The notes beneath the pieces were generated by a model. The model was given only the letters and a program-made list of their open reading frames with translations, made no database searches and was not told where the DNA came from. Shown here one piece after another: positions 1 through 48,435 of a stretch of 48,435 nt of DNA (positions are counted from its first letter, which is position 1; each line of letters opens with the position of its first letter). The position numbers were made by a program, and so were the translations under genes. Source of the stretch: Gemmatimonadales bacterium (GTDB taxonomy: Bacteria; Gemmatimonadota; Gemmatimonadetes; Gemmatimonadales; JACORV01); NCBI GenBank assembly GCA_017881505.1, contig JADGQW010000001.1, positions 1 to 48,435 of the forward strand. The letters are read 5' to 3'.

Positions 1-368
1 TACTGGCAGACCGGCGCGCCTTCGTTCTGGCCCGCGATCACCGCCGCGCCCACGTAGATCTGGCACGTCTTCGTGGTGCCGTTGTGCGTCGCCGACGCCG
101 ACCAGCCGGTCCCGCTCGGGCTGGCGATCGTCACCGTCACGCCGGCGGACGAACTGAAGGAGGTGCCCAGGTTGCTGGAGTACGTCACGTTGTCGGCGAA
201 ATACGCCTCTTCGGCCGTGACCAGGTTCCGCAGGTCCGACTTCATCGCCGCGATGTACGCCTTCTCCTTCGTGTTCGCGAACTTCGGGATCGCGATGGCG
301 GCCAGGATGCCGATGATGACCACCACGATCAGGAGCTCGATCAGGGTGAAGCCCTTGCTGTTCCTCAC
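1..368 (-). CDS. pilA: Type IVa pilin (major pilin candidate); 3' end at or just beyond the window edge
   Basis: GTG at 368 with GGGAGG 7 nt upstream. Translation VRNSKG|FTLIELLIVVVIIGILAAIAIPKF shows a short leader, the Gly-1/Phe+1/Glu+5 prepilin peptidase motif and a hydrophobic alpha1-N helix. C-terminal Cys-x18-Cys (TKTC...PVC) resembles a D-region disulfide. 122 codons are open down to nt 3; the last 2 nt (TA) could begin the stop codon. Absent from the ORF track because it runs off the window. Confidence 0.9.
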   Translation of the reverse strand, partial: MRNSKGFTLIELLIVVVIIGILAAIAIPKFANTKEKAYIAAMKSDLRNLVTAEEAYFADNVTYSSNLGTSFSSSAGVTVTIASPSGTGWSASATHNGTTKTCQIYVGAAVIAGQNEGAPVCQ

Positions 369-439
369 GGTACTACCTCCCTTGATGAAGGATCTGCGGC
401 CGGCCGGCCTGCAGGTGCGAATAGACCCGACCGATAGTG

Positions 440-455
440 AGCAACCGACATGCCA
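440..455 (-). promoter_or_regulatory. Sigma-54 (RpoN) -24/-12 promoter for the pilin gene
   Basis: Minus strand reads TGGCATGTCGGTTGCT. This has GG-N10-GC spacing and one mismatch to the TGGCACG-N4-TTGCW consensus. It lies about 70 nt upstream of the pilin GTG, and a sigma-54-dependent NtrC-family activator (pilR) is encoded in the same locus. Confidence 0.75.
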
Positions 456-567
456 CGGCCTTGAGAATGGCGCATCCGAATGCCGGTCAAGAGATTAGGT
501 CGGTCGCACCGCTCCGACGACCCCTTCCCCCCATCCCGCCGCTCTCGCTTTCTGCAAGGCCCTTCGC

Positions 568-2391
568 TCAGTGCAAGGGTCGGTACGGCGTCGGGGGCCC
601 CGCGATGAGGACCCGTATCATCCCGAGGTCGGCCCGTGCCGCGGGATCCCTGGGGGCGCGGGCCGCCGCGGAGTCGAGCGCGCCGCGGGCGGAATCCGGC
701 ATCCCGACGGCGATGAACGTCGAGGAGCGGTAGAGCCAGCCGAGGAACGGGTCGCCACCGTGCGTCAGGAACGCCGGCCAGACGGCGCGCGCGCTGTCGG
801 GGCTGCCGAGCGCCAGGAACGCCCCGGCGAGGATCCGCGCCGCCGACGCGTCCCGCGGAGCGGACGCCGCGCGCCGCCGCGCCTCGTCGAGGAAGGCGCC
901 GCGAGACTCCGCGTGCAGCTCGACGTACGCCCGCCCCCACTCGGTCAGGGGCTTCGCCCAGCCGGGCCGCTCCGCGTCGGCGAGGAACCGCCGCGCGAGC
1001 CGGACGTCGCCCGCGTCCGCCGCCGCCTTCGCCGCCTCGATGAGATTCGGCACCTCGAGCGGGTAGAGCTCCGCCGACACGCCGTACTCGGCGAGCGCCG
1101 CCCGGCGACGGCCGAGTCGCTCGAGCACCCGCGCGGCCGCCTGGTGCACCCGATAGGACTCCGGGTGCGCGAGGAGGTCGCGCAGCACGAGGTCGCGGTT
1201 GCTCCGCCACACAGGGATGGCCGCGGTCGTCTTCGCGCCGAAGACGGCCGACACCACGAGCACCACCGCCACCGCCCGCGCGACGCCCACCCGGAGGGAC
1301 AGGGCACGCAGGCCCTCGGCGGCCACGAGGGCGATCCCCGCGGACGCGAGATAGAGCGTCCGCTCGGCGACGACCACGCCGGTGGGGAAGAGGAGGTTCG
1401 CCGTGGGGAGCCACGCGAGCCCCGCCAGGAGAAGGCCGGCCGAGACTGCGCGGTTCCTCCGCCACAGGGCGAACGCGAGGAGGACGAACGCCACGAGGAC
1501 GACGGCGCCGGCCGCGCCCTCAAGCGTGAAGTGCTCGAGCCGCTCGATCACCCGCGGGTGGTAGTCGGGGGAGAGGTCGAACGGCCACACCATGAGCCGC
1601 AGCAGGACAAAGACGGCGGGCAGCATCGTCGCGAGCCGGCCCGCCGTGCCAAGGCCGAAGAAGGTGGGCGCCACCGAGGCGAAGGAGATGTCCCCCTCCA
1701 CCGCGCGCCGCGCGATGAACCACGCGGCGGTGAGCACGGCCGTCGCCGCGTACGTCCGCCACGGGAGCCCCGGATCCCCTTTGGTGCGCGTGGCGAGGTC
1801 GTCGAGCGCCAGGAGGGCGACCGCGACCGCCGCGTGCTCCTTCGAGAGGAGGGCGAGCGCCACCGCGACGAGGAGGGCCCCTTCGAGCGCGAGGGCGGAC
1901 CTGCCCGCGGCGCGCCGGCGGCGCACCGCGCGGGCCAGGAGGAGCGCCGCGAACAGAAAGGCCGCGGCCATCGCCTCCGCGCGCCCCACGAGGTTGGCGA
2001 CCGCCTCCACGTGCACCGGGTGGACCGCGAACAGCACTCCGCCCGCGAGCGCCGCGCCGGGGCCCACGTACACGGCGAGCACGGGGACGAGGAGCGCCGT
2101 GGCCGCCGCGTGCCAGGCGACGTTCACCGCGTGGAGCCACGTCGCGCTCCCGCCCGAGAGCTGCCAGTCCACGGCGAACGAGAGGACGACGAGGGGCCGG
2201 TAGAGACCGGCGCCGTGCTCGGGCGGCCAGTACGGCTGGTCGAAGGCGGCGAGCGCGCCGGCGACGGTGTGGGCCGCGGGGTTCCGCTCGACGATCATCT
2301 CGTCGTCGAGCGCGAAGCGGTTGCCGAGGGACGGCAGGTAGACGACGGCGGCAACGGCCGCGGCGACGAGGGCCCCCCGCCGGACGGTCAT
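568..2391 (-). CDS. TMTC/PMT-like GT-C membrane glycosyltransferase (DUF1736-type core) with C-terminal TPR-like domain, paralog 1
   Basis: Start taken at ATG 2391 (MTVRRGALVAAAV...), not the track start 2508. N-terminal TM followed by loop-1 acidic motif FALDDEMIVERNP, then YRPLVVLSFAVDW and FAVHPVHVEAVANLVGRAE (DUF1736-like). About 10 TM segments, then an about 200-aa helical repeat tail. ATG overlaps the upstream stop by 1 nt (TGATG). Confidence 0.8.
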   Translation of the reverse strand: MTVRRGALVAAAVAAVVYLPSLGNRFALDDEMIVERNPAAHTVAGALAAFDQPYWPPEHGAGLYRPLVVLSFAVDWQLSGGSATWLHAVNVAWHAAATALLVPVLAVYVGPGAALAGGVLFAVHPVHVEAVANLVGRAEAMAAAFLFAALLLARAVRRRRAAGRSALALEGALLVAVALALLSKEHAAVAVALLALDDLATRTKGDPGLPWRTYAATAVLTAAWFIARRAVEGDISFASVAPTFFGLGTAGRLATMLPAVFVLLRLMVWPFDLSPDYHPRVIERLEHFTLEGAAGAVVLVAFVLLAFALWRRNRAVSAGLLLAGLAWLPTANLLFPTGVVVAERTLYLASAGIALVAAEGLRALSLRVGVARAVAVVLVVSAVFGAKTTAAIPVWRSNRDLVLRDLLAHPESYRVHQAAARVLERLGRRRAALAEYGVSAELYPLEVPNLIEAAKAAADAGDVRLARRFLADAERPGWAKPLTEWGRAYVELHAESRGAFLDEARRRAASAPRDASAARILAGAFLALGSPDSARAVWPAFLTHGGDPFLGWLYRSSTFIAVGMPDSARGALDSAAARAPRDPAARADLGMIRVLIAGPPTPYRPLH

Positions 2392-4217
2392 CACCGGGAC
2401 GGCCGGCACTGTGCGAGATCGTCGAGACGGCGGCGCACCTCGGCGCGCGCCCCTTCGGTGCGGATCAGCACGAGGGCCTTTCCGAGCCGGGTTCTGGCTT
2501 CGGCGCACAGCCCAAGCCGGCGCGCCGCGTCGGCCGCGACGAGCTGGAGTCCCGAGCTCTCCGGATGGAAGAAGACGCTGCGCCGCGCGGCTGCGAGGAC
2601 GCGCTGGGGCTCGCCGCGGCGGTCGAACACCGAGGCGGCGGCGTAGACGAGGACCTCGTTGGCCGGGTCGCGGCGGAGCGCGAGGCGCGCGAGCGCCTCC
2701 GCCGAGTCGAGGGCGCCGGCGCGGAATCGCGCCAGGACCGCCTGGGACGCGGCGCCGGAATTGAGGGTGTCCACCGCGTACGCCGCGCTGGAGAACCGGT
2801 CAGCGAGACCGAGGGCACCGGCCGAGAGGTAGTGGAACCCGATCTCCTCGAGGAGCGAGCCGTCCTCGGGGCGGATCCGCGCGGCGGTGAGGAGTTCGCG
2901 CTCACCGGTGACGGCGTCGCCGCGGTCGAACGCCCGCGCCCCGAGGTTCCAGTGGGTCCGGTACGACCGGGGGGCGTCGGCCACGCGCGCGGCGAGGAAG
3001 CGCGCGGGCGTGCTCCAGACGGGGATGCGCGCGAGGGTGCGTGCCGCGAGAAGCGTGAGCAGGAGGGCGGTCGCCGGCCACACGAGCCGATGCCGCGGCA
3101 GCAGTTCCCAGAGCGCGCCGAAGGCGATCGCCACGCCCACCGACGGCAGGTAGAGGAGACGCTCCCCCAGCACTACGCCGGTCGGGAAGGGCACGTTCGA
3201 CGCCACCGAGCCCGCCACCACGAACCACACCACCCCTGCGGTGAACCCTGGCGCGGTGCGCCGCAGACGCCAGGCCGCCACCACGATCGCCGCCACGAGG
3301 ACCGCACCCGCCACGTGCGCGGCATCGAACGCCGTCGAGGGCACGAACTGGTCGGGGGCGTAGTCCGCGGAGAGGCGCAGGGGGAAGGCGAGGAGCCGCC
3401 CCCACTGGAGGTACGCCGGAAGCATGATCGCGAGCCGGGAAGCCCACGTTGTGCCCGCGAGCCCGGCTGCCGAAACGCCGGCGCCGAAGGTGGTGCCGAG
3501 CATAGCGCCGCGCGCCGCCAGGTAGCCCGCCGCCAGCGCGACGACGCCGCACCAGAGGAGCGCGTGCCCCCGGAGCACGGCGCGGAACGCGCGGCCCGAC
3601 GTCCGCGCCGTCCACGCGTCCGCCAGGAGGAGCATCGCCGGGAGGGTGAGGGCGTGCTCCTTCGCGGCGAAGGCCGTCGCCGCTCCCGCCAGCACGACGA
3701 GCGCGAAGAGCGCGCGCCGGGCGCCGCGCGGGGCCTCCGCCGCCGCCCGGGACTCGGCGGCGTACGCGAGCAGCGCGGCGAGGTAGCCCAGCGCCGCGAG
3801 CACCTCCGAGCGGCCGACCACCGGCGCGAACGCCTCCACGTGGACCGGGTGTACGGCGAACCAAAGCGCGGCGACGATGGCGCCCGGGCCGAGGAGCGCG
3901 CTGGCGAGGAGGAGGACGAGGGCCGTCACCCCCAGATGCAGCGCGACGTTCACGGCGTGGAAGACGGCGGGCGATCCGCGCCCCACGGCCCAGTCCACCG
4001 CGAACGAGGCGGTCGTCAGCGGGCGGTAGATCCGGTCGGGGATGTCCCCCGCCCAGTAGGGGCTGGTGACGAGGACGGGCAGATTGCGGAGCGCACGGAG
4101 GCGCGCGTCGTCCTGCACGACGGGCTCGTCGTCGTAAACGAATCCCCCGCGCACTGCGGTGACCGAGGCGGCGAGCGCCACCGCGAGCACCACGGCGTAC
4201 GCTTTAGCGGATGGCAC
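2391..4217 (-). CDS. TMTC/PMT-like GT-C membrane glycosyltransferase with C-terminal TPR-like domain, paralog 2
   Basis: 608 aa. Motifs FVYDDEPVVQDD, YRPLTTASFAVDW and FAVHPVHVEAFAPVVGRSE align with paralog 1. Multi-TM core plus TPR-like tail. GTG start at 4217; start uncertain by a few codons. Confidence 0.8.
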   Translation of the reverse strand: MPSAKAYAVVLAVALAASVTAVRGGFVYDDEPVVQDDARLRALRNLPVLVTSPYWAGDIPDRIYRPLTTASFAVDWAVGRGSPAVFHAVNVALHLGVTALVLLLASALLGPGAIVAALWFAVHPVHVEAFAPVVGRSEVLAALGYLAALLAYAAESRAAAEAPRGARRALFALVVLAGAATAFAAKEHALTLPAMLLLADAWTARTSGRAFRAVLRGHALLWCGVVALAAGYLAARGAMLGTTFGAGVSAAGLAGTTWASRLAIMLPAYLQWGRLLAFPLRLSADYAPDQFVPSTAFDAAHVAGAVLVAAIVVAAWRLRRTAPGFTAGVVWFVVAGSVASNVPFPTGVVLGERLLYLPSVGVAIAFGALWELLPRHRLVWPATALLLTLLAARTLARIPVWSTPARFLAARVADAPRSYRTHWNLGARAFDRGDAVTGERELLTAARIRPEDGSLLEEIGFHYLSAGALGLADRFSSAAYAVDTLNSGAASQAVLARFRAGALDSAEALARLALRRDPANEVLVYAAASVFDRRGEPQRVLAAARRSVFFHPESSGLQLVAADAARRLGLCAEARTRLGKALVLIRTEGARAEVRRRLDDLAQCRPSR

Positions 4218-6304
4218 GCTGGAAGGTATCTTTGGCCATGCCTACCAGCCAGCCGTCCGGCGGCCGCCCGAGCGCGGCCCGCGTCGTGGTCGTCGCGCTC
4301 CTCGCCGCGCTCGCGTTCCTGCCGATCGCCAATTGGATCCCCGGCGGCCACGACACCGACTGGTACGACACCGCCCGCCAGCTCTGGACCCTGGGCAGCC
4401 TCATCGTCGCGGGACTCGCGGTCATCCTCGCCATGTCGGCGGAACGGTACGGCGGGCTCGCCGAGCCGCTCTGGCGACGGCTCGCGGCGCTGCCCCGGCC
4501 CTCCGGACGCGTCGCGGCAGCGGTCCTGGTCCTCGCCGCCTTCGGCGTGTATGCGCTGGTCGCGACGGACGTCTTCAGCCGCCGACCGCTCCTCATCGAC
4601 GAGGTGATCCAGCTCTTCCAGGCGCGGATCTTCGAGCAGGGGCGACTCTGGCTCGCGTCCCCCGGGCACCCGGAGCTGTTCGGCTCGATGCACCTCGTGG
4701 ACCAGGGGGGGCGGATCTACGGGCAGTTCCCGGCGGGAGGCCCCGCCGTGCTCGCGCTCGGCGACGCGCTGGGAGCGGCGTGGCTGGTGGGCCCCGCGTG
4801 CGGCGCCATCGCCGTGGCGGCCTTCATCGTCTTCCTCCGCACCACGGAGCCGGGCCGGGCCACCCGGTGGGCCGCGGCGGCGCTGTTCGCGCTCGCGCCG
4901 TTCACGGTCTTCCAGGCCGGCTCGCACATGAACCACGGCTTCACCCTCGCGGCGCTGCTCGTGGCCACGGCGGCCCTCTCCCGGGTGGTGACCAGCGACA
5001 CTCCGCGGCCCTGGCTCGCCCTCGTCTCCGGCCTCGGCTACGGCATCGCCGCCACCATCCGGCCGACGGACGCGCTCGCCTTCGCCCTGCCGGCGGGGGT
5101 CTGGTACCTCGCGCGGGCGGTGCGCGACCGGCGGCGCCTCAGCGACCTGCTCGCCTCCGGGGTCGGCGTCGCCCTGCCGATGGCCGCGCTCCTCTGGGTG
5201 AACGGCCACACGACCGGCGATCCGTTCCTGTTCGGCTACCAGGTGCTGTGGGGGAAGGAGCACAACCTCGGCTTCCATCGCGCGCCGTGGGGGCCGGTGC
5301 ACACGCCGCTCCGGGGCCTCGAGCTGGTCAACGTCTACTTCCTGCGCCTGCAGCGGTACCTCTTCGAATCGCCGGTGCCTTCCCTGGTGCCGGTGCTCGC
5401 CGCCCTGGCGCTCGCACCCGCGTTCGGCCCGTTCGACCGGCTCCTCCTGACCAGCGCCGGCCTTCTCGTCGGGCTCTACTTCGCCTACTGGCACAACGGC
5501 TTCTTCCTGGGCCCGCGCTTCCTCTACCCGCTCATGCCGGTGCTCGCACTCTGGACGGCGCGGCTCCCCGGCGTCGTGAAGGCGCGTTTCGGGCGCGGCT
5601 TCGCGTGGCGGTTCGTGCTCGCGGCGTTCGCCGTGACTGCCGTGATGGCACTCGCGTTCCAGGTGCCCGACCGCGCCCGGCAGTACCGGAGCGGCCTCTT
5701 CACCATGCGGTGGAACGCGGACAGCACCGCCGCCGCCGACGGGATCCGCGGCGCGCTGGTGCTGGTGCGGGAGAGCTGGGGGAGCCAGGTCATCGCGCGG
5801 ATGTGGGGGCTGGGCCTGACACGCTCGGAGGCGGAGTGGCTGTACCGAAGCGTGGACGTGTGCCAGCTGGACTGGGGAGTCACGCAGGCCGAGCAGCGTG
5901 GCCTGAAGGGGCCCGCCGCGGTCGCGGTCCTGAGACCGCTCACGGCGGACTCGATCCGCGTGGTCGCGACCCCCTTCTCGGCGGACGTCTCCGAGCGCTA
6001 CCTGCCGGGGACCCGGTATGCCGCGCCGTGCGCGGCGAAGGTGCGGGAGGACCGGGAGGGATTCACCCTCTACACGCCGCTCATCCTGTCGCGCTTCGGT
6101 GGGAACGTCTACGTGCGGGACCTGCACGCGCAGGACACCGTGGCGCTGGCGATGTACCCGGGCCGGCCCATCTACCTGGTGCGCCCCTCGGGAGCGGCGG
6201 AGCGCTCCACGCCCCGCTTCTATCCCGTGACCCGCGACTCGCTGGCGCAGGCGTGGGGTGTACCGGTGGCTCGCCTGGGGGCGGCGCCGGCCCCGTCACC
6301 GTGA
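4211..6304 (+). CDS. GT-C fold membrane glycosyltransferase (ArnT/PMT_2-like) with about 230-aa C-terminal extracytoplasmic domain
   Basis: 697-aa ORF with many TM helices. Loop-1 acidic motif LLIDEVIQLFQARIF. High GC3. An alternative start ATG 4238 (MPTSQP...) has GGAAGG upstream and is perhaps more likely. Confidence 0.7.
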   Translation: MARWKVSLAMPTSQPSGGRPSAARVVVVALLAALAFLPIANWIPGGHDTDWYDTARQLWTLGSLIVAGLAVILAMSAERYGGLAEPLWRRLAALPRPSGRVAAAVLVLAAFGVYALVATDVFSRRPLLIDEVIQLFQARIFEQGRLWLASPGHPELFGSMHLVDQGGRIYGQFPAGGPAVLALGDALGAAWLVGPACGAIAVAAFIVFLRTTEPGRATRWAAAALFALAPFTVFQAGSHMNHGFTLAALLVATAALSRVVTSDTPRPWLALVSGLGYGIAATIRPTDALAFALPAGVWYLARAVRDRRRLSDLLASGVGVALPMAALLWVNGHTTGDPFLFGYQVLWGKEHNLGFHRAPWGPVHTPLRGLELVNVYFLRLQRYLFESPVPSLVPVLAALALAPAFGPFDRLLLTSAGLLVGLYFAYWHNGFFLGPRFLYPLMPVLALWTARLPGVVKARFGRGFAWRFVLAAFAVTAVMALAFQVPDRARQYRSGLFTMRWNADSTAAADGIRGALVLVRESWGSQVIARMWGLGLTRSEAEWLYRSVDVCQLDWGVTQAEQRGLKGPAAVAVLRPLTADSIRVVATPFSADVSERYLPGTRYAAPCAAKVREDREGFTLYTPLILSRFGGNVYVRDLHAQDTVALAMYPGRPIYLVRPSGAAERSTPRFYPVTRDSLAQAWGVPVARLGAAPAPSP

Positions 6305-7852
6305 CGGCGGCGGCGCGGGCGGGGGCGGCGGGTGGTGGTCCACCTCGAACGCCGCCATCGGTCCGGGCCACATCATCAGCGGCGTGAGGTAGCCGGGCAC
6401 GAGCTGGCGGAGCGCCTCGACGACCGGCGCCGCGTCGGAGCGGGGGCCCGTGACGATGACGTAATCCACGGCGGAACGGTCGAGGAAGGCGCGGAGCGAG
6501 TCCGGGCCGAACCCCACGTCGCGCCGACCCTCGAGGCGCCACAGGTAGGTGGGCACCGCCCGGCGCCCCGAGTAGAGCCAGAGCAGCGCTTCGTCCTCGC
6601 CCGCCAGCACCGCCGTCGTCGGCGTCGTCCGCTGCACCCACGGCAGGATCGTCTCGAACGTCTCCGAGATCCCGCGCTGCGCGGCGGTCGGCCAGTGCCC
6701 GCGGAATCCGGTGACCTGGTACCGCCCGAAGCCGACGAGCACGGGGACGATGCCCGCCACCGCCAGCGCGCGGAGCCCCCAGCGCCACGCGTCCGTGCGG
6801 GCTCCGCCGGCCCGCCACACCGCGACGCCCCCCATCGCCAGCGCGACGACGAGCACCGGCATCAGCGCCCAGAGGAACCGGTCCGGCGCGTACGGCCAGA
6901 GCAGCACCACCGCGACGTAGAGCACGAGCGACCAGCCGAGGGCCGGGGCGCGGCGCGTCAGGGTGACGGCGCCGACCACGAGCACCGCGAGCGCGGGCAC
7001 GCCGAACCAGGGGTGCCACGCGGGGCGCACCGCGGCGAAGGCCAGGTACCCGAGGGGACGGAGCACGTCCCGGAGGATGTCGGGACCGATCCACCGCCAT
7101 CCCGCCTGGCGCAGCAGGTCCCCATAGGTCCCGTAGTTCGCGGCGAGGACGGCGGGGACCTCCGCGCGGTGCACCGCGGTCCAGACCTGCCACGGGACGA
7201 GGAAGAGGAGCGCCGCGCCCGCCGCGGAGAGCGCCTCCCGGCGCCGGCGCGCGAGGAGGAGGGAGAGAAAGACGCCCCCGGCGATCGCGACGCCGATGGA
7301 ACGCGTCAGGCCCGCGAGGCCCGCGACCGCGCCCGCGCCCGCCGCGAGCGCGAGCGCCCGGCGGCCGGTCGCCTGCACGGCGCCCTCAGCGAGCCACCAC
7401 GCGCCCAGCGCGATCACGAGGAAGAGCGGCTCGGCGAAGAGCACCGTGACCACCGAGAGGAGCGGCACCGCCGTCGCGCCGACCAGGACGAGGATGGCCG
7501 CCGCCGGGGCCGGCAGCGCGCGGCGTCGCGCGAGATACGCAGTGAAGCCCCCCGCGAAGGCGCCGAGGAGCAGCGCGTTCGCCGCGCGGAACAGCACGAC
7601 GTTGTCGGGGAAGGAGGGCCACAGCCGCCAGAGGACCGCGAGGAAGGCGGGATAGAGGGGCGGGTAGTGGACGGCGGCGGGCGTACCCGGGAGGTAGAGG
7701 AGCCGGTAGCCGTGCCCCTCCGCCAGGCTCCGCGCCAGCGCGGTGTAGATGCCGTCGTCGTAGAACACTCCGACCAGCGCGTGCGGCATCAGCGCCGCCG
7801 CCACCGCCGTGGCGACAAGCCCCGTCGCCACCGCCCAGCCCCGCCGTCGCAT
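6296..7852 (-). CDS. GT-C fold membrane glycosyltransferase (ArnT/PMT_2-like)
   Basis: Start taken at ATG 7852 (MRRRGWAVATGLVA...), which overlaps the GT2 stop by 1 nt (TGATG). Loop-1 motif GVFYDDGIYTALARSLAEGHGY is typical of the ArnT/PMT_2 class. About 11 TM segments plus a C-terminal soluble domain. Its 3' end overlaps the convergent gene by 9 nt. Confidence 0.7.
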   Translation of the reverse strand: MRRRGWAVATGLVATAVAAALMPHALVGVFYDDGIYTALARSLAEGHGYRLLYLPGTPAAVHYPPLYPAFLAVLWRLWPSFPDNVVLFRAANALLLGAFAGGFTAYLARRRALPAPAAAILVLVGATAVPLLSVVTVLFAEPLFLVIALGAWWLAEGAVQATGRRALALAAGAGAVAGLAGLTRSIGVAIAGGVFLSLLLARRRREALSAAGAALLFLVPWQVWTAVHRAEVPAVLAANYGTYGDLLRQAGWRWIGPDILRDVLRPLGYLAFAAVRPAWHPWFGVPALAVLVVGAVTLTRRAPALGWSLVLYVAVVLLWPYAPDRFLWALMPVLVVALAMGGVAVWRAGGARTDAWRWGLRALAVAGIVPVLVGFGRYQVTGFRGHWPTAAQRGISETFETILPWVQRTTPTTAVLAGEDEALLWLYSGRRAVPTYLWRLEGRRDVGFGPDSLRAFLDRSAVDYVIVTGPRSDAAPVVEALRQLVPGYLTPLMMWPGPMAAFEVDHHPPPPPAPPPSR

Positions 7853-8580
7853 CAGCGGTGCGGCGGGAAGAGGTTGAACCGCACGATGTGCCACAGTGCG
7901 GCCACCCCGTCACGCCAGTTGATCTTCTTCCCCTCGGCGTAGGTGCGGCCGGCGTACGAGATGGGGAGCTCGTAGATCCGCGCCCGGGCGCGGGCGAGCT
8001 GCGCGGTCAGCTCCGGTTCGAAGCCGAAGCGGTCGGTGGTGAGCACGAGCCGCCGCATCAGGTCCGAGCGGACCATCTTGTAGCAGGTCTCCATGTCCGT
8101 CAGGTTCAGGTCCGTCAGCATGTTCGAGAGGAGCGTCAGGAAGCGGTTCCCCACCGAATGCCAGAAGAACAGGACCCGGTGCGGGCCGCCGAGGAAGCGG
8201 GAGCCGTACACGGCATCCGCGCGGCCGTCGGCGATCGGGGCGAAGAGCAGCGGCAGGTCCGCGGGGTCGTACTCGAGGTCCGCGTCCTGCACGACCATCA
8301 CGTCCCCCGTCGCGGCGGCGATCGCGCTGCGGATCGCGGCGCCCTTGCCGCGATTCACCGGATGGTGGATCACCCGGTGCACCTTCCCCTGCGCGGCGAG
8401 CGCGTCGAGCAGGCGGCCGGTGTCGTCCGAGGAACCGTCGTCCACGGCGATCACTTCCAGCGTCAGGGGGACCGCGGCGAGACGCTCGAACACCCGCGCC
8501 ACCGTCGCGCCCTCGTTGTAGGCGGGCACCAGCACCGAGACGACGGAGCGCGCCGGGTCCCGCAGGACGGGGGCGCTCAC
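7852..8580 (-). CDS. GT2 family glycosyltransferase, polyprenyl-phosphate hexose synthase-like (DPM1/Ppm1/ArnC/GtrB class)
   Basis: 242 aa starting at GTG 8580 (GTGA overlap with the pilR stop). Motifs VLVPAYNEG, AVDDGSSDDT, NRGKGAA, VQDADLEYDP (DxD) and YGSRF. No C-terminal TM helices. Confidence 0.85.
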   Translation of the reverse strand: MSAPVLRDPARSVVSVLVPAYNEGATVARVFERLAAVPLTLEVIAVDDGSSDDTGRLLDALAAQGKVHRVIHHPVNRGKGAAIRSAIAAATGDVMVVQDADLEYDPADLPLLFAPIADGRADAVYGSRFLGGPHRVLFFWHSVGNRFLTLLSNMLTDLNLTDMETCYKMVRSDLMRRLVLTTDRFGFEPELTAQLARARARIYELPISYAGRTYAEGKKINWRDGVAALWHIVRFNLFPPHR

Positions 8581-9944
8581 TCGCCGTTCTCGTAGCGGCC
8601 GAGCTTGCGGTACAGCGTGGACGGATCGATGCCGAGCACCTCCGCGGCGCGGGTCTTGTTGCCCGCCTCCGCCTGGAGGACCCACATGATGTACGCCCGC
8701 TCGACGACGTCCAGCGTCGGGTTGGGATGCACCCGCTCCGCCACCAGCGGTTCCGCGCGGCGCTCGGTGACCCGCGCCGGCAGCGCCGACGCCGGGATCT
8801 CCGGCCCCTTGGTGAGGGTCGTGGCGCGCTCCAGCGCGTTCTCGAGCTCCCGCACGTTGCCCGGCCAGTCGTACGCGAGGATCGCGTCGAGCGCGTCGGA
8901 GCCGATCGTCTTGATCTCCTCGTGCCGCTCCCCCGCGATGCGCCGCAGGAACGCCTCCGCCAGCACCGGGATGTCGTCGCGCCGGGAGCGGAGCGGCGGC
9001 AGGTGGATCGCGATGACGTTGAGCCGGTAGTAGAGGTCGGAGCGGAACCGGCCGGAGCGGATCTCCTCCTCGAGGTCGCGGTTCGTCGCGGCGATCAGCC
9101 GGACATCCACCTTCACCGGCTCGGTGCCGCCGACGGGGATGACCTCCCGTTCCTGCAGGACGCGCAGGAGCTTCACCTGGATCGCCGGCGTGGTCTCGCC
9201 GACCTCGTCGAGGAAGAAGGTGCCCGTCCGCGCCGCGGCGAAGAGGCCCTCGTGGTCCCGCACCGCGCCGGTGAACGACCCCTTCACGTGCCCGAACAGT
9301 TCCGACTCGAGGAGACTCTCCGGGAGCGCCCCGCAGTTGATCGAGACGAACGGCCCTTCGCTCCGCGGGGAGAGCTCGTGGATGTAGCGGGCGATGACCT
9401 CCTTGCCGGTCCCGCTGTCCCCCTCGATCAGCACGGTGCTCTCGGTCGGCGCGACGGTCTCCGACAGCTTCATCACCTCGCCGAACTGCCGCGAGCGCCC
9501 GATCGGGCGCACCGTCTGCGAGCGGTCGCGCCGCCGGATCTCCTGCTTGAGGCTCTTGTTCTCGACCTTGAGGCGCCGGCTCTCCAGCGCCCGCCGGCAC
9601 ATCGCCACGAGCGCCGCGGTCTCGAACGGCTTCTGCACGTACTGATAGGCACCCTGGTTGACCGCCTCGATGGCCGTGCGCAGCTCCGCCTGCGCCGTCA
9701 TCAGGATGACGGGCATCTCCGGGTCCCTCTGGCGCGCCGCCGCCAGGAGGTCCATCCCCGACACCCCCGGCATCCGGATGTCGGTCAGCACCACGTCGGG
9801 GGGCCCCTGGCCAAGCGCGTCGAGTCCCGCCTTCCCCCCCTGCGCGGTGACCACCTCGAAGCCCTCGTTCTTGAAGAGGATCCCCAGGGACACGAGGATC
9901 GCCTGCTCGTCGTCCACGACCAGGATCGTCGGGCGGTCGCTCAC
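8577..9944 (-). CDS. pilR: Sigma-54-dependent NtrC/Fis-family response regulator (PilR-like)
   Basis: 455 aa from GTG 9944 (GTGA overlap with the pilS stop). Receiver domain (ILVVDDE...DVVLTDIRMPG), AAA+ domain (GDSGTGKE, GAFTGA-like GSFTGA, ESELFGH) and a C-terminal Fis HTH (AAEVLGIDPSTLYRKL). The track ORF 8577..11684 is an artefactual upstream extension. Confidence 0.9.
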   Translation of the reverse strand: MSDRPTILVVDDEQAILVSLGILFKNEGFEVVTAQGGKAGLDALGQGPPDVVLTDIRMPGVSGMDLLAAARQRDPEMPVILMTAQAELRTAIEAVNQGAYQYVQKPFETAALVAMCRRALESRRLKVENKSLKQEIRRRDRSQTVRPIGRSRQFGEVMKLSETVAPTESTVLIEGDSGTGKEVIARYIHELSPRSEGPFVSINCGALPESLLESELFGHVKGSFTGAVRDHEGLFAAARTGTFFLDEVGETTPAIQVKLLRVLQEREVIPVGGTEPVKVDVRLIAATNRDLEEEIRSGRFRSDLYYRLNVIAIHLPPLRSRRDDIPVLAEAFLRRIAGERHEEIKTIGSDALDAILAYDWPGNVRELENALERATTLTKGPEIPASALPARVTERRAEPLVAERVHPNPTLDVVERAYIMWVLQAEAGNKTRAAEVLGIDPSTLYRKLGRYENGE

Positions 9945-11641
9945 GCAGCCTCCTCCGCGCCGATGCGCGAGGGCAAGTAGACCGAGAAGGCAGTCCCCCG
10001 CCCCGGCTCGGTGTCGCAGAAGATCAGGCCACGGTGCGCCTGCACGGCGCGCTGCACGATCGGCAGGCCGAGGCCCGTGCCGCCGATCCGGCCGGTGACG
10101 AACGGCTCGAAGAGGCGCGGCAGCACCTCCGCCGACACCCCAGGGCCCTCGTCCCGCACCACCAGGAGCCGCGGGGCCTCCAGCACGACCGAATGCGGCA
10201 CCGCGTCCGGCGCCGGCACCCCGACCTCCACCGTCACGTGCGGCGCGCCGCGCGCCGCCTGGAGCGCGTTCAGCACCAGGTTGAAGACCACGCGATGCAG
10301 CAGGTCCTCGTCCCCCTCGAGGCGCACCGGCCGCTCGGGGGCCACCAGCTCGATCACCGCGTCGGCCGCGCAGTCGGGATGCTGCCGCGCCAGCTGGATG
10401 CCGTGCTCGGCGACGCCGACGAGGTCCAGCGCGGCGGCGCGCGTGACGCGCACCCGCGAGAAGTCGAGGAACTCGCTCAGCAGCCGCGAGAGCCGGTCGC
10501 TCTCGCCGACGATGAGCCCCGCGAGCGTCCGCTCGTCGCCGCCGCCCCCCGACATCCGGGCGAGCTGCTCCACGGCGCTCCGGATGGAGGCCAGCGGATT
10601 GCGGATTTCGTGCGCCAGCGACGCGGCGATCTCCGAGACGGCCTCGAGCCGCTCCGTCCGCAGGTGCAGCGCCTCCATCCGCTTCGCCTCGGAGAGGTCC
10701 TGGAAGATCACCGTGACCGACGGGGGCTCCGCCGGGTCCACGTGCACCGGCGTCGTGGTGAAGCCGATCGGCCAGACCCGGCCTCCCGAGTGCGCTTCCG
10801 CCTCGGTGCGCGAGACCCGCAGGCCGTCCGCCGCGGCGCGCCGGATCGCCTGCCCGAGGGGCGGCGCGATCTCGTCGATCAGCTCCAGGACCGGACGGTC
10901 CCGCAGGTCCATCGCGCGGATCCCGAGCAGTGCCTCGGCCGTCGGGTTCGCGTACACCAGCCGGCCGTTGCCCCCGACGGTCATGATCCCCGAGCGGATC
11001 TGCTGCAGGATGTCGCCCGCCTCCAGTCGCACGCGGCGCAGCTCCGCCTCGAGGGTCTGCTGCACGGCCCCCGCCGCCTGCACGCGGCTCGCGAGGTACC
11101 CCGTGGCGATCGCCACGCCCCAGAACACGGCGATCTGGAGCGTGAGCGCCGGCGTCATGCCGAACGCCTGCCCCACCAGCACGTCCGCCGCGTACAGGAA
11201 CCCCGCCAGGAGCGCGATCAGGAGCCCGTTGGCGAGGGGCATCAGCACGGTGTTGAACGCGATGACGAGGATGTAGATGGAGGCGAAGTACGAGTAGGGC
11301 CCGAAGATGTGCACGACCGCGGTGACCAGCGCCAGGTCGAACAGCGCCTGCGCGTACAGGAAGGTCGCCCCCACCTGCCGCGGCCGCAGGTGCGACCACC
11401 AGTACGCCGTCGCGGTCACCGCGAGCGTCGCCGTGACCGAGACCGACGCCACCAGCAGCTGGGTCAGGTCGGCCCGCCACCAGCTCAGCGCCGCGGCGAG
11501 GAAGACGCCCGCGGCCAACGAGAGGCGGCCGATGTACAGCCATCGGAGCATCCCGCGGCGGGACGGGACGGCCCCCGGACTCTGGAGGCGGCGCCAGGGC
11601 GCCAGGCGACGTTCGGTTCCGGGTGGGGAGAGTGCGGTCAT
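9941..11641 (-). CDS. pilS: Sensor histidine kinase, PilS-like (polytopic N-terminus, PAS, HisKA, HATPase)
   Basis: About six N-terminal TM helices, a PAS-like segment (IMTVGGNGRLVYANPTAEALLG), H-box SLAHEIRNPLASI, and G-boxes DEGPGV and GTGLGLPIV. Start ATG 11641 chosen; 11692 or a later Met is possible. Confidence 0.85.
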   Translation of the reverse strand: MTALSPPGTERRLAPWRRLQSPGAVPSRRGMLRWLYIGRLSLAAGVFLAAALSWWRADLTQLLVASVSVTATLAVTATAYWWSHLRPRQVGATFLYAQALFDLALVTAVVHIFGPYSYFASIYILVIAFNTVLMPLANGLLIALLAGFLYAADVLVGQAFGMTPALTLQIAVFWGVAIATGYLASRVQAAGAVQQTLEAELRRVRLEAGDILQQIRSGIMTVGGNGRLVYANPTAEALLGIRAMDLRDRPVLELIDEIAPPLGQAIRRAAADGLRVSRTEAEAHSGGRVWPIGFTTTPVHVDPAEPPSVTVIFQDLSEAKRMEALHLRTERLEAVSEIAASLAHEIRNPLASIRSAVEQLARMSGGGGDERTLAGLIVGESDRLSRLLSEFLDFSRVRVTRAAALDLVGVAEHGIQLARQHPDCAADAVIELVAPERPVRLEGDEDLLHRVVFNLVLNALQAARGAPHVTVEVGVPAPDAVPHSVVLEAPRLLVVRDEGPGVSAEVLPRLFEPFVTGRIGGTGLGLPIVQRAVQAHRGLIFCDTEPGRGTAFSVYLPSRIGAEEAA

Positions 11642-11736
11642 CGGTGCCCAGTACAGTGGACTGAGGTCTTGCAGAACGCAACACCTGATCACACCGGCGT
11701 CCCTGGGGTGCGGTGGCGGTCAGGGTTCCCAGCGTG

Positions 11737-12504
11737 CTAGAAGCGTCTGCCGAGGATGACCTTGGCGGCCAGGCGGTCGGTCGCGGGGGTGAGTCCGAAG
11801 CCGAGTCCGGCGTTGATCTCCCAGTCGGGGGAGAGGTTGAGCGCGACGACCGGGAAGACCTGCTGCCACTGCGCGTCGGGGGCGTCGAAGCTGCCGAGGG
11901 GGCCGAAGCCGCCGTAGTACTCGACGCCGAGGGTGACGGCCCGCGTGACGTCCACCGTCACCGTCGCGCCGGGCGAGAGCTCCCACCCGCCGGCGCCGCC
12001 CCCCGCGAGGGCACGCTCGAGCGCGGGATTGACCGACCAGTACCACCGCCCGAGGCGCTGGTCCACGATCGGCCGCAGTTCGAGGCTCCACGAATCGCCG
12101 AGGTAGCCGCGGCGCTCGGGGCCCACCTCGGCGGAGAGACTGACGCCCACCGGCCAGTGCCAGGAGGCCGGGACCTGCACCCGGGGCCGGATGTGGGAGC
12201 CGACCACCACCGGCCCCGCGCCCGGCTGCACGGACGTGAAGAGGTAGAAGCCCACCTCGGCCCATCCGCCGAAGCCGTGCGTGACCTCCACGGTCTCGTG
12301 GAAGGCGTGCGCGCTCGAGGCGAGGCCGACGGGCCGCACGCCGTCGAAGGTGAAGTTGCTGTGCAGCTCCAGCATCGTCCGGCCGCGCTCGACCACGTCC
12401 GCACCGTAGACCTGGATCTCGTACGCGCCCTGCGCCGCCGCGCGCGCGGCGAGGAGGGCGAGCGCCAGCGCCGGGAGGACCAGCACCGACCGGACGACCC
12501 GCAT
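11737..12504 (-). CDS. Putative outer-membrane beta-barrel protein of unknown function
   Basis: 255 aa from ATG 12504 with GGAGGAAGG upstream. Signal peptide MRVVRSVLVLPALALALLAARAAA|QG. Alternating hydrophobic beta-strand pattern and a C-terminal Phe (ILGRRF). Confidence 0.6.
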   Translation of the reverse strand: MRVVRSVLVLPALALALLAARAAAQGAYEIQVYGADVVERGRTMLELHSNFTFDGVRPVGLASSAHAFHETVEVTHGFGGWAEVGFYLFTSVQPGAGPVVVGSHIRPRVQVPASWHWPVGVSLSAEVGPERRGYLGDSWSLELRPIVDQRLGRWYWSVNPALERALAGGGAGGWELSPGATVTVDVTRAVTLGVEYYGGFGPLGSFDAPDAQWQQVFPVVALNLSPDWEINAGLGFGLTPATDRLAAKVILGRRF

Positions 12505-12544
12505 GCCGCCTTCCTCCCGCCGGCGCGCCACCGGCCCACGAGAA

Positions 12545-12571
12545 GGGCGGGCCCGCCACGCGAGCCCGCCC
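12545..12571 (-). terminator. GC hairpin downstream of pilC (possible terminator or attenuator, no U-tract)
   Basis: GGGCGGGC-N11-GCCCGCCC, a perfect 8-bp stem, 38 nt after the pilC stop. Confidence 0.3.
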
Positions 12572-12608
12572 GAGGTCCATAGCTCCCGCCGCGGCGGGCG
12601 GCCCGCGC

Positions 12609-13808
12609 CTACTGGACCAGGTTGATCATGTTGAAGATCGGCAGGTACATCGCGATGACCATGCCGCCGACCACGCCGCCCAGGAAGACGATCATCACCG
12701 GCTCCATCGCGGAGAGGAGGTTCGCCACCGCGGCGTCCACTTCCTCGTCGTAGAAGTCCGCGATCTTCGTCAGCATCTCGTCGAGGCCACCGGTCTGCTC
12801 GCCCACGGCGATCATCGAGATGACCATGGGTGGGAAGACCTTCGACTTCTGGAGCGGCGCCGCGATCGTCTCGCCGCCGGCGATCGAGTTCCGCGACTCC
12901 ATCACGGCGTCGTGGATGACCCGGTTGCCCGCCGTCTTCGCCGTGATCTCGAGGCCGTCGAGGATGGACACGCCCGACGCGATCAGGGTGCCGAGGGTGC
13001 GGGTGAAGCGCGACACCGCCGACTTGCGCAGCATGTCGCCAAGCACCGGCGACGACAGCATCAGCTTGTCGAGCATCAGCCGCCCACCCGAAGTGGCGTA
13101 GTACTTCTTGATGCTGAAGACGGCGAGCCCCGCCCCGGCGCCGATGGCCCACCAGAAGTGGATGAGGAAGCTCGACATCGTCATCACGATGCGGGTCGGC
13201 AGCGGCAGCACACCGCCGGCCGACGAGAACATGTTGGCGAACACCGGGATCACGAAGATCAGCAGCACGACGACGCAGATGCCCGCCACCGAGAAGATCA
13301 CGGCCGGGTAGATCATCGCGCCCTTCACCCGCCGCACCAGGGCATCGTTCTTCTCCATGAACACCGCAAGGCGCAGCAGGATCGTGTCCAGGATACCGCC
13401 CGCCTCGCCGGCCGCCACCATGTTCACGTACAGGTCGCTGAACGCCTTGGGGTGCTTGCGCAGCGCGTCGGCGAGGGTCTGGCCGCTCTCGACGTCGTAC
13501 ACCACCGCCTTGGTGACGTCCTTGAGGGCCTTGCTTTCGGTCTGCTCCGCCAGGATGTCGAGCGCCTGCACCAGCGGCAGCCCCGAGTTGATCATCGTGG
13601 CGAACTGCCGCGTGAAGATGACGATGTCGCGCGTGGTGACGCCGCCGCCGAAGGAGAAGTTCAATTGCTTCGGCGCCTGCTGGACCTTCACCACGATCAT
13701 CCGGTTCTTCCGGAGATGCGCGACGACGTCGTTCTCCGACGGCAGGTCGATCGAGCCCGACTGCAGTTCCCCCGTGAGGGTCCGCGCGGTGTAGTTGAAG
13801 ACCGGCAT
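12609..13808 (-). CDS. pilC: Type IV pilus platform protein PilC (GspF family)
   Basis: 399 aa with two GspF repeats (FTRQFATMINSGLPLVQAL and FTRTLGTLIASGVSILDGL) and three TM segments. Strong RBS GAGGAGG. Confidence 0.93.
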   Translation of the reverse strand: MPVFNYTARTLTGELQSGSIDLPSENDVVAHLRKNRMIVVKVQQAPKQLNFSFGGGVTTRDIVIFTRQFATMINSGLPLVQALDILAEQTESKALKDVTKAVVYDVESGQTLADALRKHPKAFSDLYVNMVAAGEAGGILDTILLRLAVFMEKNDALVRRVKGAMIYPAVIFSVAGICVVVLLIFVIPVFANMFSSAGGVLPLPTRIVMTMSSFLIHFWWAIGAGAGLAVFSIKKYYATSGGRLMLDKLMLSSPVLGDMLRKSAVSRFTRTLGTLIASGVSILDGLEITAKTAGNRVIHDAVMESRNSIAGGETIAAPLQKSKVFPPMVISMIAVGEQTGGLDEMLTKIADFYDEEVDAAVANLLSAMEPVMIVFLGGVVGGMVIAMYLPIFNMINLVQ

Positions 13809-13831
13809 CCGTCAGCCTCCTCTGCGCGCCA

Positions 13832-14995
13832 TCAGCGCTTGAGCCCGCCGGTAAGCGGCCGGTCCTTCGGCGCCGCGGGCTTGTCGTCCTCGCCCGGCAC
13901 CGGCTCTCCGATCATCCGCAGGAAATCCGCCGGCTCCGGGGTGGCCCGCAGGCAGTCCTCCAGCGCCACCTCGCGGTTCATGTACAGCTGATAGAGCGAG
14001 TCGTTCAGCGTCTGCATCCCGTACTTCTTCCCCGACTGCATCGACGACTGGATCTGGTGCACCTTGTCGTCGCGGATCAGCGCCCGGATCGCCGGCGTGG
14101 CCACCAGGATCTCGCACGCCATCACCCGGCCCCGCCCCTTCGCCCTGGGCAGCAGCGTCTGCGTGACGATCCCCTCCAGCACGAACGCCAGCTGGGCCCG
14201 CACCTGCGACTGCTGGTGCGCCGGGAAGACGTCGATGATGCGGTTGATCGTCTCCGCCGCCGAGTTGGTGTGCAGCGTCGCGAAGCACAGGTGGCCCGTC
14301 TCCGCGATGGTCAGCCCCGCCTGGATCGTCTCCAGATCCCGCATCTCGCCGATCAGCACCACGTCGGGGTCCTCGCGCAGCGCGTACTTCAGCGCGTTCG
14401 CGAACGACTTCGTGTCGGTGCCGACCTCCCGCTGGTTGACGATGCACCCCTGGTGCCGGTGGATGAACTCGATCGGGTCCTCCACCGTGATGATGTGACC
14501 CTTCCATTCCCGATTGATCTTGTCGATCATCGCCGCGAGGGTCGTGGACTTCCCCGAGCCCGTCGGCCCCGTCACCAGGATCATCCCGCGCGGCCGCTCG
14601 GCGAACTTGGCGACCACCCCCGGCAGCTGCAGCTCCTCGAAGGTCTTCACGCGGAAGGGGATCTGCCGGATCACGATCGAGACGCAACCGCGCTGCTTGA
14701 AGCAGTTGCCGCGGAAGCGCGCCAGGTTCTGGATGCCGAAGGAGAAGTCGAGCTCGTCCTCGGTCTCGAAGCGCTTCTTCTGCTGCTCCGTCAGCACCGA
14801 GTAGGCCAGCTGCAGCGTGTCCTTCGGCGTCAGGACGGTTTCCACCTTGCTGCTCACGATGTCGCCGTCCACGCGGATCTTGGGGCGTTCGCCGGCCGTG
14901 ATATGGAGGTCCGACGCCTCGCGCTCGATCATCTCCTCGAGCAGCGCGCGCAGGTTGACGGTGGTCGCCGGCTGGGCCGGATGGGGGGCGGTCAC
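13832..14995 (-). CDS. pilT: Type IV pilus retraction ATPase PilT
   Basis: 387 aa. ASDLHI motif, Walker A GPTGSGKST, VVLIGEMRD, TGHLCFATLHTN and AIRALIRD, characteristic of PilT/PilU. GTG start 4 nt after the pilB stop. Confidence 0.92.
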   Translation of the reverse strand: MTAPHPAQPATTVNLRALLEEMIEREASDLHITAGERPKIRVDGDIVSSKVETVLTPKDTLQLAYSVLTEQQKKRFETEDELDFSFGIQNLARFRGNCFKQRGCVSIVIRQIPFRVKTFEELQLPGVVAKFAERPRGMILVTGPTGSGKSTTLAAMIDKINREWKGHIITVEDPIEFIHRHQGCIVNQREVGTDTKSFANALKYALREDPDVVLIGEMRDLETIQAGLTIAETGHLCFATLHTNSAAETINRIIDVFPAHQQSQVRAQLAFVLEGIVTQTLLPRAKGRGRVMACEILVATPAIRALIRDDKVHQIQSSMQSGKKYGMQTLNDSLYQLYMNREVALEDCLRATPEPADFLRMIGEPVPGEDDKPAAPKDRPLTGGLKR

Positions 14996-14999
14996 GTGG

Positions 15000-16724
15000 T
15001 CAGCCTTCCGCCGTTTCCTTGACGACTTCCTCGAGCGTGGTCACGCCCTTCTTGATCTTCACGATGCCGTCCATCCGCAGGGTGAGCATGCCGTCCTTGA
15101 CGGCCTGCTGCTGCAGCTCGTTGGTGGAGGCGCCGCGGAGGATCATGCGGCGAAGCTCCTGGGAGAAGGCCATCACCTCGTAGAGGCCCGCGCGGCCCTT
15201 GTAGCCCGACCCGGCGCAGGTCTCGCACCCCTTGCCCTTGTAGAAGGCGACCCCCTCCCACTCCTTCTCCGTGGTGCCGATCGCCTTGAGCTCGTCCTTG
15301 GAGTACTTCACCTCGGCCTTGCAGTCCTTGCAGATGCGCCGCACCAGCCGCTGCGCCACGATCAGGTTCACCGCCGACGACACGTTGAAGGGCTCGATGC
15401 CCATGTCGATCATGCGGGTGATCGTGGACGGTGCGTCGTTGGTGTGCAGCGTCGAGAGCACCAGGTGGCCGGTGAGCGCGGCCTTGATCGCGATGCTGCC
15501 CGTCTCGATGTCGCGGATCTCGCCCACCATGATGATGTTCGGATCCTGGCGCAGGAACGCCTTCAGCGCCGCCGCGAACGTCATCCCGATCTCGTTGCGC
15601 ACCGCGACCTGGTTGATGCCCATCAGGTTGTACTCGACCGGGTCCTCGGCCGTCATGATGTTGACTTCGATCGTATTGACCCGGGACAGCGCCGAGTACA
15701 GCGTCGTCGTCTTCCCCGATCCCGTCGGCCCCGTCACCAGCACCATCCCGTACGGGTTCAGGATCGCCTTCATCAGGTCCGCTTCGGCCTTGGGCTCGAA
15801 CCCGAACTTCGACAGGTCGAGCGTCAGGTTCCCCTTGTCCAGAATCCGCATCACGATCTTCTCGCCGAACAGCACGGGGAGGGTCGAGACGCGGAAGTCG
15901 ATCACCCGCTTGCCCATCTTGAGCCGGATGCGGCCGTCCTGCGGCACCCGCCGCTCGGCGATGTTCAGCGCCGCCAGGATCTTGATGCGGGAGGTGAGGG
16001 CCGCCTTGAGCTTGATCGGCGGCTTCATCACCTCGGAGAGCGCCCCGTCGATGCGGTAGCGCACCCGGATCTCGTGCTCGAACGGCTCGACGTGGATGTC
16101 GGAGGCACCCCGCTTCACCGCGTCCGTGAGGATGGCGTTGATGAGCTTCACCACGGGGGCGTCGTCCGCCATCGCGGCGCCGGCCTGCTCCGCCTCCGCC
16201 TCCTCCTGGACGAGCTCCAGCTCTTCGGACTCCGCGTCCTCCCCCATCTCCTTGAGGAGGGTGTCGAGCTGCGCGTCCACCTGCTCGTAGTACTTCTCGA
16301 TCGCCATCCGCAGGGTGTACTCGCCCGCGATCACCGGGAAGATGTCGAACCGGGTGACGAACTTGAGGTCGTCGATGACGCCGAGGTTGGTCGGATCGGC
16401 CATCGCGACCGTCAGCGTCCGCCCTTCCTTCTTGAGCGGCAGGACGAGGTGCTTGAGCGCGATATCCGCGGGGACCATCTTGATGATCTTCGGGTCCACT
16501 TCGAAGCGCGACAGGTCCACCGCCGGCATCCGGAACTGCCGGGCCAGCATCTTGGTGATCTCGGTCTCCTGTATGAAACCGAGCTTGACCAGGTTGTAGC
16601 CTATCCGGGTACCGTTGGCCCTCTGCTCCTGAAGCGCCTTCTCGAGCTGATCCTTGGTGATCAGCCCTTCCTTGATGAGCAGATCGCCGAGCCGGTCGCC
16701 GGCTGCGGGCGCTGGTGCCGACAT
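15000..16724 (-). CDS. pilB: Type IV pilus assembly ATPase PilB (GspE family)
   Basis: 574 aa. N-terminal T2SSE_N-like domain (LGDLLIKEGLITKDQLEKAL), Walker A GPTGSGKTT, TGHLVLSTLHTN, and a tetracysteine motif CKDC...CETC. Confidence 0.93.
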   Translation of the reverse strand: MSAPAPAAGDRLGDLLIKEGLITKDQLEKALQEQRANGTRIGYNLVKLGFIQETEITKMLARQFRMPAVDLSRFEVDPKIIKMVPADIALKHLVLPLKKEGRTLTVAMADPTNLGVIDDLKFVTRFDIFPVIAGEYTLRMAIEKYYEQVDAQLDTLLKEMGEDAESEELELVQEEAEAEQAGAAMADDAPVVKLINAILTDAVKRGASDIHVEPFEHEIRVRYRIDGALSEVMKPPIKLKAALTSRIKILAALNIAERRVPQDGRIRLKMGKRVIDFRVSTLPVLFGEKIVMRILDKGNLTLDLSKFGFEPKAEADLMKAILNPYGMVLVTGPTGSGKTTTLYSALSRVNTIEVNIMTAEDPVEYNLMGINQVAVRNEIGMTFAAALKAFLRQDPNIIMVGEIRDIETGSIAIKAALTGHLVLSTLHTNDAPSTITRMIDMGIEPFNVSSAVNLIVAQRLVRRICKDCKAEVKYSKDELKAIGTTEKEWEGVAFYKGKGCETCAGSGYKGRAGLYEVMAFSQELRRMILRGASTNELQQQAVKDGMLTLRMDGIVKIKKGVTTLEEVVKETAEG

Positions 16725-16778
16725 GGACGAGGAGTCCCGACGAGGTGGAAGACCGTAACTAGCCTAGAGTTACTCGGA

Positions 16779-16806
16779 ATACTACGGCCGGTACCCCCCC
16801 TGTCAA
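16779..16806 (-). promoter_or_regulatory. Sigma-70-type promoter for pilBTC
   Basis: Minus strand reads TTGACA-N16-TAGTAT. The consensus -35 overlaps the comEA stop codon. It sits in a locally AT-richer island about 55 nt upstream of the pilB ATG. A GTAACT-N7-AGTTAC inverted repeat (16755-16773) lies in the predicted 5' UTR. Confidence 0.5.
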
Positions 16807-17549
16807 GGCGCGCGGAGGAAGGGCCGGAGGCGATCCACGAGGCGCTTTCCGATGCCCGGGACGCGGTCGAGCTCCTCGACCCCGCGAAAGGGGCCGCGCG
16901 CGCTCCGGTCCGCCACGATCCGCCCCGCGAGCGCCGGCCCGACCCCCGGGAGGCAGTCCAGTTCCAGCGCGGTCGCGCTGTTGAGGGGCACCGGGAGTGC
17001 TCCGCAGGAGCCGGCCGGCCTCGCCGGCGGGCGGCCGGGCGTGCCGCCGCCGCCCGGTCCCCCGGTGGTGGCTAGGGGCCGCGCCACCCCGGAGAAGGTC
17101 GCCGACCGCTCGAGACCCGCTCTCAGCCCGGGCCCGACCCCCGGCACGCGCCCCAACCCCTCCAGGCTCCCGAAGGGCCCGTGTGCGTCCCGCTCGTCCA
17201 CGATGCGGCGCGCGAGCTTCGGCCCGACCCTCGGCAGACGCGCGAGCTCGTCCGCGGCGGCCTGGTCCACGTCCACCTTCTCCCCGGGGAGGAGAGGACG
17301 CGAGAGCACCTCGGCGCGGCGGGAACGGGACGCCTGGCGGGCGGGATCGGACCCGCGCAGCTCCGGGGCGAGGACCGAGGCGCCGGGTGGACGGGTGGGC
17401 GCGCGCGCCACGCGCACCACCCCGCCGGCGGCGGCGACGAGGGCGAGGAGCAGGACGGCACGGCGTTCATCGCGGGCAGCCACGGACCACACGGTAAAGC
17501 CGGGCGGCGCTACCGTGGTGGCCGAACGCCGCGGTGTGGAGCCTCTCAA
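16803..17549 (-). CDS. comEA: ComEA-like DNA-binding protein with two helix-hairpin-helix modules
   Basis: Two copies of the ComEA HhH signature: VDVDQAAADELARLPRVGPKLARRIVDERDAHGPFGSLEGLGRVPGVGPGL and LNSATALELDCLPGVGPALAGRIVADRSARGPFRGVEELDRVPGIGKRL. N-terminal TM anchor AVLLLALVAAAGG. The track start is a TTG inside a repeat motif; the true start is probably GTG near 17492 or 17483. Confidence 0.75.
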   Translation of the reverse strand: MRGSTPRRSATTVAPPGFTVWSVAARDERRAVLLLALVAAAGGVVRVARAPTRPPGASVLAPELRGSDPARQASRSRRAEVLSRPLLPGEKVDVDQAAADELARLPRVGPKLARRIVDERDAHGPFGSLEGLGRVPGVGPGLRAGLERSATFSGVARPLATTGGPGGGGTPGRPPARPAGSCGALPVPLNSATALELDCLPGVGPALAGRIVADRSARGPFRGVEELDRVPGIGKRLVDRLRPFLRAP

Positions 17550-17578
17550 CGCCGCGGGGGGGAGCCTGTCAACGCCGC
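17538..17578 (-). repeat. Tandem 18-nt direct repeat (1 mismatch, 23-nt period) at the comEA 5' end
   Basis: Plus strand reads GGAGCCTCTCAACGCCGC (17538-17555) and GGAGCCTGTCAACGCCGC (17561-17578). Minus strand reads GCGGCGTTGA(C/G)AGGCTCC twice. Confidence 0.6.
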
Positions 17579-17591
17579 CGGATGGAGCGGA

Positions 17592-18488
17592 TCAGCGCAC
17601 GAGGGCGAGCACGACCTTCCCGACGTTGGCGAGGGAGGTCGCCGAGAGCTTGTCGGGGGTGTCGGCGGTGGTGTGCCAGTAGGTGTAGTCGAAGTCGATC
17701 ACGTCGGCGGTGTGGATCCCGGCGCCGAGGAGGGGGATGTGGTCGTCGGTCAGGGCGATCCCCTGCACCGGCTTGAAGACGTGGCCGAGGCCGATGTCCT
17801 CGGCGGTCTGCCACACCCGCTGCACGACCTCGGGGGCGCGCTCGAGCGAGTAGCCCTCCTGGGGGAACGCCTGGTCCTTGTCGCCCACCATGTCGAGGAG
17901 GACGGCGTAGAGAGGCCGGTACCCGGTGGGGAGGTGCGCCGCGAAGTAGCGCGAGCCGAGGAGATTGTCGGGCGCGTCGCCCTCGAACGTCCCGTAGTCC
18001 TCGCCGTCGACGAAGAGGAGGTCCACACCCAGGGCAGGGGGCGTGCGCTTCAGCTGATCGGCCACCCCGAGGAGGACGGCGACGCCCGAGGCACCGTCGT
18101 CCGCGCCGGGGACGGGCAGCGTCCGCTTGGCGGGGTCCGGGTCCTGGTCGGCGTGCGGCTTGGAGTCCCAGTGCGCCAGGAAGAGGACCCGGTCCCGCTC
18201 TCCGGGCCGGAAGCGCGCGATGAAGTTCCGGAGGGGGAGGGTGTCGCCCGACGCGGTGACGTGCGTGAAGGACTGGACCTCGACGCTGTCGGCCCGCTGG
18301 CGCAACTGCGCGAGGAGCCAGTCGCCGACGGCCCGGTGCGGCGCCGTGCCGGGGATGCGGGGGCCCGCGGCGACCTGGTACTCGACCCAGCGGAGCGCCT
18401 GGGGGCCGTCGAAGGGCGGCGCCGCCTGGCTGCTCCCCCGGCACGCGACGGCGAGGGCGAGGAACGCGAGGGCCACGGAGCGCATCAT
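17592..18488 (-). CDS. Lipoprotein, M28-fold metalloenzyme; glutaminyl-peptide cyclotransferase-like (Bacteroidetes PgQC type)
   Basis: 298 aa from ATG 18488 (ATGA overlap with the sprA stop). Lipobox LALAVAC. Motifs FLAHWDSKPHADQDPDP, PGADDGASGVAVLLGVA, LLFVDGEDYG and DFDYTYWHTTADT match M28/QC metal-ligand blocks. QC versus aminopeptidase cannot be decided by eye. Confidence 0.6.
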   Translation of the reverse strand: MMRSVALAFLALAVACRGSSQAAPPFDGPQALRWVEYQVAAGPRIPGTAPHRAVGDWLLAQLRQRADSVEVQSFTHVTASGDTLPLRNFIARFRPGERDRVLFLAHWDSKPHADQDPDPAKRTLPVPGADDGASGVAVLLGVADQLKRTPPALGVDLLFVDGEDYGTFEGDAPDNLLGSRYFAAHLPTGYRPLYAVLLDMVGDKDQAFPQEGYSLERAPEVVQRVWQTAEDIGLGHVFKPVQGIALTDDHIPLLGAGIHTADVIDFDYTYWHTTADTPDKLSATSLANVGKVVLALVR

Positions 18489-21400
18489 CGGGATCCCCCG
18501 GCGGAGAAGTTCACCGTCACCGACGCCGTGAACACGAACTGGGAGAACTTCCGGTTCGCGTGCGCGTCCTCCGTCACAATGTAGCTGATGCCGAGGCCGG
18601 CGGACACGTTGGGCGGCATGTCGGTGTCCATGGTGAGGTTCATCTGCCGCCGGCGGGAATCCGAGATCGACACGCAGGTGCTGTCGCCCGCCCGCGCGAT
18701 GCAGCCGGTGCTGACGCTGTTCGAGTACCGCAGCGAGGTCCGCACGTCGGAGCGCAGGGGGATCAGCTCCGGCGGCACGCGGAAGGAGAAGGAGAGGTCG
18801 GCCCCGACGTCGTTGCGGTCGCTCTGGACCACGTTCCCCGACTGGTCGGACGCGGACCGCATGTCGGAATAGCTGAAGGTCGTGATCACGCGCGGCGCCC
18901 AGTTGAGGGTCAGCGAGAGGGGCCACGACCGGGTGCTCTGCGAGGTGGTGACATCCCCCGTCGCCGACGAACCGCCGGGCAGGCCGGCGAGCAGGGCCGA
19001 CTGGACCGTCTGCGTCGCCCGCTCGCGGTACGAGGCGCTCGCGCTCACGCTGGTGAGGACCGCCCGCACCAGCGGCTGGCGGGGCGACCAGACCCAGCGC
19101 CCGGTGACGCTGGGCCAGTCGATCTCCGTCTGGCGCATCTGCGACTGCCCGTCGGCGCGGCGCGCCCAGGAGGTGCTTTCCTGGCGCAGGTAGTCCGAGG
19201 CCAGGGAGAGCCCCAGCGGCAGCCGCAGGCCCCCTGCCAGCCGGACCTCATGATCCTGCCGCGCCGCATCCGCGGGCTGGCCGCCATACGCGCGGAAGGC
19301 GTCCACCCCGCCGAGCGCGAGCTGATAGCCGAGGCCGGGCGTCACGCCGCGCTGGCTGAACTGGGAGCGCAGGCCCGAGCGGGTCGAGACGTCCACCGGA
19401 TTGAGCCGGTCGAAGAGCTTCGTCAGCAGCGACGAGTCCCTGGACAGCCCGCGCGCGAGGGCCGTGAGGTCGAGGGCAAGGCCGAGGTCCGTCGTCCGCT
19501 GGTTCTGGAAGGCCAGCGGGATGGTGAAGGCGCCCGCCGTGTCGCCGTCGACCCGCTGGGCGGACGGGGCGGTGGCGTCGCGATTGAGGTTGAACTGCGA
19601 GGCGAGGCTCGCGCGGGGCCGGAGCCAGTTCGCGAGCGCGGGTTGCCAGGTGAGGCGGGTCGCGACCACGCGCGAGCGCTCGAAGCCGACGTTCATCCCG
19701 AGGAGGCGACGGGAGTCCTGCCGGGTCAGCACCCCGATGGTGGTCGAGTCCCCGTAGTTCCGCAGGTCCCGCACCTGCGTCCAGGTGAACCCGCCGGAGA
19801 GGGAACGGAGCGGCCGCAGGTCCACTGAGACGTCCTGCTGCAGCGCGGCCTGCACCATCGACACCGACGTGGCCAGGGTGTCGCTCGAGGTGGCGACCGG
19901 CACCCGGAAGGTCTGCTGCTCCGCCGCAGTATGGTTGTACGTCGTGCTGAAGCGCACCGAGACCGGCGTCCAGGTGAGCCGCGCGTCCTCCAGGCCGCGC
20001 GCGAACGACGATCCACTGATGAACGCCGGGAGCGCCCGCACCAGCCGCACCAGGAAACCGGGCACGTACCGGAAGCTGCGCTCGGCGGGGGTCGCGGCGT
20101 AGTCGCCGCGCAGGTTGAGGAGGCTCGAGGTCCCCTGCCCCAGCTGCGTCGTGGTCGCGCTCCGCGCCCCCGACACGCTCACCGTCAGGTTGTCCACCAG
20201 CAGGCGCTGCCACCACAGGGCGCCGCGCCGCGTGCGGCGCAGGACCAGGCTGACGTTCGTCTGGGAGCTCCTGGGGCGCCGCAGCCCGTCGATCGGCCCC
20301 GCGAGCACGTCGGTGCCGCTCAGGAAGTACGGATCCTGGGACGAGCGGTCCACGCGGACGGTGAGGGGCGCGGTGAGCCCCAGGCGCTCGAGGCCGAGCT
20401 TCTCGAGCCGCACCGTCGTCGCGACGGCGAGCTGCGTCGTGCCCAGGTAGGGCGGCTGCTCGCCGATCTGGCGGAACTGCGCGTCCCGCCGGGTCATCGA
20501 GATGTTCACGTCCGCGACGTCCGACGCGGAGACGTGGAGGCTGAGGGTCCCGGCGTAGCCCGGCGTGTTCACCGCCTGCGCCAGGCGGATGTCGTCCACC
20601 CACAGCTCGGCGCTGTCGAGCGCGGGGCCACTGTCCCGGACGAAGCCCACCGCCAGCTCGCGGACCGCCGCGAGGTTGGGCGGCGAGACGCCGGGGTTCC
20701 GCACCTGCACGAGGTAGGGGCCGTCGCACGCCACGTACGCGAGAGTGTCGGCGCCGCAGCTCCTGGCGCGCGCCACGTTGGGCGGGTCGCCGCGGAGGAA
20801 GGACGCCTCGATCTGCGCCCGCAGGTCGAGCCAGTGGCCGAAGTCCACGACCGCCTCCGGGTCCCACGTCGTCGTGCGGGCGGGCGCCCGGAAGAGGTAG
20901 AAGTTGTTCTCGTCCTGCGCGACCTTGATGTAGAACGCCAGCTGGCCGCGGTCCCACCCGGCGCCGCGGCCCCGCGCCCAGACGCGCAGCTGGCGGTAGC
21001 CGAGGAAGTTCCGCGCCCCCTCCGGGAACTGGAAGAACGACTCGGCACGCTCGCCCGGCCGGACGTCGAAGCCGATGAGGCGCAGCGAGCGCTCGTTGAT
21101 CTGCACCTGGCCGACCGAGAGATTGCCGGTCGTGCTCTCGCCCGCGTCAGTGACGCCGGGGGGCGGCACGTAGCCGAGGTCGGCCTGGTTCTCCGTGCTC
21201 ACGACGCTCGCGACCACCTCGCCGTGCGCGCTGCCGGCCGCGCCGTCGAGGCCCGGGATGGGCGTCGCCGCCCGCTTCACCCAAGGGGCGCCCACGAGCT
21301 TGACGCGCGCCAGGGCGAAGTACACCGCGTGCTCGGGGGTGCCGCCGCCCGGCACCACGAGGGTCATCCGCAACTGCTGGATCAGCCGGATGTTCGGCGC

Positions 21401-24400
21401 CCCCACCTGGATCGTGTCGCTCCGGAAGGGGATCCGGTACAGCCGCCACCGCCCGGCCGCGGCCGAGTCGGTGCCGGCGACGGTCGCGCCGTCGCGGACG
21501 TAGTAGCGGTCGTCCCCGATGGGGAAGACGTACCGGAAGTACGACTCCCCGGTCGCGGTGATGAGGGTGTCGAGGTGCCCGTCCCCGTTCAGGTCGTCGC
21601 TGTCCACCTGGCCATTGTGCCGCGTGCAGTGCTCGCCGAGGTCGCCCCAGGGATAGACCACCAGCCCCCGGCTCATCCGCGACTCGCACAGCGGGACGGC
21701 GTGTTCCATGACGCCGGTGGTCGTGTTGAGGATGCTGTCCGCGACGTCGCCGAGGATGCCGTTATCATTGACCGACGCGTTCCACGCCCCGGTGAGGGTG
21801 TCGCGCTCGGTCTGCAGCCTCCCCTCGTGGGCGCGGCGGCGGCCGCTGAAGACCGTGTCCCCCTGCGCCGTGACCGCGAGCCGGTTGGGGAGGAAGTCCA
21901 CGGCGTCCTCGTACACCGTACCGAAGTCGAACGCGAGCGTCGCGCCGGCCGCGCGCGCGGTGCGCTGGTTGTCCTCGTACACCCACAGCTCGAGGTACTC
22001 GACGCGGGAGAGGTCCACGCCCGTCGCCGACAGCGGCTGGGTGATCGAGCGCCAGCGCGGGCCGTCGGTGTGCGGTACGTACCAGCGGATCCGGCCCGTG
22101 TTCGCGTCGGGCAGTCCGCCGACCGTGTCGGTGTACATCAGGTCCCAGAGCACCGGCTCGTACGTCGTCCCCGCCCCCTGCACCACGATGGACGGGTCGA
22201 TCTCGTTGGGGCGGAACTGCACGATGCCGGTGGACGTCTGGATGAGGTTCTGCCAGGTGAACGGGACGGCGTCCTGGTCCTGGAACCCGAGAACCGGGTC
22301 GATGCCGTGGGCTTCGAGCCCCCGCGCCGAGCCGGGCCGGCTGCCGTACTCCCAGAGGTTCTCGCCGAGGGAGAGGAAGGTGCCGCCCTCCTCCTCGAAC
22401 GTCTCCACGTATGCGACGCCGAGCTGGTTCGGCGAAGGGCGGGAGGTCGCCAGCTCGGCGTCGAGGGTGACCGCCGAGGGGGCGTCGGTGCGGACGAAGG
22501 GCAGCGCCTGGACCAGCCGGGTGAGCCCGTCGGGCGCGAAGCGGAAATTGCCGGTGATCCCGCCGACGAAGTGCGACGAGGGCTCGAACCCGAGTGGCGG
22601 CCGGGTGAAGGTCGTGCGCTGGCGCTGCAGCAGGCCGAGCGCGGTCAAGCTGCCGTGTTCGCCGAAGTCGTAGCGCGTCTCGAGCCCGTAGATGGAGGTC
22701 GGCGCGATGGCGAAGGTCGGCTGCTCCTCGTACTGGACGCTGACGCTCGTCGGGCCCTGGAAGAGGGAGTCGGGCGCCGTGAAGGTGACCTGCCCGACCT
22801 CGTAGTTGATCGTGTAGTCCACGTTGCGCGTCAGCGGCCGGCCGGCCGCCGTGATGACCTCGCTCCCCTCGCGGATCTGGAAGCCCCCGAGCGAGAGCAC
22901 GGCGCGGTTGTCGCCCCCCTGCGCGTCGTAGTGGAACTGCAGCGTATAGAGGGGCGTCGGGCCCTGCGTCCGCAGGAGGTAGGTCGGCGTCCGGTACAGC
23001 GAGTCGTTGCGGAACTCCGCCGGGAGCGCGGTGCTGTCGGCGAACGGCTGGAGCTTCGGGAAGACGATATAGTAGTCCTTGATGGGCGCGCCGGAGCCGG
23101 GGTCGCGGCTCCGCGGGAACACCCGGTTGAACTGGTCGAGCGTCGTCGCGTCGGTCTGCAGTGCGAGCCCGAGCTGGGCCAGGAAGGTCGCGGCGCCGGT
23201 GGCCGGCCGCTCCGATTCGCCGACCAGGATCCGCAGCCGCGCGGTCTCCCGCACCACGTCCCCCTGCGCGCCGAGCCGGTAGAAGTTCCGCATCTCGTAG
23301 CGGAAGGTGGGGACGTCGGCGTCGCGCCGCGGCTCGTAGATGAGCCGCAGCGTATCCACCCGCCCCGCCGCCGCCTTGGCGGGGAAGGTCCCGACGGTGT
23401 CGCCGGACGCGGTCACGTAGGAGACGGCGAGGTAGTCGTCCTGGTCGAGGCGCGCGGCGAGGCCGATCCACAGGCCCGAGGCGTCCAGGAAGTAGTCCCG
23501 CCCCTCGATGAGGAGCTCCCAGGGGAACGGTCCGGCGCGCTGCGGGGAGTCGTTCCGCAACGCGACGGCGCTGATGCCGCTCAGGTTCTGCTCGGCGGTC
23601 CCCGCGGTGTTCAGGCGGCTGCGCCGGCGGTACACCCGCACCTGGGTGACCTGCCCCGACGCGGGGAGGACGGCCTGCGTCAGCCCCAGCACGTCCACGC
23701 CGGGGTACCCCGGAATGGTCCGGGGGTCCACCACGAAGAAGAAGCGCAGCGGCTCGAAGTCGCGGTCGGCCACGGCGCGGTCGAGGGGCTGGACGGTCCG
23801 ATCGCCGATGGTGAAGGTGCGGCCCCGGACGACGTTGCCCTTCTGCTGCGCGAAGATGCCGGTGAAGTCGAGCGCGCCGACCTGGCCCTGCACCTGGACG
23901 CCGAAGTTGTTCGAGGGGATGCCCGCGGTGATGAAGCGCGACGGGGGCACGGCGAAGGTCACGTTCCCGAGGTCCACCCGCCGCAGGACCTCGTCCTCCA
24001 GGCCCTGGTAGTAGACCTGGATGTTGTTGGACGCCTCGAACTCGCGCTTGCTGTCGTAGTCCACGTTGAGGTGCACCCGCTGGCCGACGACGCCTCCCGA
24101 GCGCACATTGAACTGCGGGTCGAAGCTCGGCGGGTTGAGCTGGTTGCGGCAGCCGGAGCCGAGGTCGTTGGCCTCCGCCGGTGTGCAGCGCAGGTTCTTC
24201 ATCTGGTCGAACCGGAGCTCGAAGCGCGCCGACATCAGCAGGTCGAGGTCGGCGATGCGGCTGATGACCTGGGGCTGCGGCGGCGCCTCGGAAGGCATGG
24301 GCGAGGGGCCCTGCGGCGGCGCGGCGGGCGCGGCGGCCGGGACGGACGCCAGGCTCCGGTCGCCGCCCAGGAGCAACCCGCGCCACATCGCCGCGTCGCG

Positions 24401-24634
24401 CCGGGCGAGTCGCGCGCGCAGATCCGCTGCCCAGTCCCGCGCCACGGTCGCCGCGTCGGGACGCCGCGCCGCGAGGCGCCCCCCGGGGGCGATGTCGGCG
24501 GGGAGCACCAGGCGCAGCGGGTCCCGCCGCAGCCGCAGGCGGCGCACGCCCGCGAGCGTGTCGGGTTGCTGCGCGGCGAGGCGGGGAGCGGAGAGGAGGG
24601 CGAGGAGCGCGAGCGCGAGGAGCGATCGCGCCAC
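18485..24634 (-). CDS. sprA: SprA/Sov-family T9SS outer-membrane translocon
   Basis: 2049 aa with signal peptide ...SAPRLAA|QQ. The N-terminal block HLNVDYDSKREFEASNNIQVYYQGLEDEVLRRVDLGNVTFAVP...FGVQVQGQVGALDFTGIFAQQKGN matches the conserved SprA_N signature as I recall it. Giant beta-rich protein. GTG start. Confidence 0.85.
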   Translation of the reverse strand: MARSLLALALLALLSAPRLAAQQPDTLAGVRRLRLRRDPLRLVLPADIAPGGRLAARRPDAATVARDWAADLRARLARRDAAMWRGLLLGGDRSLASVPAAAPAAPPQGPSPMPSEAPPQPQVISRIADLDLLMSARFELRFDQMKNLRCTPAEANDLGSGCRNQLNPPSFDPQFNVRSGGVVGQRVHLNVDYDSKREFEASNNIQVYYQGLEDEVLRRVDLGNVTFAVPPSRFITAGIPSNNFGVQVQGQVGALDFTGIFAQQKGNVVRGRTFTIGDRTVQPLDRAVADRDFEPLRFFFVVDPRTIPGYPGVDVLGLTQAVLPASGQVTQVRVYRRRSRLNTAGTAEQNLSGISAVALRNDSPQRAGPFPWELLIEGRDYFLDASGLWIGLAARLDQDDYLAVSYVTASGDTVGTFPAKAAAGRVDTLRLIYEPRRDADVPTFRYEMRNFYRLGAQGDVVRETARLRILVGESERPATGAATFLAQLGLALQTDATTLDQFNRVFPRSRDPGSGAPIKDYYIVFPKLQPFADSTALPAEFRNDSLYRTPTYLLRTQGPTPLYTLQFHYDAQGGDNRAVLSLGGFQIREGSEVITAAGRPLTRNVDYTINYEVGQVTFTAPDSLFQGPTSVSVQYEEQPTFAIAPTSIYGLETRYDFGEHGSLTALGLLQRQRTTFTRPPLGFEPSSHFVGGITGNFRFAPDGLTRLVQALPFVRTDAPSAVTLDAELATSRPSPNQLGVAYVETFEEEGGTFLSLGENLWEYGSRPGSARGLEAHGIDPVLGFQDQDAVPFTWQNLIQTSTGIVQFRPNEIDPSIVVQGAGTTYEPVLWDLMYTDTVGGLPDANTGRIRWYVPHTDGPRWRSITQPLSATGVDLSRVEYLELWVYEDNQRTARAAGATLAFDFGTVYEDAVDFLPNRLAVTAQGDTVFSGRRRAHEGRLQTERDTLTGAWNASVNDNGILGDVADSILNTTTGVMEHAVPLCESRMSRGLVVYPWGDLGEHCTRHNGQVDSDDLNGDGHLDTLITATGESYFRYVFPIGDDRYYVRDGATVAGTDSAAAGRWRLYRIPFRSDTIQVGAPNIRLIQQLRMTLVVPGGGTPEHAVYFALARVKLVGAPWVKRAATPIPGLDGAAGSAHGEVVASVVSTENQADLGYVPPPGVTDAGESTTGNLSVGQVQINERSLRLIGFDVRPGERAESFFQFPEGARNFLGYRQLRVWARGRGAGWDRGQLAFYIKVAQDENNFYLFRAPARTTTWDPEAVVDFGHWLDLRAQIEASFLRGDPPNVARARSCGADTLAYVACDGPYLVQVRNPGVSPPNLAAVRELAVGFVRDSGPALDSAELWVDDIRLAQAVNTPGYAGTLSLHVSASDVADVNISMTRRDAQFRQIGEQPPYLGTTQLAVATTVRLEKLGLERLGLTAPLTVRVDRSSQDPYFLSGTDVLAGPIDGLRRPRSSQTNVSLVLRRTRRGALWWQRLLVDNLTVSVSGARSATTTQLGQGTSSLLNLRGDYAATPAERSFRYVPGFLVRLVRALPAFISGSSFARGLEDARLTWTPVSVRFSTTYNHTAAEQQTFRVPVATSSDTLATSVSMVQAALQQDVSVDLRPLRSLSGGFTWTQVRDLRNYGDSTTIGVLTRQDSRRLLGMNVGFERSRVVATRLTWQPALANWLRPRASLASQFNLNRDATAPSAQRVDGDTAGAFTIPLAFQNQRTTDLGLALDLTALARGLSRDSSLLTKLFDRLNPVDVSTRSGLRSQFSQRGVTPGLGYQLALGGVDAFRAYGGQPADAARQDHEVRLAGGLRLPLGLSLASDYLRQESTSWARRADGQSQMRQTEIDWPSVTGRWVWSPRQPLVRAVLTSVSASASYRERATQTVQSALLAGLPGGSSATGDVTTSQSTRSWPLSLTLNWAPRVITTFSYSDMRSASDQSGNVVQSDRNDVGADLSFSFRVPPELIPLRSDVRTSLRYSNSVSTGCIARAGDSTCVSISDSRRRQMNLTMDTDMPPNVSAGLGISYIVTEDAHANRKFSQFVFTASVTVNFSAGGSR

Positions 24635-24661
24635 CTTCGTCCCCGACGCGGGTAAGACTGG

Positions 24662-24675
24662 AAACGTATACGTTT
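24662..24675. promoter_or_regulatory. Perfect 14-bp palindrome (candidate operator) in the sprA/lptF divergent region
   Basis: AAACGTATACGTTT starts 5 nt downstream of the predicted sprA -10, so it overlaps the expected transcription start. It is AT-rich in a GC-rich genome. Confidence 0.5.
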
Positions 24676-24679
24676 GGCG

Positions 24680-24708
24680 AATATACGAGCGCCCCAGAGG
24701 CCTCTCAA
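24680..24708 (-). promoter_or_regulatory. Sigma-70-type promoter for sprA
   Basis: Minus strand reads TTGAGA-N17-TATATT, about 45 nt upstream of the sprA GTG. Confidence 0.5.
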
Positions 24709-24734
24709 CCCCGAGGGAACGGCCGGAACCGTCC

Positions 24735-26297
24735 GTGAGACTCCTTTCCCGCTACCTGCTCCGCGAATGCGTCGGGCCGTTCGTCTTCGCCCTCGGCGCA
24801 CTCACCGGCCTCATGCTGGTGAACCAGATCGCCCGGGACTTCAGCGACCTGGTCGGGAAAGGGCTCTCGTGGGGCGTGATCGGCGAGGTCTTCGCCCTCT
24901 CCGTGCCGTTCATCGTGGCGATGACGCTCCCGATGGCGGTGCTCGTGGCGGTGCTGTTCGCCTTCAGCAGGCTCGGCGCCGACAACGAGGTCACCGCCCT
25001 CAAGGCGAGCGGGGTCAACCTGGTGCGGCTGGTGATGCCGGTCCTCGCCGCCGGGGCGGGCCTGGCCGCGATCAACTTCGCGTTCAACGACCAGGTGCTG
25101 CCGCGCACCAACCACAAGCTCCGCACCCTCACCGTGGACATCGCCCGGAAGAAGCCCACCTTCGAGCTCCGGGAGCAGATGATCAACGCGGTCATCCCGG
25201 GGCAGTACTACCTCCGCGCGGGCCGCATCGACCAGGCGACGGACCGGCTCCGCGAGGTGGTGATCTACGACCTGGCGAACCCCGACCGCCGCCGCACGAT
25301 CTACGCCGACAGCGGCTTCATGCGGTTCGCCCTCGCGGAGGGGCGGACCGACCTGCGCCTGACGCTGTTCGACGGGTACGTGCACGACTACGACCGCGCG
25401 CAGCCCGGGCTCTTCCGCCGCATCTTCTTCCATACCGACTACGTGCGCCTGCGGGGCGTCACCAACCAGTTCCAGCGCACCGGCGAGGACACCTACAAGG
25501 GCGACCGGGAGATGTCGGTGTGCGAGATGGAGATCAGCGCCGCCGCGGGCGAGGTGGCGCTGGCGACCACCGAGTTGCAGCTCCGGGTCGCGCGCGAGAA
25601 CGACGTGCGCGGCCTCCTCGGCCTGCGCCCCGCCGCCATGGGGCCGCCCCCCCCGGCCCCCCGCCGCCTGCTGACCATCGCGCCGTACTGCCGCGCCCTC
25701 GGGGCCGCGGCTCGCTGGCTGGCGCCCACCCCCGCGCGCGCCGACACTATCCCGCGGGACTCCCTCCGCCGCCTCGTCGGCCTCCCGCCGGGGACCCCCG
25801 GGTTCGTCGCCGGACCCGCCGTCGCCCCCCGGCCGCGTCCCGCCGACGTGCCGGGCTTCCAGCTCCGGAGCCAGCGCGAGATGCTCGGGTCCCAGCGGGT
25901 CATCAACGCGGCGACCCTCGCGCGCTACCGGGTGGAGATCCACAAGAAGTTCTCGATCCCGGCCATGTGCATCGTCTTCGTGCTGATCGGCGCGCCGCTC
26001 GCCCTGCGCTTCCCCCGGGGCGGCGTCGGCCTCGTCATCGGGGCCAGCGCCGGGATATTCGGACTGTACTACGTCGGCCTGATCGGCGGGGAGTCGCTCG
26101 CCGACAAGCTCATCCTCTCGGCCTTCTGGGCCATGTGGGGACCGAACCTGCTCATGACCGCTGTCGGCGCGGCGCTCTTCCTGCGCCTGGGCCGCGAGCA
26201 CGCCTCCGCCCGCGGGAGCGAGTGGATGGACCGCCTCGCCGCCGCCCGCGACGCGTTCCGGGCGCGGCGCGCCGCCCGGCGCCGGAGGGCCGCATGA
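24735..26297 (+). CDS. lptF: LptF/LptG-family LPS export permease with enlarged periplasmic/linker region
   Basis: 520 aa from GTG 24735 (VRLLSRYLLRECVGPFVFAL..., YjgP/YjgQ N-terminus). Motifs LGADNEVTALKASGV and RVEIHKKFSIPAMCIVFVLIGAPLA. The track ORF start at 24066 is an artefactual extension. Confidence 0.85.
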   Translation: MRLLSRYLLRECVGPFVFALGALTGLMLVNQIARDFSDLVGKGLSWGVIGEVFALSVPFIVAMTLPMAVLVAVLFAFSRLGADNEVTALKASGVNLVRLVMPVLAAGAGLAAINFAFNDQVLPRTNHKLRTLTVDIARKKPTFELREQMINAVIPGQYYLRAGRIDQATDRLREVVIYDLANPDRRRTIYADSGFMRFALAEGRTDLRLTLFDGYVHDYDRAQPGLFRRIFFHTDYVRLRGVTNQFQRTGEDTYKGDREMSVCEMEISAAAGEVALATTELQLRVARENDVRGLLGLRPAAMGPPPPAPRRLLTIAPYCRALGAAARWLAPTPARADTIPRDSLRRLVGLPPGTPGFVAGPAVAPRPRPADVPGFQLRSQREMLGSQRVINAATLARYRVEIHKKFSIPAMCIVFVLIGAPLALRFPRGGVGLVIGASAGIFGLYYVGLIGGESLADKLILSAFWAMWGPNLLMTAVGAALFLRLGREHASARGSEWMDRLAAARDAFRARRAARRRRAA

Positions 26298-27379
26298 CCT
26301 TCGGCTTCCGGATCCTCGACCGCTACCTGCTCCGCGAGTTCCTCAAGATCTTCGGGATCACGGTGCTGGGGTTCCCGCTCCTCACCATCGCGATCGACCT
26401 GACCGACCACATCGAGCGCTACCTCAACAAGAACATCCCGGGGAAGGACATCTTCCTCGCGTACGTCTTCAGCGTCCCGCAGCAGATCTTCTTCATCATC
26501 CCCGCCGCGGTGCTGTTCGCGACCGTCTTCTCCGTGGGGGCGCTGGCGCGCCACTCCGAGCTCACGGCGGCGAAGGCGTCGGGCGTGTCGTTCCACCGCC
26601 TCGTGGCGCCGATCTTCCTCGTGGCCGCGGCGATCACCGTGGCGACCTTCTTCCTGGGCGAGTTCGCCCCCCTCGCCAACGCGAAGCGCGCCGAGCGGCT
26701 CCGGGAGCGGGAGACGCGGACGGAGACGAGCCGCTACAACTTCGCCTATCGCGCCGACGGCGGCCGCGTCTACGTGATCGGATCCCTCTCCTCGCCCGAG
26801 CGGCTGATGAAGGACATCCAGATCGAGCGGGAGGGGACGGGCCCCACCTTCCCCGGCTACTTCCTCATCGCGAGCGGCGGGCGCTGGGACCCGAAGGGGG
26901 GCTGGACGCTGGGCGGGGGGATGCTGCGGCTCCTCCCGGGCCCCGGCCAGGAGATCGCCTTCGGCTTCGACTCGCTGCGCCAGCGGGCCCTCGCGGAGAG
27001 CCCCCTCGACCTCCTCGCGGAGCCGAAGGAGCCCAACGAGATGCGCTACGCCGAGCTGGGGCACTACGTGCAGACCCTCGAGCGCTCCGGGTCCGACGCC
27101 GCCAAGCTCAAGGTCGAGCGCGCCCTCAAGCTGGCGATCCCCGTAACGTGCCTCATCATCGTGCTCTTCGGCGCGCCTCTCGGGGTCGCCAACGCGCGGG
27201 CCGGCACCACCTACGGCGTCGCGGTCAGCCTCGCCACCACCATCGTCTTCCTCACGATGATCCAGATCACCAAGGCCGTCGGCACCGGGGGCGCCATCCC
27301 ACCCCTCGTGGCGGCGTGGACGCCGAACGTGCTCTTCACGCTGGGAGGCCTGGTGCTCTTCGCGCGCGCCCGCACCTAG
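26294..27379 (+). CDS. lptG: LptF/LptG-family LPS export permease
   Basis: 361 aa. ATG overlaps the lptF stop (ATGA). Motifs ILDRYLLREFLKIF, SELTAAKASGVS and KLAIPVTCLIIVLFGAPLG. Confidence 0.85.
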   Translation: MTFGFRILDRYLLREFLKIFGITVLGFPLLTIAIDLTDHIERYLNKNIPGKDIFLAYVFSVPQQIFFIIPAAVLFATVFSVGALARHSELTAAKASGVSFHRLVAPIFLVAAAITVATFFLGEFAPLANAKRAERLRERETRTETSRYNFAYRADGGRVYVIGSLSSPERLMKDIQIEREGTGPTFPGYFLIASGGRWDPKGGWTLGGGMLRLLPGPGQEIAFGFDSLRQRALAESPLDLLAEPKEPNEMRYAELGHYVQTLERSGSDAAKLKVERALKLAIPVTCLIIVLFGAPLGVANARAGTTYGVAVSLATTIVFLTMIQITKAVGTGGAIPPLVAAWTPNVLFTLGGLVLFARART

Positions 27380-27424
27380 GCGCGCCGCGCACCGCCCCCG
27401 CGCGCGCGGGGGGGGCCGGGACGT

Positions 27425-27456
27425 CGAACGGGGAGGCCTCGCGGCCTCCCCGTTCG
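27425..27456. terminator. Bidirectional GC hairpin between convergent lptG and the TonB receptor gene
   Basis: CGAACGGGGAGGCC-TCGC-GGCCTCCCCGTTCG, a perfect 14-bp stem with a 4-nt loop. No U-tract. Confidence 0.6.
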
Positions 27457-27480
27457 CGTACCGCCCTGCCGGGTCCCCGG

Positions 27481-30400
27481 CTAGATCGTGTACCGGGCCC
27501 CGAACTGCATCTGCCACCGCGAGGCGTTGATGTTCACCGCGCGGTACGTCGGCAGTGACAGCGCGTACTTCCCGCGGCCGCTGGCGGCATCGTAGCCCGT
27601 CAGGCGGAGCAGGTTGGCGTTCTCGAACCCGGAGGTCGAGTTCACCGTGCCCCAGTTGTTGTCGAGCATCTGCCCGAGGAGGCGCGGGACGTTGAAGACG
27701 TCGAGCGAGATCTCGAGCGACTGCCCGTTCATCGTCGAGATCGTCTTCGAGACGCGGGCGTCGAGGAACGTCTGCCACGGGTTCCGGCAGCTGTTCCGCG
27801 ACATGATCCGGCCGCGCTGCGCGTTGAGGCAGGGGTCGGAGTTGATGTACGCGTTCAGCTTGTTCCAGTCCGACGGGGTCGCGAGGATGATGTCGGAGCT
27901 GTACGTCGGCACGTACACCAGGTCGTTCGCCGTGATGCCGTCGGCGTTCGCGTCGTTCGAGACCACGTAGCCGTACGGCGTGCCCGACTGGACCGTCAGC
28001 CGGAGGCCGGCGCTGATCTTGAAGGGCAGGTTGAAGGAGCCGTTCGCCACGAAGCGGTGCGGCCGGTCGAAGGCCGAGCGCCGCAGGTAGCGGTTGTTGA
28101 GCGAGCCGTCGAGCGTCGTGAACTGGTAGTTCGACAGCGCGACGCTCGAGCCCAGGGTGATGTAGTCCATCGCGCGGGAGTAGGTGTAGCCGAGGCTGAA
28201 CTCCATCGCGTTGCTGAACCGCTTCTGCAGCTGCAGGGTCCCGGACCAGGCCCGGTCCCCGCTCCGGTTCGAGTGCTCCAGCACCGTCGCGAACGCCGTG
28301 CTGACCTTCGACACGGCCACGCTGCCGGTGCCCGAGATCGTTCCGTACATGATGCGGTTGCCCTCGCCCACGCTCAGCGACTGCGGGCCCCGCAGGTTCG
28401 TGTCGGTGATGTAGTAGTTGTTGATGTACCGGGTGAACAGGAAGTCCACCGTCCCGACGACGCCCCAGGGCAGCGTGTGGTCCGCGCCCAGCGCGAAGCG
28501 CAGCGTCTGCGGGAACTTGAAGTTCGGGTCGTAATACACGACGGCGGCCGTCGGCGGCGTGAGCGACGCGCTCCCCGTGCCGCGGCTGCAGGCTGCCGGC
28601 ATGTTGTTCACGTCGGTGACGAAGTTCGGCACCGTGTCGAGGGTGCTGGCGCCGAGGTTGCCGTCGCAGGTCAGCGTCGCCTGCTCGAGGCCGGTGTTGC
28701 CGTAGGCGTTCGAGACCCACACGTACGCCGGGCGGCCCGTGAAGACGCCCACGCCGCCGCGCAGCACCGTGCTGCCGTCGCCGGTGATGTCGAGGTTGAA
28801 GCCGAGGCGCGGCGACCAGAGGCCGGCCATGGACAGCTTGCTGGTGTTGATGCCACCGGGGGCGTTCGCGGAATCGAACGCCGCCGCCGTGCCGCCGTGC
28901 GCCACGAAGAAGAGCGAGTCGAGCCGCACGTTGTGCGACGGGCTCGAGGGCAGCGTCGGCTTGTCGTACCGCAGGCCGGCCGTCACCGTCAGGCGTGGGG
29001 TGGGCGTCCAGCGGTCCTGGATGTAGGCGCCGAGCTGGTTCACCTTGAACTTCGCCTCGCCGCCGTTGGGCCGGAGGAGGAGCGCGATCTGGTACTGGTA
29101 GGGCGAACCGGCCGCCAGCGAGTCCGCGTTCGCGAACCAGTACGTGCCATACGCGTTCTGCAGGAACAGGTTGTCGAAGTTGAAGAACTCGTTGTGCGTC
29201 CCCACGGTGATCAGGTGCTGCCCCAGCGGGAACGTCACGTTGTCCGTGACCTCGAGGATCTTCTGCTCGAGGAAGTTCGCCATCGAGGAGCGCTCGGCGC
29301 CCGCCGCGAGGATCGTCGTGCAGCTCGCGGGGTTCGCCAGGCCGGCGCACCGGTCCCCGTTCACGACCACTCGGGGGATGTTGTTGGGCAGGACCCGGTT
29401 GTCGCTCACCGTCGTGTAACCGACGATCAGCTCGTTGGTGAACCGGCTCAGGAAGGTCGAGGTGAGGTTCAGCCGCGTGCTGGCCGTCTTGCTGAGGAAC
29501 TGGTAGCCGCTGTTCGAGAGCTGGTAGCCGTTGTTCGCCGTGCCGGGCGCGTGCGAGAGGTTGTCCGTCGACGCGACGACCGAGTTGTGCGAGACGTCGA
29601 AGTGCGTCGAGCCGCCCAGCTCACCCGACAGCTTCACCAGGATGTTGGAGTCGGGGTTCTTCTGCGTCGGGCTCTCGGGGCCGCCGGCGCGGAAGCCGTA
29701 GGTGTTCGTCATGATGCTGTCGACGCGCTGCGCCGTGTTCCAGCGGATCCCGACGCCCACCGAGTCGGCGCCGCCCGTGGTGTCCGGCGTGATCACGCCC
29801 AGCGAGGAGAAGGGCGACGACTGCCGCGAGAGGTCCACGACGGTGAAGAAGTGGAGCTTGTCGCGGATGATCGGGCCGCCGAAGCTGAAGCCGTACTGGG
29901 CCTTCTGGGTCGTCGTGGGCTTGAAGAGGAGGCCCGTCGAGTCGGTCCAGTTGCCGATCCAGTGCTGGTCGGTGTAGTACCCGAACACCGTGCCCCCGAA
30001 CCGGTTCGTCCCGGAGCGCGTCACCACGTTCACGATGCCGCCCGTGAAGCCGCCCTGCCGCACGTCGAACGGCGCCATCAGGACCTGGAACTCCTTCACC
30101 GCCTCGACGGAGATCGGCCGCGCGTTCGCCTGCCCGCCCGGCGTGCCGCTCGAGGCCAGACCGAACAGGTCGTTGTTCACCGCGCCGTCGATCTGGATGT
30201 TGTTGAACCGGTTGTTCAGGCCGCCCACCGACGTGCCCACCACCTGCGGCACGTTCGAGATGAAGTCGGTGAAGTTCCGGCCCAGCGTCGGGAGGTTGAG
30301 GATCGCGCTGTCCGACACCGACGAGCTCGCGCCCGTCCGCGCCGCCGAGACCAGCGGGTTCTCCTCGTTCACCGTCACGTCGAGGGCGCCGAGCTCCACC

Positions 30401-30762
30401 GCCGCCTGCGGCAGCCGCAGGTCGACTTCCGCCATCTGGCCGAGGGTGAGGCGCATCGCCTCCGTCCGCGTCTGCCGATAGCCGATCGCCCGCGCCTCGA
30501 AGGTGTACCGGCCGACCGCAATATTCTCGATGTTCCACGCGCCACCGGCACGGGTGCGGCCCTGGTAGCGCTGGCCCGTCGTGACGCTGATCGCGGTCAC
30601 CACCGCGCCCTCGATCGGGTTGCCGCTGTCGTCCAGGACGCGACCGCGCGCCGATGCGCTCGTCACGCCTTGCGCGAAGGCCGCCGGCACCGCTGCACAC
30701 GCCAACACGGCGAGCACGGCGACGACGCGGATCCACGCGCTTCGCACTGAGTCACTTCGCAT
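27481..30762 (-). CDS. TonB-dependent receptor with N-terminal carboxypeptidase-regulatory-like domain (Oar-like)
   Basis: 1093 aa from ATG 30762 (GGAG upstream). Signal peptide ...AAVPAAFA|QG. CarboxypepD_reg-like RGRVLDDSGNPIEGAVVTAISVTTGQ. Plug-like segment NLPTLGRNFTDF...VQIDGAVNND and a long beta-barrel. Confidence 0.85.
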   Translation of the reverse strand: MRSDSVRSAWIRVVAVLAVLACAAVPAAFAQGVTSASARGRVLDDSGNPIEGAVVTAISVTTGQRYQGRTRAGGAWNIENIAVGRYTFEARAIGYRQTRTEAMRLTLGQMAEVDLRLPQAAVELGALDVTVNEENPLVSAARTGASSSVSDSAILNLPTLGRNFTDFISNVPQVVGTSVGGLNNRFNNIQIDGAVNNDLFGLASSGTPGGQANARPISVEAVKEFQVLMAPFDVRQGGFTGGIVNVVTRSGTNRFGGTVFGYYTDQHWIGNWTDSTGLLFKPTTTQKAQYGFSFGGPIIRDKLHFFTVVDLSRQSSPFSSLGVITPDTTGGADSVGVGIRWNTAQRVDSIMTNTYGFRAGGPESPTQKNPDSNILVKLSGELGGSTHFDVSHNSVVASTDNLSHAPGTANNGYQLSNSGYQFLSKTASTRLNLTSTFLSRFTNELIVGYTTVSDNRVLPNNIPRVVVNGDRCAGLANPASCTTILAAGAERSSMANFLEQKILEVTDNVTFPLGQHLITVGTHNEFFNFDNLFLQNAYGTYWFANADSLAAGSPYQYQIALLLRPNGGEAKFKVNQLGAYIQDRWTPTPRLTVTAGLRYDKPTLPSSPSHNVRLDSLFFVAHGGTAAAFDSANAPGGINTSKLSMAGLWSPRLGFNLDITGDGSTVLRGGVGVFTGRPAYVWVSNAYGNTGLEQATLTCDGNLGASTLDTVPNFVTDVNNMPAACSRGTGSASLTPPTAAVVYYDPNFKFPQTLRFALGADHTLPWGVVGTVDFLFTRYINNYYITDTNLRGPQSLSVGEGNRIMYGTISGTGSVAVSKVSTAFATVLEHSNRSGDRAWSGTLQLQKRFSNAMEFSLGYTYSRAMDYITLGSSVALSNYQFTTLDGSLNNRYLRRSAFDRPHRFVANGSFNLPFKISAGLRLTVQSGTPYGYVVSNDANADGITANDLVYVPTYSSDIILATPSDWNKLNAYINSDPCLNAQRGRIMSRNSCRNPWQTFLDARVSKTISTMNGQSLEISLDVFNVPRLLGQMLDNNWGTVNSTSGFENANLLRLTGYDAASGRGKYALSLPTYRAVNINASRWQMQFGARYTI

Positions 30763-30939
30763 AGACCGACTCCTGCGCTTTGCGGGTACGGATATAGTGC
30801 GTTCCGGTCCAGCGGCGACACGACGCCGGTCCGGCCGCGGGGGGATTTGCCGCCCGGAAATATACGATTCGCGCGGGCCCAAGGCGACGCCGCGAGGATG
30901 GGGGATTCAACGCATGCTCGACATCGGCGTCACGATCCG

Positions 30940-30955
30940 TGCAAGCCGGATGCCG
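30940..30955 (-). promoter_or_regulatory. Candidate sigma-54 promoter upstream of the TonB-dependent receptor
   Basis: Minus strand reads CGGCATCCGGCTTGCA with correct GG-N10-GC spacing and a TTGCA -12 element, but three mismatches in the -24 element. About 180 nt upstream of the ATG. Confidence 0.3.
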
Positions 30956-31065
30956 TGGCCGCCCCGCAGGGGAAACCCTGGAGAAATGTGACAGAATGAG
31001 TCGGATATCCGCGACGACGCTGGGACGTCCTGGCGCGCGGCCGGGCCTCACGAGAGCCGGGCGCG

Positions 31066-32445
31066 CTACGCCTCGGTTGTGCCCCGGGTCGAGCGCCGCC
31101 AGACCCAGTAGACGGGGATCCCCGCCACGATGACGCCGAAGGGGATCCACGAATTGCGGTCGCTCACCAGCGCGTTGATAAGCAGGAACGCCGCGGCGGC
31201 GAGGAAGAGGATCGGGACCACCGGGTAGCCCCACGTCCGCACGGGCCGGCGCGCGTCGGGGCGCGTGCGCCGCAGCACGAAGACGGCCGCGGCGGCCAGG
31301 GCGTAGAAGGGCCAGATCCCCAGCACGAAGGCGTCGGCCAGCTGCTCGAAGGTGCGCAGGAGCACGAACCCGACCCCCAGCGCGCCGGTCAGGAGGATCG
31401 CCGTCGCGGGCGTCTTGTAGCGGGGGTGCGGGCGCGCCACCGCCTTGAAGAAGAGTCCTTCTTCCGCCATCGCGTAGATGATGCGGGGGCCGGTGAGCAT
31501 CGAGCCCGCCAGCGTCCCGAAGGTCGAGATGATCACCACCACGGCCACCAGTCCCACGCCCAACCGCCCCAGGATCGCCTGCGCGGCGTCCGCCGCCACG
31601 AGGGGCGAGGTCGCCATCTGCCCGATGGGGATGAGGTACAGGTACGCCGCATTGGCCGCGAGATAGATGACGACGACGCCGAGGGTCCCCAGCAACAGGG
31701 CGCGCGGCAGGTTGCGCTCCGGGTCCTTCACCTCCCCGCTGACGTAGGAGAGATCGCCCCACCCGTCGTACGCCCACAGCACCGAGACGAGCGCCAGGCC
31801 GTAGAGGCCCACGTGCACCGTGCCCCCCGGCGCCACGAAGTGGCGGAAGTCCCCGTGCCCGGCGACGAACGCCGCCACCACGAGGAGCGCCAGCGCCCCG
31901 TAGCGGGACACGGTGGTGATGTTGACGATCATCGCGCTCCAGTTCACGCCGCGGTACGCCACGACCGTGTTGAAGGCGATCGCCGCGGCCGCGATGTAAT
32001 GCACCGCATCCGCGTTCCCCGGGAGCTCGGGGTTCACGCCGAAAGACCGCAGCAGATACTCGGCGCACACCGTGGCGATCGCGCCGAGGGAGGAGGCCCG
32101 GATGATGACCAGGTTGGTCCACCCGAAGAGGAAGGCCGGCAGCCGGCCGAATCCCTCACGGAGGAAGACCAGCACGCCGCCGCTCCGCGGATACATCGCG
32201 GCCAGCTCCGCGTAGGTCAGCGCCCCGCACAGCACGAGCGCGCCCCCCAGCACCCAGATCCCCATCATCGCGAGCGGCTCCGGCACCCGCTGCGCGATCA
32301 CCGCCGGGGTCCGGTAGATGCCGCTCCCGATCGTCGAGCCGATCACGACGGCGATGGCCGAGAGGAGGCCGAGGCGGCGCGGCAGGCGCTCGCCCCACTG
32401 GTCGGCCTGGGGACGGGAGGGCTCCGGGGCGGTCGTGGGAGGCAT
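31066..32445 (-). CDS. APC-family amino acid permease
   Basis: 459 aa with about 12 TM segments. Motifs LLSAIAVVIGSTIGSGIY and TYAELAAMYPRSGG are typical of APC transporters. Confidence 0.85.
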   Translation of the reverse strand: MPPTTAPEPSRPQADQWGERLPRRLGLLSAIAVVIGSTIGSGIYRTPAVIAQRVPEPLAMMGIWVLGGALVLCGALTYAELAAMYPRSGGVLVFLREGFGRLPAFLFGWTNLVIIRASSLGAIATVCAEYLLRSFGVNPELPGNADAVHYIAAAAIAFNTVVAYRGVNWSAMIVNITTVSRYGALALLVVAAFVAGHGDFRHFVAPGGTVHVGLYGLALVSVLWAYDGWGDLSYVSGEVKDPERNLPRALLLGTLGVVVIYLAANAAYLYLIPIGQMATSPLVAADAAQAILGRLGVGLVAVVVIISTFGTLAGSMLTGPRIIYAMAEEGLFFKAVARPHPRYKTPATAILLTGALGVGFVLLRTFEQLADAFVLGIWPFYALAAAAVFVLRRTRPDARRPVRTWGYPVVPILFLAAAAFLLINALVSDRNSWIPFGVIVAGIPVYWVWRRSTRGTTEA

Positions 32446-32548
32446 CCGCCAAAATATGTCCGGCCCCGAGACTCCACCACACGCCGTCGCGTCCCTGTCC
32501 CGGCGAGCTGGCGTCCCCTTCCCTCAAGGGCGAGGTCGGAGACCCCCC

Positions 32549-32576
32549 TTCAAATGAGAACCGTTCTCATTAGATT
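32549..32576 (+). promoter_or_regulatory. Candidate sigma-70 promoter of the oxidase operon
   Basis: TTCAAA-N16-TAGATT in an AT-richer island about 85 nt upstream of the coxII ATG, which has a GGAGG RBS. Confidence 0.4.
32553..32571. promoter_or_regulatory. 19-bp perfect palindrome (candidate repressor operator) between the -35 and -10 of the oxidase promoter
   Basis: AATGAGAAC-C-GTTCTCATT. Confidence 0.5.
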
Positions 32577-32590
32577 CCCGCCTCGCTACA

Positions 32591-32600
32591 TCTCATGAGA
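32591..32600. promoter_or_regulatory. Second palindrome sharing the same half-site
   Basis: TCTCATGAGA, which is the TCTCAT/ATGAGA half-site with zero spacing, 20 nt downstream of the 19-bp palindrome. Confidence 0.4.
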
Positions 32601-32661
32601 CCCGGCCTCTCCCGGGTGCACCCCTGGTCCCGCACAACCGAGCGCGGCACGGAGGATCGGT

Positions 32662-33396
32662 ATGCACTGGTGGATCCCCACCAACGCGTCGAGCTACGGC
32701 GGCGACGTGGACCGCATCTTCTACATCATCCTGTACATCACCGGGTTCGTCTTCCTGGTGGTGGAGGGCGGGCTGCTCGTCTTCCTGGTCCGGTACCGCC
32801 GGCGGGAGGGGCGGACGGCCGCGTACATCCACGGGAACAACACGGCCGAGATCATCTGGACGACGATCCCGGCGGTGATCGTGGTGATGCTGGCCCTGCT
32901 CAGCCAGAAGGTGTGGTCGACGGTGAAGGACCCGGCGCACTTCCCCGCCGACGCCATCCCGATCGGCGTGCACGTGAAGCAGTTCGAGTGGCAGTTCACG
33001 ATGCCGGGGCCCGACGGGAAGCTCGGCACGGACGACGACATCTTCCGCAAGAACGAGCTGCATCTGGTGGTCGGCAGGAACTACGCCGTGCAGCTCACCT
33101 CTCAGGACGTGATCCACAGCTTCTTCATCCCCGCCTTCCGGCTCAAGCAGGACGTGGTGCCGGGGATGACGATCGTGGCGTGGTTCCGCCCCATCCTCAC
33201 CGGCGCGTTCGACCTCGCGTGCGCCCAGCTCTGTGGGGTCGGGCACTACCGGATGCAGGCCACGGTCTACGTGCACTCGGCCGAGGACTTCGCCCGCTGG
33301 CAGACGGCACAGGGCGCGCCCGCGACCGCCGCGCCCGTCGCGACGGACACCACGATGGGGAGCATGGCCATGCCGCACTCGGGAGGCACGCGATGA
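32662..33396 (+). CDS. ctaC: Heme-copper oxidase subunit II (CuA domain, no fused cytochrome c)
   Basis: 244 aa with two N-terminal TM segments. CuA ligand pattern H-x34-CAQLCGVGHYRM. Confidence 0.9.
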   Translation: MHWWIPTNASSYGGDVDRIFYIILYITGFVFLVVEGGLLVFLVRYRRREGRTAAYIHGNNTAEIIWTTIPAVIVVMLALLSQKVWSTVKDPAHFPADAIPIGVHVKQFEWQFTMPGPDGKLGTDDDIFRKNELHLVVGRNYAVQLTSQDVIHSFFIPAFRLKQDVVPGMTIVAWFRPILTGAFDLACAQLCGVGHYRMQATVYVHSAEDFARWQTAQGAPATAAPVATDTTMGSMAMPHSGGTR

Positions 33397-35141
33397 CCGC
33401 GGCCGCCGCTCCGCACGACGCCGGGCTCCACGCCGGCCACGACGACCGCCCCTGGCTGCGGCGGTACGTCTTCTCGACCGACCACAAGACGATCGGGATC
33501 CAGTTCCTCTTCCTCAGCCTGACCTTCCTGCTGCTCGGCGGGCTGATGGCGATGGTGATCCGCTGGCAGCTCGGCTTCCCGGGGACCCCGGTGCCCGGCG
33601 GCAGCATCCTGCCCGACGCGATGGCGCCGGGGGGCGTGATCCGCCCGAGCTTCTACAACGCCCTGGTCACGATGCACGGGACGTTCATGATCTTCTTCGC
33701 GGTGATGCCCCTCCTCACGGGCGTCTTCGCGAACTACCTGATCCCGCTCAAGATCGGCGCGCCGGACATGGCGTTCCCGCGCCTGAACATGTGGTCGTTC
33801 TGGCTGATGATCCCCGCGGGGACGCTGGCCCTGGCGGGCTTCTTCGTGGAGGGGGGCTCCGCCGCCTCGGGGTGGACCGCGTACGCCCCGCTCTCGAACT
33901 CGCCCCTCTACACGGGCGTCTCGGCGGGCCAGATCCTCTGGTGCGTGGCGATCATCATCTTCGGCGCCTCCTCGCTGCTGGGGTCCGTCAACTACATCGC
34001 GACGGTGGTGAACCTCCGCGCGCCGGGGATGACGTGGATGCGCTTGCCGCTCTCGGTGTGGGCGCTGTTCATCACGGCGATCCTCGCGCTCCTCGCGGTG
34101 CCGATCCTCGCGGGCGCGATCATCATGCTGCTGTTCGACCAGGTGCTGGGGACGCACTTCTACCTCCCCACGGGGGGCGGGCAGCCGCTCCTCTGGCAGC
34201 ACCTCTTCTGGTTCTTCGGCCATCCCGAGGTGTACATCCTCATCCTCCCGGCGATGGGGATCGTCTCCGACGTCATCGCCAACGGCTCGCGCAAGCCGAT
34301 CTTCGGCTACACCTCGATGGTGTTCGCGATCGGGGGCATCGCCGGCCTGGGGTTCATGGTGTGGGGCCACCACATGTTCGTGAGCGGGATGAACCCGACG
34401 CTCGGCACGAGCTTCATGGCCTCGACGATGCTCATCGCGGTGCCGACCTCCATCAAGGTGTTCAACTGGCTCGGCACGATGTGGCGGGGGAACATCCACT
34501 TCCACGTCCCGATGCTGAACGCCATCGGGTTCCTCTCGATGTTCGTGATCGGCGGCCTGAGCGGGATCTTCATGGCCGCGACCCCGGTGGACATGTACAT
34601 CCACGACACCTACTTCATCGTGGCGCACATCCACTACGTGCTGTTCGGGGGGAGCCTCTTCGCGGCGTTCGCGGGGATCTACTACTGGTTCCCGAAGATG
34701 TTCGGCCGCGAGATGCACGACGGGCTCGGCCGCTGGCACTTCGGCCTCACCTTCGTCTTCTACAACCTGACCTTCTTCCCGATGCACCTCCTCGGCCTCG
34801 GGGGGCACATGCGGCGGCTCTACGACCCGACGCAGTACCCCTTCCTGGCGCCGATGCAGCCGATCAACGTCTTCGTCTCGGTGAGCGCGTTCCTGCTGAT
34901 GGCGGCCCAGCTGCCGTTCGTCTGGAACTTCTTCTGGAGCCTCTTCCGCGGGCCGAAGGCGCCGCTCAACCCGTGGCGGGACAACAGCCTCGAGTGGACG
35001 GTCCCCTCGCCGCCGCCGCACGGGAACTTCGTGGAGACGCCGACGGTGTACCGCGGTCCCTACGAGTACAGCGTCCCCGGCGAGCCGGAGGACTTCCTGC
35101 CGCAGGACCGTCCGGCGCCCGCGCGCCAGGAGGCGCACTGA
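33393..35141 (+). CDS. ctaD: Heme-copper oxidase subunit I
   Basis: 582 aa. ATGA overlap with the subunit II stop. Motifs STDHKTIGIQFLF, WFFGHPEVYILILP and HHMFVSG. Confidence 0.95.
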   Translation: MTAAAAPHDAGLHAGHDDRPWLRRYVFSTDHKTIGIQFLFLSLTFLLLGGLMAMVIRWQLGFPGTPVPGGSILPDAMAPGGVIRPSFYNALVTMHGTFMIFFAVMPLLTGVFANYLIPLKIGAPDMAFPRLNMWSFWLMIPAGTLALAGFFVEGGSAASGWTAYAPLSNSPLYTGVSAGQILWCVAIIIFGASSLLGSVNYIATVVNLRAPGMTWMRLPLSVWALFITAILALLAVPILAGAIIMLLFDQVLGTHFYLPTGGGQPLLWQHLFWFFGHPEVYILILPAMGIVSDVIANGSRKPIFGYTSMVFAIGGIAGLGFMVWGHHMFVSGMNPTLGTSFMASTMLIAVPTSIKVFNWLGTMWRGNIHFHVPMLNAIGFLSMFVIGGLSGIFMAATPVDMYIHDTYFIVAHIHYVLFGGSLFAAFAGIYYWFPKMFGREMHDGLGRWHFGLTFVFYNLTFFPMHLLGLGGHMRRLYDPTQYPFLAPMQPINVFVSVSAFLLMAAQLPFVWNFFWSLFRGPKAPLNPWRDNSLEWTVPSPPPHGNFVETPTVYRGPYEYSVPGEPEDFLPQDRPAPARQEAH

Positions 35142-35803
35142 TGGCGCCCGCCGTTCAGCCGGCCGCTCCCCCCGCCGAGGAGGGGATCGGCGTCTACACC
35201 CAGAAGCTGGGGATGTGGGTCTTCCTCGCCTCCGAGGTGATGTTCTTCACGGCGCTGATCGGCACGTACATCATCCTGCGCTGGGGGAGTGCCGAGTCGT
35301 GGCCGGTGCCCCAGGACATCCTGAACATCCCGCTCACGGCCTTCAACACCTTCGTCCTGATCTGCTCCAGCGTGTCGATGGTGAAGGCGTACGCGGCCGC
35401 CACGCACGACGACCAGAAGGGCCTGCGCCTCTGGCTCGTCCTCACCGTGCTGGCGGGCGCGACCTTCGTCGGCGTGCAGGTCCTCGAGTACCGCCACCTC
35501 ATCCACGAGGGGCTGCTGCCGAGCGGCATCCGCGACGGCAGCCCGCTCGCCGCGCGCCTGGTGGACTCCGGGAAGCTGACGGCGACGGCGGCGGGCCTCT
35601 TCGGCTCCGCCTTCTTCACGATGACGGGGTTCCACGGCTTCCACGTGACCTGCGGCGTCATCTGCATGACCTTCGTGACGATCAAGGCGTTCCGCGGCGG
35701 GTACAGCGGGGGCCGGTTCCACGGCGTGGAGGTGATCGGCCTCTACTGGCACTTCGTGGACCTGGTCTGGATCATCCTCTTCACGATCGTGTACCTGATC
35801 TGA
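35141..35803 (+). CDS. ctaE: Cytochrome c oxidase subunit III
   Basis: 220 aa. TGATG overlap with the subunit I stop. Motifs MWVFLASEVMFF, GFHGFHV and YWHFVDLVWI. Confidence 0.9.
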   Translation: MAPAVQPAAPPAEEGIGVYTQKLGMWVFLASEVMFFTALIGTYIILRWGSAESWPVPQDILNIPLTAFNTFVLICSSVSMVKAYAAATHDDQKGLRLWLVLTVLAGATFVGVQVLEYRHLIHEGLLPSGIRDGSPLAARLVDSGKLTATAAGLFGSAFFTMTGFHGFHVTCGVICMTFVTIKAFRGGYSGGRFHGVEVIGLYWHFVDLVWIILFTIVYLI

Positions 35804-35818
35804 CGGCGGAGGCCCGTG

Positions 35819-36097
35819 ATGGACGCTGCTGACCACAAGCACCCGAACTACGTCGCCGTCTGGGGCGGCCTCTTCGTCCTGACGGTGATCGAGGTGGCCG
35901 CCGTCTACATGCGGATCCCCCGCCACCTCCTGGTCCTCGCCCTGCTGCTCCTGGCGGCGTGGAAGGCGCTCCTGGTGGCGCTCTACTTCATGCACCTCCG
36001 GTTCGAGCCGAAGCGCCTCGCGCTGGTGGCGCTGGCGCCGCTCCCCCTCGGGATCATTCTCGTCGTGGCCGTGCTCCAGGAGTTCGCCAAGCGATGA
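35819..36097 (+). CDS. ctaF: Prokaryotic cytochrome c oxidase subunit IV family protein
   Basis: 92 aa from ATG 35819 (GGAGG 6 nt upstream). Three TM segments and the LVALYFMHL motif. Confidence 0.8.
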   Translation: MDAADHKHPNYVAVWGGLFVLTVIEVAAVYMRIPRHLLVLALLLLAAWKALLVALYFMHLRFEPKRLALVALAPLPLGIILVVAVLQEFAKR

Positions 36098-36282
36098 TCC
36101 CCTTCCACCGGGTGCTCATCTCGACGGCGATCGTCTTCTGTGCCGGCTTCGCGGTCTGGGGCTGGCAGGAATACCAGCGCTCGCAGACCACGTGGGCACT
36201 GGCGTCGGCGATCGCGTTCGCCGTCTTCGCCATCGGCTTCGCGATCTATCTGACCCAGCTCAAGCGGTTCCTCGGCAAGTGA
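36094..36282 (+). CDS. Small two-TM membrane protein of unknown function embedded in the oxidase operon
   Basis: 62 aa (MIPFHRVLISTAIVFCAGFAVWGWQEYQRSQTTWALASAIAFAVFAIGFAIYLTQLKRFLGK). ATGA overlap with the subunit IV stop and GTGA overlap with the ctaA start. Very high GC3. Confidence 0.6.
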   Translation: MIPFHRVLISTAIVFCAGFAVWGWQEYQRSQTTWALASAIAFAVFAIGFAIYLTQLKRFLGK

Positions 36283-37244
36283 CCGCGCCGGCGCGGTTCC
36301 AGGCGGGGCTCCACCGGTTCGCCGTGCTGGTGGCCTGCGGCACCGCGGCGCTCGTCTTCGCGGGCGGCCTCGTGACCAGCACCGGCTCCGGCCTCTCGGT
36401 GCCCGACTGGCCCCTCTCCTTCGGCCAGGTGATGCCGGTGATGCGGGGGGGCGTCCTCTTCGAGCACGGGCACCGGATGCTCGCCGCGACGGTGGGGCTG
36501 CTGACCATCGGGCTGATGGCCTGGCTGCTGCGGCGCGAGACGCGCGGGTGGGTGCGCCGCCTCGGCGTGGCCGCGCTCGGCCTCGTGGTGCTGCAGGGGA
36601 TCCTGGGGGGCCTCACGGTGCTCCTCCAGCTCCCGACGATCGTCTCGGTGGCGCACGCGGGCATGGCGGAGCTGTTCCTCTGCCTCACCGCCGCCATCGC
36701 GCTGGTGACGTCGCGCGGCTGGATCGAGGCCCCCGCCCCCGTACCCGACGCCGGGACTCCCTCGCTCCGCGCGCTCTCCGCCGGCGCGGCGTTCGTGGTG
36801 TACGGGCAGATCCTCCTCGGCGCGCTGGTGCGCCACTCGGGCGCCGGGCTCGCGATCCCCGACTTCCCGCTGGCGTTCGGGCGCCTCGTGCCGCCCCTGG
36901 ACTCGGCCCTCGTGGCGTACCACTTCGCGCACCGGGTCGGGGCCCTCGTCACCTCCGTGTGCCTCGTCTGGCTCGTGGTGCGGCTCCTGCGCGCGCCGCT
37001 GGCGCCCTTCGCCCTCCGGCGGCCGGCGCTCCTCCTCGTCGCGCTCCTCGCCCTCCAGATCTTCCTCGGCGCGCTCACGATCTGGAGCCGGCGCGCCGTG
37101 ATCCCGACGACCCTGCACCTCCTCTCCGGCGCCCTGATCCTCGTGACGACGGTGGTGATCGCGCTCCGCACGCGGCGGCTCCTCGCCTCCGGCGTGCGCG
37201 AGCCCGCCCTCGCGGGCGGCGCGCTCGCGGAGACCTCGGCGTGA
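36279..37244 (+). CDS. ctaA: Heme A synthase (COX15/CtaA family)
   Basis: 321 aa from GTG 36279. Motifs GGLVTSTGSGLSVPDWPL, FEHGHRMLA, LGALVRHSGAGLAIPDFP and AYHFAHR. Eight TM segments. Confidence 0.85.
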   Translation: MTAPARFQAGLHRFAVLVACGTAALVFAGGLVTSTGSGLSVPDWPLSFGQVMPVMRGGVLFEHGHRMLAATVGLLTIGLMAWLLRRETRGWVRRLGVAALGLVVLQGILGGLTVLLQLPTIVSVAHAGMAELFLCLTAAIALVTSRGWIEAPAPVPDAGTPSLRALSAGAAFVVYGQILLGALVRHSGAGLAIPDFPLAFGRLVPPLDSALVAYHFAHRVGALVTSVCLVWLVVRLLRAPLAPFALRRPALLLVALLALQIFLGALTIWSRRAVIPTTLHLLSGALILVTTVVIALRTRRLLASGVREPALAGGALAETSA

Positions 37245-38131
37245 GCGTCGCCCTCGGCGCGCTACCTTCCGTGGCCGGCCGCGCGCGCGTCGCCGGCTTC
37301 GTGCAGCTCACCAAGCCGCGCATCACCGTGCTCGTGGTGCTGACCACGCTGGTGGGCTTCCTTGTGGCGGCGCCCCGGCCGCTACCGGTGCTCCTGCTGC
37401 TGCAGGTCCTCGTGGGGACGGCGCTGGCCGCGGGCGCCTCCGGCGCGCTGAACCAGTGGGCGGAGCGCCGCGCCGACGCGGAGATGCGGCGCACCGCGCG
37501 GCGCCCTCTCCCCTCCGGCACGCTCACGCCGCGGGAGGCGCTGGTGTTCGGCCTCCTCCTCACCGCGGCGGGCACCGTGTACCTGGCCCTCACGGCGGGC
37601 CCGCTCGCGAGCGCGGTGGCGGCGCTCACCGTGTTCAGCTATCTGCTCCTCTACACGCCCCTCAAGCGCGTCACCTCGCTGGCCACCATCGTCGGTGCCG
37701 TCCCCGGCGCCCTCCCGCCGCTGATCGGCTGGGCGGCGGCGCGTGGCCGCCTGGGCGTGGAGGCGTGGGTGCTGTTCGGCATCGTGTTCCTCTGGCAGAT
37801 GCCGCACTTCCTGGCGCTGGCGCAGCTGTATCGCGCCGACTACGCCCGGGCCGGGTTCCGCATGCTCACCGTCGAGGACGCCAGCGGCGCCAGCGCCGGG
37901 CGGCAGGCGCTGCTCTATGCGCTCGCCCTCGTGCCCGTCAGCCTCCTTCCCACGCCCCTCGGGATGGCCGGCGGCGTCTACTTCGCGGGCGCGCTCGTCC
38001 TCGGCATCGGGTTCCTCCTGAGCGGCGTCGGCATGGCGCTCGACCCGTCGAGCCCCGCCGCCGCGCGGCGCCTCTTCCACGCCTCCCTCCTCTACCTGCC
38101 GGCGGTGTGCGTGCTGCTCCTCGTCGGGTGA
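37241..38131 (+). CDS. ctaB: Protoheme IX farnesyltransferase (heme O synthase)
   Basis: 296 aa. GTGA overlap with the ctaA stop. Motifs LTKPRIT, NQWAERRADAEMRRTARRPLPSG and YTPLKR (UbiA family). Confidence 0.9.
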   Translation: MSVALGALPSVAGRARVAGFVQLTKPRITVLVVLTTLVGFLVAAPRPLPVLLLLQVLVGTALAAGASGALNQWAERRADAEMRRTARRPLPSGTLTPREALVFGLLLTAAGTVYLALTAGPLASAVAALTVFSYLLLYTPLKRVTSLATIVGAVPGALPPLIGWAAARGRLGVEAWVLFGIVFLWQMPHFLALAQLYRADYARAGFRMLTVEDASGASAGRQALLYALALVPVSLLPTPLGMAGGVYFAGALVLGIGFLLSGVGMALDPSSPAAARRLFHASLLYLPAVCVLLLVG

Positions 38132-38141
38132 GGGCGTCGCG

Positions 38142-38564
38142 GTGCTGACGCTCCAGGACCTCCCCGCCGTCAACGCGACCCTCAACGGCACGACCGCGCT
38201 CCTCCTCTCGACCGGCTACCTCTTGATCCGCCGCGGCCTGCGCCGGGCGCACCGCGCGGTGATGCTCGCCGCCGTCGCCCTCTCCACCGCCTTCCTCGCG
38301 TCGTACCTCTGGTACCACGCGCACGCCGGCGTCACGCGCTTCCCCGGGCGCGGCTGGATTCGTCCCGTCTACTTCGCTATCCTCCTCTCGCACACGGTCC
38401 TCGCCGCCGCGATCGTCCCCCTCGTCCTGGTGACGCTGGCGCGCGGGCTCCGGGCCGACTTCCCGCGGCACGCGCGCCTCGCGCGCTGGACGTTGCCCGT
38501 ATGGCTCTACGTGTCGGTGACCGGCGTCGTCATCTACGTGATGCTCTACCGGCTCTCCTGGTAG
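38142..38564 (+). CDS. DUF420-family membrane protein (CtaM-like oxidase accessory factor)
   Basis: 140 aa with four TM segments. The N-terminal LPAVNATLNGTTALLL and HR..M motifs are typical of DUF420. Positioned after ctaB. Confidence 0.75.
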   Translation: MLTLQDLPAVNATLNGTTALLLSTGYLLIRRGLRRAHRAVMLAAVALSTAFLASYLWYHAHAGVTRFPGRGWIRPVYFAILLSHTVLAAAIVPLVLVTLARGLRADFPRHARLARWTLPVWLYVSVTGVVIYVMLYRLSW

Positions 38565-38581
38565 CCCCGCTCGCGCCCGCC

Positions 38582-38761
38582 GTGGCGTGGGCCCAGCACG
38601 TCCATCCCGCCGCCGACAACCACCGCCTCCACACCTCGATGTGGTGGAGCGCGCTCCTCATCGGCCTGATGCCCTACGCGCTCGCCCTCCTCGTGCTGGG
38701 CGTGGTCCTCTATCAGCGCCGGCGGCGCACGCGGAAGGGACCCGATGACGGTTCCGCCTGA
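38582..38761 (+). CDS. Possible small His-rich single-TM protein
   Basis: Open frame with very high GC3. Translation VAWAQHVHPAADNHRLHTSMWWSALLIGLMPYALALLVLGVVLYQRRRRTRKGPDDGSA. No clear RBS, and the start is uncertain (GTG 38582 or ATG near 38638). Its 3' end overlaps the response-regulator start. Confidence 0.3.
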   Translation: MAWAQHVHPAADNHRLHTSMWWSALLIGLMPYALALLVLGVVLYQRRRRTRKGPDDGSA

Positions 38762-39128
38762 TGCGCCGCAGCGCACGCTCCTCATCGTGGACGACGACGA
38801 CGACATGGCGACGGCGTTCAGGCGGGTGCTGGAGCGGGAGGGCTGGACGGTGCACCGGGCGCGCACCGGCACCGAGGCCATCGCCCTCTCCGCCGGCATG
38901 GGAGAGCTGGGCGGGGCGCTCGTGGACCTGGTCCTGCCGGGCGCCGGCGGCGTCGAGGTCGTGCGGCAGCTGCGTCGCGCCCACCCCTCCTGCCGGATCG
39001 TCGCGGTGACGGGGCTCGGCGCGCCGGCGATCGCGAGCGCCTTCCGGGACGCCGGCGCCGACGCCTTCTTCGCGAAGCCCGTGGACGTCCACGCGCTCCT
39101 CGACGCCCTCGGCGGGCCGCCGGCGTAG
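38745..39128 (+). CDS. Single-domain CheY-like response regulator
   Basis: 127 aa. Acidic pocket LLIVDDDDD, phospho-acceptor context ALVDLVLPG, and a conserved Thr (VTG) and Lys (AKP). GGAAGGGA RBS. Confidence 0.85.
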   Translation: MTVPPDAPQRTLLIVDDDDDMATAFRRVLEREGWTVHRARTGTEAIALSAGMGELGGALVDLVLPGAGGVEVVRQLRRAHPSCRIVAVTGLGAPAIASAFRDAGADAFFAKPVDVHALLDALGGPPA

Positions 39129-39149
39129 CGCTCCCGCAGCGCGCCCCGC

Positions 39150-41537
39150 GTGACCGGACTCCTCACCGACACCAGCTGCGCCCACTGCGGCCTCGACACC
39201 GGCCCCGCCCCGCGCGTCGCGGGGGGGCGGCGCTTCTGCTGCGCCGGCTGCGAGGCCGTCTACACCATCCTCCACGACGAAGGGCTCGGCGCCTTCTACG
39301 ACGCCGGTGGGGTCGGGAACGCGCCTGCCAAGGGGGCCGGGACGCCCCCCGCCCCGACCCTTCCCGCAGTGCTCGGCCCCCTCGAGGCCGCCGGCGCCGC
39401 CGAGCTCGACGTCGCGGGGATGCGCTGCGCCTCGTGCGCCTGGCTCATCGAGCGGTACATCGGCGGGAGGCCCGGCGTAGGAGACGTCCGGGTGTCCTAC
39501 GCCATGGCCACGGCCACCCTCCGCTGGGATCCGGCCCGCACCTCCCTGGCCGCGCTCCTCCAGTCTCTCGAGCGCATCGGCTACCGCGCACGCCCTGCCG
39601 ACCGCCGGCTCCGCGTCCTCCAGGAGGGACGGGAGGGGCGGATGCTCGCCGTCCGCGCCGGCCTCGCCCTCTTCCTGGCCATGAACGTGATGCTGGCCTC
39701 AGTGGGGCTCTACGCCGGGGAGTTGCAGGGGATGTCCGCCGGCACCCGTGGTCTGCTGCGCATGGTCGCAGGCCTCCTCGCGCTCCCCGTGGTGCTGTGG
39801 GGTGGCTGGCCCTTCCTGAAGGGCGCCCTGGCCGCTCTGCGTGCCGGCCGCGCCACGATGGACACGCTGGTGGCCGTAGGGAGCGTCACCGCCCTCGCCG
39901 CCTCGCTGCTGGGGCTCCTGCGCGGGGGGCCGGTCTACTTCGACTCCGCCGCGATGATCGTCGCCCTGGTCCTCGCCGGGCGGGCGATCGAGCACGGGGC
40001 GCGCCGGAAGGGCTTGCGGGCCGTACGCGGCCTCCTGGCGCTGGAGCCCGCCACGGCGCGGCTGGCGGGCGGGGAGGAGCTGGTGGACGCCGCCGGCCTC
40101 CAGGTCGGACAGGAGGTGGAGGTGCGTCCGGGGGAGCGGTTCCCGTGCGACGGCACCGTGCTTTCGGGCCGGACCGAGGCCGACGAGTCGCTGCTCACCG
40201 GGGAATCTGCACCGCGGGAAACGGGCCCCGGCGACGTGGTGCACGGCGGCGCGCTGAACGGCTGGGGAGCGGTGCGGGTCCGGGCGGACCGCGTGGGGGC
40301 GGAGACGGCGGTAGGGCGCATCATCCGAGCGGTGGAGCACGCCGTCGCCGCGCGCGCGCCCCTGGAGCGACTCGCCGACCGCGTGACCGGGGTGTTCGTG
40401 CCGGCCGTCCTCCTCCTCGGCCTCGCGACGGCCGCGGGATGGTGGCTCGCCACCGGCGATGGGGCGCGCGCGGTCATGACGGGGGTCGCCGTGGTGATCA
40501 TCGCCTGCCCCTGTGCCCTCGGCCTCGCGACCCCCGCGGCCCTTGTGGTCGCGCTCGGCGGAGCGGCGCGGCGGGGCATCTTCTTCCGCGACGGTGAGGC
40601 GCTGGAGCGCGCGGCAGTGGTGCGGCGTGTGGTTTTTGACAAGACGGGGACCCTCACCGACGGCGCGTTCCGGGTGCGCGAGATCCGGCCCGAGCCCGGC
40701 TGGAGTCCCGAGGAGGTGCTGCGGCTCGCCGCCGGAGCGGAATCCGGCTCGGAGCACGCGCTCGGCCGCGCGCTCGTGCTCGCGGCACGCGAGAGGGGCT
40801 TGGCCGTCGCGCAGCCGGAGGGGTTCCGGGCATTCGCCGGACGCGGGGTCGAGGCGCGGGTGGAGGGCCGCACCGTGCTGGTCGGGAGCCGCGCCTTCCT
40901 GCACGCGCGCGGCGTGCCGGCGGGCGGGAGTCCCCTCGAGGGGTCGGCCGCCGCCGTCGCCGTGGACGGTTCTCTCGCGGGGGTCGTGCTGGCCGGGGAC
41001 ACGATCCGCCCCGAGGCCCGGGCTGCGGTCGAGCGCCTCGTCGCCCTGGGCGTGGACGTGGCGGTGCTCTCGGGCGACGCCGAAGCGCCGGTCCGCCGCG
41101 CGGCGGCGGAAGCCGGCGTGCCCGCCGCGGCGGCCCACCACGGCCTCTCTCCCGAGGCGAAGGCGAGGTTTGTGGAGGGATGGCGTGCGCGGAACGAGGA
41201 GACGGCGATGGTGGGCGACGGCGTGAACGACGCGCCCGCCCTGGTCGCCGCGGGGGTCGGCATCGCGCTCGGCACCGGGACCGACGTGGCGCTCGAGTCC
41301 GCGGACATCGCGCTCTCCGGGGCGGACCTGCGCGGCGTTCCTGACGCGCTGGGCATCGCTCGGCGCGCGCGGCGGGTGGTGCAGGAGAACCTGGGGTGGG
41401 CCCTGGGCTACAATCTGGTGGCGGTGCCGCTGGCGATGGCGGGGCTCGTCCATCCGGCAATCGCCGCGGCGGCGATGGCCTTCTCCTCGGTGAGCGTGCT
41501 GCTCAACGCGCTGCGCGCGGGCGCCTCCGGGCCCTGA
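39150..41537 (+). CDS. P1B-type copper-translocating ATPase, FixI/CcoI-like
   Basis: 795 aa. N-terminal Cys-rich ATPase-cat_bd-like domain (CAHCG...FCCAGCEAVY), HMA domain (GMRCASCAWLIE), TGES, CPC (ACPCALGLATP), DKTGTLT and GDGVNDAP. GTG start. Confidence 0.9.
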   Translation: MTGLLTDTSCAHCGLDTGPAPRVAGGRRFCCAGCEAVYTILHDEGLGAFYDAGGVGNAPAKGAGTPPAPTLPAVLGPLEAAGAAELDVAGMRCASCAWLIERYIGGRPGVGDVRVSYAMATATLRWDPARTSLAALLQSLERIGYRARPADRRLRVLQEGREGRMLAVRAGLALFLAMNVMLASVGLYAGELQGMSAGTRGLLRMVAGLLALPVVLWGGWPFLKGALAALRAGRATMDTLVAVGSVTALAASLLGLLRGGPVYFDSAAMIVALVLAGRAIEHGARRKGLRAVRGLLALEPATARLAGGEELVDAAGLQVGQEVEVRPGERFPCDGTVLSGRTEADESLLTGESAPRETGPGDVVHGGALNGWGAVRVRADRVGAETAVGRIIRAVEHAVAARAPLERLADRVTGVFVPAVLLLGLATAAGWWLATGDGARAVMTGVAVVIIACPCALGLATPAALVVALGGAARRGIFFRDGEALERAAVVRRVVFDKTGTLTDGAFRVREIRPEPGWSPEEVLRLAAGAESGSEHALGRALVLAARERGLAVAQPEGFRAFAGRGVEARVEGRTVLVGSRAFLHARGVPAGGSPLEGSAAAVAVDGSLAGVVLAGDTIRPEARAAVERLVALGVDVAVLSGDAEAPVRRAAAEAGVPAAAAHHGLSPEAKARFVEGWRARNEETAMVGDGVNDAPALVAAGVGIALGTGTDVALESADIALSGADLRGVPDALGIARRARRVVQENLGWALGYNLVAVPLAMAGLVHPAIAAAAMAFSSVSVLLNALRAGASGP

Positions 41538-41558
41538 CCTTGCCCGCCCACTGACGGA

Positions 41559-41593
41559 CGAACGCCCCCGGCCGACGTGGCCGGGGGCGTTCG
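41559..41593. terminator. Bidirectional GC hairpin between the convergent ATPase and lipoprotein genes
   Basis: CGAACGCCCCCGGCC-GACGT-GGCCGGGGGCGTTCG, a perfect 15-bp stem. No U-tract. Confidence 0.6.
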
Positions 41594-41620
41594 CATGACC
41601 TCACGCCGAACCGTCTCCTA

Positions 41621-43558
41621 CTAGTAGATCACCAGCCGGTACGGCCGCGTCGCGCCGCCCGTGCCGTATGCGTTCACATAGATGTTGTACGAACCCGCCG
41701 CCAGGTTCGTCACCGTGAGGGCCTCCGGGTTGGTGGACCCGGCGCTCTGAGCCGCCGCCGTGTTGCAGCCCACGTCGCAGAGGTAGAGATCAAGGTCCGG
41801 GTCGTTCGCCGTGCCGGCGGAACTGTTGGTCCCGAACCACTGCAGCGAGATATGGACGGTGCGCGCGCTCGCCAGCGTGAAGCTGAAGAAGTCGTCGGCG
41901 TCCGACGCGTCGTTCTCGGCCCCGTACAGGATGAACGGGTTGCCGGCGGTCGCGGTCAGGAAGGTGATGGTGACCGAGTCCGGCGCGTTGTTGGCCGGCT
42001 CGTTCAGCTCACCCGAAGGGCTTGCGGTGATCACGACGTTACCCGAGGTGGCGAGGCTCGGGATGATCGTCCCGCCGACGTTGACCCTGGAGATCGAGAT
42101 CGGCGTGGAACTCGGCCGCTTGGCGATGACGTACACGCTGTCCAACGTCGTGGCGGAGGCGGCGAACTTCGTCACGATCCACGCCGGCGCGCCGCCGATC
42201 GTCACCACCGAGCCGGTGTCGAGCTTCGTGATCGCGGTGCCGAGCACCCTGACGGTGTCAAGCAGCTTGCCAGCCGTCACCACCGTCCCGCCGAACGCCG
42301 ACTGGTTCATCGTGTAGCTGGCGGGTGACTTGACGGAGATGGACGCAGTTCCGACGAGCACGCGTGTGACCGTGACCACCCCCGTGTAATTCACCGGGGA
42401 AATGACCTTGAGGCTCACGGAATCCCTGGCGAGCACGATGGCCGCGCTGGCTCCGAACGACACGCCGGACCCGCTCGATCCGGTGGTGAACATCGAGCCC
42501 GGCTGCGCGGTCAGGAACATGGTATCGCCGACCTGGGTGATCGTGCCCCCGAAGGTCGGTGCGTTCATGGTGTAGCTGGTGAGCGCGGGGAGGGTCACCA
42601 ACGCCGCGCCGACGTGCACGTTCGTGACCGTGATCCCGCCTGTGTACGCTCTCGGCGAGAAGACCTTGAGGCTCACCGCGTCATTGAAGAACACGATCGC
42701 TGCGGTGGTATCGAACATCACCACGGACCTGCTGGATCCCGTACTGAGCGTCGACCCCGCCTGCGCGGACACGAACATCGTGTCGCCCACCTGCGTCACC
42801 GTGCCGCGGAACCGCGACCTGGCGACCAGGACGCTGTCGCTCTGCAGGCTGTCGATGTAGATGCTGCCGACCTCCGTCGGACCGGTCCACGTGAGATTGG
42901 TCACCCACGGGCGACCGCGGAACGGCTTCACCGGCGCGAGCACCTTGATAGCCGTGCCGCTACGCGAGATGATAGAAGTGGTGTCCGACCCGAAATGGAC
43001 GCTGGTCGAGTCGGTGGTCGTCAGGTTGCTCCCGGCCGTCGTGGTGATGGTCAAGGTGTCGCCGGCGGAGAACACGAACGCCGGAATCGCCGGCGGGCCG
43101 GCGATGCCGGGGATGGTGTCCGCGCTCGCCGTTCCCGAGACCACCGGGGTCGCGAGGGCGGTCAGGCGCGCCGGGAGGTTGAGGACGCGCACGCTGGACG
43201 TGAGACCGCCGTACGTCGCAATGATGTGCGCCACGCCGCCGCCCGGGCCGACCGCCAGGACGAACGCCTTGGCGAACACGCCATAGGGGATGGGCTTGGA
43301 GGTATCGCTGGCGACGGTGGCGACGGCGGCGTTGTCCGTGGTCCACGTCAGCCCCACGGCATCGTAGCTGTTGCCCTGGTCGTCCTTCACCTCCGCCTGG
43401 ATGGACAGACTATCGCCGGTCACCAGCGTCATGGCGGTGCGCGTCACCTCGATGCGCGTCGCGCCGTTCCGCAGGGAACTGGTCGGATCCTTGAAGCATG
43501 CCACGGCGCCAGCGGCCACCACCGCCGCCGCAAGCACAATCGAACTCAGATGCTTCAT
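41621..43558 (-). CDS. Surface/periplasmic lipoprotein: Big_2-like domain, about four tandem Ig/IPT-like repeats and a C-terminal PPC (pre-peptidase C-terminal) domain
   Basis: 645 aa. Lipobox AGAVAC. Big_2-like LVTGDSLSIQAEVKDDQGN. About 85-aa internal repeats (GTVTQVGDTMFVSAQAGS... and GTITQVGDTMFLTAQPGS...). PPC-like tail DDFFSFTLASARTVHISL...DLDLYLCD...AGSYNIYVNAYG. Confidence 0.75.
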   Translation of the reverse strand: MKHLSSIVLAAAVVAAGAVACFKDPTSSLRNGATRIEVTRTAMTLVTGDSLSIQAEVKDDQGNSYDAVGLTWTTDNAAVATVASDTSKPIPYGVFAKAFVLAVGPGGGVAHIIATYGGLTSSVRVLNLPARLTALATPVVSGTASADTIPGIAGPPAIPAFVFSAGDTLTITTTAGSNLTTTDSTSVHFGSDTTSIISRSGTAIKVLAPVKPFRGRPWVTNLTWTGPTEVGSIYIDSLQSDSVLVARSRFRGTVTQVGDTMFVSAQAGSTLSTGSSRSVVMFDTTAAIVFFNDAVSLKVFSPRAYTGGITVTNVHVGAALVTLPALTSYTMNAPTFGGTITQVGDTMFLTAQPGSMFTTGSSGSGVSFGASAAIVLARDSVSLKVISPVNYTGVVTVTRVLVGTASISVKSPASYTMNQSAFGGTVVTAGKLLDTVRVLGTAITKLDTGSVVTIGGAPAWIVTKFAASATTLDSVYVIAKRPSSTPISISRVNVGGTIIPSLATSGNVVITASPSGELNEPANNAPDSVTITFLTATAGNPFILYGAENDASDADDFFSFTLASARTVHISLQWFGTNSSAGTANDPDLDLYLCDVGCNTAAAQSAGSTNPEALTVTNLAAGSYNIYVNAYGTGGATRPYRLVIY

Positions 43559-43591
43559 GATGCCCCTCGCTCAGGTTTCGTGGAACCTGCT

Positions 43592-45019
43592 TTAATCCGG
43601 CTCGGAACTCGTTGTAGTCGACAACCCCAGGAACCGCTTCACATCGTCCGCACCTTCGCTGCCGATCAGGCTCTCCCACTCCTGCCGTCCCGGCTCGCGC
43701 CGGTCGTTCGTGGCGATGAGCTCGTAGTCCCCCATGCTGTTGCGATCGAGGAACACGTACCAGTAACCCCGGTCCCTGGTGTATTTCCAGACTTCATACG
43801 CTCTCGGCGATGCGACCGGACGCTGCAGCATCTCCTCCGGTCTGCCGTGGCGCAGGTAGATGCGGCCGCGGTCGGTGCGCCACCCGGGCATCGCCGCCAC
43901 CCGGCCCTGCTGGAAGGCGCTGTTCGCGTACGCCACCTGGCGATAGAAGTCCGCCATCGCCTGGTTGGTCGCACTTCCCGGCGTCGGATTGCGGCGCCGC
44001 CAGAATTCCCGAAGGAACCGGCGCTTCCCGTCCACCGAGAGGTTGCCGTAGACGCCCCCCTCGGACCGCGCGTCGAGGATCAACTCCACAGGCGCGTACA
44101 GCGTGTCGAGCCGCGCTTCCGAGGCGCCCGCGAACGGATCGTCCGCCGCTCCCGCGGGCGTGGCAGCGAGATCCGCCGCCGCGACCGTCAGAGCCCCCAT
44201 CCGGAACGGCGCATCCGCCACCAGCGAGCTGTCACCCAACCGCATGCGGAGCCGCAGGCGGTACGACCCTTCGGGGAGCCCGGTCAGGTCGATCGAACCC
44301 CGGGTGATGCCTCCCTGCGGGCCCACCTGGACGGCGCGGGCGGGCGTCGAGACGATGCTCCGTCCGTCGTTGCCGACCACGTCCACGCGCAACTCCCCGG
44401 CCGGCGCGGCCCCCGCCCACGGGTACACCTCCGCGTAGTACGTCAACGCGGCTTCCGTGGGACTGAGGCGCGGCACCGGTGCGGTGCGCATCGCCAGGCC
44501 GGCCCGCCGGAACTCTCCCGGCTCGATCATCTCCGTATCGGAGACGGCCCGGCTGGCGCCGGTCCCGAGGGCGAGATCGGACATCGCCGGGCGGCCGGAG
44601 AAGGCCCGCACCTCGACGTCCCGTTCGATCGTCGTGCCGCTCTCGGGGACCGCCCGCAGGCGTACGCGGTACAGACCGGGCGCGGCGGAGAACTCGAACG
44701 ACTCCATCGCCGTCGCACCCGCGGCGCCCGCCACCGTCGGCGGCACCGCCCGCGCCCACCCTTCGCGCTGCAACTCCAGTCCGGCGCTGTCGAACACCGC
44801 CACCTCGAACCGATAGCGGACCTGCTGTCCCGCCACCGCGGGCAGCGCCGACAGACGCAACTCACACACCCCTTCGATTGTCGTGGTGCCGCTCGCCGGC
44901 CGGTACAGCCGGACCGCGCTCACCGTCAGCGGCTGGTCGCCGCCCTGCTGCCACGTGGCCCCGGCGCCTGCGAGCACCATCAGCGCGCCGACCGCCGGTG
45001 CCACCCAAGACGTTCTCAT
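43592..45019 (-). CDS. GWxTD domain-containing protein
   Basis: 475 aa with an N-terminal signal or anchor. The C-terminal block contains the PGWRTDRGRIYLRHGRPEE signature (GWxTD) and YEVWKY. Confidence 0.8.
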   Translation of the reverse strand: MRTSWVAPAVGALMVLAGAGATWQQGGDQPLTVSAVRLYRPASGTTTIEGVCELRLSALPAVAGQQVRYRFEVAVFDSAGLELQREGWARAVPPTVAGAAGATAMESFEFSAAPGLYRVRLRAVPESGTTIERDVEVRAFSGRPAMSDLALGTGASRAVSDTEMIEPGEFRRAGLAMRTAPVPRLSPTEAALTYYAEVYPWAGAAPAGELRVDVVGNDGRSIVSTPARAVQVGPQGGITRGSIDLTGLPEGSYRLRLRMRLGDSSLVADAPFRMGALTVAAADLAATPAGAADDPFAGASEARLDTLYAPVELILDARSEGGVYGNLSVDGKRRFLREFWRRRNPTPGSATNQAMADFYRQVAYANSAFQQGRVAAMPGWRTDRGRIYLRHGRPEEMLQRPVASPRAYEVWKYTRDRGYWYVFLDRNSMGDYELIATNDRREPGRQEWESLIGSEGADDVKRFLGLSTTTSSEPD

Positions 45020-45037
45020 CGCATCCTGACCGCCGGG

Positions 45038-45061
45038 GGCGGGGCCGCGAACGGCCCCGCC
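45038..45061 (-). terminator. GC hairpin after the porV-like gene
   Basis: GGCGGGGCC-N6-GGCCCCGCC, a perfect 9-bp stem, 20 nt after the stop. Confidence 0.4.
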
Positions 45062-45080
45062 GCCGGCGCAAGTTCCACGA

Positions 45081-46235
45081 CTACCAGTTGAGGGCCACGC
45101 CGAGCATGTTCACGCCGCCCAGCAGCCCGTAGTTCTTGTACGCGTAATCGAACCCGATGCCGAAGCCGCCCTTCGCGTACCGCAGCCCGCCGCCCGCCGA
45201 GAGGCGATACTGCCGCCCCTTCAACGAGCTGGTGAACCCCGCGTAGTCCGTGGACGTCGGGTCGGGCGCGGTCATGTTGTCGTCGCCGGCGAACGTGCCA
45301 CCGAGACGGCCGGCCACCGAGAAGCCCGACTGCCCCAGCGCCATGTTGTACTCCCCGGCGAAGCTGAAGCCCGGCTGGCTGTTGTTCGGCTGATTGAACT
45401 CACCGAGCAGGGTGAGCCGGCTGAGCGAGGTGGTGAACGCGTCGTAGGCCAACGCGATCCGGAACATCACCGGCAGGGACCATGCCTTCGTGGTCAGCTG
45501 CGCCTTGGCCGGCTCCTGCGGGATCTGGTCCTGCCCGGCCGGCGGCTGCCGCGTGTACGTCACGACCAGCGGCTGCCCCGAGTGGGACATGTTCGTGCCC
45601 AGGTTCGAGATCACGAACGCGGCCCGCACGGCGCGGCCGGCCAGCGTGGAGTGGAAGCTCGTCCCGAAATCCACCGCGAACGCGCTGCCGGAGACATCCC
45701 CCAAATGGTCGGACACGACCTTGGCCGTGATGCCGGCCGAGAACCGGTCCGAGAACTGCTGCGCGTACGTCCCGGCGATGGCGGTCTCGGACACGCTGTA
45801 CACCTGTCCGGCCAGCCCCTGAGGATCCTCCACCGTGTACACGGGCTGGTTACTGAACCCGAAGGTCGTGACCGACAGCCCGAACGCCCGGGAGCCGCCC
45901 CCGAAGGGGACGCCGAAGGCGCCGAAGGTGTAGTTGGTCCCGGCGATGTACTTCATGTTGCTCGCCATCGCGCCCGGACGCTCCATCAGCGCCAGGCCCG
46001 CCGGGTTGTAGTACATCGAGCCGAGATCGTTCGCGAGCGCCGCGTACGCCCCGCCCAGCGCCGCGCCACGTGCCGTGGCGGGGATGAGCAGGAACTCCGC
46101 GGCCGTCGTCCCGAAGGCGACGTTGTTCGACGGCACCGACGTGATCGTCGGGTTCGTCTGCGCTCGGCCCACCGTACTGACGGCCAGGATGGCCACCAGC
46201 ACCGCGGCGCCGATCTGCAAAGAGCCTCTCCTCAT
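45081..46235 (-). CDS. porV: PorV/PorQ-family T9SS outer-membrane beta-barrel
   Basis: 384 aa. Signal peptide ...STVGRA|QT. The family signature FLLIPATARGAALGGAYAALANDLGSMYYNPAGLA is recalled from PorV/LptO-type proteins. C-terminal aromatic residue (LNW). GGAGG RBS. Confidence 0.7.
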   Translation of the reverse strand: MRRGSLQIGAAVLVAILAVSTVGRAQTNPTITSVPSNNVAFGTTAAEFLLIPATARGAALGGAYAALANDLGSMYYNPAGLALMERPGAMASNMKYIAGTNYTFGAFGVPFGGGSRAFGLSVTTFGFSNQPVYTVEDPQGLAGQVYSVSETAIAGTYAQQFSDRFSAGITAKVVSDHLGDVSGSAFAVDFGTSFHSTLAGRAVRAAFVISNLGTNMSHSGQPLVVTYTRQPPAGQDQIPQEPAKAQLTTKAWSLPVMFRIALAYDAFTTSLSRLTLLGEFNQPNNSQPGFSFAGEYNMALGQSGFSVAGRLGGTFAGDDNMTAPDPTSTDYAGFTSSLKGRQYRLSAGGGLRYAKGGFGIGFDYAYKNYGLLGGVNMLGVALNW

Positions 46236-46249
46236 GCGAGCCTCCGCAA

Positions 46250-46275
46250 GGGCCGGGGCACGGAGGCCCCGGCCC
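46250..46275 (-). terminator. GC hairpin after the CTD-cargo gene
   Basis: GGGCCGGGGC-N6-GCCCCGGCCC, a perfect 10-bp stem, 13 nt after the stop. Confidence 0.4.
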
Positions 46276-46287
46276 TCTCCGGTTCAG

Positions 46288-48435
46288 TTACTGAGCGTAG
46301 TTGACCACGGTGAACCGCCCGATCTTCTTGCGGCCATCGGGCGTCTCGACGTGATAGAAGTACACGCCGCTGGCCACGAACTGATTGTTCCGGTTGCGGA
46401 GGTTCCACACCTGCTCGCCGCCGCCCGCCGGGTCGTTGTGCGTCAGGAGGTTCACCAGGATCCCGCTCACGCTGTAGATCCGGATGATCGCCTGGCTGGG
46501 CAGGTTGACGAAACGCAACACCTTCGTGTTCGCCGTGATCTCCAGCTGGTTCGTGACGTAGTACGGATCCGGCACGGTGTGCACCAGCGCCAGCAACGAA
46601 TCCGCCGTCACCGCCGGATTGAGCGTCGAGCCGGTGTAGCTGATCTGGACCCGCAGGCCCGGCACGTTCGCCGGACGGGTGGCCGGCGTGAACGCGTAGG
46701 AGCCGACCGTACCTTCGATGTCGCCGGAGTAGAACCGGGCGTTCCACACCGTGCCCGACGCCGGCAGCGACGCCATCTGCATCAGGAAGAACTCGCCGTT
46801 CAAATAGATGATGAAACCGGTGCCCGACGCCGCCGCGCCCGTCAGGGCCTGCGTGCCAGTGTACGTGCTCGAGGCGAAGTTCACCGGCGTGAGCCGCGCA
46901 TGGTTCTGGAACACCGCGCCGCTGTCGGGGGCCGTCCAGTTGCCCACGCCGCCGCACAGGCCGAAGAACTTCACGAACGGCGCGACGCATGCGAAATCGG
47001 ACCACGTCAGCCGCGTGACGCTCGTGTCGGGGAGCTTCGTCGGGTCGACCACCCGGACGAAGGACGAATCGTTCAGGATGCCCCACGACGCCCGGACCTT
47101 CGGGCTGAACGGCACGCGCAAGTGGTGCGTGACGTCCACCACCGAGTCCACGGCGCCGGCGGCGCCCCAGTACCACTTGAAGTCCGCCGCCCGCATGACG
47201 CTCGAGGTGGTGACCTCGATGTCACGGGCCGGCGCGCTGGACGCGACCGTCATGTAGGACTGAATGTGGAAGATGCCCACGCCGGCCATCGCGCCGGCGT
47301 TGCGGCTCAGGTTCGCCAGGCCGCAGCTGTAGGTCCCGGTGACCGTACCGCAGTTGATGCCGTTCGGGTCGTTGGTGTTCTCGTTCGCCGCGCCCGTCCA
47401 CCAGCGCGGGCCCTGCTGCCACGCGTCCGGGCCGGTGTTGACGGACGCACGGCCCTTCTGGGTGAGTTGATAGACACCGGGCGTGGAGACCGTGGCGGTC
47501 CCGAACAGCGAGAACGACTGGTCGCCGCCGAACCGGGAGGCGGCGGCGGAATCCATCGCCGTCGCCAGGAAGTTGGCGGAGCCGACGCCGTCGGCGCCGG
47601 ACGTCGCCGGGCCGACGAGCGGCGCCGAGAACTTCACCGGCGCGCCGGCACCCTGCCCTGTGAACCAGTACGTGGAAGGGATGAGCCCGGCGGCGTAGTC
47701 GATGTCCCCCCAGTTGCCCGGAATGACCGAGTCCACCGTCAGCGTGACGCTGCCGTTCTGCAGGACCTGCGGCAAGAACGCCGCGAGCCCGAGGTTGAGG
47801 CCGTTGGTGGCGGGCGCCGGACCGCTGAAGATGCCGGTCGTGGCGTCGATCGTCGGCTCCGCGGCCGCCGGATCGAGGGTGGAGCCGTCGCCGCCGAGCA
47901 TCACCGGCGCGCTCAGCGTGCCGGCCGTTTCCTGACCGGACGCCGCACGCGGCGTCGTAGGCTTCGTCGCCCGCGCCGACTCGAGGGACGTCGGCCCCGA
48001 CTTGACGCTGTTCACGTCGAACGCCGTGACGGCGTAATAGTACTGGAAGCCGTCGCGCGCGGTGCGGTCGACGTAGGCGAACGGCACGCCGGTGTCGGTC
48101 AGCCCCGGGAACCCGGAGTTGCCGCCCGTGACGGCCGTGTCGGCCTTAACGATGAGCACGTCGCCCGAGGCCAGCTGGGCGCGATCGCCCGTGCGGACCT
48201 GCACGACGTTGCCGGACAGCGCGACGCGGTGCGGGAATGCCGGGCAGGTGGCAAGAGGGTCCGCGGGTTTCACGATGCCGAGCTCCGGCGCGCACCGCGA
48301 GCCGTAGTCGTCATTGCTGAACTGGCCGGTATAGTCGGTCATGGTCGTGCCCGCATAGTCGAACTGCGTGATCAGCGCCAATTCCGACTGCGTCCGGCCG
48401 CGGTAGATGCGATACCCCTCGACGTCGTTCGCCCG
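46288..48435 (-). CDS. Large secreted protein with T9SS C-terminal sorting domain (5' end outside the window)
   Basis: The frame stays open to nt 48435 (RANDVEGYRIYRGRTQSE... precedes the track's TTG start). The C-terminal about 80 aa (VLRFVNLPSQAIIRIYSVSGILVNLL...WNLRNRNNQFVASGVYFYHVETPDGRKKIGRFTVVN) matches the Por_Secre_tail pattern. Confidence 0.8.
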   Translation of the reverse strand, partial: RANDVEGYRIYRGRTQSELALITQFDYAGTTMTDYTGQFSNDDYGSRCAPELGIVKPADPLATCPAFPHRVALSGNVVQVRTGDRAQLASGDVLIVKADTAVTGGNSGFPGLTDTGVPFAYVDRTARDGFQYYYAVTAFDVNSVKSGPTSLESARATKPTTPRAASGQETAGTLSAPVMLGGDGSTLDPAAAEPTIDATTGIFSGPAPATNGLNLGLAAFLPQVLQNGSVTLTVDSVIPGNWGDIDYAAGLIPSTYWFTGQGAGAPVKFSAPLVGPATSGADGVGSANFLATAMDSAAASRFGGDQSFSLFGTATVSTPGVYQLTQKGRASVNTGPDAWQQGPRWWTGAANENTNDPNGINCGTVTGTYSCGLANLSRNAGAMAGVGIFHIQSYMTVASSAPARDIEVTTSSVMRAADFKWYWGAAGAVDSVVDVTHHLRVPFSPKVRASWGILNDSSFVRVVDPTKLPDTSVTRLTWSDFACVAPFVKFFGLCGGVGNWTAPDSGAVFQNHARLTPVNFASSTYTGTQALTGAAASGTGFIIYLNGEFFLMQMASLPASGTVWNARFYSGDIEGTVGSYAFTPATRPANVPGLRVQISYTGSTLNPAVTADSLLALVHTVPDPYYVTNQLEITANTKVLRFVNLPSQAIIRIYSVSGILVNLLTHNDPAGGGEQVWNLRNRNNQFVASGVYFYHVETPDGRKKIGRFTVVNYAQ

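Follow-up and report, generated by a model that had tools for sequence, protein, structure and literature searches.

A pilus-linked interval contains five candidate glycosylation genes

The stretch of DNA analysed here, referred to as the window, comprises 48,435 nucleotides from a Gemmatimonadales bacterium. GC3 frame analysis and translation revealed that positions 568–8580 are filled exactly by five genes, with pilR on one side and pilA on the other, which confirmed the coordinates of the five glycosylation genes that a first-pass annotation had placed in the pilR-pilA gap. We refer to these genes as g1 to g5. Directly upstream of pilA is g1 (568–2391, minus strand, read from 2391 to 568; 607 aa), whose start is overlapped by the stop codon of g2 (2391–4217, minus strand, read from 4217 to 2391; 608 aa). 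Two genes encoding further polytopic membrane proteins, g3 (4238–6304, plus strand; 688 aa) and g4 (6296–7852, minus strand, read from 7852 to 6296; 518 aa), lie between these and g5 (7852–8580, minus strand, read from 8580 to 7852; 242 aa), which encodes a family 2 glycosyltransferase (GT2) without a transmembrane segment. Overlaps of 1–4 nt were found at the pilS/pilR, pilR/GT2, GT2/g4 and g2/g1 junctions, with the g5 start codon sharing nucleotides with the stop codon of pilR (GTGA) and the g5 stop codon with the start of g4 (TGATG). The g3 gene runs opposite to the other four: it is convergent with g4, overlapping it by 9 nt, and divergent from g2, with 20 bp between them.

On the upstream flank, pilR (8577–9944, minus strand, with a GTG start at 9944) encodes a sigma-54-dependent response regulator with Response_reg, Sigma54_activat and HTH_8 domains, and pilS (9941–11692, minus strand), whose stop overlaps the pilR start, encodes a PAS histidine kinase with PAS_4, HisKA and HATPase_c domains. 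Beyond an OMP-like open reading frame (ORF) are pilC, pilT and pilB (12609–16724, minus strand; ORFs of 399, 387 and 574 aa), orthologs of which occur in the same order with T2SSF and T2SSE Pfam domains in four related loci (L004, L005, L091 and L092). These neighbours identify the locus as part of a type IVa pilus cluster. The downstream flank is formed by pilA (3–368, minus strand, read from 368 to 3), encoding a major type IVa pilin that begins MRNSKG/FTLIELL and from which the contig end removes approximately three C-terminal residues before the stop. This pilin matches N_methyl (PF07963; E = 9e-11) and, in NCBIfam, the Myxococcus-type PilA, and is 63–72% identical to the pilins of a related locus (L001; 125–127 aa). 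Ser and Thr account for 24% of its globular part versus 12% in neighbouring proteins, a richness that is common among pilins generally.

Predicted functions of the five proteins

The AF2 model of g1 (pLDDT 91) contains approximately 11 transmembrane helices followed by seven TPR-like hairpins at residues 398–597. The g2 protein is a paralog (36% identity over 460 aa, E = 3e-33) with the same predicted architecture, and a TPR profile matches g1/g2-type proteins at positions ~400–590; this TPR domain would lie on the extracytoplasmic side of the membrane. The motifs DD, YRP, FAVHPVHVE, GRxE, KE, DY and ERxxY are present in g1, and the same conserved motifs occur in g2. When compared with the set M1–M7 of TMTC proteins (DD, SHKSYRP, RxD, KE(T/Q)xxT, DW, PxxP and ERxxY), g1 and g2 were found to have five of the seven outright, namely M1, M3 (as RxE), M4 (KE), M5 (as DY) and M7, which are 88–100% conserved across 56 homologs, and one more in part, as M2 is present only as YRP, without 'SHK'. 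M6 was not found as such in either protein, its conserved prolines being spaced differently in g1 and the first of them absent from g2.

These two enzymes had previously been described as TMTC-like, with a DUF1736 core. The TMTC-like designation is upheld by the architecture, the motifs and a DUF1736 match in 14 of 56 relatives (E ≤ 0.01, best 2e-13), but the DUF1736 core could not be sustained for the two proteins themselves, as DUF1736 (PF08409) was not significant on g1 (12.1 bits, E = 0.2, cutoff 27) and gave no match on g2. PMT_2 matched six of the 56 relatives. The additional suggestion that the enzymes are of the PMT type fared poorly, since neither the PMT family (PF02366) nor the MIR domain was matched on g1 or g2 in Pfam, and PMT_2 was not significant on either protein. 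A Foldseek search with the full-length g1 model returned only TPR proteins among the 50 matches listed and gave no GT-C confirmation because the TPR domain dominated the matches; a profile of the g1 transmembrane domain had no match among PDB sequences. The predicted architecture and conserved motifs support the assignment of g1 and g2 as putative GT-C-type glycosyltransferases with a C-terminal TPR domain and a TMTC-like organization.

For g5, a match to PF00535 (Glycos_transf_2) was obtained at E = 6e-35 (121 bits; cutoff 23.3). Its best matches among PDB sequences were the Pyrococcus Dol-P-Man synthase (DPMS, 5mlz; 7e-15), ArnC (~1e-13) and GtrB, which span residues 13–221 except for GtrB, where only residues 12–128 are covered, and its best NCBIfam matches were AglJ, PpgS, ArnC and the Dol-P-hexose transferase DPhHxTase, all under their equivalog cutoffs. 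The resemblance is thus to characterised synthases of polyprenyl-phosphate sugars and not to GT2 enzymes that are processive or use soluble acceptors. Judged from its sequence, g5 is a solid candidate for a GT2 of the polyprenyl-phosphate-sugar synthase class (DPM1/GtrB/ArnC/PpgS), and these matches, together with the lack of a transmembrane segment, bear out its initial description as a soluble enzyme of this kind.

The AF2 model of g4 (pLDDT 91.5) has a small periplasmic alpha/beta C-terminal domain. Foldseek matched this model to STT3 (7e-7) and ArnT (5ezm; 1.7e-5, TM 0.52), and the top 33 matches were all GT-C enzymes, including ALG9, AftA, PglB, AftD, PimE, Emb and PMT. The predicted fold of g4 is thus GT-C, while Pfam yielded no significant match of g4 to PMT_2, DUF1736, PMT or MIR, and a PMT match was found in one of 51 members of its family. 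The g3 protein reaches 28.7 bits for DUF2142, just below the cutoff of 30.1, matches the NCBIfam LA_3751/2 putative glycosyltransferase (E = 3e-6) and carries a conserved 'LLIDE' motif. Of 41 members of its family, 12 match DUF2142 and four match PMT. The g3 protein is probably also a GT-C enzyme, of a DUF2142/PMT-like type. The acidic loop-1 motifs of the four membrane proteins are as first described (DDE, DDE, DE and DD): they read LDDE, YDDE, IDE and YDD and are conserved or invariant in family alignments, with D32 and D33 of the g4 YDD motif invariant in 51 homologs.

Linkage of the GT2 and g1/g2-type genes to the pil cluster in relatives

In relatives, the layout pilS-pilR-GT2-(g4)-(g1/g2-type, one to five copies)-pilA recurs both in metagenome loci and in genome loci of the Gemmatimonadales and Longimicrobiales. 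Adjacency to pilA and/or pilR was found in approximately 39 of 80 metagenome loci, and the distance to a downstream pilA is under 2 kb in 19 of the 44 that have enough flanking sequence. Orthologs of g5, 62–78% identical, directly follow pilR in approximately 25 metagenome loci, and the pair pilR-GT2 is followed by a g4 homolog in many metagenome loci as well as in L004, L005 and L092. L092 has the order pilR-GT2-g4-...-pilA, L091 is without g4, and both keep the inverted arrangement of g3. L004 and L005 contain a related, larger pilR-linked island, the locus ending before pilA. Genes of the g1/g2 type are immediately upstream of pilA in five genome loci (L001, L003, L008, L009 and L010), of which L010, from the Longimicrobiales, has four tandem copies. 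Orthologs of g1 adjoin pilA in L001, L003, L008, L009, L011, L012 and others, and g2 orthologs occupy the same position in L001, L008, L011, L091 and L092. The neighbourhood survey proposed in the first-pass annotation therefore had a positive outcome, with the GT2 and g1/g2-type genes accompanying pilSR and pilA in many loci of the Gemmatimonadota. Its term 'inserted', however, is misleading, since the lineage as a whole has kept the island, which is larger in some relatives, and no composition break was seen at the island.

Because of its location between pilR and pilA, its enzyme content and the layout kept by relatives, the island most likely glycosylates the pilin, in a variation on pilin glycosylation of the TfpW type. 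We consider it probable that the five genes serve periplasmic O-glycosylation of PilA from a polyprenyl-phosphate-sugar donor and are dedicated mainly to the major pilin, with gene linkage pointing to pilin as the acceptor.

The same linkage data bear on whether the island instead modifies another envelope target, such as lipopolysaccharide or lipooligosaccharide, an exopolysaccharide, or secreted or membrane proteins including minor pilins, and owes its placement to co-regulation or hitch-hiking. Most of the wider GT-C/TPR family (38,576 representatives at E < 1e-3) has no linkage to pil genes, and one nested clade of paralogs resides among housekeeping genes (L055). The pil-linked GT-C/TPR copies form one clade, which argues against another target; none of the 13 sampled members that branch deepest in the family is pil-linked. 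Likewise, g3 homologs travel independently of pil genes: the nearest non-local ones, 50–57% identical, are found away from them, next to gidA/parAB or to a methyltransferase and a GT2. The earlier claim of four GT-C enzymes for the pilin is overstated for this reason. In addition, coupling ties the GT2 and g4 to pilSR rather than to pilA, and the interval in relatives also holds genes for Wzx, DegT, an acetyltransferase, a methyltransferase and GT2 and GT4 enzymes, which typify polysaccharide loci. Set against these points, in two orders a g1/g2-type gene directly precedes pilA, including in loci whose pilSR is elsewhere (L001, L003 and L010), and the characterised GT-C/TPR enzymes act on proteins (TMTC proteins generally, and TfpW on pilin). 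Taken together, these data lead us to regard a different envelope target as unlikely, if worth keeping in view.

Both the g1/g2-type copy number (1–5) and the accessory glycan genes differ between relatives. This variation suggests that a surface glycan is being diversified, which would be expected of a phage receptor.

Comparison with known glycosylation systems

TfpW, the pilin arabinosyltransferase of Pseudomonas aeruginosa group IV strains (Pa5196/PA7), is a GT-C enzyme of ~600–650 aa with 11 predicted transmembrane helices. Its periplasmic loop 1 bears a DDx motif that is essential, and its C-terminal part is a large TPR domain in the periplasm; its gene adjoins pilA, and it uses a polyprenyl-monophosphate sugar donor. 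Compared by these features, g1 and g2 match TfpW in architecture, loop-1 DDx and pilA adjacency. TfpW is the closest precedent, and was undervalued as such when a multi-enzyme pilin pathway of this kind was proposed to be new. The similarity in size (607/608 versus 646 aa), in the 11 helices with a presumably periplasmic TPR domain, in the loop-1 motif and in gene position could be taken to mean that g1 and g2 are true TfpW orthologs, adding D-arabinofuranose or other pentofuranose oligomers from decaprenyl-phosphate-pentofuranose. A regular-expression search, however, did not find the YX6PFX7P motif of TfpW periplasmic loop 4 in g1–g4, and g1 and g2 have TMTC-type motifs, occur upstream rather than downstream of pilA as one to five tandem paralogs in another phylum, and are accompanied by g4, g3 and a DPM1/ArnC-type GT2 in place of a D-Araf (PRPP/DprE) pathway. 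The window proteins scanned included neither a PRPP-dependent polyprenyl-phosphoribose synthase nor DprE1/E2, although the missing D-Araf pathway on one contig is weak evidence because these genes are also unlinked in P. aeruginosa. Orthology with TfpW in this strict sense therefore appears improbable.

The animal TMTC1–4 proteins (TMTC_DUF1736) share with g1 and g2 the 11 transmembrane helices with a TPR domain, lumenal in the animal proteins and presumably periplasmic in g1 and g2, the FAVHPxHxE segment, motifs M1, M3, M4, M5 and M7, and the YRP core, but the presumed acceptor of g1 and g2 is pilin rather than cadherin. As the organisms are bacterial, the carrier used by g1 and g2 would be undecaprenyl- or decaprenyl-phosphate, not dolichyl-phosphate.

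The pairing of donor synthase and transferase also has parallels. Three-component systems (GtrA/GtrB/Gtr*, ArnC/ArnT, PpgS/Rv3779 and GacI/GacL) combine a GT2 polyprenyl-phosphate-sugar synthase with an extracytoplasmic GT-C enzyme, and translational coupling such as that between the GT2 and g4 is frequent in such pairs. In contrast to these systems, the island is without a GtrA, SMR or MATE flippase gene, g5 is without the C-terminal transmembrane helices of GtrB and ArnC, and the targets of the known systems are polysaccharide or lipid A and not pilin. Actinobacterial O-mannosylation (Ppm1 with PMT, GT39) likewise joins a polyprenyl-phosphate-sugar synthase to a GT-C enzyme acting on Ser/Thr of exported proteins. 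It differs in that PF02366 is not matched on g1, g2 or g4, in that TPR takes the place of MIR, and in that the island system is locus-specific while the PMT system is general and Sec-coupled.

A further way to glycosylate pilin is en bloc, by a PglL/PilO/TfpO-type oligosaccharyltransferase acting on an Und-PP-oligosaccharide, in which case the island would only build the glycan. The Wzx flippase, aminotransferase, acetyltransferase and several GT2/GT4 genes in the relatives' interval would fit such a role. Pfam, however, found no Wzy_C domain in the island or in the other window proteins scanned, and no Wzy_C/O-antigen-ligase-type protein appears in those related-locus gene tables that were read; moreover, the island has neither Wzx nor an initiating phosphoglycosyltransferase, and lipid-monophosphate sugars are the donors of GT-C enzymes that have DD motifs. 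En bloc transfer is accordingly the least credible of the readings considered, and we regard it as highly improbable.

Proposed pathway for pilin glycosylation

Under direct glycosylation of PilA, we propose a pathway that builds on the gene identities, folds and motifs, operon coupling and conserved synteny shown above, whereas its donor sugar, flipping step, pilin acceptor, Ser/Thr O-linkage and assignment of tasks to the individual enzymes are inferred. At the cytoplasmic face of the membrane, g5, which would be co-translated with pilS-pilR, may use a nucleotide sugar to attach a monosaccharide to polyprenyl phosphate. The lipid-phosphate-sugar would then be flipped by a flippase encoded outside the island, as Pfam detected no flippase genes in the island, GtrA, SMR and MATE types included, or in the other scanned proteins of the window. 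At the outer face of the inner membrane, g1 and g2 would move the sugar onto Ser/Thr residues of PilA, using the loop-1 DD motif together with KE and ERxxY as putative phosphate/metal-binding motifs, with the periplasmic TPR domain recognising the protein acceptor. The g4 enzyme, translationally coupled to the GT2, may extend the glycan or add sugar at other sites, while g3, probably a GT-C enzyme, may have a broader or different target and be merely resident in the locus.

Extended to the lineage, this pathway would constitute a multi-enzyme pilin O-glycosylation system of the Gemmatimonadota, with TMTC-type GT-C/TPR enzymes and a donor GT2 coupled to PilS-PilR, in which tandem expansion to between one and five copies and swapping of accessory genes diversify the glycan, plausibly in an arms race with pilus-specific phages. 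We advance this broader scenario tentatively, its chances seeming slightly short of even. To our knowledge, three kinds of enzyme glycosylate pilins, PilO/TfpO, PglL and TfpW, with TfpW the sole GT-C enzyme among them. Pilin glycosylation of the TfpW type is only partly understood mechanistically. If our reading is correct, the island would represent a second pilA-tied GT-C/TPR lineage, widespread in a poorly studied soil phylum and equipped with TMTC-type active-site motifs and its own donor synthase, and pilin glycosylation from lipid-monophosphate sugars would not be a Pseudomonas oddity. It would also provide a first concrete substrate for the very large bacterial TMTC-like family of 38,576 cluster representatives, as we know of no bacterial substrate of TMTC-type GT-C/TPR enzymes so far, and could make the animal TMTC O-mannosyltransferases accessible through a tractable model in bacteria. 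The variable pilR-pilA interval is a likely hotspot of surface-glycan diversity, relevant to phage-host interactions in soil.

Transcription of pilA would be driven separately, from a PilR/sigma-54-type promoter. A sigma-54-type -24/-12 promoter-like element (TGGCAT-N5-TTGC; 441–455, minus strand) was found 73 nt upstream of the pilA GTG, and among 52 related pilin starts 11 have this element at the same distance, 84–102 nt ahead of the Gly-1 codon, compared with 0.26% of background windows.

Gene content and organization of the pilR–pilA interval

The window is very GC-rich (~72%), so raw ORF lists were crowded with artefacts; frames and strands were fixed by codon-position GC, with real genes showing a GC3 of 0.92–0.98. 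On the minus strand the map reads pilB (16724–15000), pilT (14995–13832), pilC (13808–12609), pilS (11692–9941; PAS, HisKA and HATPase domains by Pfam) and pilR (9944–8577; receiver, sigma-54 activator and HTH_8 domains by Pfam). These are followed by GT2 (g5; 8580–7852, 242 aa), g4 (7852–6296, 518 aa), the plus-strand g3 (4238–6304, 688 aa), g2 (4217–2391, 608 aa), g1 (2391–568, 607 aa) and pilA (368–3, minus strand; N_methyl by Pfam), which runs off the contig end. The interval 568–8580, singled out in the first-pass annotation as a glycosylation island, corresponds by GC3 and translation to exactly this five-gene block between pilR and pilA. Stop and start codons overlap at pilS–pilR, pilR–GT2 (GTGA), GT2–g4 (TGATG) and g2–g1. 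Between pilC and pilS lies a further minus-strand ORF (~12504–11737) encoding an OMP-like, beta-barrel-like protein with a signal peptide and a weak YaiO-type OMP match (E = 0.05); in the classical Myxococcus/Geobacter order, nothing separates pilC from pilS.

GT2 is related to polyprenyl-phosphate-sugar synthases

GT2 matched the Pfam family Glycos_transf_2 (E = 6e-35). Its best full-length matches among solved structures were the Pyrococcus dolichyl-phosphate-mannose synthase (7e-15) and ArnC, GtrB aligned with residues 12–128 in the solved-structure sequence search, and the best NCBIfam matches were AglJ, the polyprenyl-phospho-GalNAc synthase PpgS, ArnC and a Dol-P-hexose transferase. Since the protein sequence contains no hydrophobic segment, these matches place GT2 in a predicted TM-less form of the polyprenyl-phosphate-sugar synthase class, the sugar itself not being readable from sequence.

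g1 and g2 resemble TMTC enzymes in architecture and active-site motifs

g1 and g2 are paralogs (36% identity over 460 aa, E = 3e-33). In the g1 model (pLDDT 91.3), a region of about eleven TM helices leads into seven TPR-like hairpins (residues 398–597). When the full g1 family was compared as a profile with PDB sequences, the strong matches fell at positions ~400–590 and were to TPR proteins only; a TM-only profile found no match among PDB sequences, and the Foldseek list for the g1 model was dominated by TPR proteins, masking any match of the TM module. Pfam DUF1736 scored E = 0.2 on g1 and did not match g2. Across 56 g1 homologs drawn at 50% clustering, TMTC_DUF1736 matched 14 (best 2e-13) and PMT_2 matched six.

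PMC7801869 defines seven motifs for TMTCs; against these we found the DD of M1 at D29–D30 of g1/g2 (conserved in 56/56 and 55/56 homologs), the YRP core only of M2 (SHKSYRP; R65 and P66 in 56/56), and M3 (RxD) as GR-x-E, with E139 in 51/56 and D in the remaining five. M4 (KE) is present as K184–E185 (56/56), M5 (DW) as D276–Y277 (D in 49/56; Y in 52/56, W in four) and M7 (ERxxY) as E343-R344 and Y347 (56/56), while PxxP (M6) is absent as such from both proteins in this comparison. The 'LLFAVHPIHT'-type segment appears as FAVHPVHVE, in which F, H and E are invariant among the 56 homologs. This architecture and these active-site motifs support the description of g1 and g2 as predicted TMTC-like proteins, although both fall below the Pfam threshold. 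We also considered whether they might be PilF-like TPR assembly factors devoid of enzymatic activity, a reading that we rejected because in both the residues for GT-C catalysis and donor binding are invariant.

g4 has a predicted GT-C fold and g3 is a probable GT-C protein

Single-sequence PDB searches with g1, g3 and g4 returned nothing useful, and g4 had no Pfam match. The AlphaFold2 model of g4, built with 51 homologs (pLDDT 91.5), gave GT-C enzymes as all of its top 33 Foldseek matches in the PDB. Matches included STT3 (7e-7), ArnT (5ezm; 1.7e-5, TM-score 0.52), ALG9, AftA, PglB, AftD, PimE, EmbA/B/C and Pmt, and the loop-1 YDD is invariant in the 51-homolog alignment.

For g3, the DUF2142 score was just below threshold (28.7 versus 30.1 bits) and NCBIfam gave a weak match to the LA_3751/LA_3752 putative glycosyltransferase family. 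DUF2142 was found in 12 and PMT in four of 41 relatives, and an 'LLIDE' motif is invariant in the family alignment; g3 is thus probably, though not provenly, a GT-C protein. Comparison of the g1-TM, g3 and g4 families by hhalign gave probabilities of 14%, 3% and 1%, none of them significant, so that the four GT-C genes cannot be connected by sequence except for the g1–g2 pair.

The orientation of g3 also sets it apart. It converges with g4, the two stops overlapping by 9 nt (6296–6304), and diverges from g2 with 20 bp between the starts (4211–4240), placing it head-to-head and tail-to-tail inside an otherwise co-directional gene string, an arrangement kept in the related loci L091 and L092. 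Read-through from pilS-pilR-GT2-g4 into g2-g1 would run antisense to the whole of g3, and each of g2 and g3 must have its promoter within the coding region of the other.

Most island genes are retained beside pil genes in related loci

L091 and L092, whose g3 orthologs are 70–78% identical, repeat the gene order of the window, inverted g3 included, except that L091 is without g4. In two more distant Gemmatimonadales loci (L004 and L005), pilB-pilT-pilC-...-pilS-pilR is followed by a larger island with g4, two more GT2s, Wzx, a DegT aminotransferase, a methyltransferase and an acetyltransferase, and then another GT2, a PMT_2-type GT-C and a g3-like gene; a g5-like GT2 of 244 aa occurs in L005 only. 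Where pilSR lies downstream (L001, L003 and L008), a GT2-PMT_2-g3-like-g2-g1 string abuts pilA, here in two or three copies with 63–72% identity to the window pilin. In L010, a MAG from another taxonomic order (Longimicrobiales), a pilA (53% identical) has four tandem g1/g2-type genes directly upstream of it, and these come after a PMT_2 GT-C, a methyltransferase, a GT2 and an AsnB-like amidotransferase. An origin of the island by recent horizontal insertion was rejected, given the absence of a composition break and the retention of the block in relatives.

In the intervals L004 11581–18080 and L005 11503–18170, the acetyltransferase is of the hexapeptide type and one of the extra GT2s has a GT2_TM_C domain. 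The Wzx/DegT/acetyltransferase/methyltransferase/GT2 set of these loci is a toolkit for an Und-PP-linked amino-sugar oligosaccharide, and no Wzy_C oligosaccharyltransferase is visible at the interval carrying it.

A genome-contig search with g1 recovered only three loci, a yield limited by its peptide-pattern method, and tblastn with g1 against plasmids gave no match. The wider survey was a metagenome scan for the family motif FA[VL]HP[VL]H[VT]E, which yielded 80 loci whose neighbours were identified by BLAST against the window proteins. pilA and/or pilR lies beside the GT-C/TPR gene in ~39 of the 80, and pilA lies within 2 kb in 19 of the 44 with a downstream flank of at least 900 bp; where both flanks are available, pilR and pilA are both present in 8/18 and neither in 8/18. 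The best conserved island component is the GT2 directly after pilR (62–78% identity), the GT-C/TPR genes being 30–45% identical and present in one to five copies.

A neighbour-joining tree built from the TM domains grouped all 18 pil-linked sequences in a single clade, and none of the 13 deepest-branching sequences was pil-linked. Exceptions nested in the pil-linked clade are L081, L052 and the small subclade L047/L055/L058/L043. The g2-like GT-C/TPR gene of L055 (7995–9569) lies among HisRS, ProRS, GMP synthase, PTS EIIA and Dus genes and so resembles a housekeeping paralog; this subclade may represent a general protein glycosyltransferase that either arose from the pilin-linked enzymes or gave rise to them. 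Homologs of g3 that are 50–57% identical occur beside gidA/parAB (L006) and, distant from pil genes, beside a methyltransferase and a GT2 (L007), and g3-type genes are again found close to certain pil clusters (L037, L038 and L070). By the refuting test that the first-pass annotation itself set, whether the genes travel with pil genes, linkage is seen for GT2, for g4 and most of all for g1/g2, but not for g3.

TfpW as a functional precedent, and a proposed pathway

The Pseudomonas pilin glycosyltransferase TfpW (646 aa) is predicted to cross the membrane with 11 TM helices; periplasmic loop 1 carries an essential DDx, and the TPR domain, also periplasmic, is large. Its gene adjoins pilA and its best structural template is ArnT. 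Although TfpW had initially been set apart from the island enzymes, g1 and g2 appear, by comparison with its described architecture, to be the same kind of enzyme, and TfpW is the closest functional precedent. The differences are that g1/g2 lack the TfpW loop-4 motif YX6PFX7P, and that a DPM1/ArnC-type GT2 is found here instead of a visible D-Araf donor pathway. By motifs, g1/g2 are nearer to animal TMTCs; they are not PMT/GT39 members because they have no PMT or MIR domain. The locus also differs from PglL/PilO systems, as a Pfam scan of the island proteins and of other window proteins found no Wzy_C enzyme of that type.

We propose a scheme modelled on the established logic of GtrB/Gtr*, ArnC/ArnT, Ppm1/PMT and TfpW, in which the donor sugar, the flipping step, the acceptor, the type of linkage and the roles of the individual enzymes are inferred. 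GT2 would load a sugar onto polyprenyl phosphate in the cytoplasm, and an unlinked flippase would move the lipid-P-sugar across the membrane. At the periplasmic face, Ser/Thr of PilA would receive the sugar from g1 and g2, whose TPR domain would engage the protein substrate; g4, coupled to GT2, may add further sugars or serve other sites, and g3 probably has another or broader target. We lean moderately towards PilA as the main acceptor.

As an observation, the first-pass annotation is confirmed; the analysis shows what the genes are, their folds and motifs, their coupling and their synteny. Its interpretation is partly supported. We read the locus as probable GT-C/TPR pilin glycosylation from lipid-monophosphate sugars, with a putative glycan and target. 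What sets the locus apart is its TMTC-type motifs, a donor synthase of its own that is coupled to pilSR, the presence of several GT-C partners and a conserved but compositionally variable pilR–pilA position in a little-studied phylum; no earlier account of this kind of locus in Gemmatimonadota came up in our literature searches. As a lead for experiments it is a good one, and it supplies bacterial TMTC-like enzymes with a first candidate substrate.

The pilin gene and its surroundings

The best NCBIfam match of the window pilin is Myxococcus-type PilA. A sigma-54-type element (TGGCAT-N5-TTGC, 455–441) lies 73 nt upstream of the pilA GTG, with a good Shine-Dalgarno sequence between it and pilA; such an element occurs at the same distance from 11 of 52 related pilin starts, versus 0.26% of background windows. 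Ser and Thr make up 24% of the pilin globular part versus 12% in neighbouring proteins, with a mean of 23% over 38 related pilins, a richness compatible with the glycosylation scheme but not specific to it.

As the window ends inside the first pilA, pilin copy number was seen in relatives only, where two or three tandem major-pilin paralogs (50–90% mutual identity) follow the GT-C/TPR genes (L001 12010–13341; L012 1848–3176; L014, L022, L038, L049 and L053). L091 and L092 continue past the point corresponding to the contig end, and there pilA is followed by a HAMP histidine kinase, then by a second sigma-54 regulator, minor pilins and pilM. This second two-component pair, located after pilA and before the minor pilins and pilMNO (L001 13421–15960; L091 3203–5667; L092 250–2699), has a response regulator 42–45% identical to PilR, giving two PilSR-like systems at the locus in these relatives.

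Elsewhere in the window, a respiratory and copper cluster (32595–41537; a COX1-containing ORF, CtaA/COX15 and a P-type Cu-ATPase with an HMA domain), LptF/G (24066–26297) and a large CarboxypepD_reg/OMP barrel protein (27481–30882) have the look of routine housekeeping genes, none of them for glycans. Immediately upstream of the pil cluster, a minus-strand gene (18485–24634) encodes a 2049-aa SprA_N-domain protein resembling the type IX secretion translocon. In L004 and L091, genes for an M28 peptidase and a ComEA-like HHH protein lie between the SprA-type gene and pilB, and the SprA-M28-HHH-pilB order is conserved.

Follow-up and report, generated by a model that had tools for sequence, protein, structure and literature searches.

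Introduction

In the model organisms with PilS-PilR, pilA is found directly after pilR, and in Pseudomonas PilS senses the pilin of the inner membrane. Pilin glycosylation in Pseudomonas protects the pili from phages and affects their assembly. The enterobacterial arn genes are under the control of a two-component system, PmrAB, that is encoded elsewhere, and in eukaryotes enzymes of the TMTC type with TPR tails are protein O-mannosyltransferases. The Gemmatimonadales, the order from which the DNA studied here derives, belong to a phylum that is widespread in soil.

TfpW of P. aeruginosa is a GT-C arabinosyltransferase that modifies Ser/Thr residues of pilin; its donor is a monosaccharide on a lipid carrier, produced in the cytoplasm (bioRxiv 10.1101/2020.04.19.049825; PMC11841053). 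In Pseudomonas the pilin accessory genes are located after pilA, with which tfpY, at least, is co-expressed under PilSR control (PMC11841053).

Here we analyze a window of 48,435 nucleotides (the whole stretch of DNA under study) from an uncultured Gemmatimonadales bacterium with a genomic G+C content of 71%, in which pilS and pilR are followed by the genes of two glycosyltransferases, a GT2 and a GT-C enzyme (Table 1). Every part of this unit is of a known kind, and overlaps like those at its junctions are commonplace in the genome. On balance we consider it probable that pilS-pilR-GT2-GT-C is an operon read from a promoter-like element before pilS, that translation re-initiates at the overlaps, and that the enzyme pair modifies pilin.

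Gene content of the locus

The unit, read directly in the sequence, runs on the minus strand from the ATG at 11641 to the stop at 6296; its four genes are co-directional, with zero intergenic DNA between neighbors. The names pilS, pilR, GT2 and GT-C that had been given to them from the sequence alone hold when domains, profile matches and predicted fold are considered.

Table 1. Features of the pilS-pilR-GT2-GT-C locus, in window coordinates.
Feature	Position	Strand	Basis or remark
pilA, type IVa major pilin, cut by contig end	3..368	-	GGGAGG Shine-Dalgarno
Sigma-54 promoter-like site TGGCATGTCGGTTGCT before pilA	440..455	-	one mismatch to TGGCAC-N5-TTGCW
TMTC-like membrane protein with TPR tail	568-2391	-	weak Pfam TPR, TMTC_DUF1736 matches
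TMTC-like membrane protein with TPR tail	2391-4217	-	weak Pfam TPR, TMTC_DUF1736 matches
DUF2142/LA_3751-like membrane protein, convergent	4211..6304	+	ORF read, Pfam/NCBIfam
GT-C-fold membrane glycosyltransferase, 518 aa	6296..7852	-	predicted fold, invariant residues
GT2/GT-C junction TGATG	7850..7854	-	GT2 TGA 7854-7852, GT-C ATG 7852-7850; 1-nt overlap
Soluble GT2 glycosyltransferase, 242 aa, polyprenyl-phosphate sugar synthase type	7852..8580	-	Pfam PF00535
pilR/GT2 junction GTGA	8577..8580	-	pilR TGA 8579-8577, GT2 GTG at 8580; 4-nt overlap
pilR-type NtrC-family response regulator, 455 aa	8577..9944	-	Pfam, NCBIfam, PDB NtrC-family matches
pilS/pilR junction GTGA	9941..9944	-	pilS TGA 9943-9941, pilR GTG at 9944; 4-nt overlap
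pilS-type sensor histidine kinase, 566 aa	9941..11641	-	Pfam; hydropathy; motifs; synteny
Promoter/operator-like palindrome TTGCGTTCTGCAA	11669..11681	-	28 nt upstream of pilS ATG

PilS has the architecture of a sensor kinase: about 5-6 N-terminal membrane helices (hydrophobic segments within residues 35-183) are followed by PAS, HisKA and HATPase_c domains according to hydropathy and Pfam, and the H-box reads HEIRNP (H344). PilR is an NtrC-type activator with a receiver, a sigma-54 AAA+ domain with GSFTGA at residue 222 and a Fis-type HTH, although it does not reach the cut-off of any curated NCBIfam equivalog model. The surroundings are those expected of PilSR: pilBTC is found upstream of pilS (pilB-pilT-pilC-(omp)-pilS-pilR), pilA has a sigma-54-type site, and rpoN is encoded in the genome.

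GT2 matches PF00535 with an E-value of 5.8e-35 and carries DAD at residues 99-101, as the DXD motif of a GT-A enzyme; hydropathy reveals no membrane helix in it. Pyrococcus Dol-P-Man synthase (5mlz) and ArnC come first among its PDB matches, and its top NCBIfam matches are AglJ, PpgS, ArnC and a Dol-P-hexose transferase. All of the curated equivalogs, which would name the sugar, score far under their cut-offs (for example, AglJ at 109 vs 325 bits).

The 518-aa protein has no match in Pfam or NCBIfam and returned none in a PDB profile search; in public records it is labeled hypothetical. Its AF2 model (pLDDT 90.6, pTM 0.90) indicates that it is a polytopic membrane protein of the GT-C fold: the top 32 Foldseek matches in the PDB are all GT-C enzymes (STT3, DPY19, AftA, ArnT, PglB, PimE, Emb and PMT among them), with TM-scores of at most 0.55, and the model ends in a periplasmic alpha/beta domain. 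An acidic motif typical of such enzymes, D32-D33 within VGVFYDDGIY of the first periplasmic loop, is invariant across 13 orthologs and paralogs. PMT_2 is weakly matched by 4 of 13 relatives, and the window protein itself matches none of the named families (PMT_2, GT87, ArnT etc.).

The 3' end of the DUF2142-like gene overlaps that of the GT-C gene by 9 nt and thereby marks where the co-directional unit ends on its 3' side; this gene is likewise inverted in a MAG of the same genus, and is on the pil strand in other families. The two TMTC-like genes are the remainder of the glycosylation island that separates pilR from pilA; in relatives their homologs are found between GT-C and pilA. The pilA product has a Ser/Thr-rich C-terminal domain; the gene lies 6 kb downstream of the unit, and its continuation and a second copy are on contig C52.

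The locus in related genomes

We have compared the locus with 20 plus 80 related loci (about 100 in all). Their common order, on one strand, is pilS-pilR-[methyltransferase]-[GT2, GT-C, TMTC-like, DUF2142-like, 1-6 genes]-pilA. The island is optional, some relatives being plain pilS-pilR-pilA, and its position is always the pilR-pilA site. The order of model organisms, with pilA after pilR, is found in the island-less Gemmatimonadales as well. A survey of the genes downstream of pilR, which the sequence-only reading had proposed, reveals that in about 60 of the related loci glycosylation genes follow pilR directly, with no real spacer. That reading also knew of no description of the arrangement for pilSR. 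The layout is real; it is common across the Gemmatimonadales and optional, rather than peculiar to this genome.

Between pilR and the first gene of the island, the spacer has a median upper bound of 68 nt, and 10 of the 13 gaps longer than 100 nt (those near 700 nt) contain a tightly joined methyltransferase gene. In 55 of 56 cases more than 100 nt separate the island from pilA, and between pilC and pilS there are about 200 nt; spacers longer than 100 nt are consistent only before pilS and before pilA. The conserved non-coding motifs of the locus are confined to the same two positions. The palindrome before pilS has a single match in the window, which is also the only one in the entire assembly; the same motif, as TTGCATNNTGCAA, is at the same place in all relatives of family f1 and many of f2, and in family f3 it takes the form TTGCATTTTGCGA followed by ATACTT. 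It probably marks the 5' edge of the unit. The -10 element of the candidate pilS promoter is poor in the genus of the host, which counts against the operon reading. Before pilA, sigma-54-like sites are located at a distance of 82-98 nt in three of the relatives scanned (L043, L044, L046).

The operon reading is well supported by this comparison of sequences. The four genes would share one transcript, begun at the conserved promoter-like element a short distance before pilS, with GT2 and GT-C as the first genes of a variable island that appears to have been fused to the regulator operon in many Gemmatimonadales, while pilA would retain its own sigma-54 promoter.

Probable function of the enzyme pair and its presumed acceptor

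The likely role of GT2 and GT-C is the synthesis of a lipid-linked sugar and its transfer, in the periplasm, onto the Ser/Thr-rich pilin. The soluble GT2 would put a sugar on polyprenyl phosphate on the cytoplasmic side of the membrane, a putative flippase would move the product across, and GT-C, by means of its periplasmic Asp-Asp loop, would hand the sugar on to an acceptor, for which Ser/Thr residues of not yet assembled pilin are the most probable candidates. The pilA gene is presumed to be the target of PilR, and its product the acceptor of glycosylation.

According to a different view, the operon is the same but GT2 and GT-C modify some other component of the envelope (lipid A, LPS, exopolysaccharide, or other periplasmic proteins), and their place after pilR reflects a historical accident or a broader PilSR regulon. 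This view gains from the distribution of GT2, an ortholog of which is present in 99 of 121 genomes of the phylum, often away from the pil genes (as in G013, G041 and G020): being strongly conserved (62-79% identity) and remote from these genes in several genomes, it may also serve other GT-C enzymes. The fold matches of GT-C likewise include enzymes that act on lipids or glycans (ArnT, AftA, Emb, PimE) and enzymes that act on proteins, and the excess of Ser/Thr in pilins beside an island is small. Against it, in about 100 loci the island lies between pilR and pilA and in no other position relative to the pil genes; it includes TMTC-like enzymes with TPR tails; and the GT2 ortholog is also absent from 4 of the 5 island-less genomes checked (G031, G044, G068 and G080, all of plain pilS-pilR-pilA type), G020 being the one that has it. 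In other orders of the class, GT2 again adjoins pilA, and pilins beside an island are somewhat richer in Ser/Thr (26.6% vs 21.7%, p = 0.0014, without correction for phylogeny); both observations favor the pilin reading. We regard a target other than pilin as unlikely.

Overlapping codons and proposed re-initiation

The three junctions named in the sequence-only reading were read again at exactly the same positions (Table 1). By themselves these overlaps carry little weight, because stop/start overlaps are available at about one third of same-strand neighbors in this genome: in a census of the whole assembly, based on a crude GC3-based gene call, a 4-nt overlapping start was available in 316 of 1147 same-strand neighbor pairs (28%) and a 1-nt overlapping start in 61 (5%).

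The start of pilR is preceded by a Shine-Dalgarno, GGAGGAGG, 4-12 nt upstream of the GTG; GT2 and GT-C combine a stop/start overlap with the lack of any recognizable Shine-Dalgarno before either start. Of 67 related pilS-pilR junctions, 57 have an overlapping pilR start (ATG or GTG) in the same place; the 4-nt pilR/GT2 overlap is kept, with ATG or GTG as the start, in the same genus and in sister genera (L051-L054, L057); and the register of the GT-C frame relative to the GT2 stop is unchanged at 20 of 22 GT2/GT-C junctions of relatives. The N-terminus of GT-C (M-x-R-x-x-W-A-A-A-G-L ... VGVFYDDGIY) aligns with the GTG start of the genus-g2 orthologs, one codon upstream, while in some orthologs the conserved N-terminus offers only a CTG, which overlaps the GT2 stop as CTGA. 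The missing Shine-Dalgarno sequences and the orthologs with only CTG are consistent with re-initiation: ribosomes that have finished the gene before would resume at the overlapping codon and account for most of the translation of GT2 and GT-C. Of the single translationally coupled unit that the sequence-only reading had proposed, the operon is supported by spacing, synteny and the pilS motif, while the coupling is something that we infer. Stoichiometric co-expression, also proposed there, does not follow from overlapping codons, and the argument that internal promoters have no room overlooks promoters embedded in coding sequence.

Such promoters are central to an explanation by which the overlaps are mere genome compaction, and the glycosyltransferase genes are transcribed mainly from promoters of their own inside the pilR or GT2 coding sequence and translated independently. 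Besides the frequency of overlaps genome-wide, this explanation can appeal to the variety of junctions among relatives (-20, -17, -4, -1, or +10 to +13 nt), and to the fact that a sigma-70 scan found only 1 site in 17.6 kb, so that embedded promoters could be missed. It does not sit well with the tight joining of pilR to its downstream neighbor, be it GT2, GT-C, a TMTC-like gene or a methyltransferase gene, despite changing gene content, with GT2 and GT-C having no Shine-Dalgarno, with several orthologs having no canonical start at the conserved N-terminus, or with conserved non-coding motifs being restricted to the sites before pilS and pilA; we judge it rather improbable.

One could also go beyond co-transcription and see in the locus a functional circuit instead of a packing accident, in which the donor synthase and GT-C are made at a constant ratio to PilS and PilR, PilS reads the same pilin pool on which GT-C acts, and GT-C in sister genera is translated only through re-initiation at CTG. 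With the promoter of GT2 and GT-C independent of that of pilA, the modification machinery would be in place before pilin is induced. We entertain this idea as a speculative and quite doubtful one.

That one or more starts are mis-assigned, and the overlaps not real, is very improbable: a GTG ahead of TGA easily arises at 71% G+C and other in-frame starts are present (GTG 7831 for GT-C, GTG 11692 for pilS), but a later start would cost GT2 its first beta-strand and GT-C part of its first membrane helix, GTG 11692 sits upstream of the conserved promoter-like motif, and the overlapping starts coincide with the N-termini of the orthologs.

Comparison with known systems

With the type IVa PilS-PilR operons of Pseudomonas aeruginosa, Myxococcus xanthus and Geobacter sulfurreducens the locus shares a multi-helix kinase with PAS, HisKA and HATPase domains, a regulator of the NtrC type that activates sigma-54 promoters, the order pilB-pilT-pilC-pilS-pilR ... 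pilA, and a predicted sigma-54 promoter at pilA. It differs from these operons by an insertion of two to five glycosylation genes, the first of which are fused to pilR by overlapping codons.

By analogy with TfpW and TfpO of P. aeruginosa, the GT-C enzyme may be seen as a membrane glycosyltransferase encoded at the pilin locus. However, tfpW is immediately downstream of pilA, whereas here the genes are upstream of pilA, within the predicted regulator operon, with GT-C always in the pilR-pilA interval (6 kb from pilA in the host genome); and here the transferase has a gene for donor synthesis, GT2, beside it. In the latter respect the locus resembles the pairs ArnC/ArnT, Ppm1/Pmt, GtrB/GtrC and DPM1/PMT, as a DPM1/ArnC-like GT2 adjoins a GT-C with an acidic first periplasmic loop. 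The relatives of the enzyme weakly match PMT_2, PMT and GT87, no member being above any curated family cut-off, and GT2 lacks the membrane tail seen in ArnC and GtrB. Unlike in the enterobacterial arn/PmrAB system, regulator and enzymes are here in one predicted operon.

If true, these proposals would provide a large family of GT-C proteins, so far unannotated (recorded as hypothetical and without a Pfam domain), with a probable role. They would also point to a different regulatory logic for the modification of surface filaments: in Pseudomonas the accessory genes are on the pilA transcript, whereas in the Gemmatimonadales swappable enzymes of lipid-linked sugars would be fused to pilS-pilR, beside a separately promoted pilin gene.

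Organization of the unit

The DNA studied here is the entire contig C202 (48,435 bp) of a 2.8-Mb Gemmatimonadales MAG with a G+C content of 71%. According to the sequence-only reading, pilS, pilR, the soluble glycosyltransferase gene GT2 and the membrane glycosyltransferase gene GT-C are joined by the overlaps GTGA, GTGA and TGATG, and all three are exact as read from the sequence of the window. ATG 11641 is favoured as the start of pilS because the alternative, GTG 11692, lies upstream of a conserved motif (see below). Overlapping junctions are not special in themselves for this genome: in a crude whole-genome gene call, 28% of 1147 same-strand neighbour pairs allow a 4-nt overlapping start, and a 1-nt overlapping start is offered by 5% of them.

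Open reading frames of the unit and the gene that converges on it
Feature	Coordinates	Strand
pilS (kinase ORF)	ATG 11641 to TGA 9943-9941	minus
pilR (regulator)	GTG 9944 to TGA 8579-8577	minus
GT2	GTG 8580 to TGA 7854-7852	minus
GT-C (final ORF of the unit)	ATG 7852 to TGA 6298-6296	minus
DUF2142/LA_3751-like membrane-protein gene	4211-6304	plus

The names pilS and pilR, already used in that reading, are justified by domain architecture and gene context. The kinase has ~5-6 N-terminal membrane helices followed by PAS, HisKA (HEIRNP) and HATPase_c domains, and the regulator combines a receiver, a sigma-54 AAA+ domain that carries GSFTGA, and a Fis-type HTH. On the same strand, pilB, pilT and pilC lie upstream of pilS, together with a small gene whose product has a signal peptide; downstream of the unit is a type IVa pilin gene, pilA, with the Shine-Dalgarno sequence GGGAGG and, before it at 455-440, the near-consensus sigma-54 promoter TGGCATGTCGGTTGCT; rpoN is encoded in the genome. 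The end of the contig truncates pilA (window 1-368). Since another contig of the assembly (C52:3058-3641) matches the last 32 residues of this pilA at 100% and carries a second copy with 80% identity, the assembly break probably falls within a tandem pilin array.

Identity of the two glycosyltransferases

The GT2 protein (242 aa) has a DAD motif and no membrane helix. Its nearest matches are polyprenyl-phosphate sugar synthases (AglJ, PpgS, ArnC, Dol-P-hexose transferase and the Pyrococcus Dol-P-Man synthase 5mlz), and it scores under all curated family cut-offs. For the 518-aa GT-C, labelled "hypothetical" in public records, Pfam and NCBIfam searches gave no match, and the sole result of a PDB-sequence profile search, an aquaporin, was dismissed as due to chance. 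As these sequence-level searches were uninformative, a fold search was needed to name the protein. An AlphaFold2 model calculated with 13 homologs as input (pLDDT 90.6, pTM 0.90) has GT-C enzymes as all of its top 32 PDB fold matches, including STT3, DPY19, AftA, ArnT, PglB, AftD, PimE, Emb, ALG3 and PMT. Together with an invariant Asp-Asp pair just past the first helix (D32-D33, in VGVFYDDGIY) and weak matches to PMT_2 in 4 of 13 relatives, these matches show that the label originally given to this gene was correct. GT2 is far more conserved than GT-C, with 62-79% identity across the order and 50-67% across the phylum, against only 35-55% for GT-C.

Conservation of the locus

A survey of the genes downstream of pilR in related genomes, proposed in the sequence-only reading, was run on three families, represented by 20 wide loci, and on the best 80 loci that a scan of GTDB species genomes returned, every one of them from Gemmatimonadota. 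Glycosylation genes follow pilR in the surveyed loci with tight spacing, and the genes of one strand are ordered as pilS-pilR, an optional methyltransferase gene, an island of 1-6 glycosylation genes (GT2, GT-C, TMTC-like or DUF2142-like), and one to four copies of pilA. Among 201 sampled genomes of the order, 189 have a pilR ortholog and 108 a GT-C homolog. The order pilR-GT2-GT-C is found in this genus, in the genera g3 and g4 and in family f3, while family f2 has pilR-GT-C-GT-C-GT2-pilA. In genus g2 GT-C comes directly after pilR; this locus is devoid of the soluble GT2, and a 381-aa GtrB-like GT2 with a membrane tail follows GT-C.

The median spacing is -4 nt both from pilS to pilR and between successive island genes. 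Between pilR and the island gene next to it, the upper bound on the spacer has a median of 68 nt, with overlaps of -4, -17 or -20 nt and spacers of 10-13 nt. Of 13 gaps larger than 100 nt at this junction, the 10 of ~700 nt hold a SAM-methyltransferase gene, itself joined by overlaps; we thus rejected the possibility that the ~700-nt gaps between pilR and GT2 contain promoters. This gene (class I, ~240 aa, with overlaps or very short spacers on both sides) occurs in part of family f3 (L044:15300-14560 region; L068, L085, L089, L108, L110, L112, L115, L116, L118, L127) and does not lie between pilR and GT2 in the genus of the window. Larger gaps are seen before pilS and before pilA: ~200 nt from pilC to pilS, and more than 100 nt (median 265 nt) from the island to pilA in 55 of 56 cases, with sigma-54 sites in the latter gap in the window and three relatives. 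That pilS-pilR-GT2-GT-C form one operon is well supported by these comparisons, but not proven.

Several variations of the locus were also recorded. Elsewhere in the family, in other genera (G009:C5, G012:C1, G003:C7, G030:C29, G069:C23, G042:C22), the nearest same-strand pilA copies are 13-17 kb downstream of GT-C, so that pilR and pilA are much farther apart than in the window (6 kb). Many f3 relatives (L041, L042, L046, L069, L072, L074 and others) have, right after the pilA copies, a second, divergent kinase-regulator pair with 29-34% identity to pilS and 43-46% to pilR. In one MAG (G048:C310, loci L040/L121) pilR was matched as two consecutive pieces in different frames, residues 1-180 and 219-452, which could mean that the gene is frameshifted or a pseudogene, or that the MAG is misassembled there.

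The island is optional. In the loci of 18 genomes of the order that have no GT-C homolog, pilA comes within ~300 nt after pilR in 10, one of them a complete 4.64-Mb genome; 5 have other GT-C-type islands (DUF2142-like or TMTC-like), and the remaining 3 are arranged differently. Of 121 genomes of the phylum, 99 carry the GT2 ortholog; four with a plain pilS-pilR-pilA order (G031, G044, G068, G080) lack it, and in G013, G020 and G041 it is encoded at another site of the genome. Within the class, the other orders have GT2 beside pilA or in the order pilS-pilR-GT2-TMTC-TMTC-pilA, and in other classes it was not found near pil genes.

Boundaries of the unit

A palindrome, TTGCGTTCTGCAA, is located at 11681-11669 (minus strand), ~28 nt before the ATG of pilS, and neither the window nor the rest of the assembly contains another match. 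The same palindrome, TTGCATNNTGCAA, occurs at the same position in every locus of family f1 and in many of f2; family f3 has TTGCATTTTGCGA, with GATACT or ATACTT 17-18 nt later, and genus g2 has TTGCAT-18-TAGAAT upstream of pilS. This element looks like a candidate promoter of the pilSR unit with a possible operator. A sigma-70 reading fits g2 and f3 (TTGCAT-17/18-TAGAAT or GATACT); in the genus of the window any -10-like hexamer is spaced 20-22 nt away, and for this reason we rejected a plain sigma-70 label there and call the motif only promoter/operator-like. A consensus scan of 17.6 kb yielded one sigma-70-like site, before pilB. No sigma-54 promoter was found in or before the unit in a scan of the window; as the only such site precedes pilA, autoregulation of pilR through a sigma-54 promoter is unsupported here. 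Intrinsic terminators in the 17.6 kb scanned numbered 3, versus 3.5 expected from shuffles, and none was meaningful.

Downstream, the stop of GT-C overlaps by 9 nt that of the convergent DUF2142-like gene, whose ATG 4211 overlaps in turn the start of a divergent TMTC-like gene (GTG 4217), so that there is no intergenic DNA on either side of it. In other families the homolog is on the pil strand. An assembly artefact was rejected as the origin of the inversion, which is also present in a same-genus MAG. With this gene inverted, the co-directional unit of this genus ends with GT-C, and pilA and both TMTC-like genes (4217-568) must therefore be expressed separately.

Translation starts and possible coupling

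Among 67 related junctions, 57 have an ATG or GTG at the overlapping start of pilR, and a Shine-Dalgarno sequence of the GGAGG type accompanies 47 of these. Either codon also serves as the overlapping GT2 start within the genus and in its sister genera, and use of the next in-frame GTG would remove the first beta-strand of the protein. The N-terminus of GT-C aligns with its orthologs, and the frame register from GT2 to GT-C is the same in 20 of 22 junctions. One codon upstream of the position of the window's GT-C ATG, g2 has a GTG; at that position genera g3, g4 and g5 have a CTG, which forms an overlapping CTGA with the GT2 stop. In five loci of sister genera (L036:10037, L037:10021, L054, L057, L060) the conserved GT-C N-terminus has no ATG, GTG or TTG, only this CTG, and in the last three no canonical start precedes the first membrane helix. 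Many public gene calls of GT-C orthologs with 52-56% identity are 501 aa long, ~17 aa under the 518 of the window. Initiation at CTG, or re-initiation as an obligatory step, may explain the CTG-only orthologs and the shorter calls.

Shine-Dalgarno sequences precede pilR, pilC and pilA, and none precedes GT2 or GT-C. Because of this, of the overlaps and of the CTG-only orthologs, translation of GT2 and GT-C by termination and re-initiation would fit, presumably with low expression of the enzymes. Two claims of the sequence-only reading went too far: neither overlaps nor re-initiation imply the 1:1 ratio of a stoichiometric expression, and room for internal promoters is not precluded, as these may be embedded in the coding sequence of the unit.

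Function and relation to known systems

A DPM1-like GT2 and a GT-C form a standard pair, in which a polyprenyl-phosphate sugar made in the cytoplasm is transferred in the periplasm. We infer that the role of the island is O-glycosylation of the pilin, as this is pointed to by its fixed position between pilR and pilA, by the presence of TMTC-like enzymes with TPR tails and by the Ser/Thr-rich pilin (31% Ser/Thr in the C-terminal domain of the window pilin). A general role of GT2 and GT-C in the envelope, rather than on the pilin, is a possible alternative. Median Ser/Thr content is 26.6% in island-adjacent versus 21.7% in island-less pilins (p = 0.0014, uncorrected for phylogeny); as this difference is small, though significant without that correction, we set it aside as a test of the pilin as acceptor.

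Full-text literature searches returned no account of glycosyltransferase genes within a pilS-pilR operon, and nothing on the pili of Gemmatimonadota. The closest functional analogue of the island GT-C is TfpW of Pseudomonas, also a GT-C enzyme (bioRxiv 10.1101/2020.04.19.049825; PMC11841053). The accessory genes of the Pseudomonas pilin are located on the downstream side of pilA, and tfpY, at least, has been shown to be co-expressed with pilA under PilSR control (PMC11841053). The parts of the locus are of known kinds, and their arrangement is a variant of the known ones.

Follow-up and report, generated by a model that had tools for sequence, protein, structure and literature searches.

Among the Bacteroidetes, most predicted signal peptidase I (SPI) substrates carry glutamine as the first residue (+1) after the cleavage site. 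In Porphyromonas gingivalis, this Q-rule is accompanied by the lipoprotein glutaminyl cyclase (QC) PgQC (PG2157), as described by Bochtler et al. 2018 (PMC5837995) and Szczesniak et al. 2023 (PMC10653852). The rule has been called exclusive to Bacteroidetes (PMC10653852) and is explained in the literature by the fact that oral and gut species have a proteolytic lifestyle; Gemmatimonadota are mentioned in neither paper. High Q-values outside Bacteroidetes were recorded for Ignavibacterium album (77%), Chloroherpeton thalassium (55%), and a few cyanobacteria (40 to 67%), and were described as outliers "with no obvious pattern" (PMC5837995). The cyclases of Bacteroidetes fall into two lineages (PMC5837995), and structures of the bacteroidal type II enzymes are available for PgQC (6qql/7cje), TfQC (6qro), PdQC (3tc8), and BtQC (4fuu) (Taudte et al. 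2021, PMC7948796).

The DNA analyzed here is a stretch of 48,435 nucleotides (the window; contig JADGQW010000001.1 of assembly GCA_017881505.1) from a Gemmatimonadales bacterium of a soil-type lineage with 72% GC. Its exported proteins relevant to the rule are listed in Table 1. According to the earlier note on this DNA, all four unambiguous SPI sites are followed by Gln (AAA/QG, LAA/QQ, AFA/QG, and GRA/QT), the site of the GWxTD protein (ATW-QQ) is ambiguous, and the two lipoproteins use Cys instead; each of these statements agrees with our own reading of the N-termini, including LAVAC/R in the QC-like protein and GAVAC/F in the PPC-domain protein.

Table 1. Exported proteins encoded in the window, with their predicted N-terminal boundaries (slashes)
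Feature	Coordinates	Strand	Evidence and boundary
Putative outer membrane (OM) barrel protein, 264 aa	11737..12531	-	SPI site ARAAA/QG; +1 Gln codon 12430-12432
Putative type II glutaminyl cyclase, predicted lipoprotein	17592..18488	-	PDB and PF04389 matches; lipobox LALAVAC/RG
SprA-like T9SS translocon, 2049 aa	18485..24634	-	PF14349 SprA_N; SAPRLAA/QQ; Gln codon 24569-24571
TonB-dependent-receptor-like OM protein	27481..30762	-	AVPAAFA/QG; +1 Gln codon 30670-30672
PPC-domain lipoprotein	41621..43558	-	lipobox AGAVAC/F; C-terminal PPC domain, PF04151 E 1.4e-7
GWxTD-domain protein	43592..45019	-	TIGR04514 E 7.5e-22; Gln codon 44948-44950
PorV/PorQ-family OM protein	45081..46235	-	AVSTVGRA/QT; +1 Gln codon 46158-46160

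The SprA_N profile matched the translocon protein above the cut-off, with an E-value of 1.1e-9, and NF033709 (PorV_fam) matched the PorV-like protein at 3.6e-40, also above its cut-off. The TonB-type receptor matched PF25183 (E 8.7e-66), PF13620 (E 4.9e-17), and PF00593 (E 3.4e-5), with a CarboxypepD_reg domain in its N-terminal part; a lipoprotein call on this receptor was rejected, as an over-inclusive lipobox pattern had caught "VLAC" inside the h-region. The 264-residue protein, whose N-terminus reads directly as LLAARAAA/QG and whose C-terminus ends in GRRF, gave no match in Pfam, NCBIfam, or PDB searches, and its putative identity as an OM barrel comes from the sequence pattern. The PPC-domain protein is, by its lipobox, a predicted signal peptidase II substrate and hence would stand outside the Q-rule. 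A scan of the contig for more clear SPI substrates yielded none, the other matches being membrane anchors, multi-pass proteins, and one prepilin.

To tabulate the +1 residue over the source genome (G000), we called 2,563 genes and predicted signal peptides and cleavage sites with a home-made finder (GC3-based seed) and a heuristic rather than with SignalP or LipoP. In the loose set, which contains many false positives, Gln occupied +1 in 46% of 443 candidates when the + side was used in scoring, a site choice that is biased toward Gln whenever more than one A-x-A site could be chosen. In the strict set, it did so in 80 of 114 (70%). When the site was chosen blind to the + side, Gln reached 16 to 20% and ranked first or second among the +1 residues (19 to 20% against a background of 2.7% where it ranked first), figures which we kept as a lower bound since A-x-A sites occur in runs in Ala-rich signal peptides. 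The same code returned 41% (loose) and 58% (strict) for Parabacteroides bouchesdurhonensis as the positive control and, in the loose sets of the negative controls, 8% for Escherichia coli K-12 and 17% for Sinorhizobium meliloti pSymB (63% GC). The strict set of the two negatives pooled reached 15%, from which the source genome differed with a Fisher P value of 8e-9.

A statistic that requires no site choice was also computed, namely, the frequency of Gln after small-x-small in the c-region relative to that after the same motif inside proteins. This ratio was 4.8-fold in the source genome and 3.6- to 11-fold in ten other Gemmatimonadota samples, compared to 5.8-fold in Parabacteroides, 1.8-fold in E. 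coli, and 1.5-fold in pSymB. Proteins of the source genome defined by family behaved alike: +1 Gln was found in 12 of 13 Plug/CarboxypepD_reg (TonB-type) proteins and in all 10 exported M28 peptidases, as well as in many unrelated proteins of a random sample. The majority of the predicted Sec/SPI substrates of this genome, across protein classes, thus carry Gln at +1. The genome-wide tabulation proposed in the earlier note therefore yielded a strong enrichment, equal to that of the Bacteroidales control in the same pipeline and far above the negatives. Against the 8 to 17% of the negative controls, four Gln in four sites has a P value of about 1e-3 or less; since the bias is genome wide, the four in the window are what the genomic frequency predicts and no chance run.

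Orthologues from other Gemmatimonadota show the same residue. Among 37 SprA orthologues encoded directly upstream of a QC gene, 33 have +1 Gln, as do all 11 readable PorV-like orthologues, and in both families Gln persists while the signal peptides diverge. The boundary of the GWxTD protein reads GAGATW/QQGGDQPLTVSAVRLY, and its cleavage call is ambiguous from its own sequence alone; in its orthologues, Gln occupies the equivalent boundary in 11 of 11 readable cases, immediately before a conserved PL.VSAVRFY block, with a variable residue at -1 (A, G, P, R, or W). This boundary, too, very probably obeys the Gln rule, judging from the alignment. The GWxTD and PorV-like sets comprise the readable loci from the genome search, with six non-oriented loci left out. 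Receptors of the deep, low-GC classes (f10 to f12; 44 to 58% GC) have +1 Gln in 15 of 18 cases. The strict filters drop many true signal peptides and leave small numbers in samples of 200 to 400 kb, which were thus read by eye: in three small samples (G142, G058, and G061), the automatic figure was just 17 to 22%, and convincing signal peptides were mostly followed by Gln. The rule appears to span the sampled orders and classes of Gemmatimonadota. The idea in the earlier note of a Q-rule outside Bacteroidetes is consequently supported, with Gemmatimonadota as the host phylum, although it is not wholly unprecedented, given the scattered cases in PMC5837995. Those outliers, like Gemmatimonadota, show that the rule can reach beyond Bacteroidetes; they are sporadic, whereas here it is phylum-wide over the sampled orders and classes and occurs alongside cyclase genes.

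The earlier note had also regarded a QC-like gene in the window as consistent with the rule, and the comparison with solved structures strengthens that view. The predicted protein matched PgQC (6qql) with an E-value of 3.4e-61, TfQC (6qro) at 1.8e-58, 3tc8 at 5e-62, and 4fuu at 7e-54; these PDB matches (1e-54 to 1e-62) span its full length, with about 45 to 50% identity to solved QCs, and Pfam PF04389 matched at 7e-33. Like the bacteroidal type II enzymes, it belongs to the M28 alpha/beta fold family, has about 300 residues, and carries Asp/Asp/His ligands, equivalent to the single-Zn set Asp149/Asp183/His299 of PgQC, in which a Gly follows the first Asp and a Trp precedes the His. Its D131-G132, E163-D164, and W271-H272 align with D149-G150, E182-D183, and W298-H299 of PgQC, so that the Zn ligands, including the Asp specific to bacteroidal enzymes, and the Asp-Gly pair are kept. 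In contrast to PgQC, the alignment places no residues in the 7-residue stretch before the WH motif, where Phe294 of PgQC sits. The N-terminus (MMRSVALAFLALAVAC/RG) corresponds by pattern to a lipobox, and the cyclases of both phyla would thus be periplasmic lipoproteins. The best aminopeptidase chain reached only 4.9e-6. By sequence, the protein is an orthologue of the bacteroidal type II QCs and a putative cyclase, with a much closer relationship to proven QCs than to any aminopeptidase chain matched. It is the single QC-like gene of the source genome at E ≤ 1e-10, QC-like genes being present in one copy per genome. Unlike in the described Bacteroidetes systems, it is translationally coupled to sprA: in the junction sequence, the sprA stop and the QC start share 4 bases (ATGA). 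Of the 80 related loci that were read, at least 37 have this gene order.

Type I QCs are unrelated five-bladed beta-propeller enzymes (PF05096) of plants and bacteria, found in Flavobacteriia and Xanthomonas; they are not known to have peptidase activity. A search of the source genome for a type I cyclase found none. Among 151 Gemmatimonadota genomes, 109 encode type II only, 18 both types, 17 type I only, and 7 neither, so that 144 of 151 have a cyclase of one type or the other. Mutual exclusivity was rejected in view of the 18 genomes with both, and the two types are rather complementary: 71% of the genomes without type II encode type I, compared with 14% of those that have type II (P = 4.9e-8). 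As in Bacteroidetes, two unrelated cyclase lineages mostly replace one another. Genomes with type I only retain the Gln bias (43% in G067 and 40% in G064), and all 6 readable type I enzymes of genomes without type II are predicted lipoproteins. That genomes lacking type II usually encode the unrelated type I enzyme is an argument that the retained trait is cyclase function. Loss of the bias was looked for in four metagenome-assembled genomes (MAGs) without a detected cyclase; three of them (95 to 96% complete) still have +1 Gln, and the fourth (G086) offered too few convincing sites for a reading. Either the bias does not visibly vanish in cyclase-free MAGs or the cyclase gene is simply unassembled.

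Taken together, we estimate a probability of roughly 0.8 that a Q-rule with pyroglutamate capping by the sprA-linked QC operates in this Gemmatimonadales genome. Signal peptides would end in small-x-small, mostly A-x-A, with Gln as the first mature residue in about 70% or more of the genuine substrates. Cleavage by SPI after export would expose this Gln, which would most likely be cyclized to pyroglutamate by the periplasm-anchored lipoprotein QC, the putative product of a gene co-translated with that of the T9SS pore SprA. The resulting cap would block the N-terminus and probably shield envelope and secreted proteins from aminopeptidases. The source genome itself exports at least 10 M28-family peptidases. 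The likeness to the Bacteroidetes Q-rule noticed in the earlier note is thereby borne out by the genome-wide enrichment and the QC orthologue, with pyroglutamate formation as the inferred step: the Q-rule system of Bochtler et al. further includes N-terminal Gln detected as pyroglutamate by mass spectrometry and an essential cyclase whose loss destabilizes exported proteins, while the Gemmatimonadota case is read from sequence. Very probably, then, pyroglutamate capping, published as confined to Bacteroidetes, works in Gemmatimonadota too.

The +1 Gln could instead be a genuine preference, for example, of the SPI of this lineage, without proteome-wide enzymatic cyclization, the M28-fold gene encoding an aminopeptidase or an enzyme with few substrates. 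QCs and aminopeptidases of this fold are inseparable by active-site residues alone (PMC5837995), the three MAGs mentioned above keep +1 Gln without a detected cyclase, and our literature search found neither proteomic nor biochemical work on pyroglutamate in any Gemmatimonadota, nor a paper tying the phylum to QC. However, the far lower E-value for PgQC than for the best aminopeptidase chain, the bacteroidal QC-specific Asp ligand with its Asp-Gly pair, and the usual replacement of a missing type II enzyme by type I make this explanation unlikely.

A second alternative takes +1 Gln or pyroglutamate as a sorting or assembly mark for T9SS or OM biogenesis rather than as general protection, which would explain the placement of the QC gene in the sprA operon; the conserved overlapping gene pair is in line with it, as is the Gln at the start of the SprA and PorV-like proteins themselves. 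Yet +1 Gln occurs on every exported class examined (peptidases, receptors, and others), which suggests that it is as frequent in periplasmic proteins without contact with the T9SS, members with a type I QC keep the rule, and experiments in P. gingivalis spoke against its involvement in targeting to the T9SS (PMC5837995), so that we regard such a mark as quite improbable. An artefact of Ala-rich high-GC composition, wrong start codons, or a site picker preferring A/Q could draw on the lower blind figure and the numerous false positives among loose candidates, but it is largely refuted and hardly credible given the 63% GC control (13 to 17%; site-free ratio of 1.5-fold versus 4.8-fold), the obedience of low-GC (44 to 58%) Gemmatimonadota to the same rule, the 22 of 23 family-defined proteins with +1 Gln, and the retention of Gln in orthologues with diverging signal peptides.

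Gemmatimonadota, which live mostly in soil and freshwater, are then a second phylum with a Q-rule and with the same two cyclase lineages, both as predicted lipoproteins; the trait would be older or easier to evolve than thought and untied from host-associated proteolysis. It would have consequences for the prediction of signal peptides and cleavage sites in phyla known from MAGs only, for N-terminal proteomics, where N-termini would be blocked, and for the heterologous expression of Gemmatimonadota envelope proteins. More tentatively, and with some doubt on our part, the rule and its cyclase may be ancestral to the wider FCB-Gemmatimonadota radiation instead of having arisen in Bacteroidetes, with function kept through repeated swaps of cyclase type and the sprA coupling reflecting a dependence of the T9SS or OM machinery on capping; SprA and PorV themselves begin with Gln. 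The sprA-QC operon offers a testable link from type IX secretion to N-terminal capping, for which cultured Gemmatimonas could serve as a nonpathogenic system. Cultured Gemmatimonas species carry the type I enzyme.

The contig that the window covers entirely (C202) is the longest of 289 in a 2.8-Mb assembly with 72% GC, in which a purpose-written codon-usage gene finder called 2563 genes (93% of the genome covered). The nearest relatives of the window genes lie in metagenome-assembled genomes (MAGs) labelled Gemmatimonadales or Gemmatimonadota, which places the organism outside the Bacteroidetes. Families in the window were assigned with NCBIfam and Pfam, and N-termini were read directly. The earlier note had counted four unambiguous signal peptidase I (SPI) sites, all with glutamine at position +1, and two lipoproteins with cysteine instead; upon rereading, all four sites were present and both lipoprotein N-termini agreed. 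A contig-wide scan for signal-peptide-like N-termini returned no further clear SPI substrates, the others being membrane anchors, multi-pass proteins, and one prepilin, so that four of four is a fair count. The type IV pilin-like gene was left out of it because its product is a prepilin-peptidase substrate.

Features of the window, with N-termini of exported proteins as read directly (↓, SPI cleavage site)
Feature	Position	Strand	N-terminus or remark
Type IV pilin-like gene	3-368	-	…KGFTLIELLIVVVIIGILAAIAIP…
Protein	11737-12531	-	ARAAA↓QG
ComEA-like helix-hairpin-helix protein	16803-17492	-	N-terminal membrane anchor
QC-like protein	17592-18488	-	Lipoprotein, Cys
QC ATG/sprA stop overlap	18485-18488		ATGATG
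SprA	18485-24634	-	PRLAA↓QQ
TonB-type receptor	27481-30762	-	PAAFA↓QG
PPC-domain protein	41621-43558	-	Lipoprotein, Cys
GWxTD protein	43592-45019	-	GATW-QQ, ambiguous
GWxTD Gln codon	44948-44950		
PorV-family protein	45081-46235	-	VGRA↓QT

The genome-wide distribution of the +1 residue, on which the earlier note had staked its reading, is enriched in glutamine according to a home-made heuristic. To qualify as a Sec signal peptide, an N-terminus needed a positively charged n-region followed by a hydrophobic core free of charges and then a small-x-small site; lipobox matches and proteins containing additional membrane segments were excluded. When scoring ignored all residues beyond the cleavage site, glutamine was the commonest +1 residue (19 to 20%, versus a proteome background of 2.7%). 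With a site model allowed to learn the + side, as SignalP does, the share rose to 46% of 443 loose candidates and to 70% (80/114) in a stricter subset. Among 90 randomly drawn loose candidates, nearly all true-looking signal peptides ended in ↓Q (about 85% by eye, a subjective figure), and the non-Q entries were mostly cytoplasmic or anchor false positives. A site-free measure, the frequency of glutamine following small-x-small in the c-region relative to that following this motif inside proteins, came to 4.8-fold.

Identical code was run on 400 kb each of Parabacteroides bouchesdurhonensis, from the phylum of the published Q-rule, E. coli K-12, and S. meliloti pSymB (63% GC). Parabacteroides yielded 41% (loose), 58% (strict), and a 5.8-fold site-free ratio, while the loose share and ratio were 8% and 1.8-fold in E. 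coli, where alanine came first, and 17% and 1.5-fold in pSymB. The strict sets of these two negatives, available only pooled, gave 15% (5/34; Fisher p = 8e-9 against the genome studied). The genome studied therefore resembles the positive control and differs from both negatives, and its signal is not produced by high GC. Between 100 and 500 kb of pSymB, glutamine and glutamate shares at +1 were each slightly raised (13 to 17%), indicating that the low share in E. coli does not hold for every ordinary bacterium.

Family-defined sets, which bypass the signal-peptide classifier, displayed A-x-A↓Q in 12 of 13 Plug/CarboxypepD_reg proteins (complete, non-lipoprotein N-termini only) and in all 10 M28-family peptidases with a signal peptide. 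In relatives, 80 related loci included 37 full SprA genes immediately preceding a glutaminyl cyclase (QC) gene, and 33 of these 37 encode glutamine at +1, with signal peptides and first mature residues both varying widely. Glutamine was likewise found in 11/11 PorV-like orthologues and in 15 of 18 readable receptor N-termini from three deep families (44 to 58% GC). Two receptors from one of these families (L185 and L186) are natural exceptions in an otherwise Gln-first family, with glycine replacing glutamine before a conserved TTGK (…SHA↓GTTGK and …LRG↓GTTGK). Unbiased samples of 200 to 400 kb gave 43% in the complete genome G067 (4,636,964 bp) and 40% in G064; three smaller samples gave 17 to 22% automatically, and by eye their convincing signal peptides mostly end in ↓Q. 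GWxTD orthologues (L335 to L351) keep glutamine exactly at the boundary preceding a conserved PL.VSAVRFY block, so the window site, ambiguous on direct reading as the earlier note had it, is probably …ATW↓QQ. These orthologues frequently have G, P, R, or W at -1, residues unusual for SPI; either cleavage tolerates them here or GWxTD proteins are processed differently.

The 298-residue QC-like product matches bacteroidal type II QCs of solved structure over its full length (PdQC 3tc8, 5e-62; PgQC 6qql, 3e-61; TfQC 6qro, 2e-58; BtQC 4fuu, 7e-54), compared to about 1e-10 for animal QCs and 5e-6 for the best aminopeptidase chain. All PgQC residues named by Taudte et al. (PMC7948796) have aligned counterparts: D131, D164, and H272 stand at the positions of the Zn ligands Asp149, Asp183 (the bacteroidal-specific one), and His299, G132 and W271 at those of Gly150 and Trp298, and E163 at that of the catalytic Glu. 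Like PgQC, it carries a lipobox N-terminus (LAVAC↓R). A genome search found a single type II QC gene. Since its start codon overlaps the sprA stop codon, sprA and QC are very probably co-translated; the ComEA-like gene lies directly downstream on the same strand.

Once proteins are exported by Sec and cut by SPI behind A-x-A, glutamine would be exposed at the predicted sites, and the lipoprotein QC, judging from orthology, would convert it to pyroglutamate on the periplasmic side. By analogy with P. gingivalis (PMC10653852), the blocked N-terminus may withstand aminopeptidases. A need for such blocking fits the heavy load of exported aminopeptidase-family enzymes in this small genome, where 17 M28-peptidase matches (on contigs C243, C179, C163, C225, C276, C79, C255, and C193) include at least 10 with signal peptides.

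The 2018 survey covered Bacteroidetes, Chlorobi, Spirochaetes, Chlamydiae, and Cyanobacteria, leaves Gemmatimonadetes unmentioned, and reports outliers, among them Ignavibacterium album (77%), "with no obvious pattern" (Bochtler et al., PMC5837995); a 2023 paper considers the Q-rule exclusive to Bacteroidetes (PMC10653852). Our literature search found nothing joining Gemmatimonadota with glutaminyl cyclase or pyroglutamate. The +1 glutamine at the predicted sites is confirmed, and its level, the bacteroidal-type QC orthologue, and the Gemmatimonadota host support the proposed Q-rule outside Bacteroidetes, a known system in a phylum without a published case, with pyroglutamate formation predicted from sequence. 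Beyond the new phylum, the sprA-QC coupling is of use, as are complementary cyclase types under a retained rule.

Across 151 sampled Gemmatimonadota, type II QC occurs in 127 and the unrelated beta-propeller type I (PF05096) in 35 (type II only, 109; both, 18; type I only, 17; neither, 7). Type I is present in 71% of genomes without type II versus 14% of those with it (p = 4.9e-8), the glutamine bias persists in complete genomes of a single contig that carry only type I, and QCs of type-I-only genomes are lipoproteins in 6/6 readable cases. The strongest indirect argument that selection maintains cyclisation, and not another activity of the M28 protein, is that the function persists when one enzyme family replaces the other. 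The same two-lineage pattern is described within Bacteroidetes (PMC5837995). Of four sampled MAGs with neither type, three still show glutamine at +1; these three are only 95 to 96% complete, so a cyclase gene may have been missed in them. Type II QC occurs in two adjacent or split pieces in some Gemmatimonadota (G138:C4:819-1686; G102:C68 and C129; G042:C143), with a second copy in G138 broken in two overlapping frames; these pieces may be pseudogenes or assembly breaks.

What the first reader, a model, noticed from the sequence alone, without database searches (positions are those of the whole stretch)
17592..24634. SprA (T9SS translocon) is translationally coupled to a glutaminyl-cyclase-like lipoprotein
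The sprA stop and the start of the M28/QC-like gene overlap (ATGA, 18485-18488). In Porphyromonas and other Bacteroidetes, a lipoprotein glutaminyl cyclase converts the N-terminal Gln of exported proteins, including T9SS cargo, to pyroglutamate. There it is not, to my knowledge, encoded as part of a sprA operon. A hard-wired sprA-QC pair in a probable non-Bacteroidetes genome suggests a functional link between translocon biogenesis or cargo and N-terminal cyclisation.
Basis: partly seen in the sequence, partly recalled or inferred. Interest (0 to 1): 0.7.

Follow-up and report, generated by a model that had tools for sequence, protein, structure and literature searches.

The report
Conserved SprA–glutaminyl cyclase gene pair
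In this Gemmatimonadales genome the gene for the giant type IX secretion pore (SprA) overlaps by four bases the gene for a lipoprotein glutaminyl cyclase, and the same gene pair recurs across several related phyla, which points to an old and previously unreported tie between the secretion pore and N-terminal pyroglutamate capping of exported proteins.

Summary
The sprA stop (TGA, 18487-18485) and the start of the next gene (ATG, 18488-18486) overlap as ATGA on the minus strand.

The 298-aa product is a lipoprotein (Cys16). It is a PgQC-type (type II) glutaminyl cyclase, not a di-zinc aminopeptidase. Its best solved relatives are the Bacteroidales QCs (E about 1e-61), and all top 50 fold matches are QCs. 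It keeps Asp131-Gly132, Glu163-Asp164, Asp199 and Trp271-His272.

The linkage is not unique to this genome:
- 63 of 80 Gemmatimonadota species genomes have sprA directly upstream of the QC gene, each with an in-frame ATG or GTG overlapping the sprA stop.
- sprA-QC adjacency also occurs in Zixibacteria, Marinimicrobia, KSB1 and Glassbacteria-like contigs, where the flanking genes differ.
- 40 of about 70 assessable, diverse metagenomic QC loci show it.
- It is absent in Bacteroidales, an Ignavibacteriaceae MAG and an Armatimonadota MAG.

QC also persists where sprA has left the locus (17 of 80). Gemmatimonadota SprA itself starts with Gln after its signal peptide (44 of 45), as do other exported proteins in these loci.

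The most likely reading is a general pyroglutamate-forming enzyme that is co-expressed with the translocon. This is a new variant of known parts and moderately interesting.

The parts
24680..24708 (-). Promoter-like site (TTGAGA, 17 nt, TATATT) about 45 nt upstream of the sprA start, in the roughly 110-nt divergent spacer towards lptF/G
   Evidence: 10 of 12 consensus matches; sequence read. This is a consensus match only, not evidence of function.
18485..24634 (-). sprA: T9SS outer-membrane translocon homologue, 2049 aa. Its signal peptide ends ...PRLAA, followed by QQPD.
   Evidence: TIGR04189 equivalog, 578 bits against a cut-off of 200. Pfam SprA_N. N-terminus read. AXA|Q is conserved in 44 of 45 complete Gemmatimonadota SprA N-termini.
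18485..18488 (-). ATGA overlap: the QC start ATG (18488-18486) overlaps the sprA stop TGA (18487-18485)
   Evidence: The same A/GTGA overlap, in frame with QC, is present in 65 of 65 sprA-bearing sequences, counting the window and L001.
18494..18499 (-). Shine-Dalgarno-like GGGGGA inside the last sprA codons, 5 nt before the QC ATG
   Evidence: Related loci carry GGGNAG-type runs at the same place. Its function is inferred.
17592..18488 (-). Type II (PgQC-like) glutaminyl cyclase lipoprotein, 298 aa. Lipobox is LAVAC with Cys16. Predicted zinc ligands are Asp131, Asp164 and His272. Predicted catalytic residues are Glu163 and Asp199.
   Evidence: PDB sequence search: 3tc8 at 5e-62, PgQC 6qql at 3e-61, aminopeptidases only at 5e-6. 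AF2 model with pLDDT 81. All top 50 Foldseek hits are QCs. Marker residues taken from PMC7948796. Conserved columns.
17493..17591 (-). 99-nt spacer between QC and the ComEA-like gene. It holds two copies of GTTGASAGGC (17564-17573 and 17541-17550); a third copy sits at the sprA promoter-like site (24700-24709).
   Evidence: 3 matches against 0.19 expected. The motif is not conserved in related loci, so its meaning is unknown.
16803..17492 (-). ComEA-like helix-hairpin-helix protein (about 229 aa). It is the next gene downstream and often travels with the pair.
   Evidence: Pfam HHH_3 at 2e-33 and TIGR00426. It follows QC in most Gemmatimonadota loci and in Zixibacteria and Glassbacteria-like contigs, but not in L085, L086, L171 or L172.
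27481..30762 (-). TonB-dependent-type outer membrane barrel protein. It is a predicted QC substrate (signal peptide ...PAAFA, then QGVTS).
   Evidence: Pfam OMP_b-brl_4 and CarboxypepD_reg. N-terminus read. Homologues in L020, L025, L054, L066, L070, L081, L130 and L142 all show small-x-small|Q.
45081..46235 (-). PorV/PorQ-family T9SS outer membrane protein. It is a predicted QC substrate (...STVGRA, then QTNP).
   Evidence: NF033709, 138 bits against a cut-off of 90. N-terminus read.

Best explanation
The 298-aa gene encodes a periplasm-facing lipoprotein glutaminyl cyclase of the bacterial type II (PgQC) kind. It has a mono-zinc M28 fold and converts the N-terminal Gln of exported proteins to pyroglutamate after signal peptidase I cleavage.

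The gene is transcribed with sprA from a promoter in the lptF/G-sprA spacer. Its translation starts at an ATG that overlaps the sprA stop codon, so QC is made whenever the T9SS translocon is made.

Its likely substrates are many Sec-exported envelope proteins. These include SprA itself (mature N-terminus QQPD...), the PorV-family protein and TonB-type barrels. Pyroglutamate would protect them from aminopeptidases, as shown for P. gingivalis.

The sprA-then-QC pair is an old unit of the FCB-group phyla. It is kept in Gemmatimonadota, Zixibacteria, Marinimicrobia and KSB1, and it is broken in Bacteroidales and Ignavibacteria.

Shown here: the gene identities, the overlap, and the conservation of the pair. 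Inferred: enzyme activity, co-transcription, translational coupling, the substrate range, and the ancestral status of the pair.
For: Enzyme identity:
- The closest solved relatives are PdQC, PgQC, TfQC and BtQC (E 5e-62 to 7e-54), against 5e-6 for true aminopeptidases.
- All top 50 Foldseek hits to the AF2 model are QCs, with TM 0.82-0.84 to the bacterial QCs.
- The QC markers from PMC7948796 are present: Asp131-Gly132, Glu163-Asp164, Asp199, Asp248-Asp249-His250 and Trp271-His272. They are invariant or nearly so across 50 diverse family members.
- The lipobox Cys is conserved.

Conservation of the pair:
- 63 of 80 Gemmatimonadota species genomes have sprA directly upstream.
- All of them have an in-frame A/GTGA overlap.
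- Named or name-inferred contigs from Zixibacteria, a Glassbacteria-like lineage, Marinimicrobia and KSB1, plus two unnamed lineages, have sprA and QC 1-50 nt apart. Their flanks differ: murB, lptF/G, rimP-nusA, selAB, prmA.
- 40 of about 70 assessable loci in a deliberately diverse metagenome sample have a SprA ORF of about 2000 aa ending just before QC.

Substrates:
- SprA has small-x-small|Q in 44 of 45 Gemmatimonadota N-termini, while the residues after the Gln vary.
- Seven further exported families in these loci show the same junction.
- P. gingivalis data show that pGlu stabilises exported proteins and that 86% of T9SS-related SPI substrates start with Gln.

Transcription:
- No terminator-like site lies between 25200 and 12400, and there is a promoter-like site upstream of sprA.
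Against: - No activity, zinc stoichiometry, transcript or pGlu data exist for any of these organisms.
- The Gemmatimonadota QC lacks the Bacteroidales-conserved Trp (PgTrp193 aligns with Asn175). It also has a 7-8 residue deletion just before Trp-His, where PgPhe294 lies.
- SprA does not start with Gln in the Zixibacteria, KSB1 and L085 lineages, although they keep the pair. SprA being a substrate therefore cannot be the general reason for the linkage.
- My site-blind signal-peptide predictor was too imprecise to give a proteome Q-value. It gave 22 of 70 proteins, and a family-weighted 2.3 of 18.
- The eight-family tally rests on manual reading of the -3/-1 rule.
- The sample covers only a few genomic neighbourhoods.
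- Published experiments argue against a role for pGlu in T9SS targeting.
Confidence: 0.65

Rival explanations
1. QC is a dedicated T9SS accessory factor. It acts specifically on SprA, other T9SS components or CTD cargo, or it docks physically at the translocon, and that is why the pair is kept together.
For: - The pair survives repeated rearrangement of its flanks in at least four phyla.
- Gene order and strand are always sprA then QC, with very short gaps.
- The literature noted a striking phylogenetic co-occurrence of T9SS and high Q-values.
- T9SS components and cargo are 86% Q-positive in P. gingivalis.
Against: - QC stays in the same slot (lptF/G <> QC-comEA-pilBTC) in 17 of 80 Gemmatimonadota loci that have no sprA there. 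These fall in at least three separate places on the QC tree.
- Non-T9SS barrel proteins in those sprA-less loci, including Gemmatimonas phototrophica, still begin with Gln.
- Bacteroides species lack T9SS but have QC, e.g. BtQC.
- The QC family also occurs in an Armatimonadota MAG with no sprA next to it.
- Experiments in P. gingivalis argue against pGlu controlling T9SS targeting.
Confidence: 0.2
2. The adjacency is inherited gene order with no functional meaning. The ATGA overlap is simply the commonest compact junction in high-GC operons.
For: - Four-base ATGA overlaps are common in bacteria (general knowledge).
- Within Gemmatimonadota the whole row lptF/G <> sprA-QC-comEA-pilBTC is syntenic, so part of the signal is shared ancestry.
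- The pair has been lost repeatedly without loss of QC.
Against: - Between phyla the flanking genes differ on both sides while sprA-QC stays together.
- 40 of about 70 diverse QC loci share the arrangement. For an arbitrary gene pair, chance adjacency is of the order of one in a thousand (my estimate).
- The overlap is kept in 65 of 65 sequences, even where SprA C-terminal identity has dropped to about 35%.
Confidence: 0.1
3. The protein is a di-zinc M28 aminopeptidase that trims exported proteins, not a cyclase.
For: - The Pfam family is Peptidase_M28.
- Databases name most homologues 'M28 family peptidase'.
- The His106-Trp-Asp108 and Asp199 positions that bind the second zinc in aminopeptidases are retained. 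They are also retained in genuine QCs.
Against: - E-values are about 1e-61 to proven QCs and about 1e-5 to aminopeptidases.
- NCBIfam aminopeptidase models score 28 bits against a cut-off of 298.
- Gly132 follows the zinc-binding Asp, where aminopeptidases have Asn or Asp.
- The third ligand is Asp, as in bacterial QCs.
- Trp271 sits where aminopeptidases have Tyr.
- No aminopeptidase appears in the top 50 fold matches.
Confidence: 0.05

Closest known systems
PgQC (PG_2157) and the other Bacteroidales type II glutaminyl cyclases (TfQC, PiQC, PdQC 3tc8, BtQC 4fuu/7d1d)
   Same: - About 40-45% identity over the full length.
- Same fold.
- N-terminal lipobox.
- Asp/Asp/His zinc ligands with the catalytic Glu.
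- Gly after the first Asp, and Trp before the zinc-binding His.
- Exported proteins in the same genomes begin with Gln.
   Different: - PgTrp193 is replaced (Asn175).
- A 7-8 residue segment holding PgPhe294 is missing.
- The host is Gemmatimonadota.
- The gene lies directly after sprA and overlaps it. PG_2157 instead heads an operon with an Fe-S protein and hemG, and a Muribaculaceae QC follows secG.
SprA/Sov, the T9SS outer-membrane translocon of Flavobacterium johnsoniae and P. gingivalis (TIGR04189)
   Same: - Equivalog-level match at 578 bits.
- Giant size (2049 aa) with a Sec signal peptide.
- A PorV-family protein and a CTD-tailed protein are encoded in the same window.
   Different: - It is shorter than the 2319-position model and matches it in three stretches.
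- It carries a short C-terminal tail (...NF-SAGGSR) that houses the ribosome-binding site and start codon of QC.
- No gldK/L/M/N homologue was seen in the window.
The Bacteroidetes 'Q-rule' (Bochtler et al. 2018; Szczesniak et al. 2023)
   Same: Signal peptidase I substrates expose Gln, in a genome that encodes a membrane-anchored type II QC. T9SS components are among the Q-proteins.
   Different: The rule is described as exclusive to Bacteroidetes, with outliers such as Ignavibacterium. Here the pattern appears in Gemmatimonadota, and for SprA also in Marinimicrobia and two unnamed lineages. It rests on a small sample read by hand.

Membership tests
Type II (animal/PgQC-type) glutaminyl cyclase | M28-like alpha/beta fold closest to known QCs | tested here: met
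   Pfam PF04389, 114 bits. AF2 model with pLDDT 81 and pTM 0.84. All top 50 Foldseek PDB hits are QCs, and the best bacterial QCs give TM 0.82-0.84.
Type II (animal/PgQC-type) glutaminyl cyclase | Zinc ligands Asp / Asp (Glu in animals) / His, plus the catalytic Glu and the Asp equivalent to HsAsp248 | tested here: met
   Asp131, Asp164, His272, Glu163 and Asp199 align with PgAsp149, PgAsp183, PgHis299, the Glu before PgAsp183 (HsGlu201) and the PgQC DMVG Asp (HsAsp248). All are invariant in alignments A1 and A2.
Type II (animal/PgQC-type) glutaminyl cyclase | Markers that separate QCs from di-zinc aminopeptidases: Gly (not Asn/Asp) after the first zinc-binding Asp, and Trp (not Tyr) before the zinc-binding His | tested here: met
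   Gly132 and Trp271 are present. The criteria come from PMC7948796.
Type II (animal/PgQC-type) glutaminyl cyclase | Bacteroidal active-site residues PgTrp193 and PgPhe294 | tested here: not met
   PgTrp193 aligns with Asn175 (Asn or Val in relatives). The loop that carries PgPhe294 is deleted, and Tyr268 may substitute for it. These residues define the Bacteroidales subgroup, not QCs as a whole.
Type II (animal/PgQC-type) glutaminyl cyclase | N-terminal lipoprotein anchor | tested here: met
   LAVAC with Cys16. The Cys is invariant in A1 and present in other phyla. One relative (L012) instead seems to have an SPI-type signal.
Type II (animal/PgQC-type) glutaminyl cyclase | Cyclase activity on N-terminal Gln, with a single bound zinc | not testable with these tools
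   This needs an enzyme assay and metal analysis.
T9SS translocon SprA/Sov | Match to the curated equivalog model above its cut-off | tested here: met
   TIGR04189 at 4e-173, 578 bits against 200.
T9SS translocon SprA/Sov | Other T9SS parts in the same genome (PorV, CTD cargo, PorK/L/M/N) | tested here: inconclusive
   The window holds a PorV/PorQ-family protein (138 bits against 90) and a protein with a Por_Secre_tail (23.9 against 23). No PorK/L/M/N is in this 48-kb window, and the rest of the genome was not available.
Translationally coupled gene pair | Stop and start codons overlap on the same strand, with a ribosome-binding site inside the upstream gene | tested here: met
   ATGA at 18488-18485 and GGGGGA at 18499-18494. 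The overlap is conserved in 65 of 65 sequences. Actual coupling of translation was not tested.
Q-rule organism (most SPI substrates start with Gln) | Gln at +1 in the majority of predicted SPI substrates across the proteome | tested here: inconclusive
   SprA shows it in 44 of 45 N-termini. Seven further exported families show small-x-small|Q by manual reading. My automatic site-blind predictor was too imprecise, and no whole genome could be scanned.

The most novel reading that the evidence does not exclude
sprA-QC is an ancestral two-gene module of the FCB superphylum, and glutaminyl cyclase is an unrecognised biogenesis or maintenance factor of the type IX translocon. For example, pGlu capping may be needed for the stability of SprA, its partners or waiting cargo. 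As a corollary, the 'Bacteroidetes-exclusive' Q-rule would actually extend to Gemmatimonadota, Marinimicrobia and other candidate phyla.
Probability: 0.3. Interest if true: 0.75.

Novelty: new variant of a known kind. Interest (0 to 1): 0.6.

Why it matters
Glutaminyl cyclase is essential in P. gingivalis and is pursued as a drug target. Why Bacteroidota cap nearly all exported proteins with pyroglutamate is still unresolved, and so is whether this relates to the type IX system they also invented. The one published test argued against a targeting role.

A gene pair kept together across at least four phyla, with the overlap conserved in every sprA-bearing Gemmatimonadota genome sampled, is independent evolutionary evidence that the translocon and the cyclase are needed together. 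It also suggests that the Q-rule is wider than the phylum it is named after.

Both ideas become directly testable. Possible tests are Q-values on complete genomes, the effect of QC depletion on SprA stability, and pGlu proteomics in cultivated Gemmatimonadota.

Tried and rejected
1. Automatic Q-rule estimate. Four home-made signal-peptide and cleavage-site heuristics picked up membrane proteins and shadow ORFs, and they misplaced sites in Ala-rich c-regions. The site-blind version gave Q as the commonest +1 residue per protein (22 of 70) but only 2.3 of 18 when weighted by family. I therefore rely on SprA conservation and on manually read junctions, and I mark the Q-rule claim as inconclusive.

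2. The residues that bind the second zinc in aminopeptidases are retained in genuine QCs too, so I used the markers from PMC7948796 instead.

3. The GTTGASAGGC motif. It occurs three times in the window but is not conserved in related loci. I dropped it as a regulatory lead.

4. Apparent 29-116 nt gaps between sprA and QC in seven loci. These were errors in my start-codon picking. All seven have the in-frame overlapping start.

5. Supplement search of the 2018 Q-rule paper for Gemmatimonas: nothing found.

6. Paper searches for Fimbriiglobus QC, for T9SS with Zixibacteria, and for SprA with glutaminyl: nothing relevant.

7. Context look-up of a 'Bacteroidota bacterium' QC (P0208): not on record.

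8. Whether the sprA-less Gemmatimonadota carry sprA elsewhere in the genome.
Full report
**What is in the window**

The window has 66-76% G+C. Its closest relatives are Gemmatimonadales MAGs. On the minus strand a row of genes runs as follows:
- sprA, 24634-18485, 2049 aa
- a 298-aa M28-fold gene, 18488-17592
- a ComEA-like helix-hairpin-helix gene, 17492-16803
- pilB, pilT and pilC, 16724-12609

An lptF/G permease gene diverges upstream of sprA. Reading the junction gives ...GGGGGATCCCGATGATGCGC.... A G-rich ribosome-binding-like run lies 5 nt upstream.

A sigma-70-like site (TTGAGA, 17 nt, TATATT) sits about 45 nt before the sprA start. No terminator-like hairpin occurs anywhere between 25200 and 12400. 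A 99-nt spacer separates the M28-fold gene from the ComEA-like gene. The tightly joined unit is therefore sprA plus the 298-aa gene.

**Identity of the two proteins**

sprA matches the curated equivalog model for the T9SS translocon at 578 bits, against a cut-off of 200.

The 298-aa protein begins MMRSVALAFLALAVAC, a lipoprotein signal with Cys16. Its identity as a glutaminyl cyclase rests on the following.
- Against all PDB sequences, its best matches are the Bacteroidales glutaminyl cyclases: PdQC 3tc8 (5e-62), PgQC 6qql (3e-61), TfQC 6qro and BtQC 4fuu. Animal QCs follow at about 1e-10, and true M28 aminopeptidases only at 5e-6.
- NCBIfam aminopeptidase models score 28 bits against a cut-off of 298.
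- An AlphaFold model (pLDDT 81, pTM 0.84) finds only QCs among its 50 best PDB fold matches. TM is 0.82-0.84 to the bacterial enzymes.
- The structural paper on PgQC lists what separates QCs from di-zinc aminopeptidases. The zinc ligands are Asp149, Asp183 and His299. A Gly follows the first Asp where aminopeptidases have Asn or Asp. A Trp sits before the zinc-binding His where aminopeptidases have Tyr.
- The window protein has Asp131-Gly132, Glu163-Asp164, Asp199, Asp248-Asp249-His250 and Trp271-His272 at those positions. These columns are invariant or nearly so in 14 close and 50 distant family members.

Two Bacteroidales-specific active-site residues are not kept. PgTrp193 aligns with Asn175, and the loop holding PgPhe294 is deleted. 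I file the protein as a type II QC, outside the Bacteroidales subgroup. Activity and zinc count remain untested.

**Is the linkage unique? Within Gemmatimonadota**

A scan of one genome per GTDB species found 484 relatives, and the 80 best were fetched. All 80 are QC loci from Gemmatimonadota-type MAGs, although two records carry other or unassigned names.
- 63 of the 80 have sprA immediately upstream, in the order lptF/G <> sprA-QC-comEA-pilBTC.
- In every one of the 65 sprA-bearing sequences (these 63, the window, and L001, a short second assembly of this same gene pair), an ATG (56) or GTG (9) overlaps the sprA stop in frame with QC.
- This holds even though SprA C-terminal identity falls to about 35% and QC identity to 56%.
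- In most of them this start is followed at once by the lipoprotein signal.

The remaining 17 loci have QC in the same slot, about 100 nt from the divergent lptF/G gene, with sprA simply absent. On a QC tree they fall in at least three separate places, one of which includes Gemmatimonas phototrophica. The translocon gene has therefore left this locus several times while QC stayed. Whether those genomes carry sprA elsewhere could not be checked. An older survey found no T9SS outside Bacteroidetes in the complete genomes then available.

**Beyond the phylum**

An exhaustive search of 1.84 billion cluster representatives found 743 QC-family clusters at E <= 1e-30. Context look-ups for members named by their sources gave the results below.

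| Source | Locus | Gene order |
|---|---|---|
| Zixibacteria | L082 | murB-sprA-QC-comEA |
| Glassbacteria-like contig | L084 | lptF/G <> sprA-QC-comEA-pilBTC |
| Unnamed lineage | L085 | lptF/G <> sprA-QC, then rimP-nusA-infB |
| Unnamed lineage | L086 | murB-sprA-QC-selA-selB |
| Marinimicrobia contig | L171 | sprA ends 1 nt before QC |
| KSB1 MAG | L172 | lptF/G <> sprA-QC-prmA |

The flanks change, but the pair does not.

I then scanned the metagenome collection with a 50-sequence alignment headed by a family consensus, to obtain a diverse sample. tblastn and a SprA C-terminal HMM built here agree:
- 40 loci have a SprA ORF ending -4 to about 340 nt before the start of the QC match. Most gaps are under 120 nt. 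The ORF is 2000-2500 aa where complete.
- 30 loci have no SprA ORF there.
- 10 loci are too short to assess.

Half of the 40 are not Gemmatimonadota. One low-GC clade is Marinimicrobia/Fidelibacterota and another is KSB1/Zhuqueibacterota, judged by the names of close homologues.

The pair is not found in the following:
- the Bacteroidales clade: a Muribaculaceae MAG (secG-QC) and two related metagenome loci
- an Ignavibacteriaceae MAG
- an Armatimonadota MAG
- the clade around L089

In P. gingivalis, sov is PG0809, and QC (PG_2157) heads an operon with PG_2158 and hemG.

**What does QC act on?**

In Bacteroidota most signal peptidase I substrates begin with Gln, which QC converts to pyroglutamate. 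This protects them from degradation, and T9SS-related proteins are 86% Q-positive. The evidence in these loci is as follows.
- SprA itself reads ...PRLAA|QQPD in the window.
- Of 45 complete Gemmatimonadota SprA N-termini, 44 have a canonical signal peptide followed by small-x-small|Q. The next residues vary freely (QQPD, QDAG, QAPV, QEPV, QIGG), which is the signature of selection on the Gln alone.
- The same junction occurs in the TonB-type barrel at 30762-27481 and in its homologues, including those in sprA-less loci.
- It also occurs in the PorV-family protein at 46235-45081 and in five further exported families found in the flanks.

By my estimate, a Gln preceded by a -3/-1 motif in the dozen residues after an h-region has at most about a 0.2 chance per protein, given 3.8% Gln overall. 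Eight of eight families is therefore unlikely to be chance.

This is still a small, hand-read sample from few neighbourhoods. My automatic predictors were not good enough to give a proteome value.

SprA also begins with Gln in Marinimicrobia, the Glassbacteria-like contig and two unnamed lineages. It does not in Zixibacteria, KSB1 or L085. SprA being a substrate therefore cannot by itself explain why the pair is kept.

**Interpretation**

The best-supported reading is a general periplasmic pyroglutamate-forming lipoprotein whose gene is co-transcribed with, and probably translationally coupled to, the T9SS translocon gene.

The persistence of the pair through flank rearrangements in several phyla argues for a real functional tie. 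Possible ties are co-expression, or a need of the translocon, its partners or its cargo for capping. The retention of QC without sprA, and the existence of QC in T9SS-free Bacteroides, argue against an exclusively T9SS-dedicated role. Pure synteny and an aminopeptidase function are poorly supported.

**Novelty**

Both parts are known. Type II QCs have also been solved from Planctomycetes and Acidobacteria (7d1b and 7d18). T9SS genes have been suspected in Gemmatimonadetes. The 2018 Q-rule paper remarked on the phylogenetic co-occurrence of T9SS and high Q-values, but it concluded that the experimental data argue against a role of cyclisation in T9SS targeting.

I found no paper that describes an sprA-QC operon or a Q-rule in these phyla. 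The 2023 paper calls the rule exclusive to Bacteroidetes.

I rate this a new variant of a known kind and moderately interesting. It gives independent evolutionary evidence for a translocon-cyclase link and makes that link testable.

Noticed in passing
window 41621-48435 (minus strand): A second T9SS-related row sits here. It comprises a protein with a T9SS type A sorting domain at its C-terminus (46288-48435, cut by the window end), a PorV/PorQ-family protein (45081-46235), a GWxTD-domain protein (43592-45109) and a PPC-domain lipoprotein (41621-43570). The order resembles porU-porV of Bacteroidota. The KSB1 locus L172 has a 1606-aa C25 peptidase a few genes after sprA-QC.
   Followed up: partly
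window 24700-24709, 17564-17573, 17541-17550 (minus strand): The 10-mer GTTGASAGGC occurs three times against 0.19 expected. One copy is at the -35 of the sprA promoter-like site, and two are in the QC-comEA spacer. It is not conserved in related loci; only L034 has a copy upstream of sprA.
   Followed up: yes
L020, L024, L025, L029, L042, L044, L050, L051, L054, L056, L057, L060, L062, L066, L070, L079, L081: These Gemmatimonadota genomes lack sprA at the locus, and QC sits directly opposite lptF/G. They lie in at least three places on the QC tree, and their barrel proteins still start with Gln. Whether they have lost T9SS altogether is unknown.
   Followed up: partly
window 16803-17492; L082 10924-11445; L084 10888-11403: A ComEA-like HHH_3 protein follows QC in Gemmatimonadota, and also in Zixibacteria and a Glassbacteria-like contig, where it overlaps the QC stop by 4 nt. 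In Gemmatimonadota it leads into pilB-pilT-pilC. sprA-QC-comEA may be a wider conserved triad.
   Followed up: partly
window 18485-18505 and the sprA 3' ends of L002-L081: Gemmatimonadota SprA ends with a conserved tail, ...G-x-x-(R/Q/P), after the last barrel-like strand (window: VTVNF-SAGGSR). The tail encodes the ribosome-binding site and start codon of QC. In Zixibacteria, L085 and L086, SprA ends directly on an aromatic residue (...EFSF, ...QFRF, ...EMRF).
   Followed up: partly
L087 2671-4148: In a Muribaculaceae MAG the QC gene directly follows secG. This is a different link between QC and protein export.
   Followed up: no
L012 about 2116-3006: This Gemmatimonadales QC seems to lack the lipobox Cys. 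It has instead an SPI-type signal ending ...SNSAA followed by QAPAFDG, so the cyclase itself would start with Gln.
   Followed up: no
window 3-494, 9941-11719, 12609-16724: A type IV pilus set is present: a pilin with an N-methylation motif, a PAS histidine kinase, and pilC, pilT and pilB. The window also holds four large membrane-protein ORFs at 568-7909 with almost no family matches (one is weakly DUF2142-like). The ORFs at 568-2799 and 2391-4241 are paralogues whose reading frames overlap.
   Followed up: no
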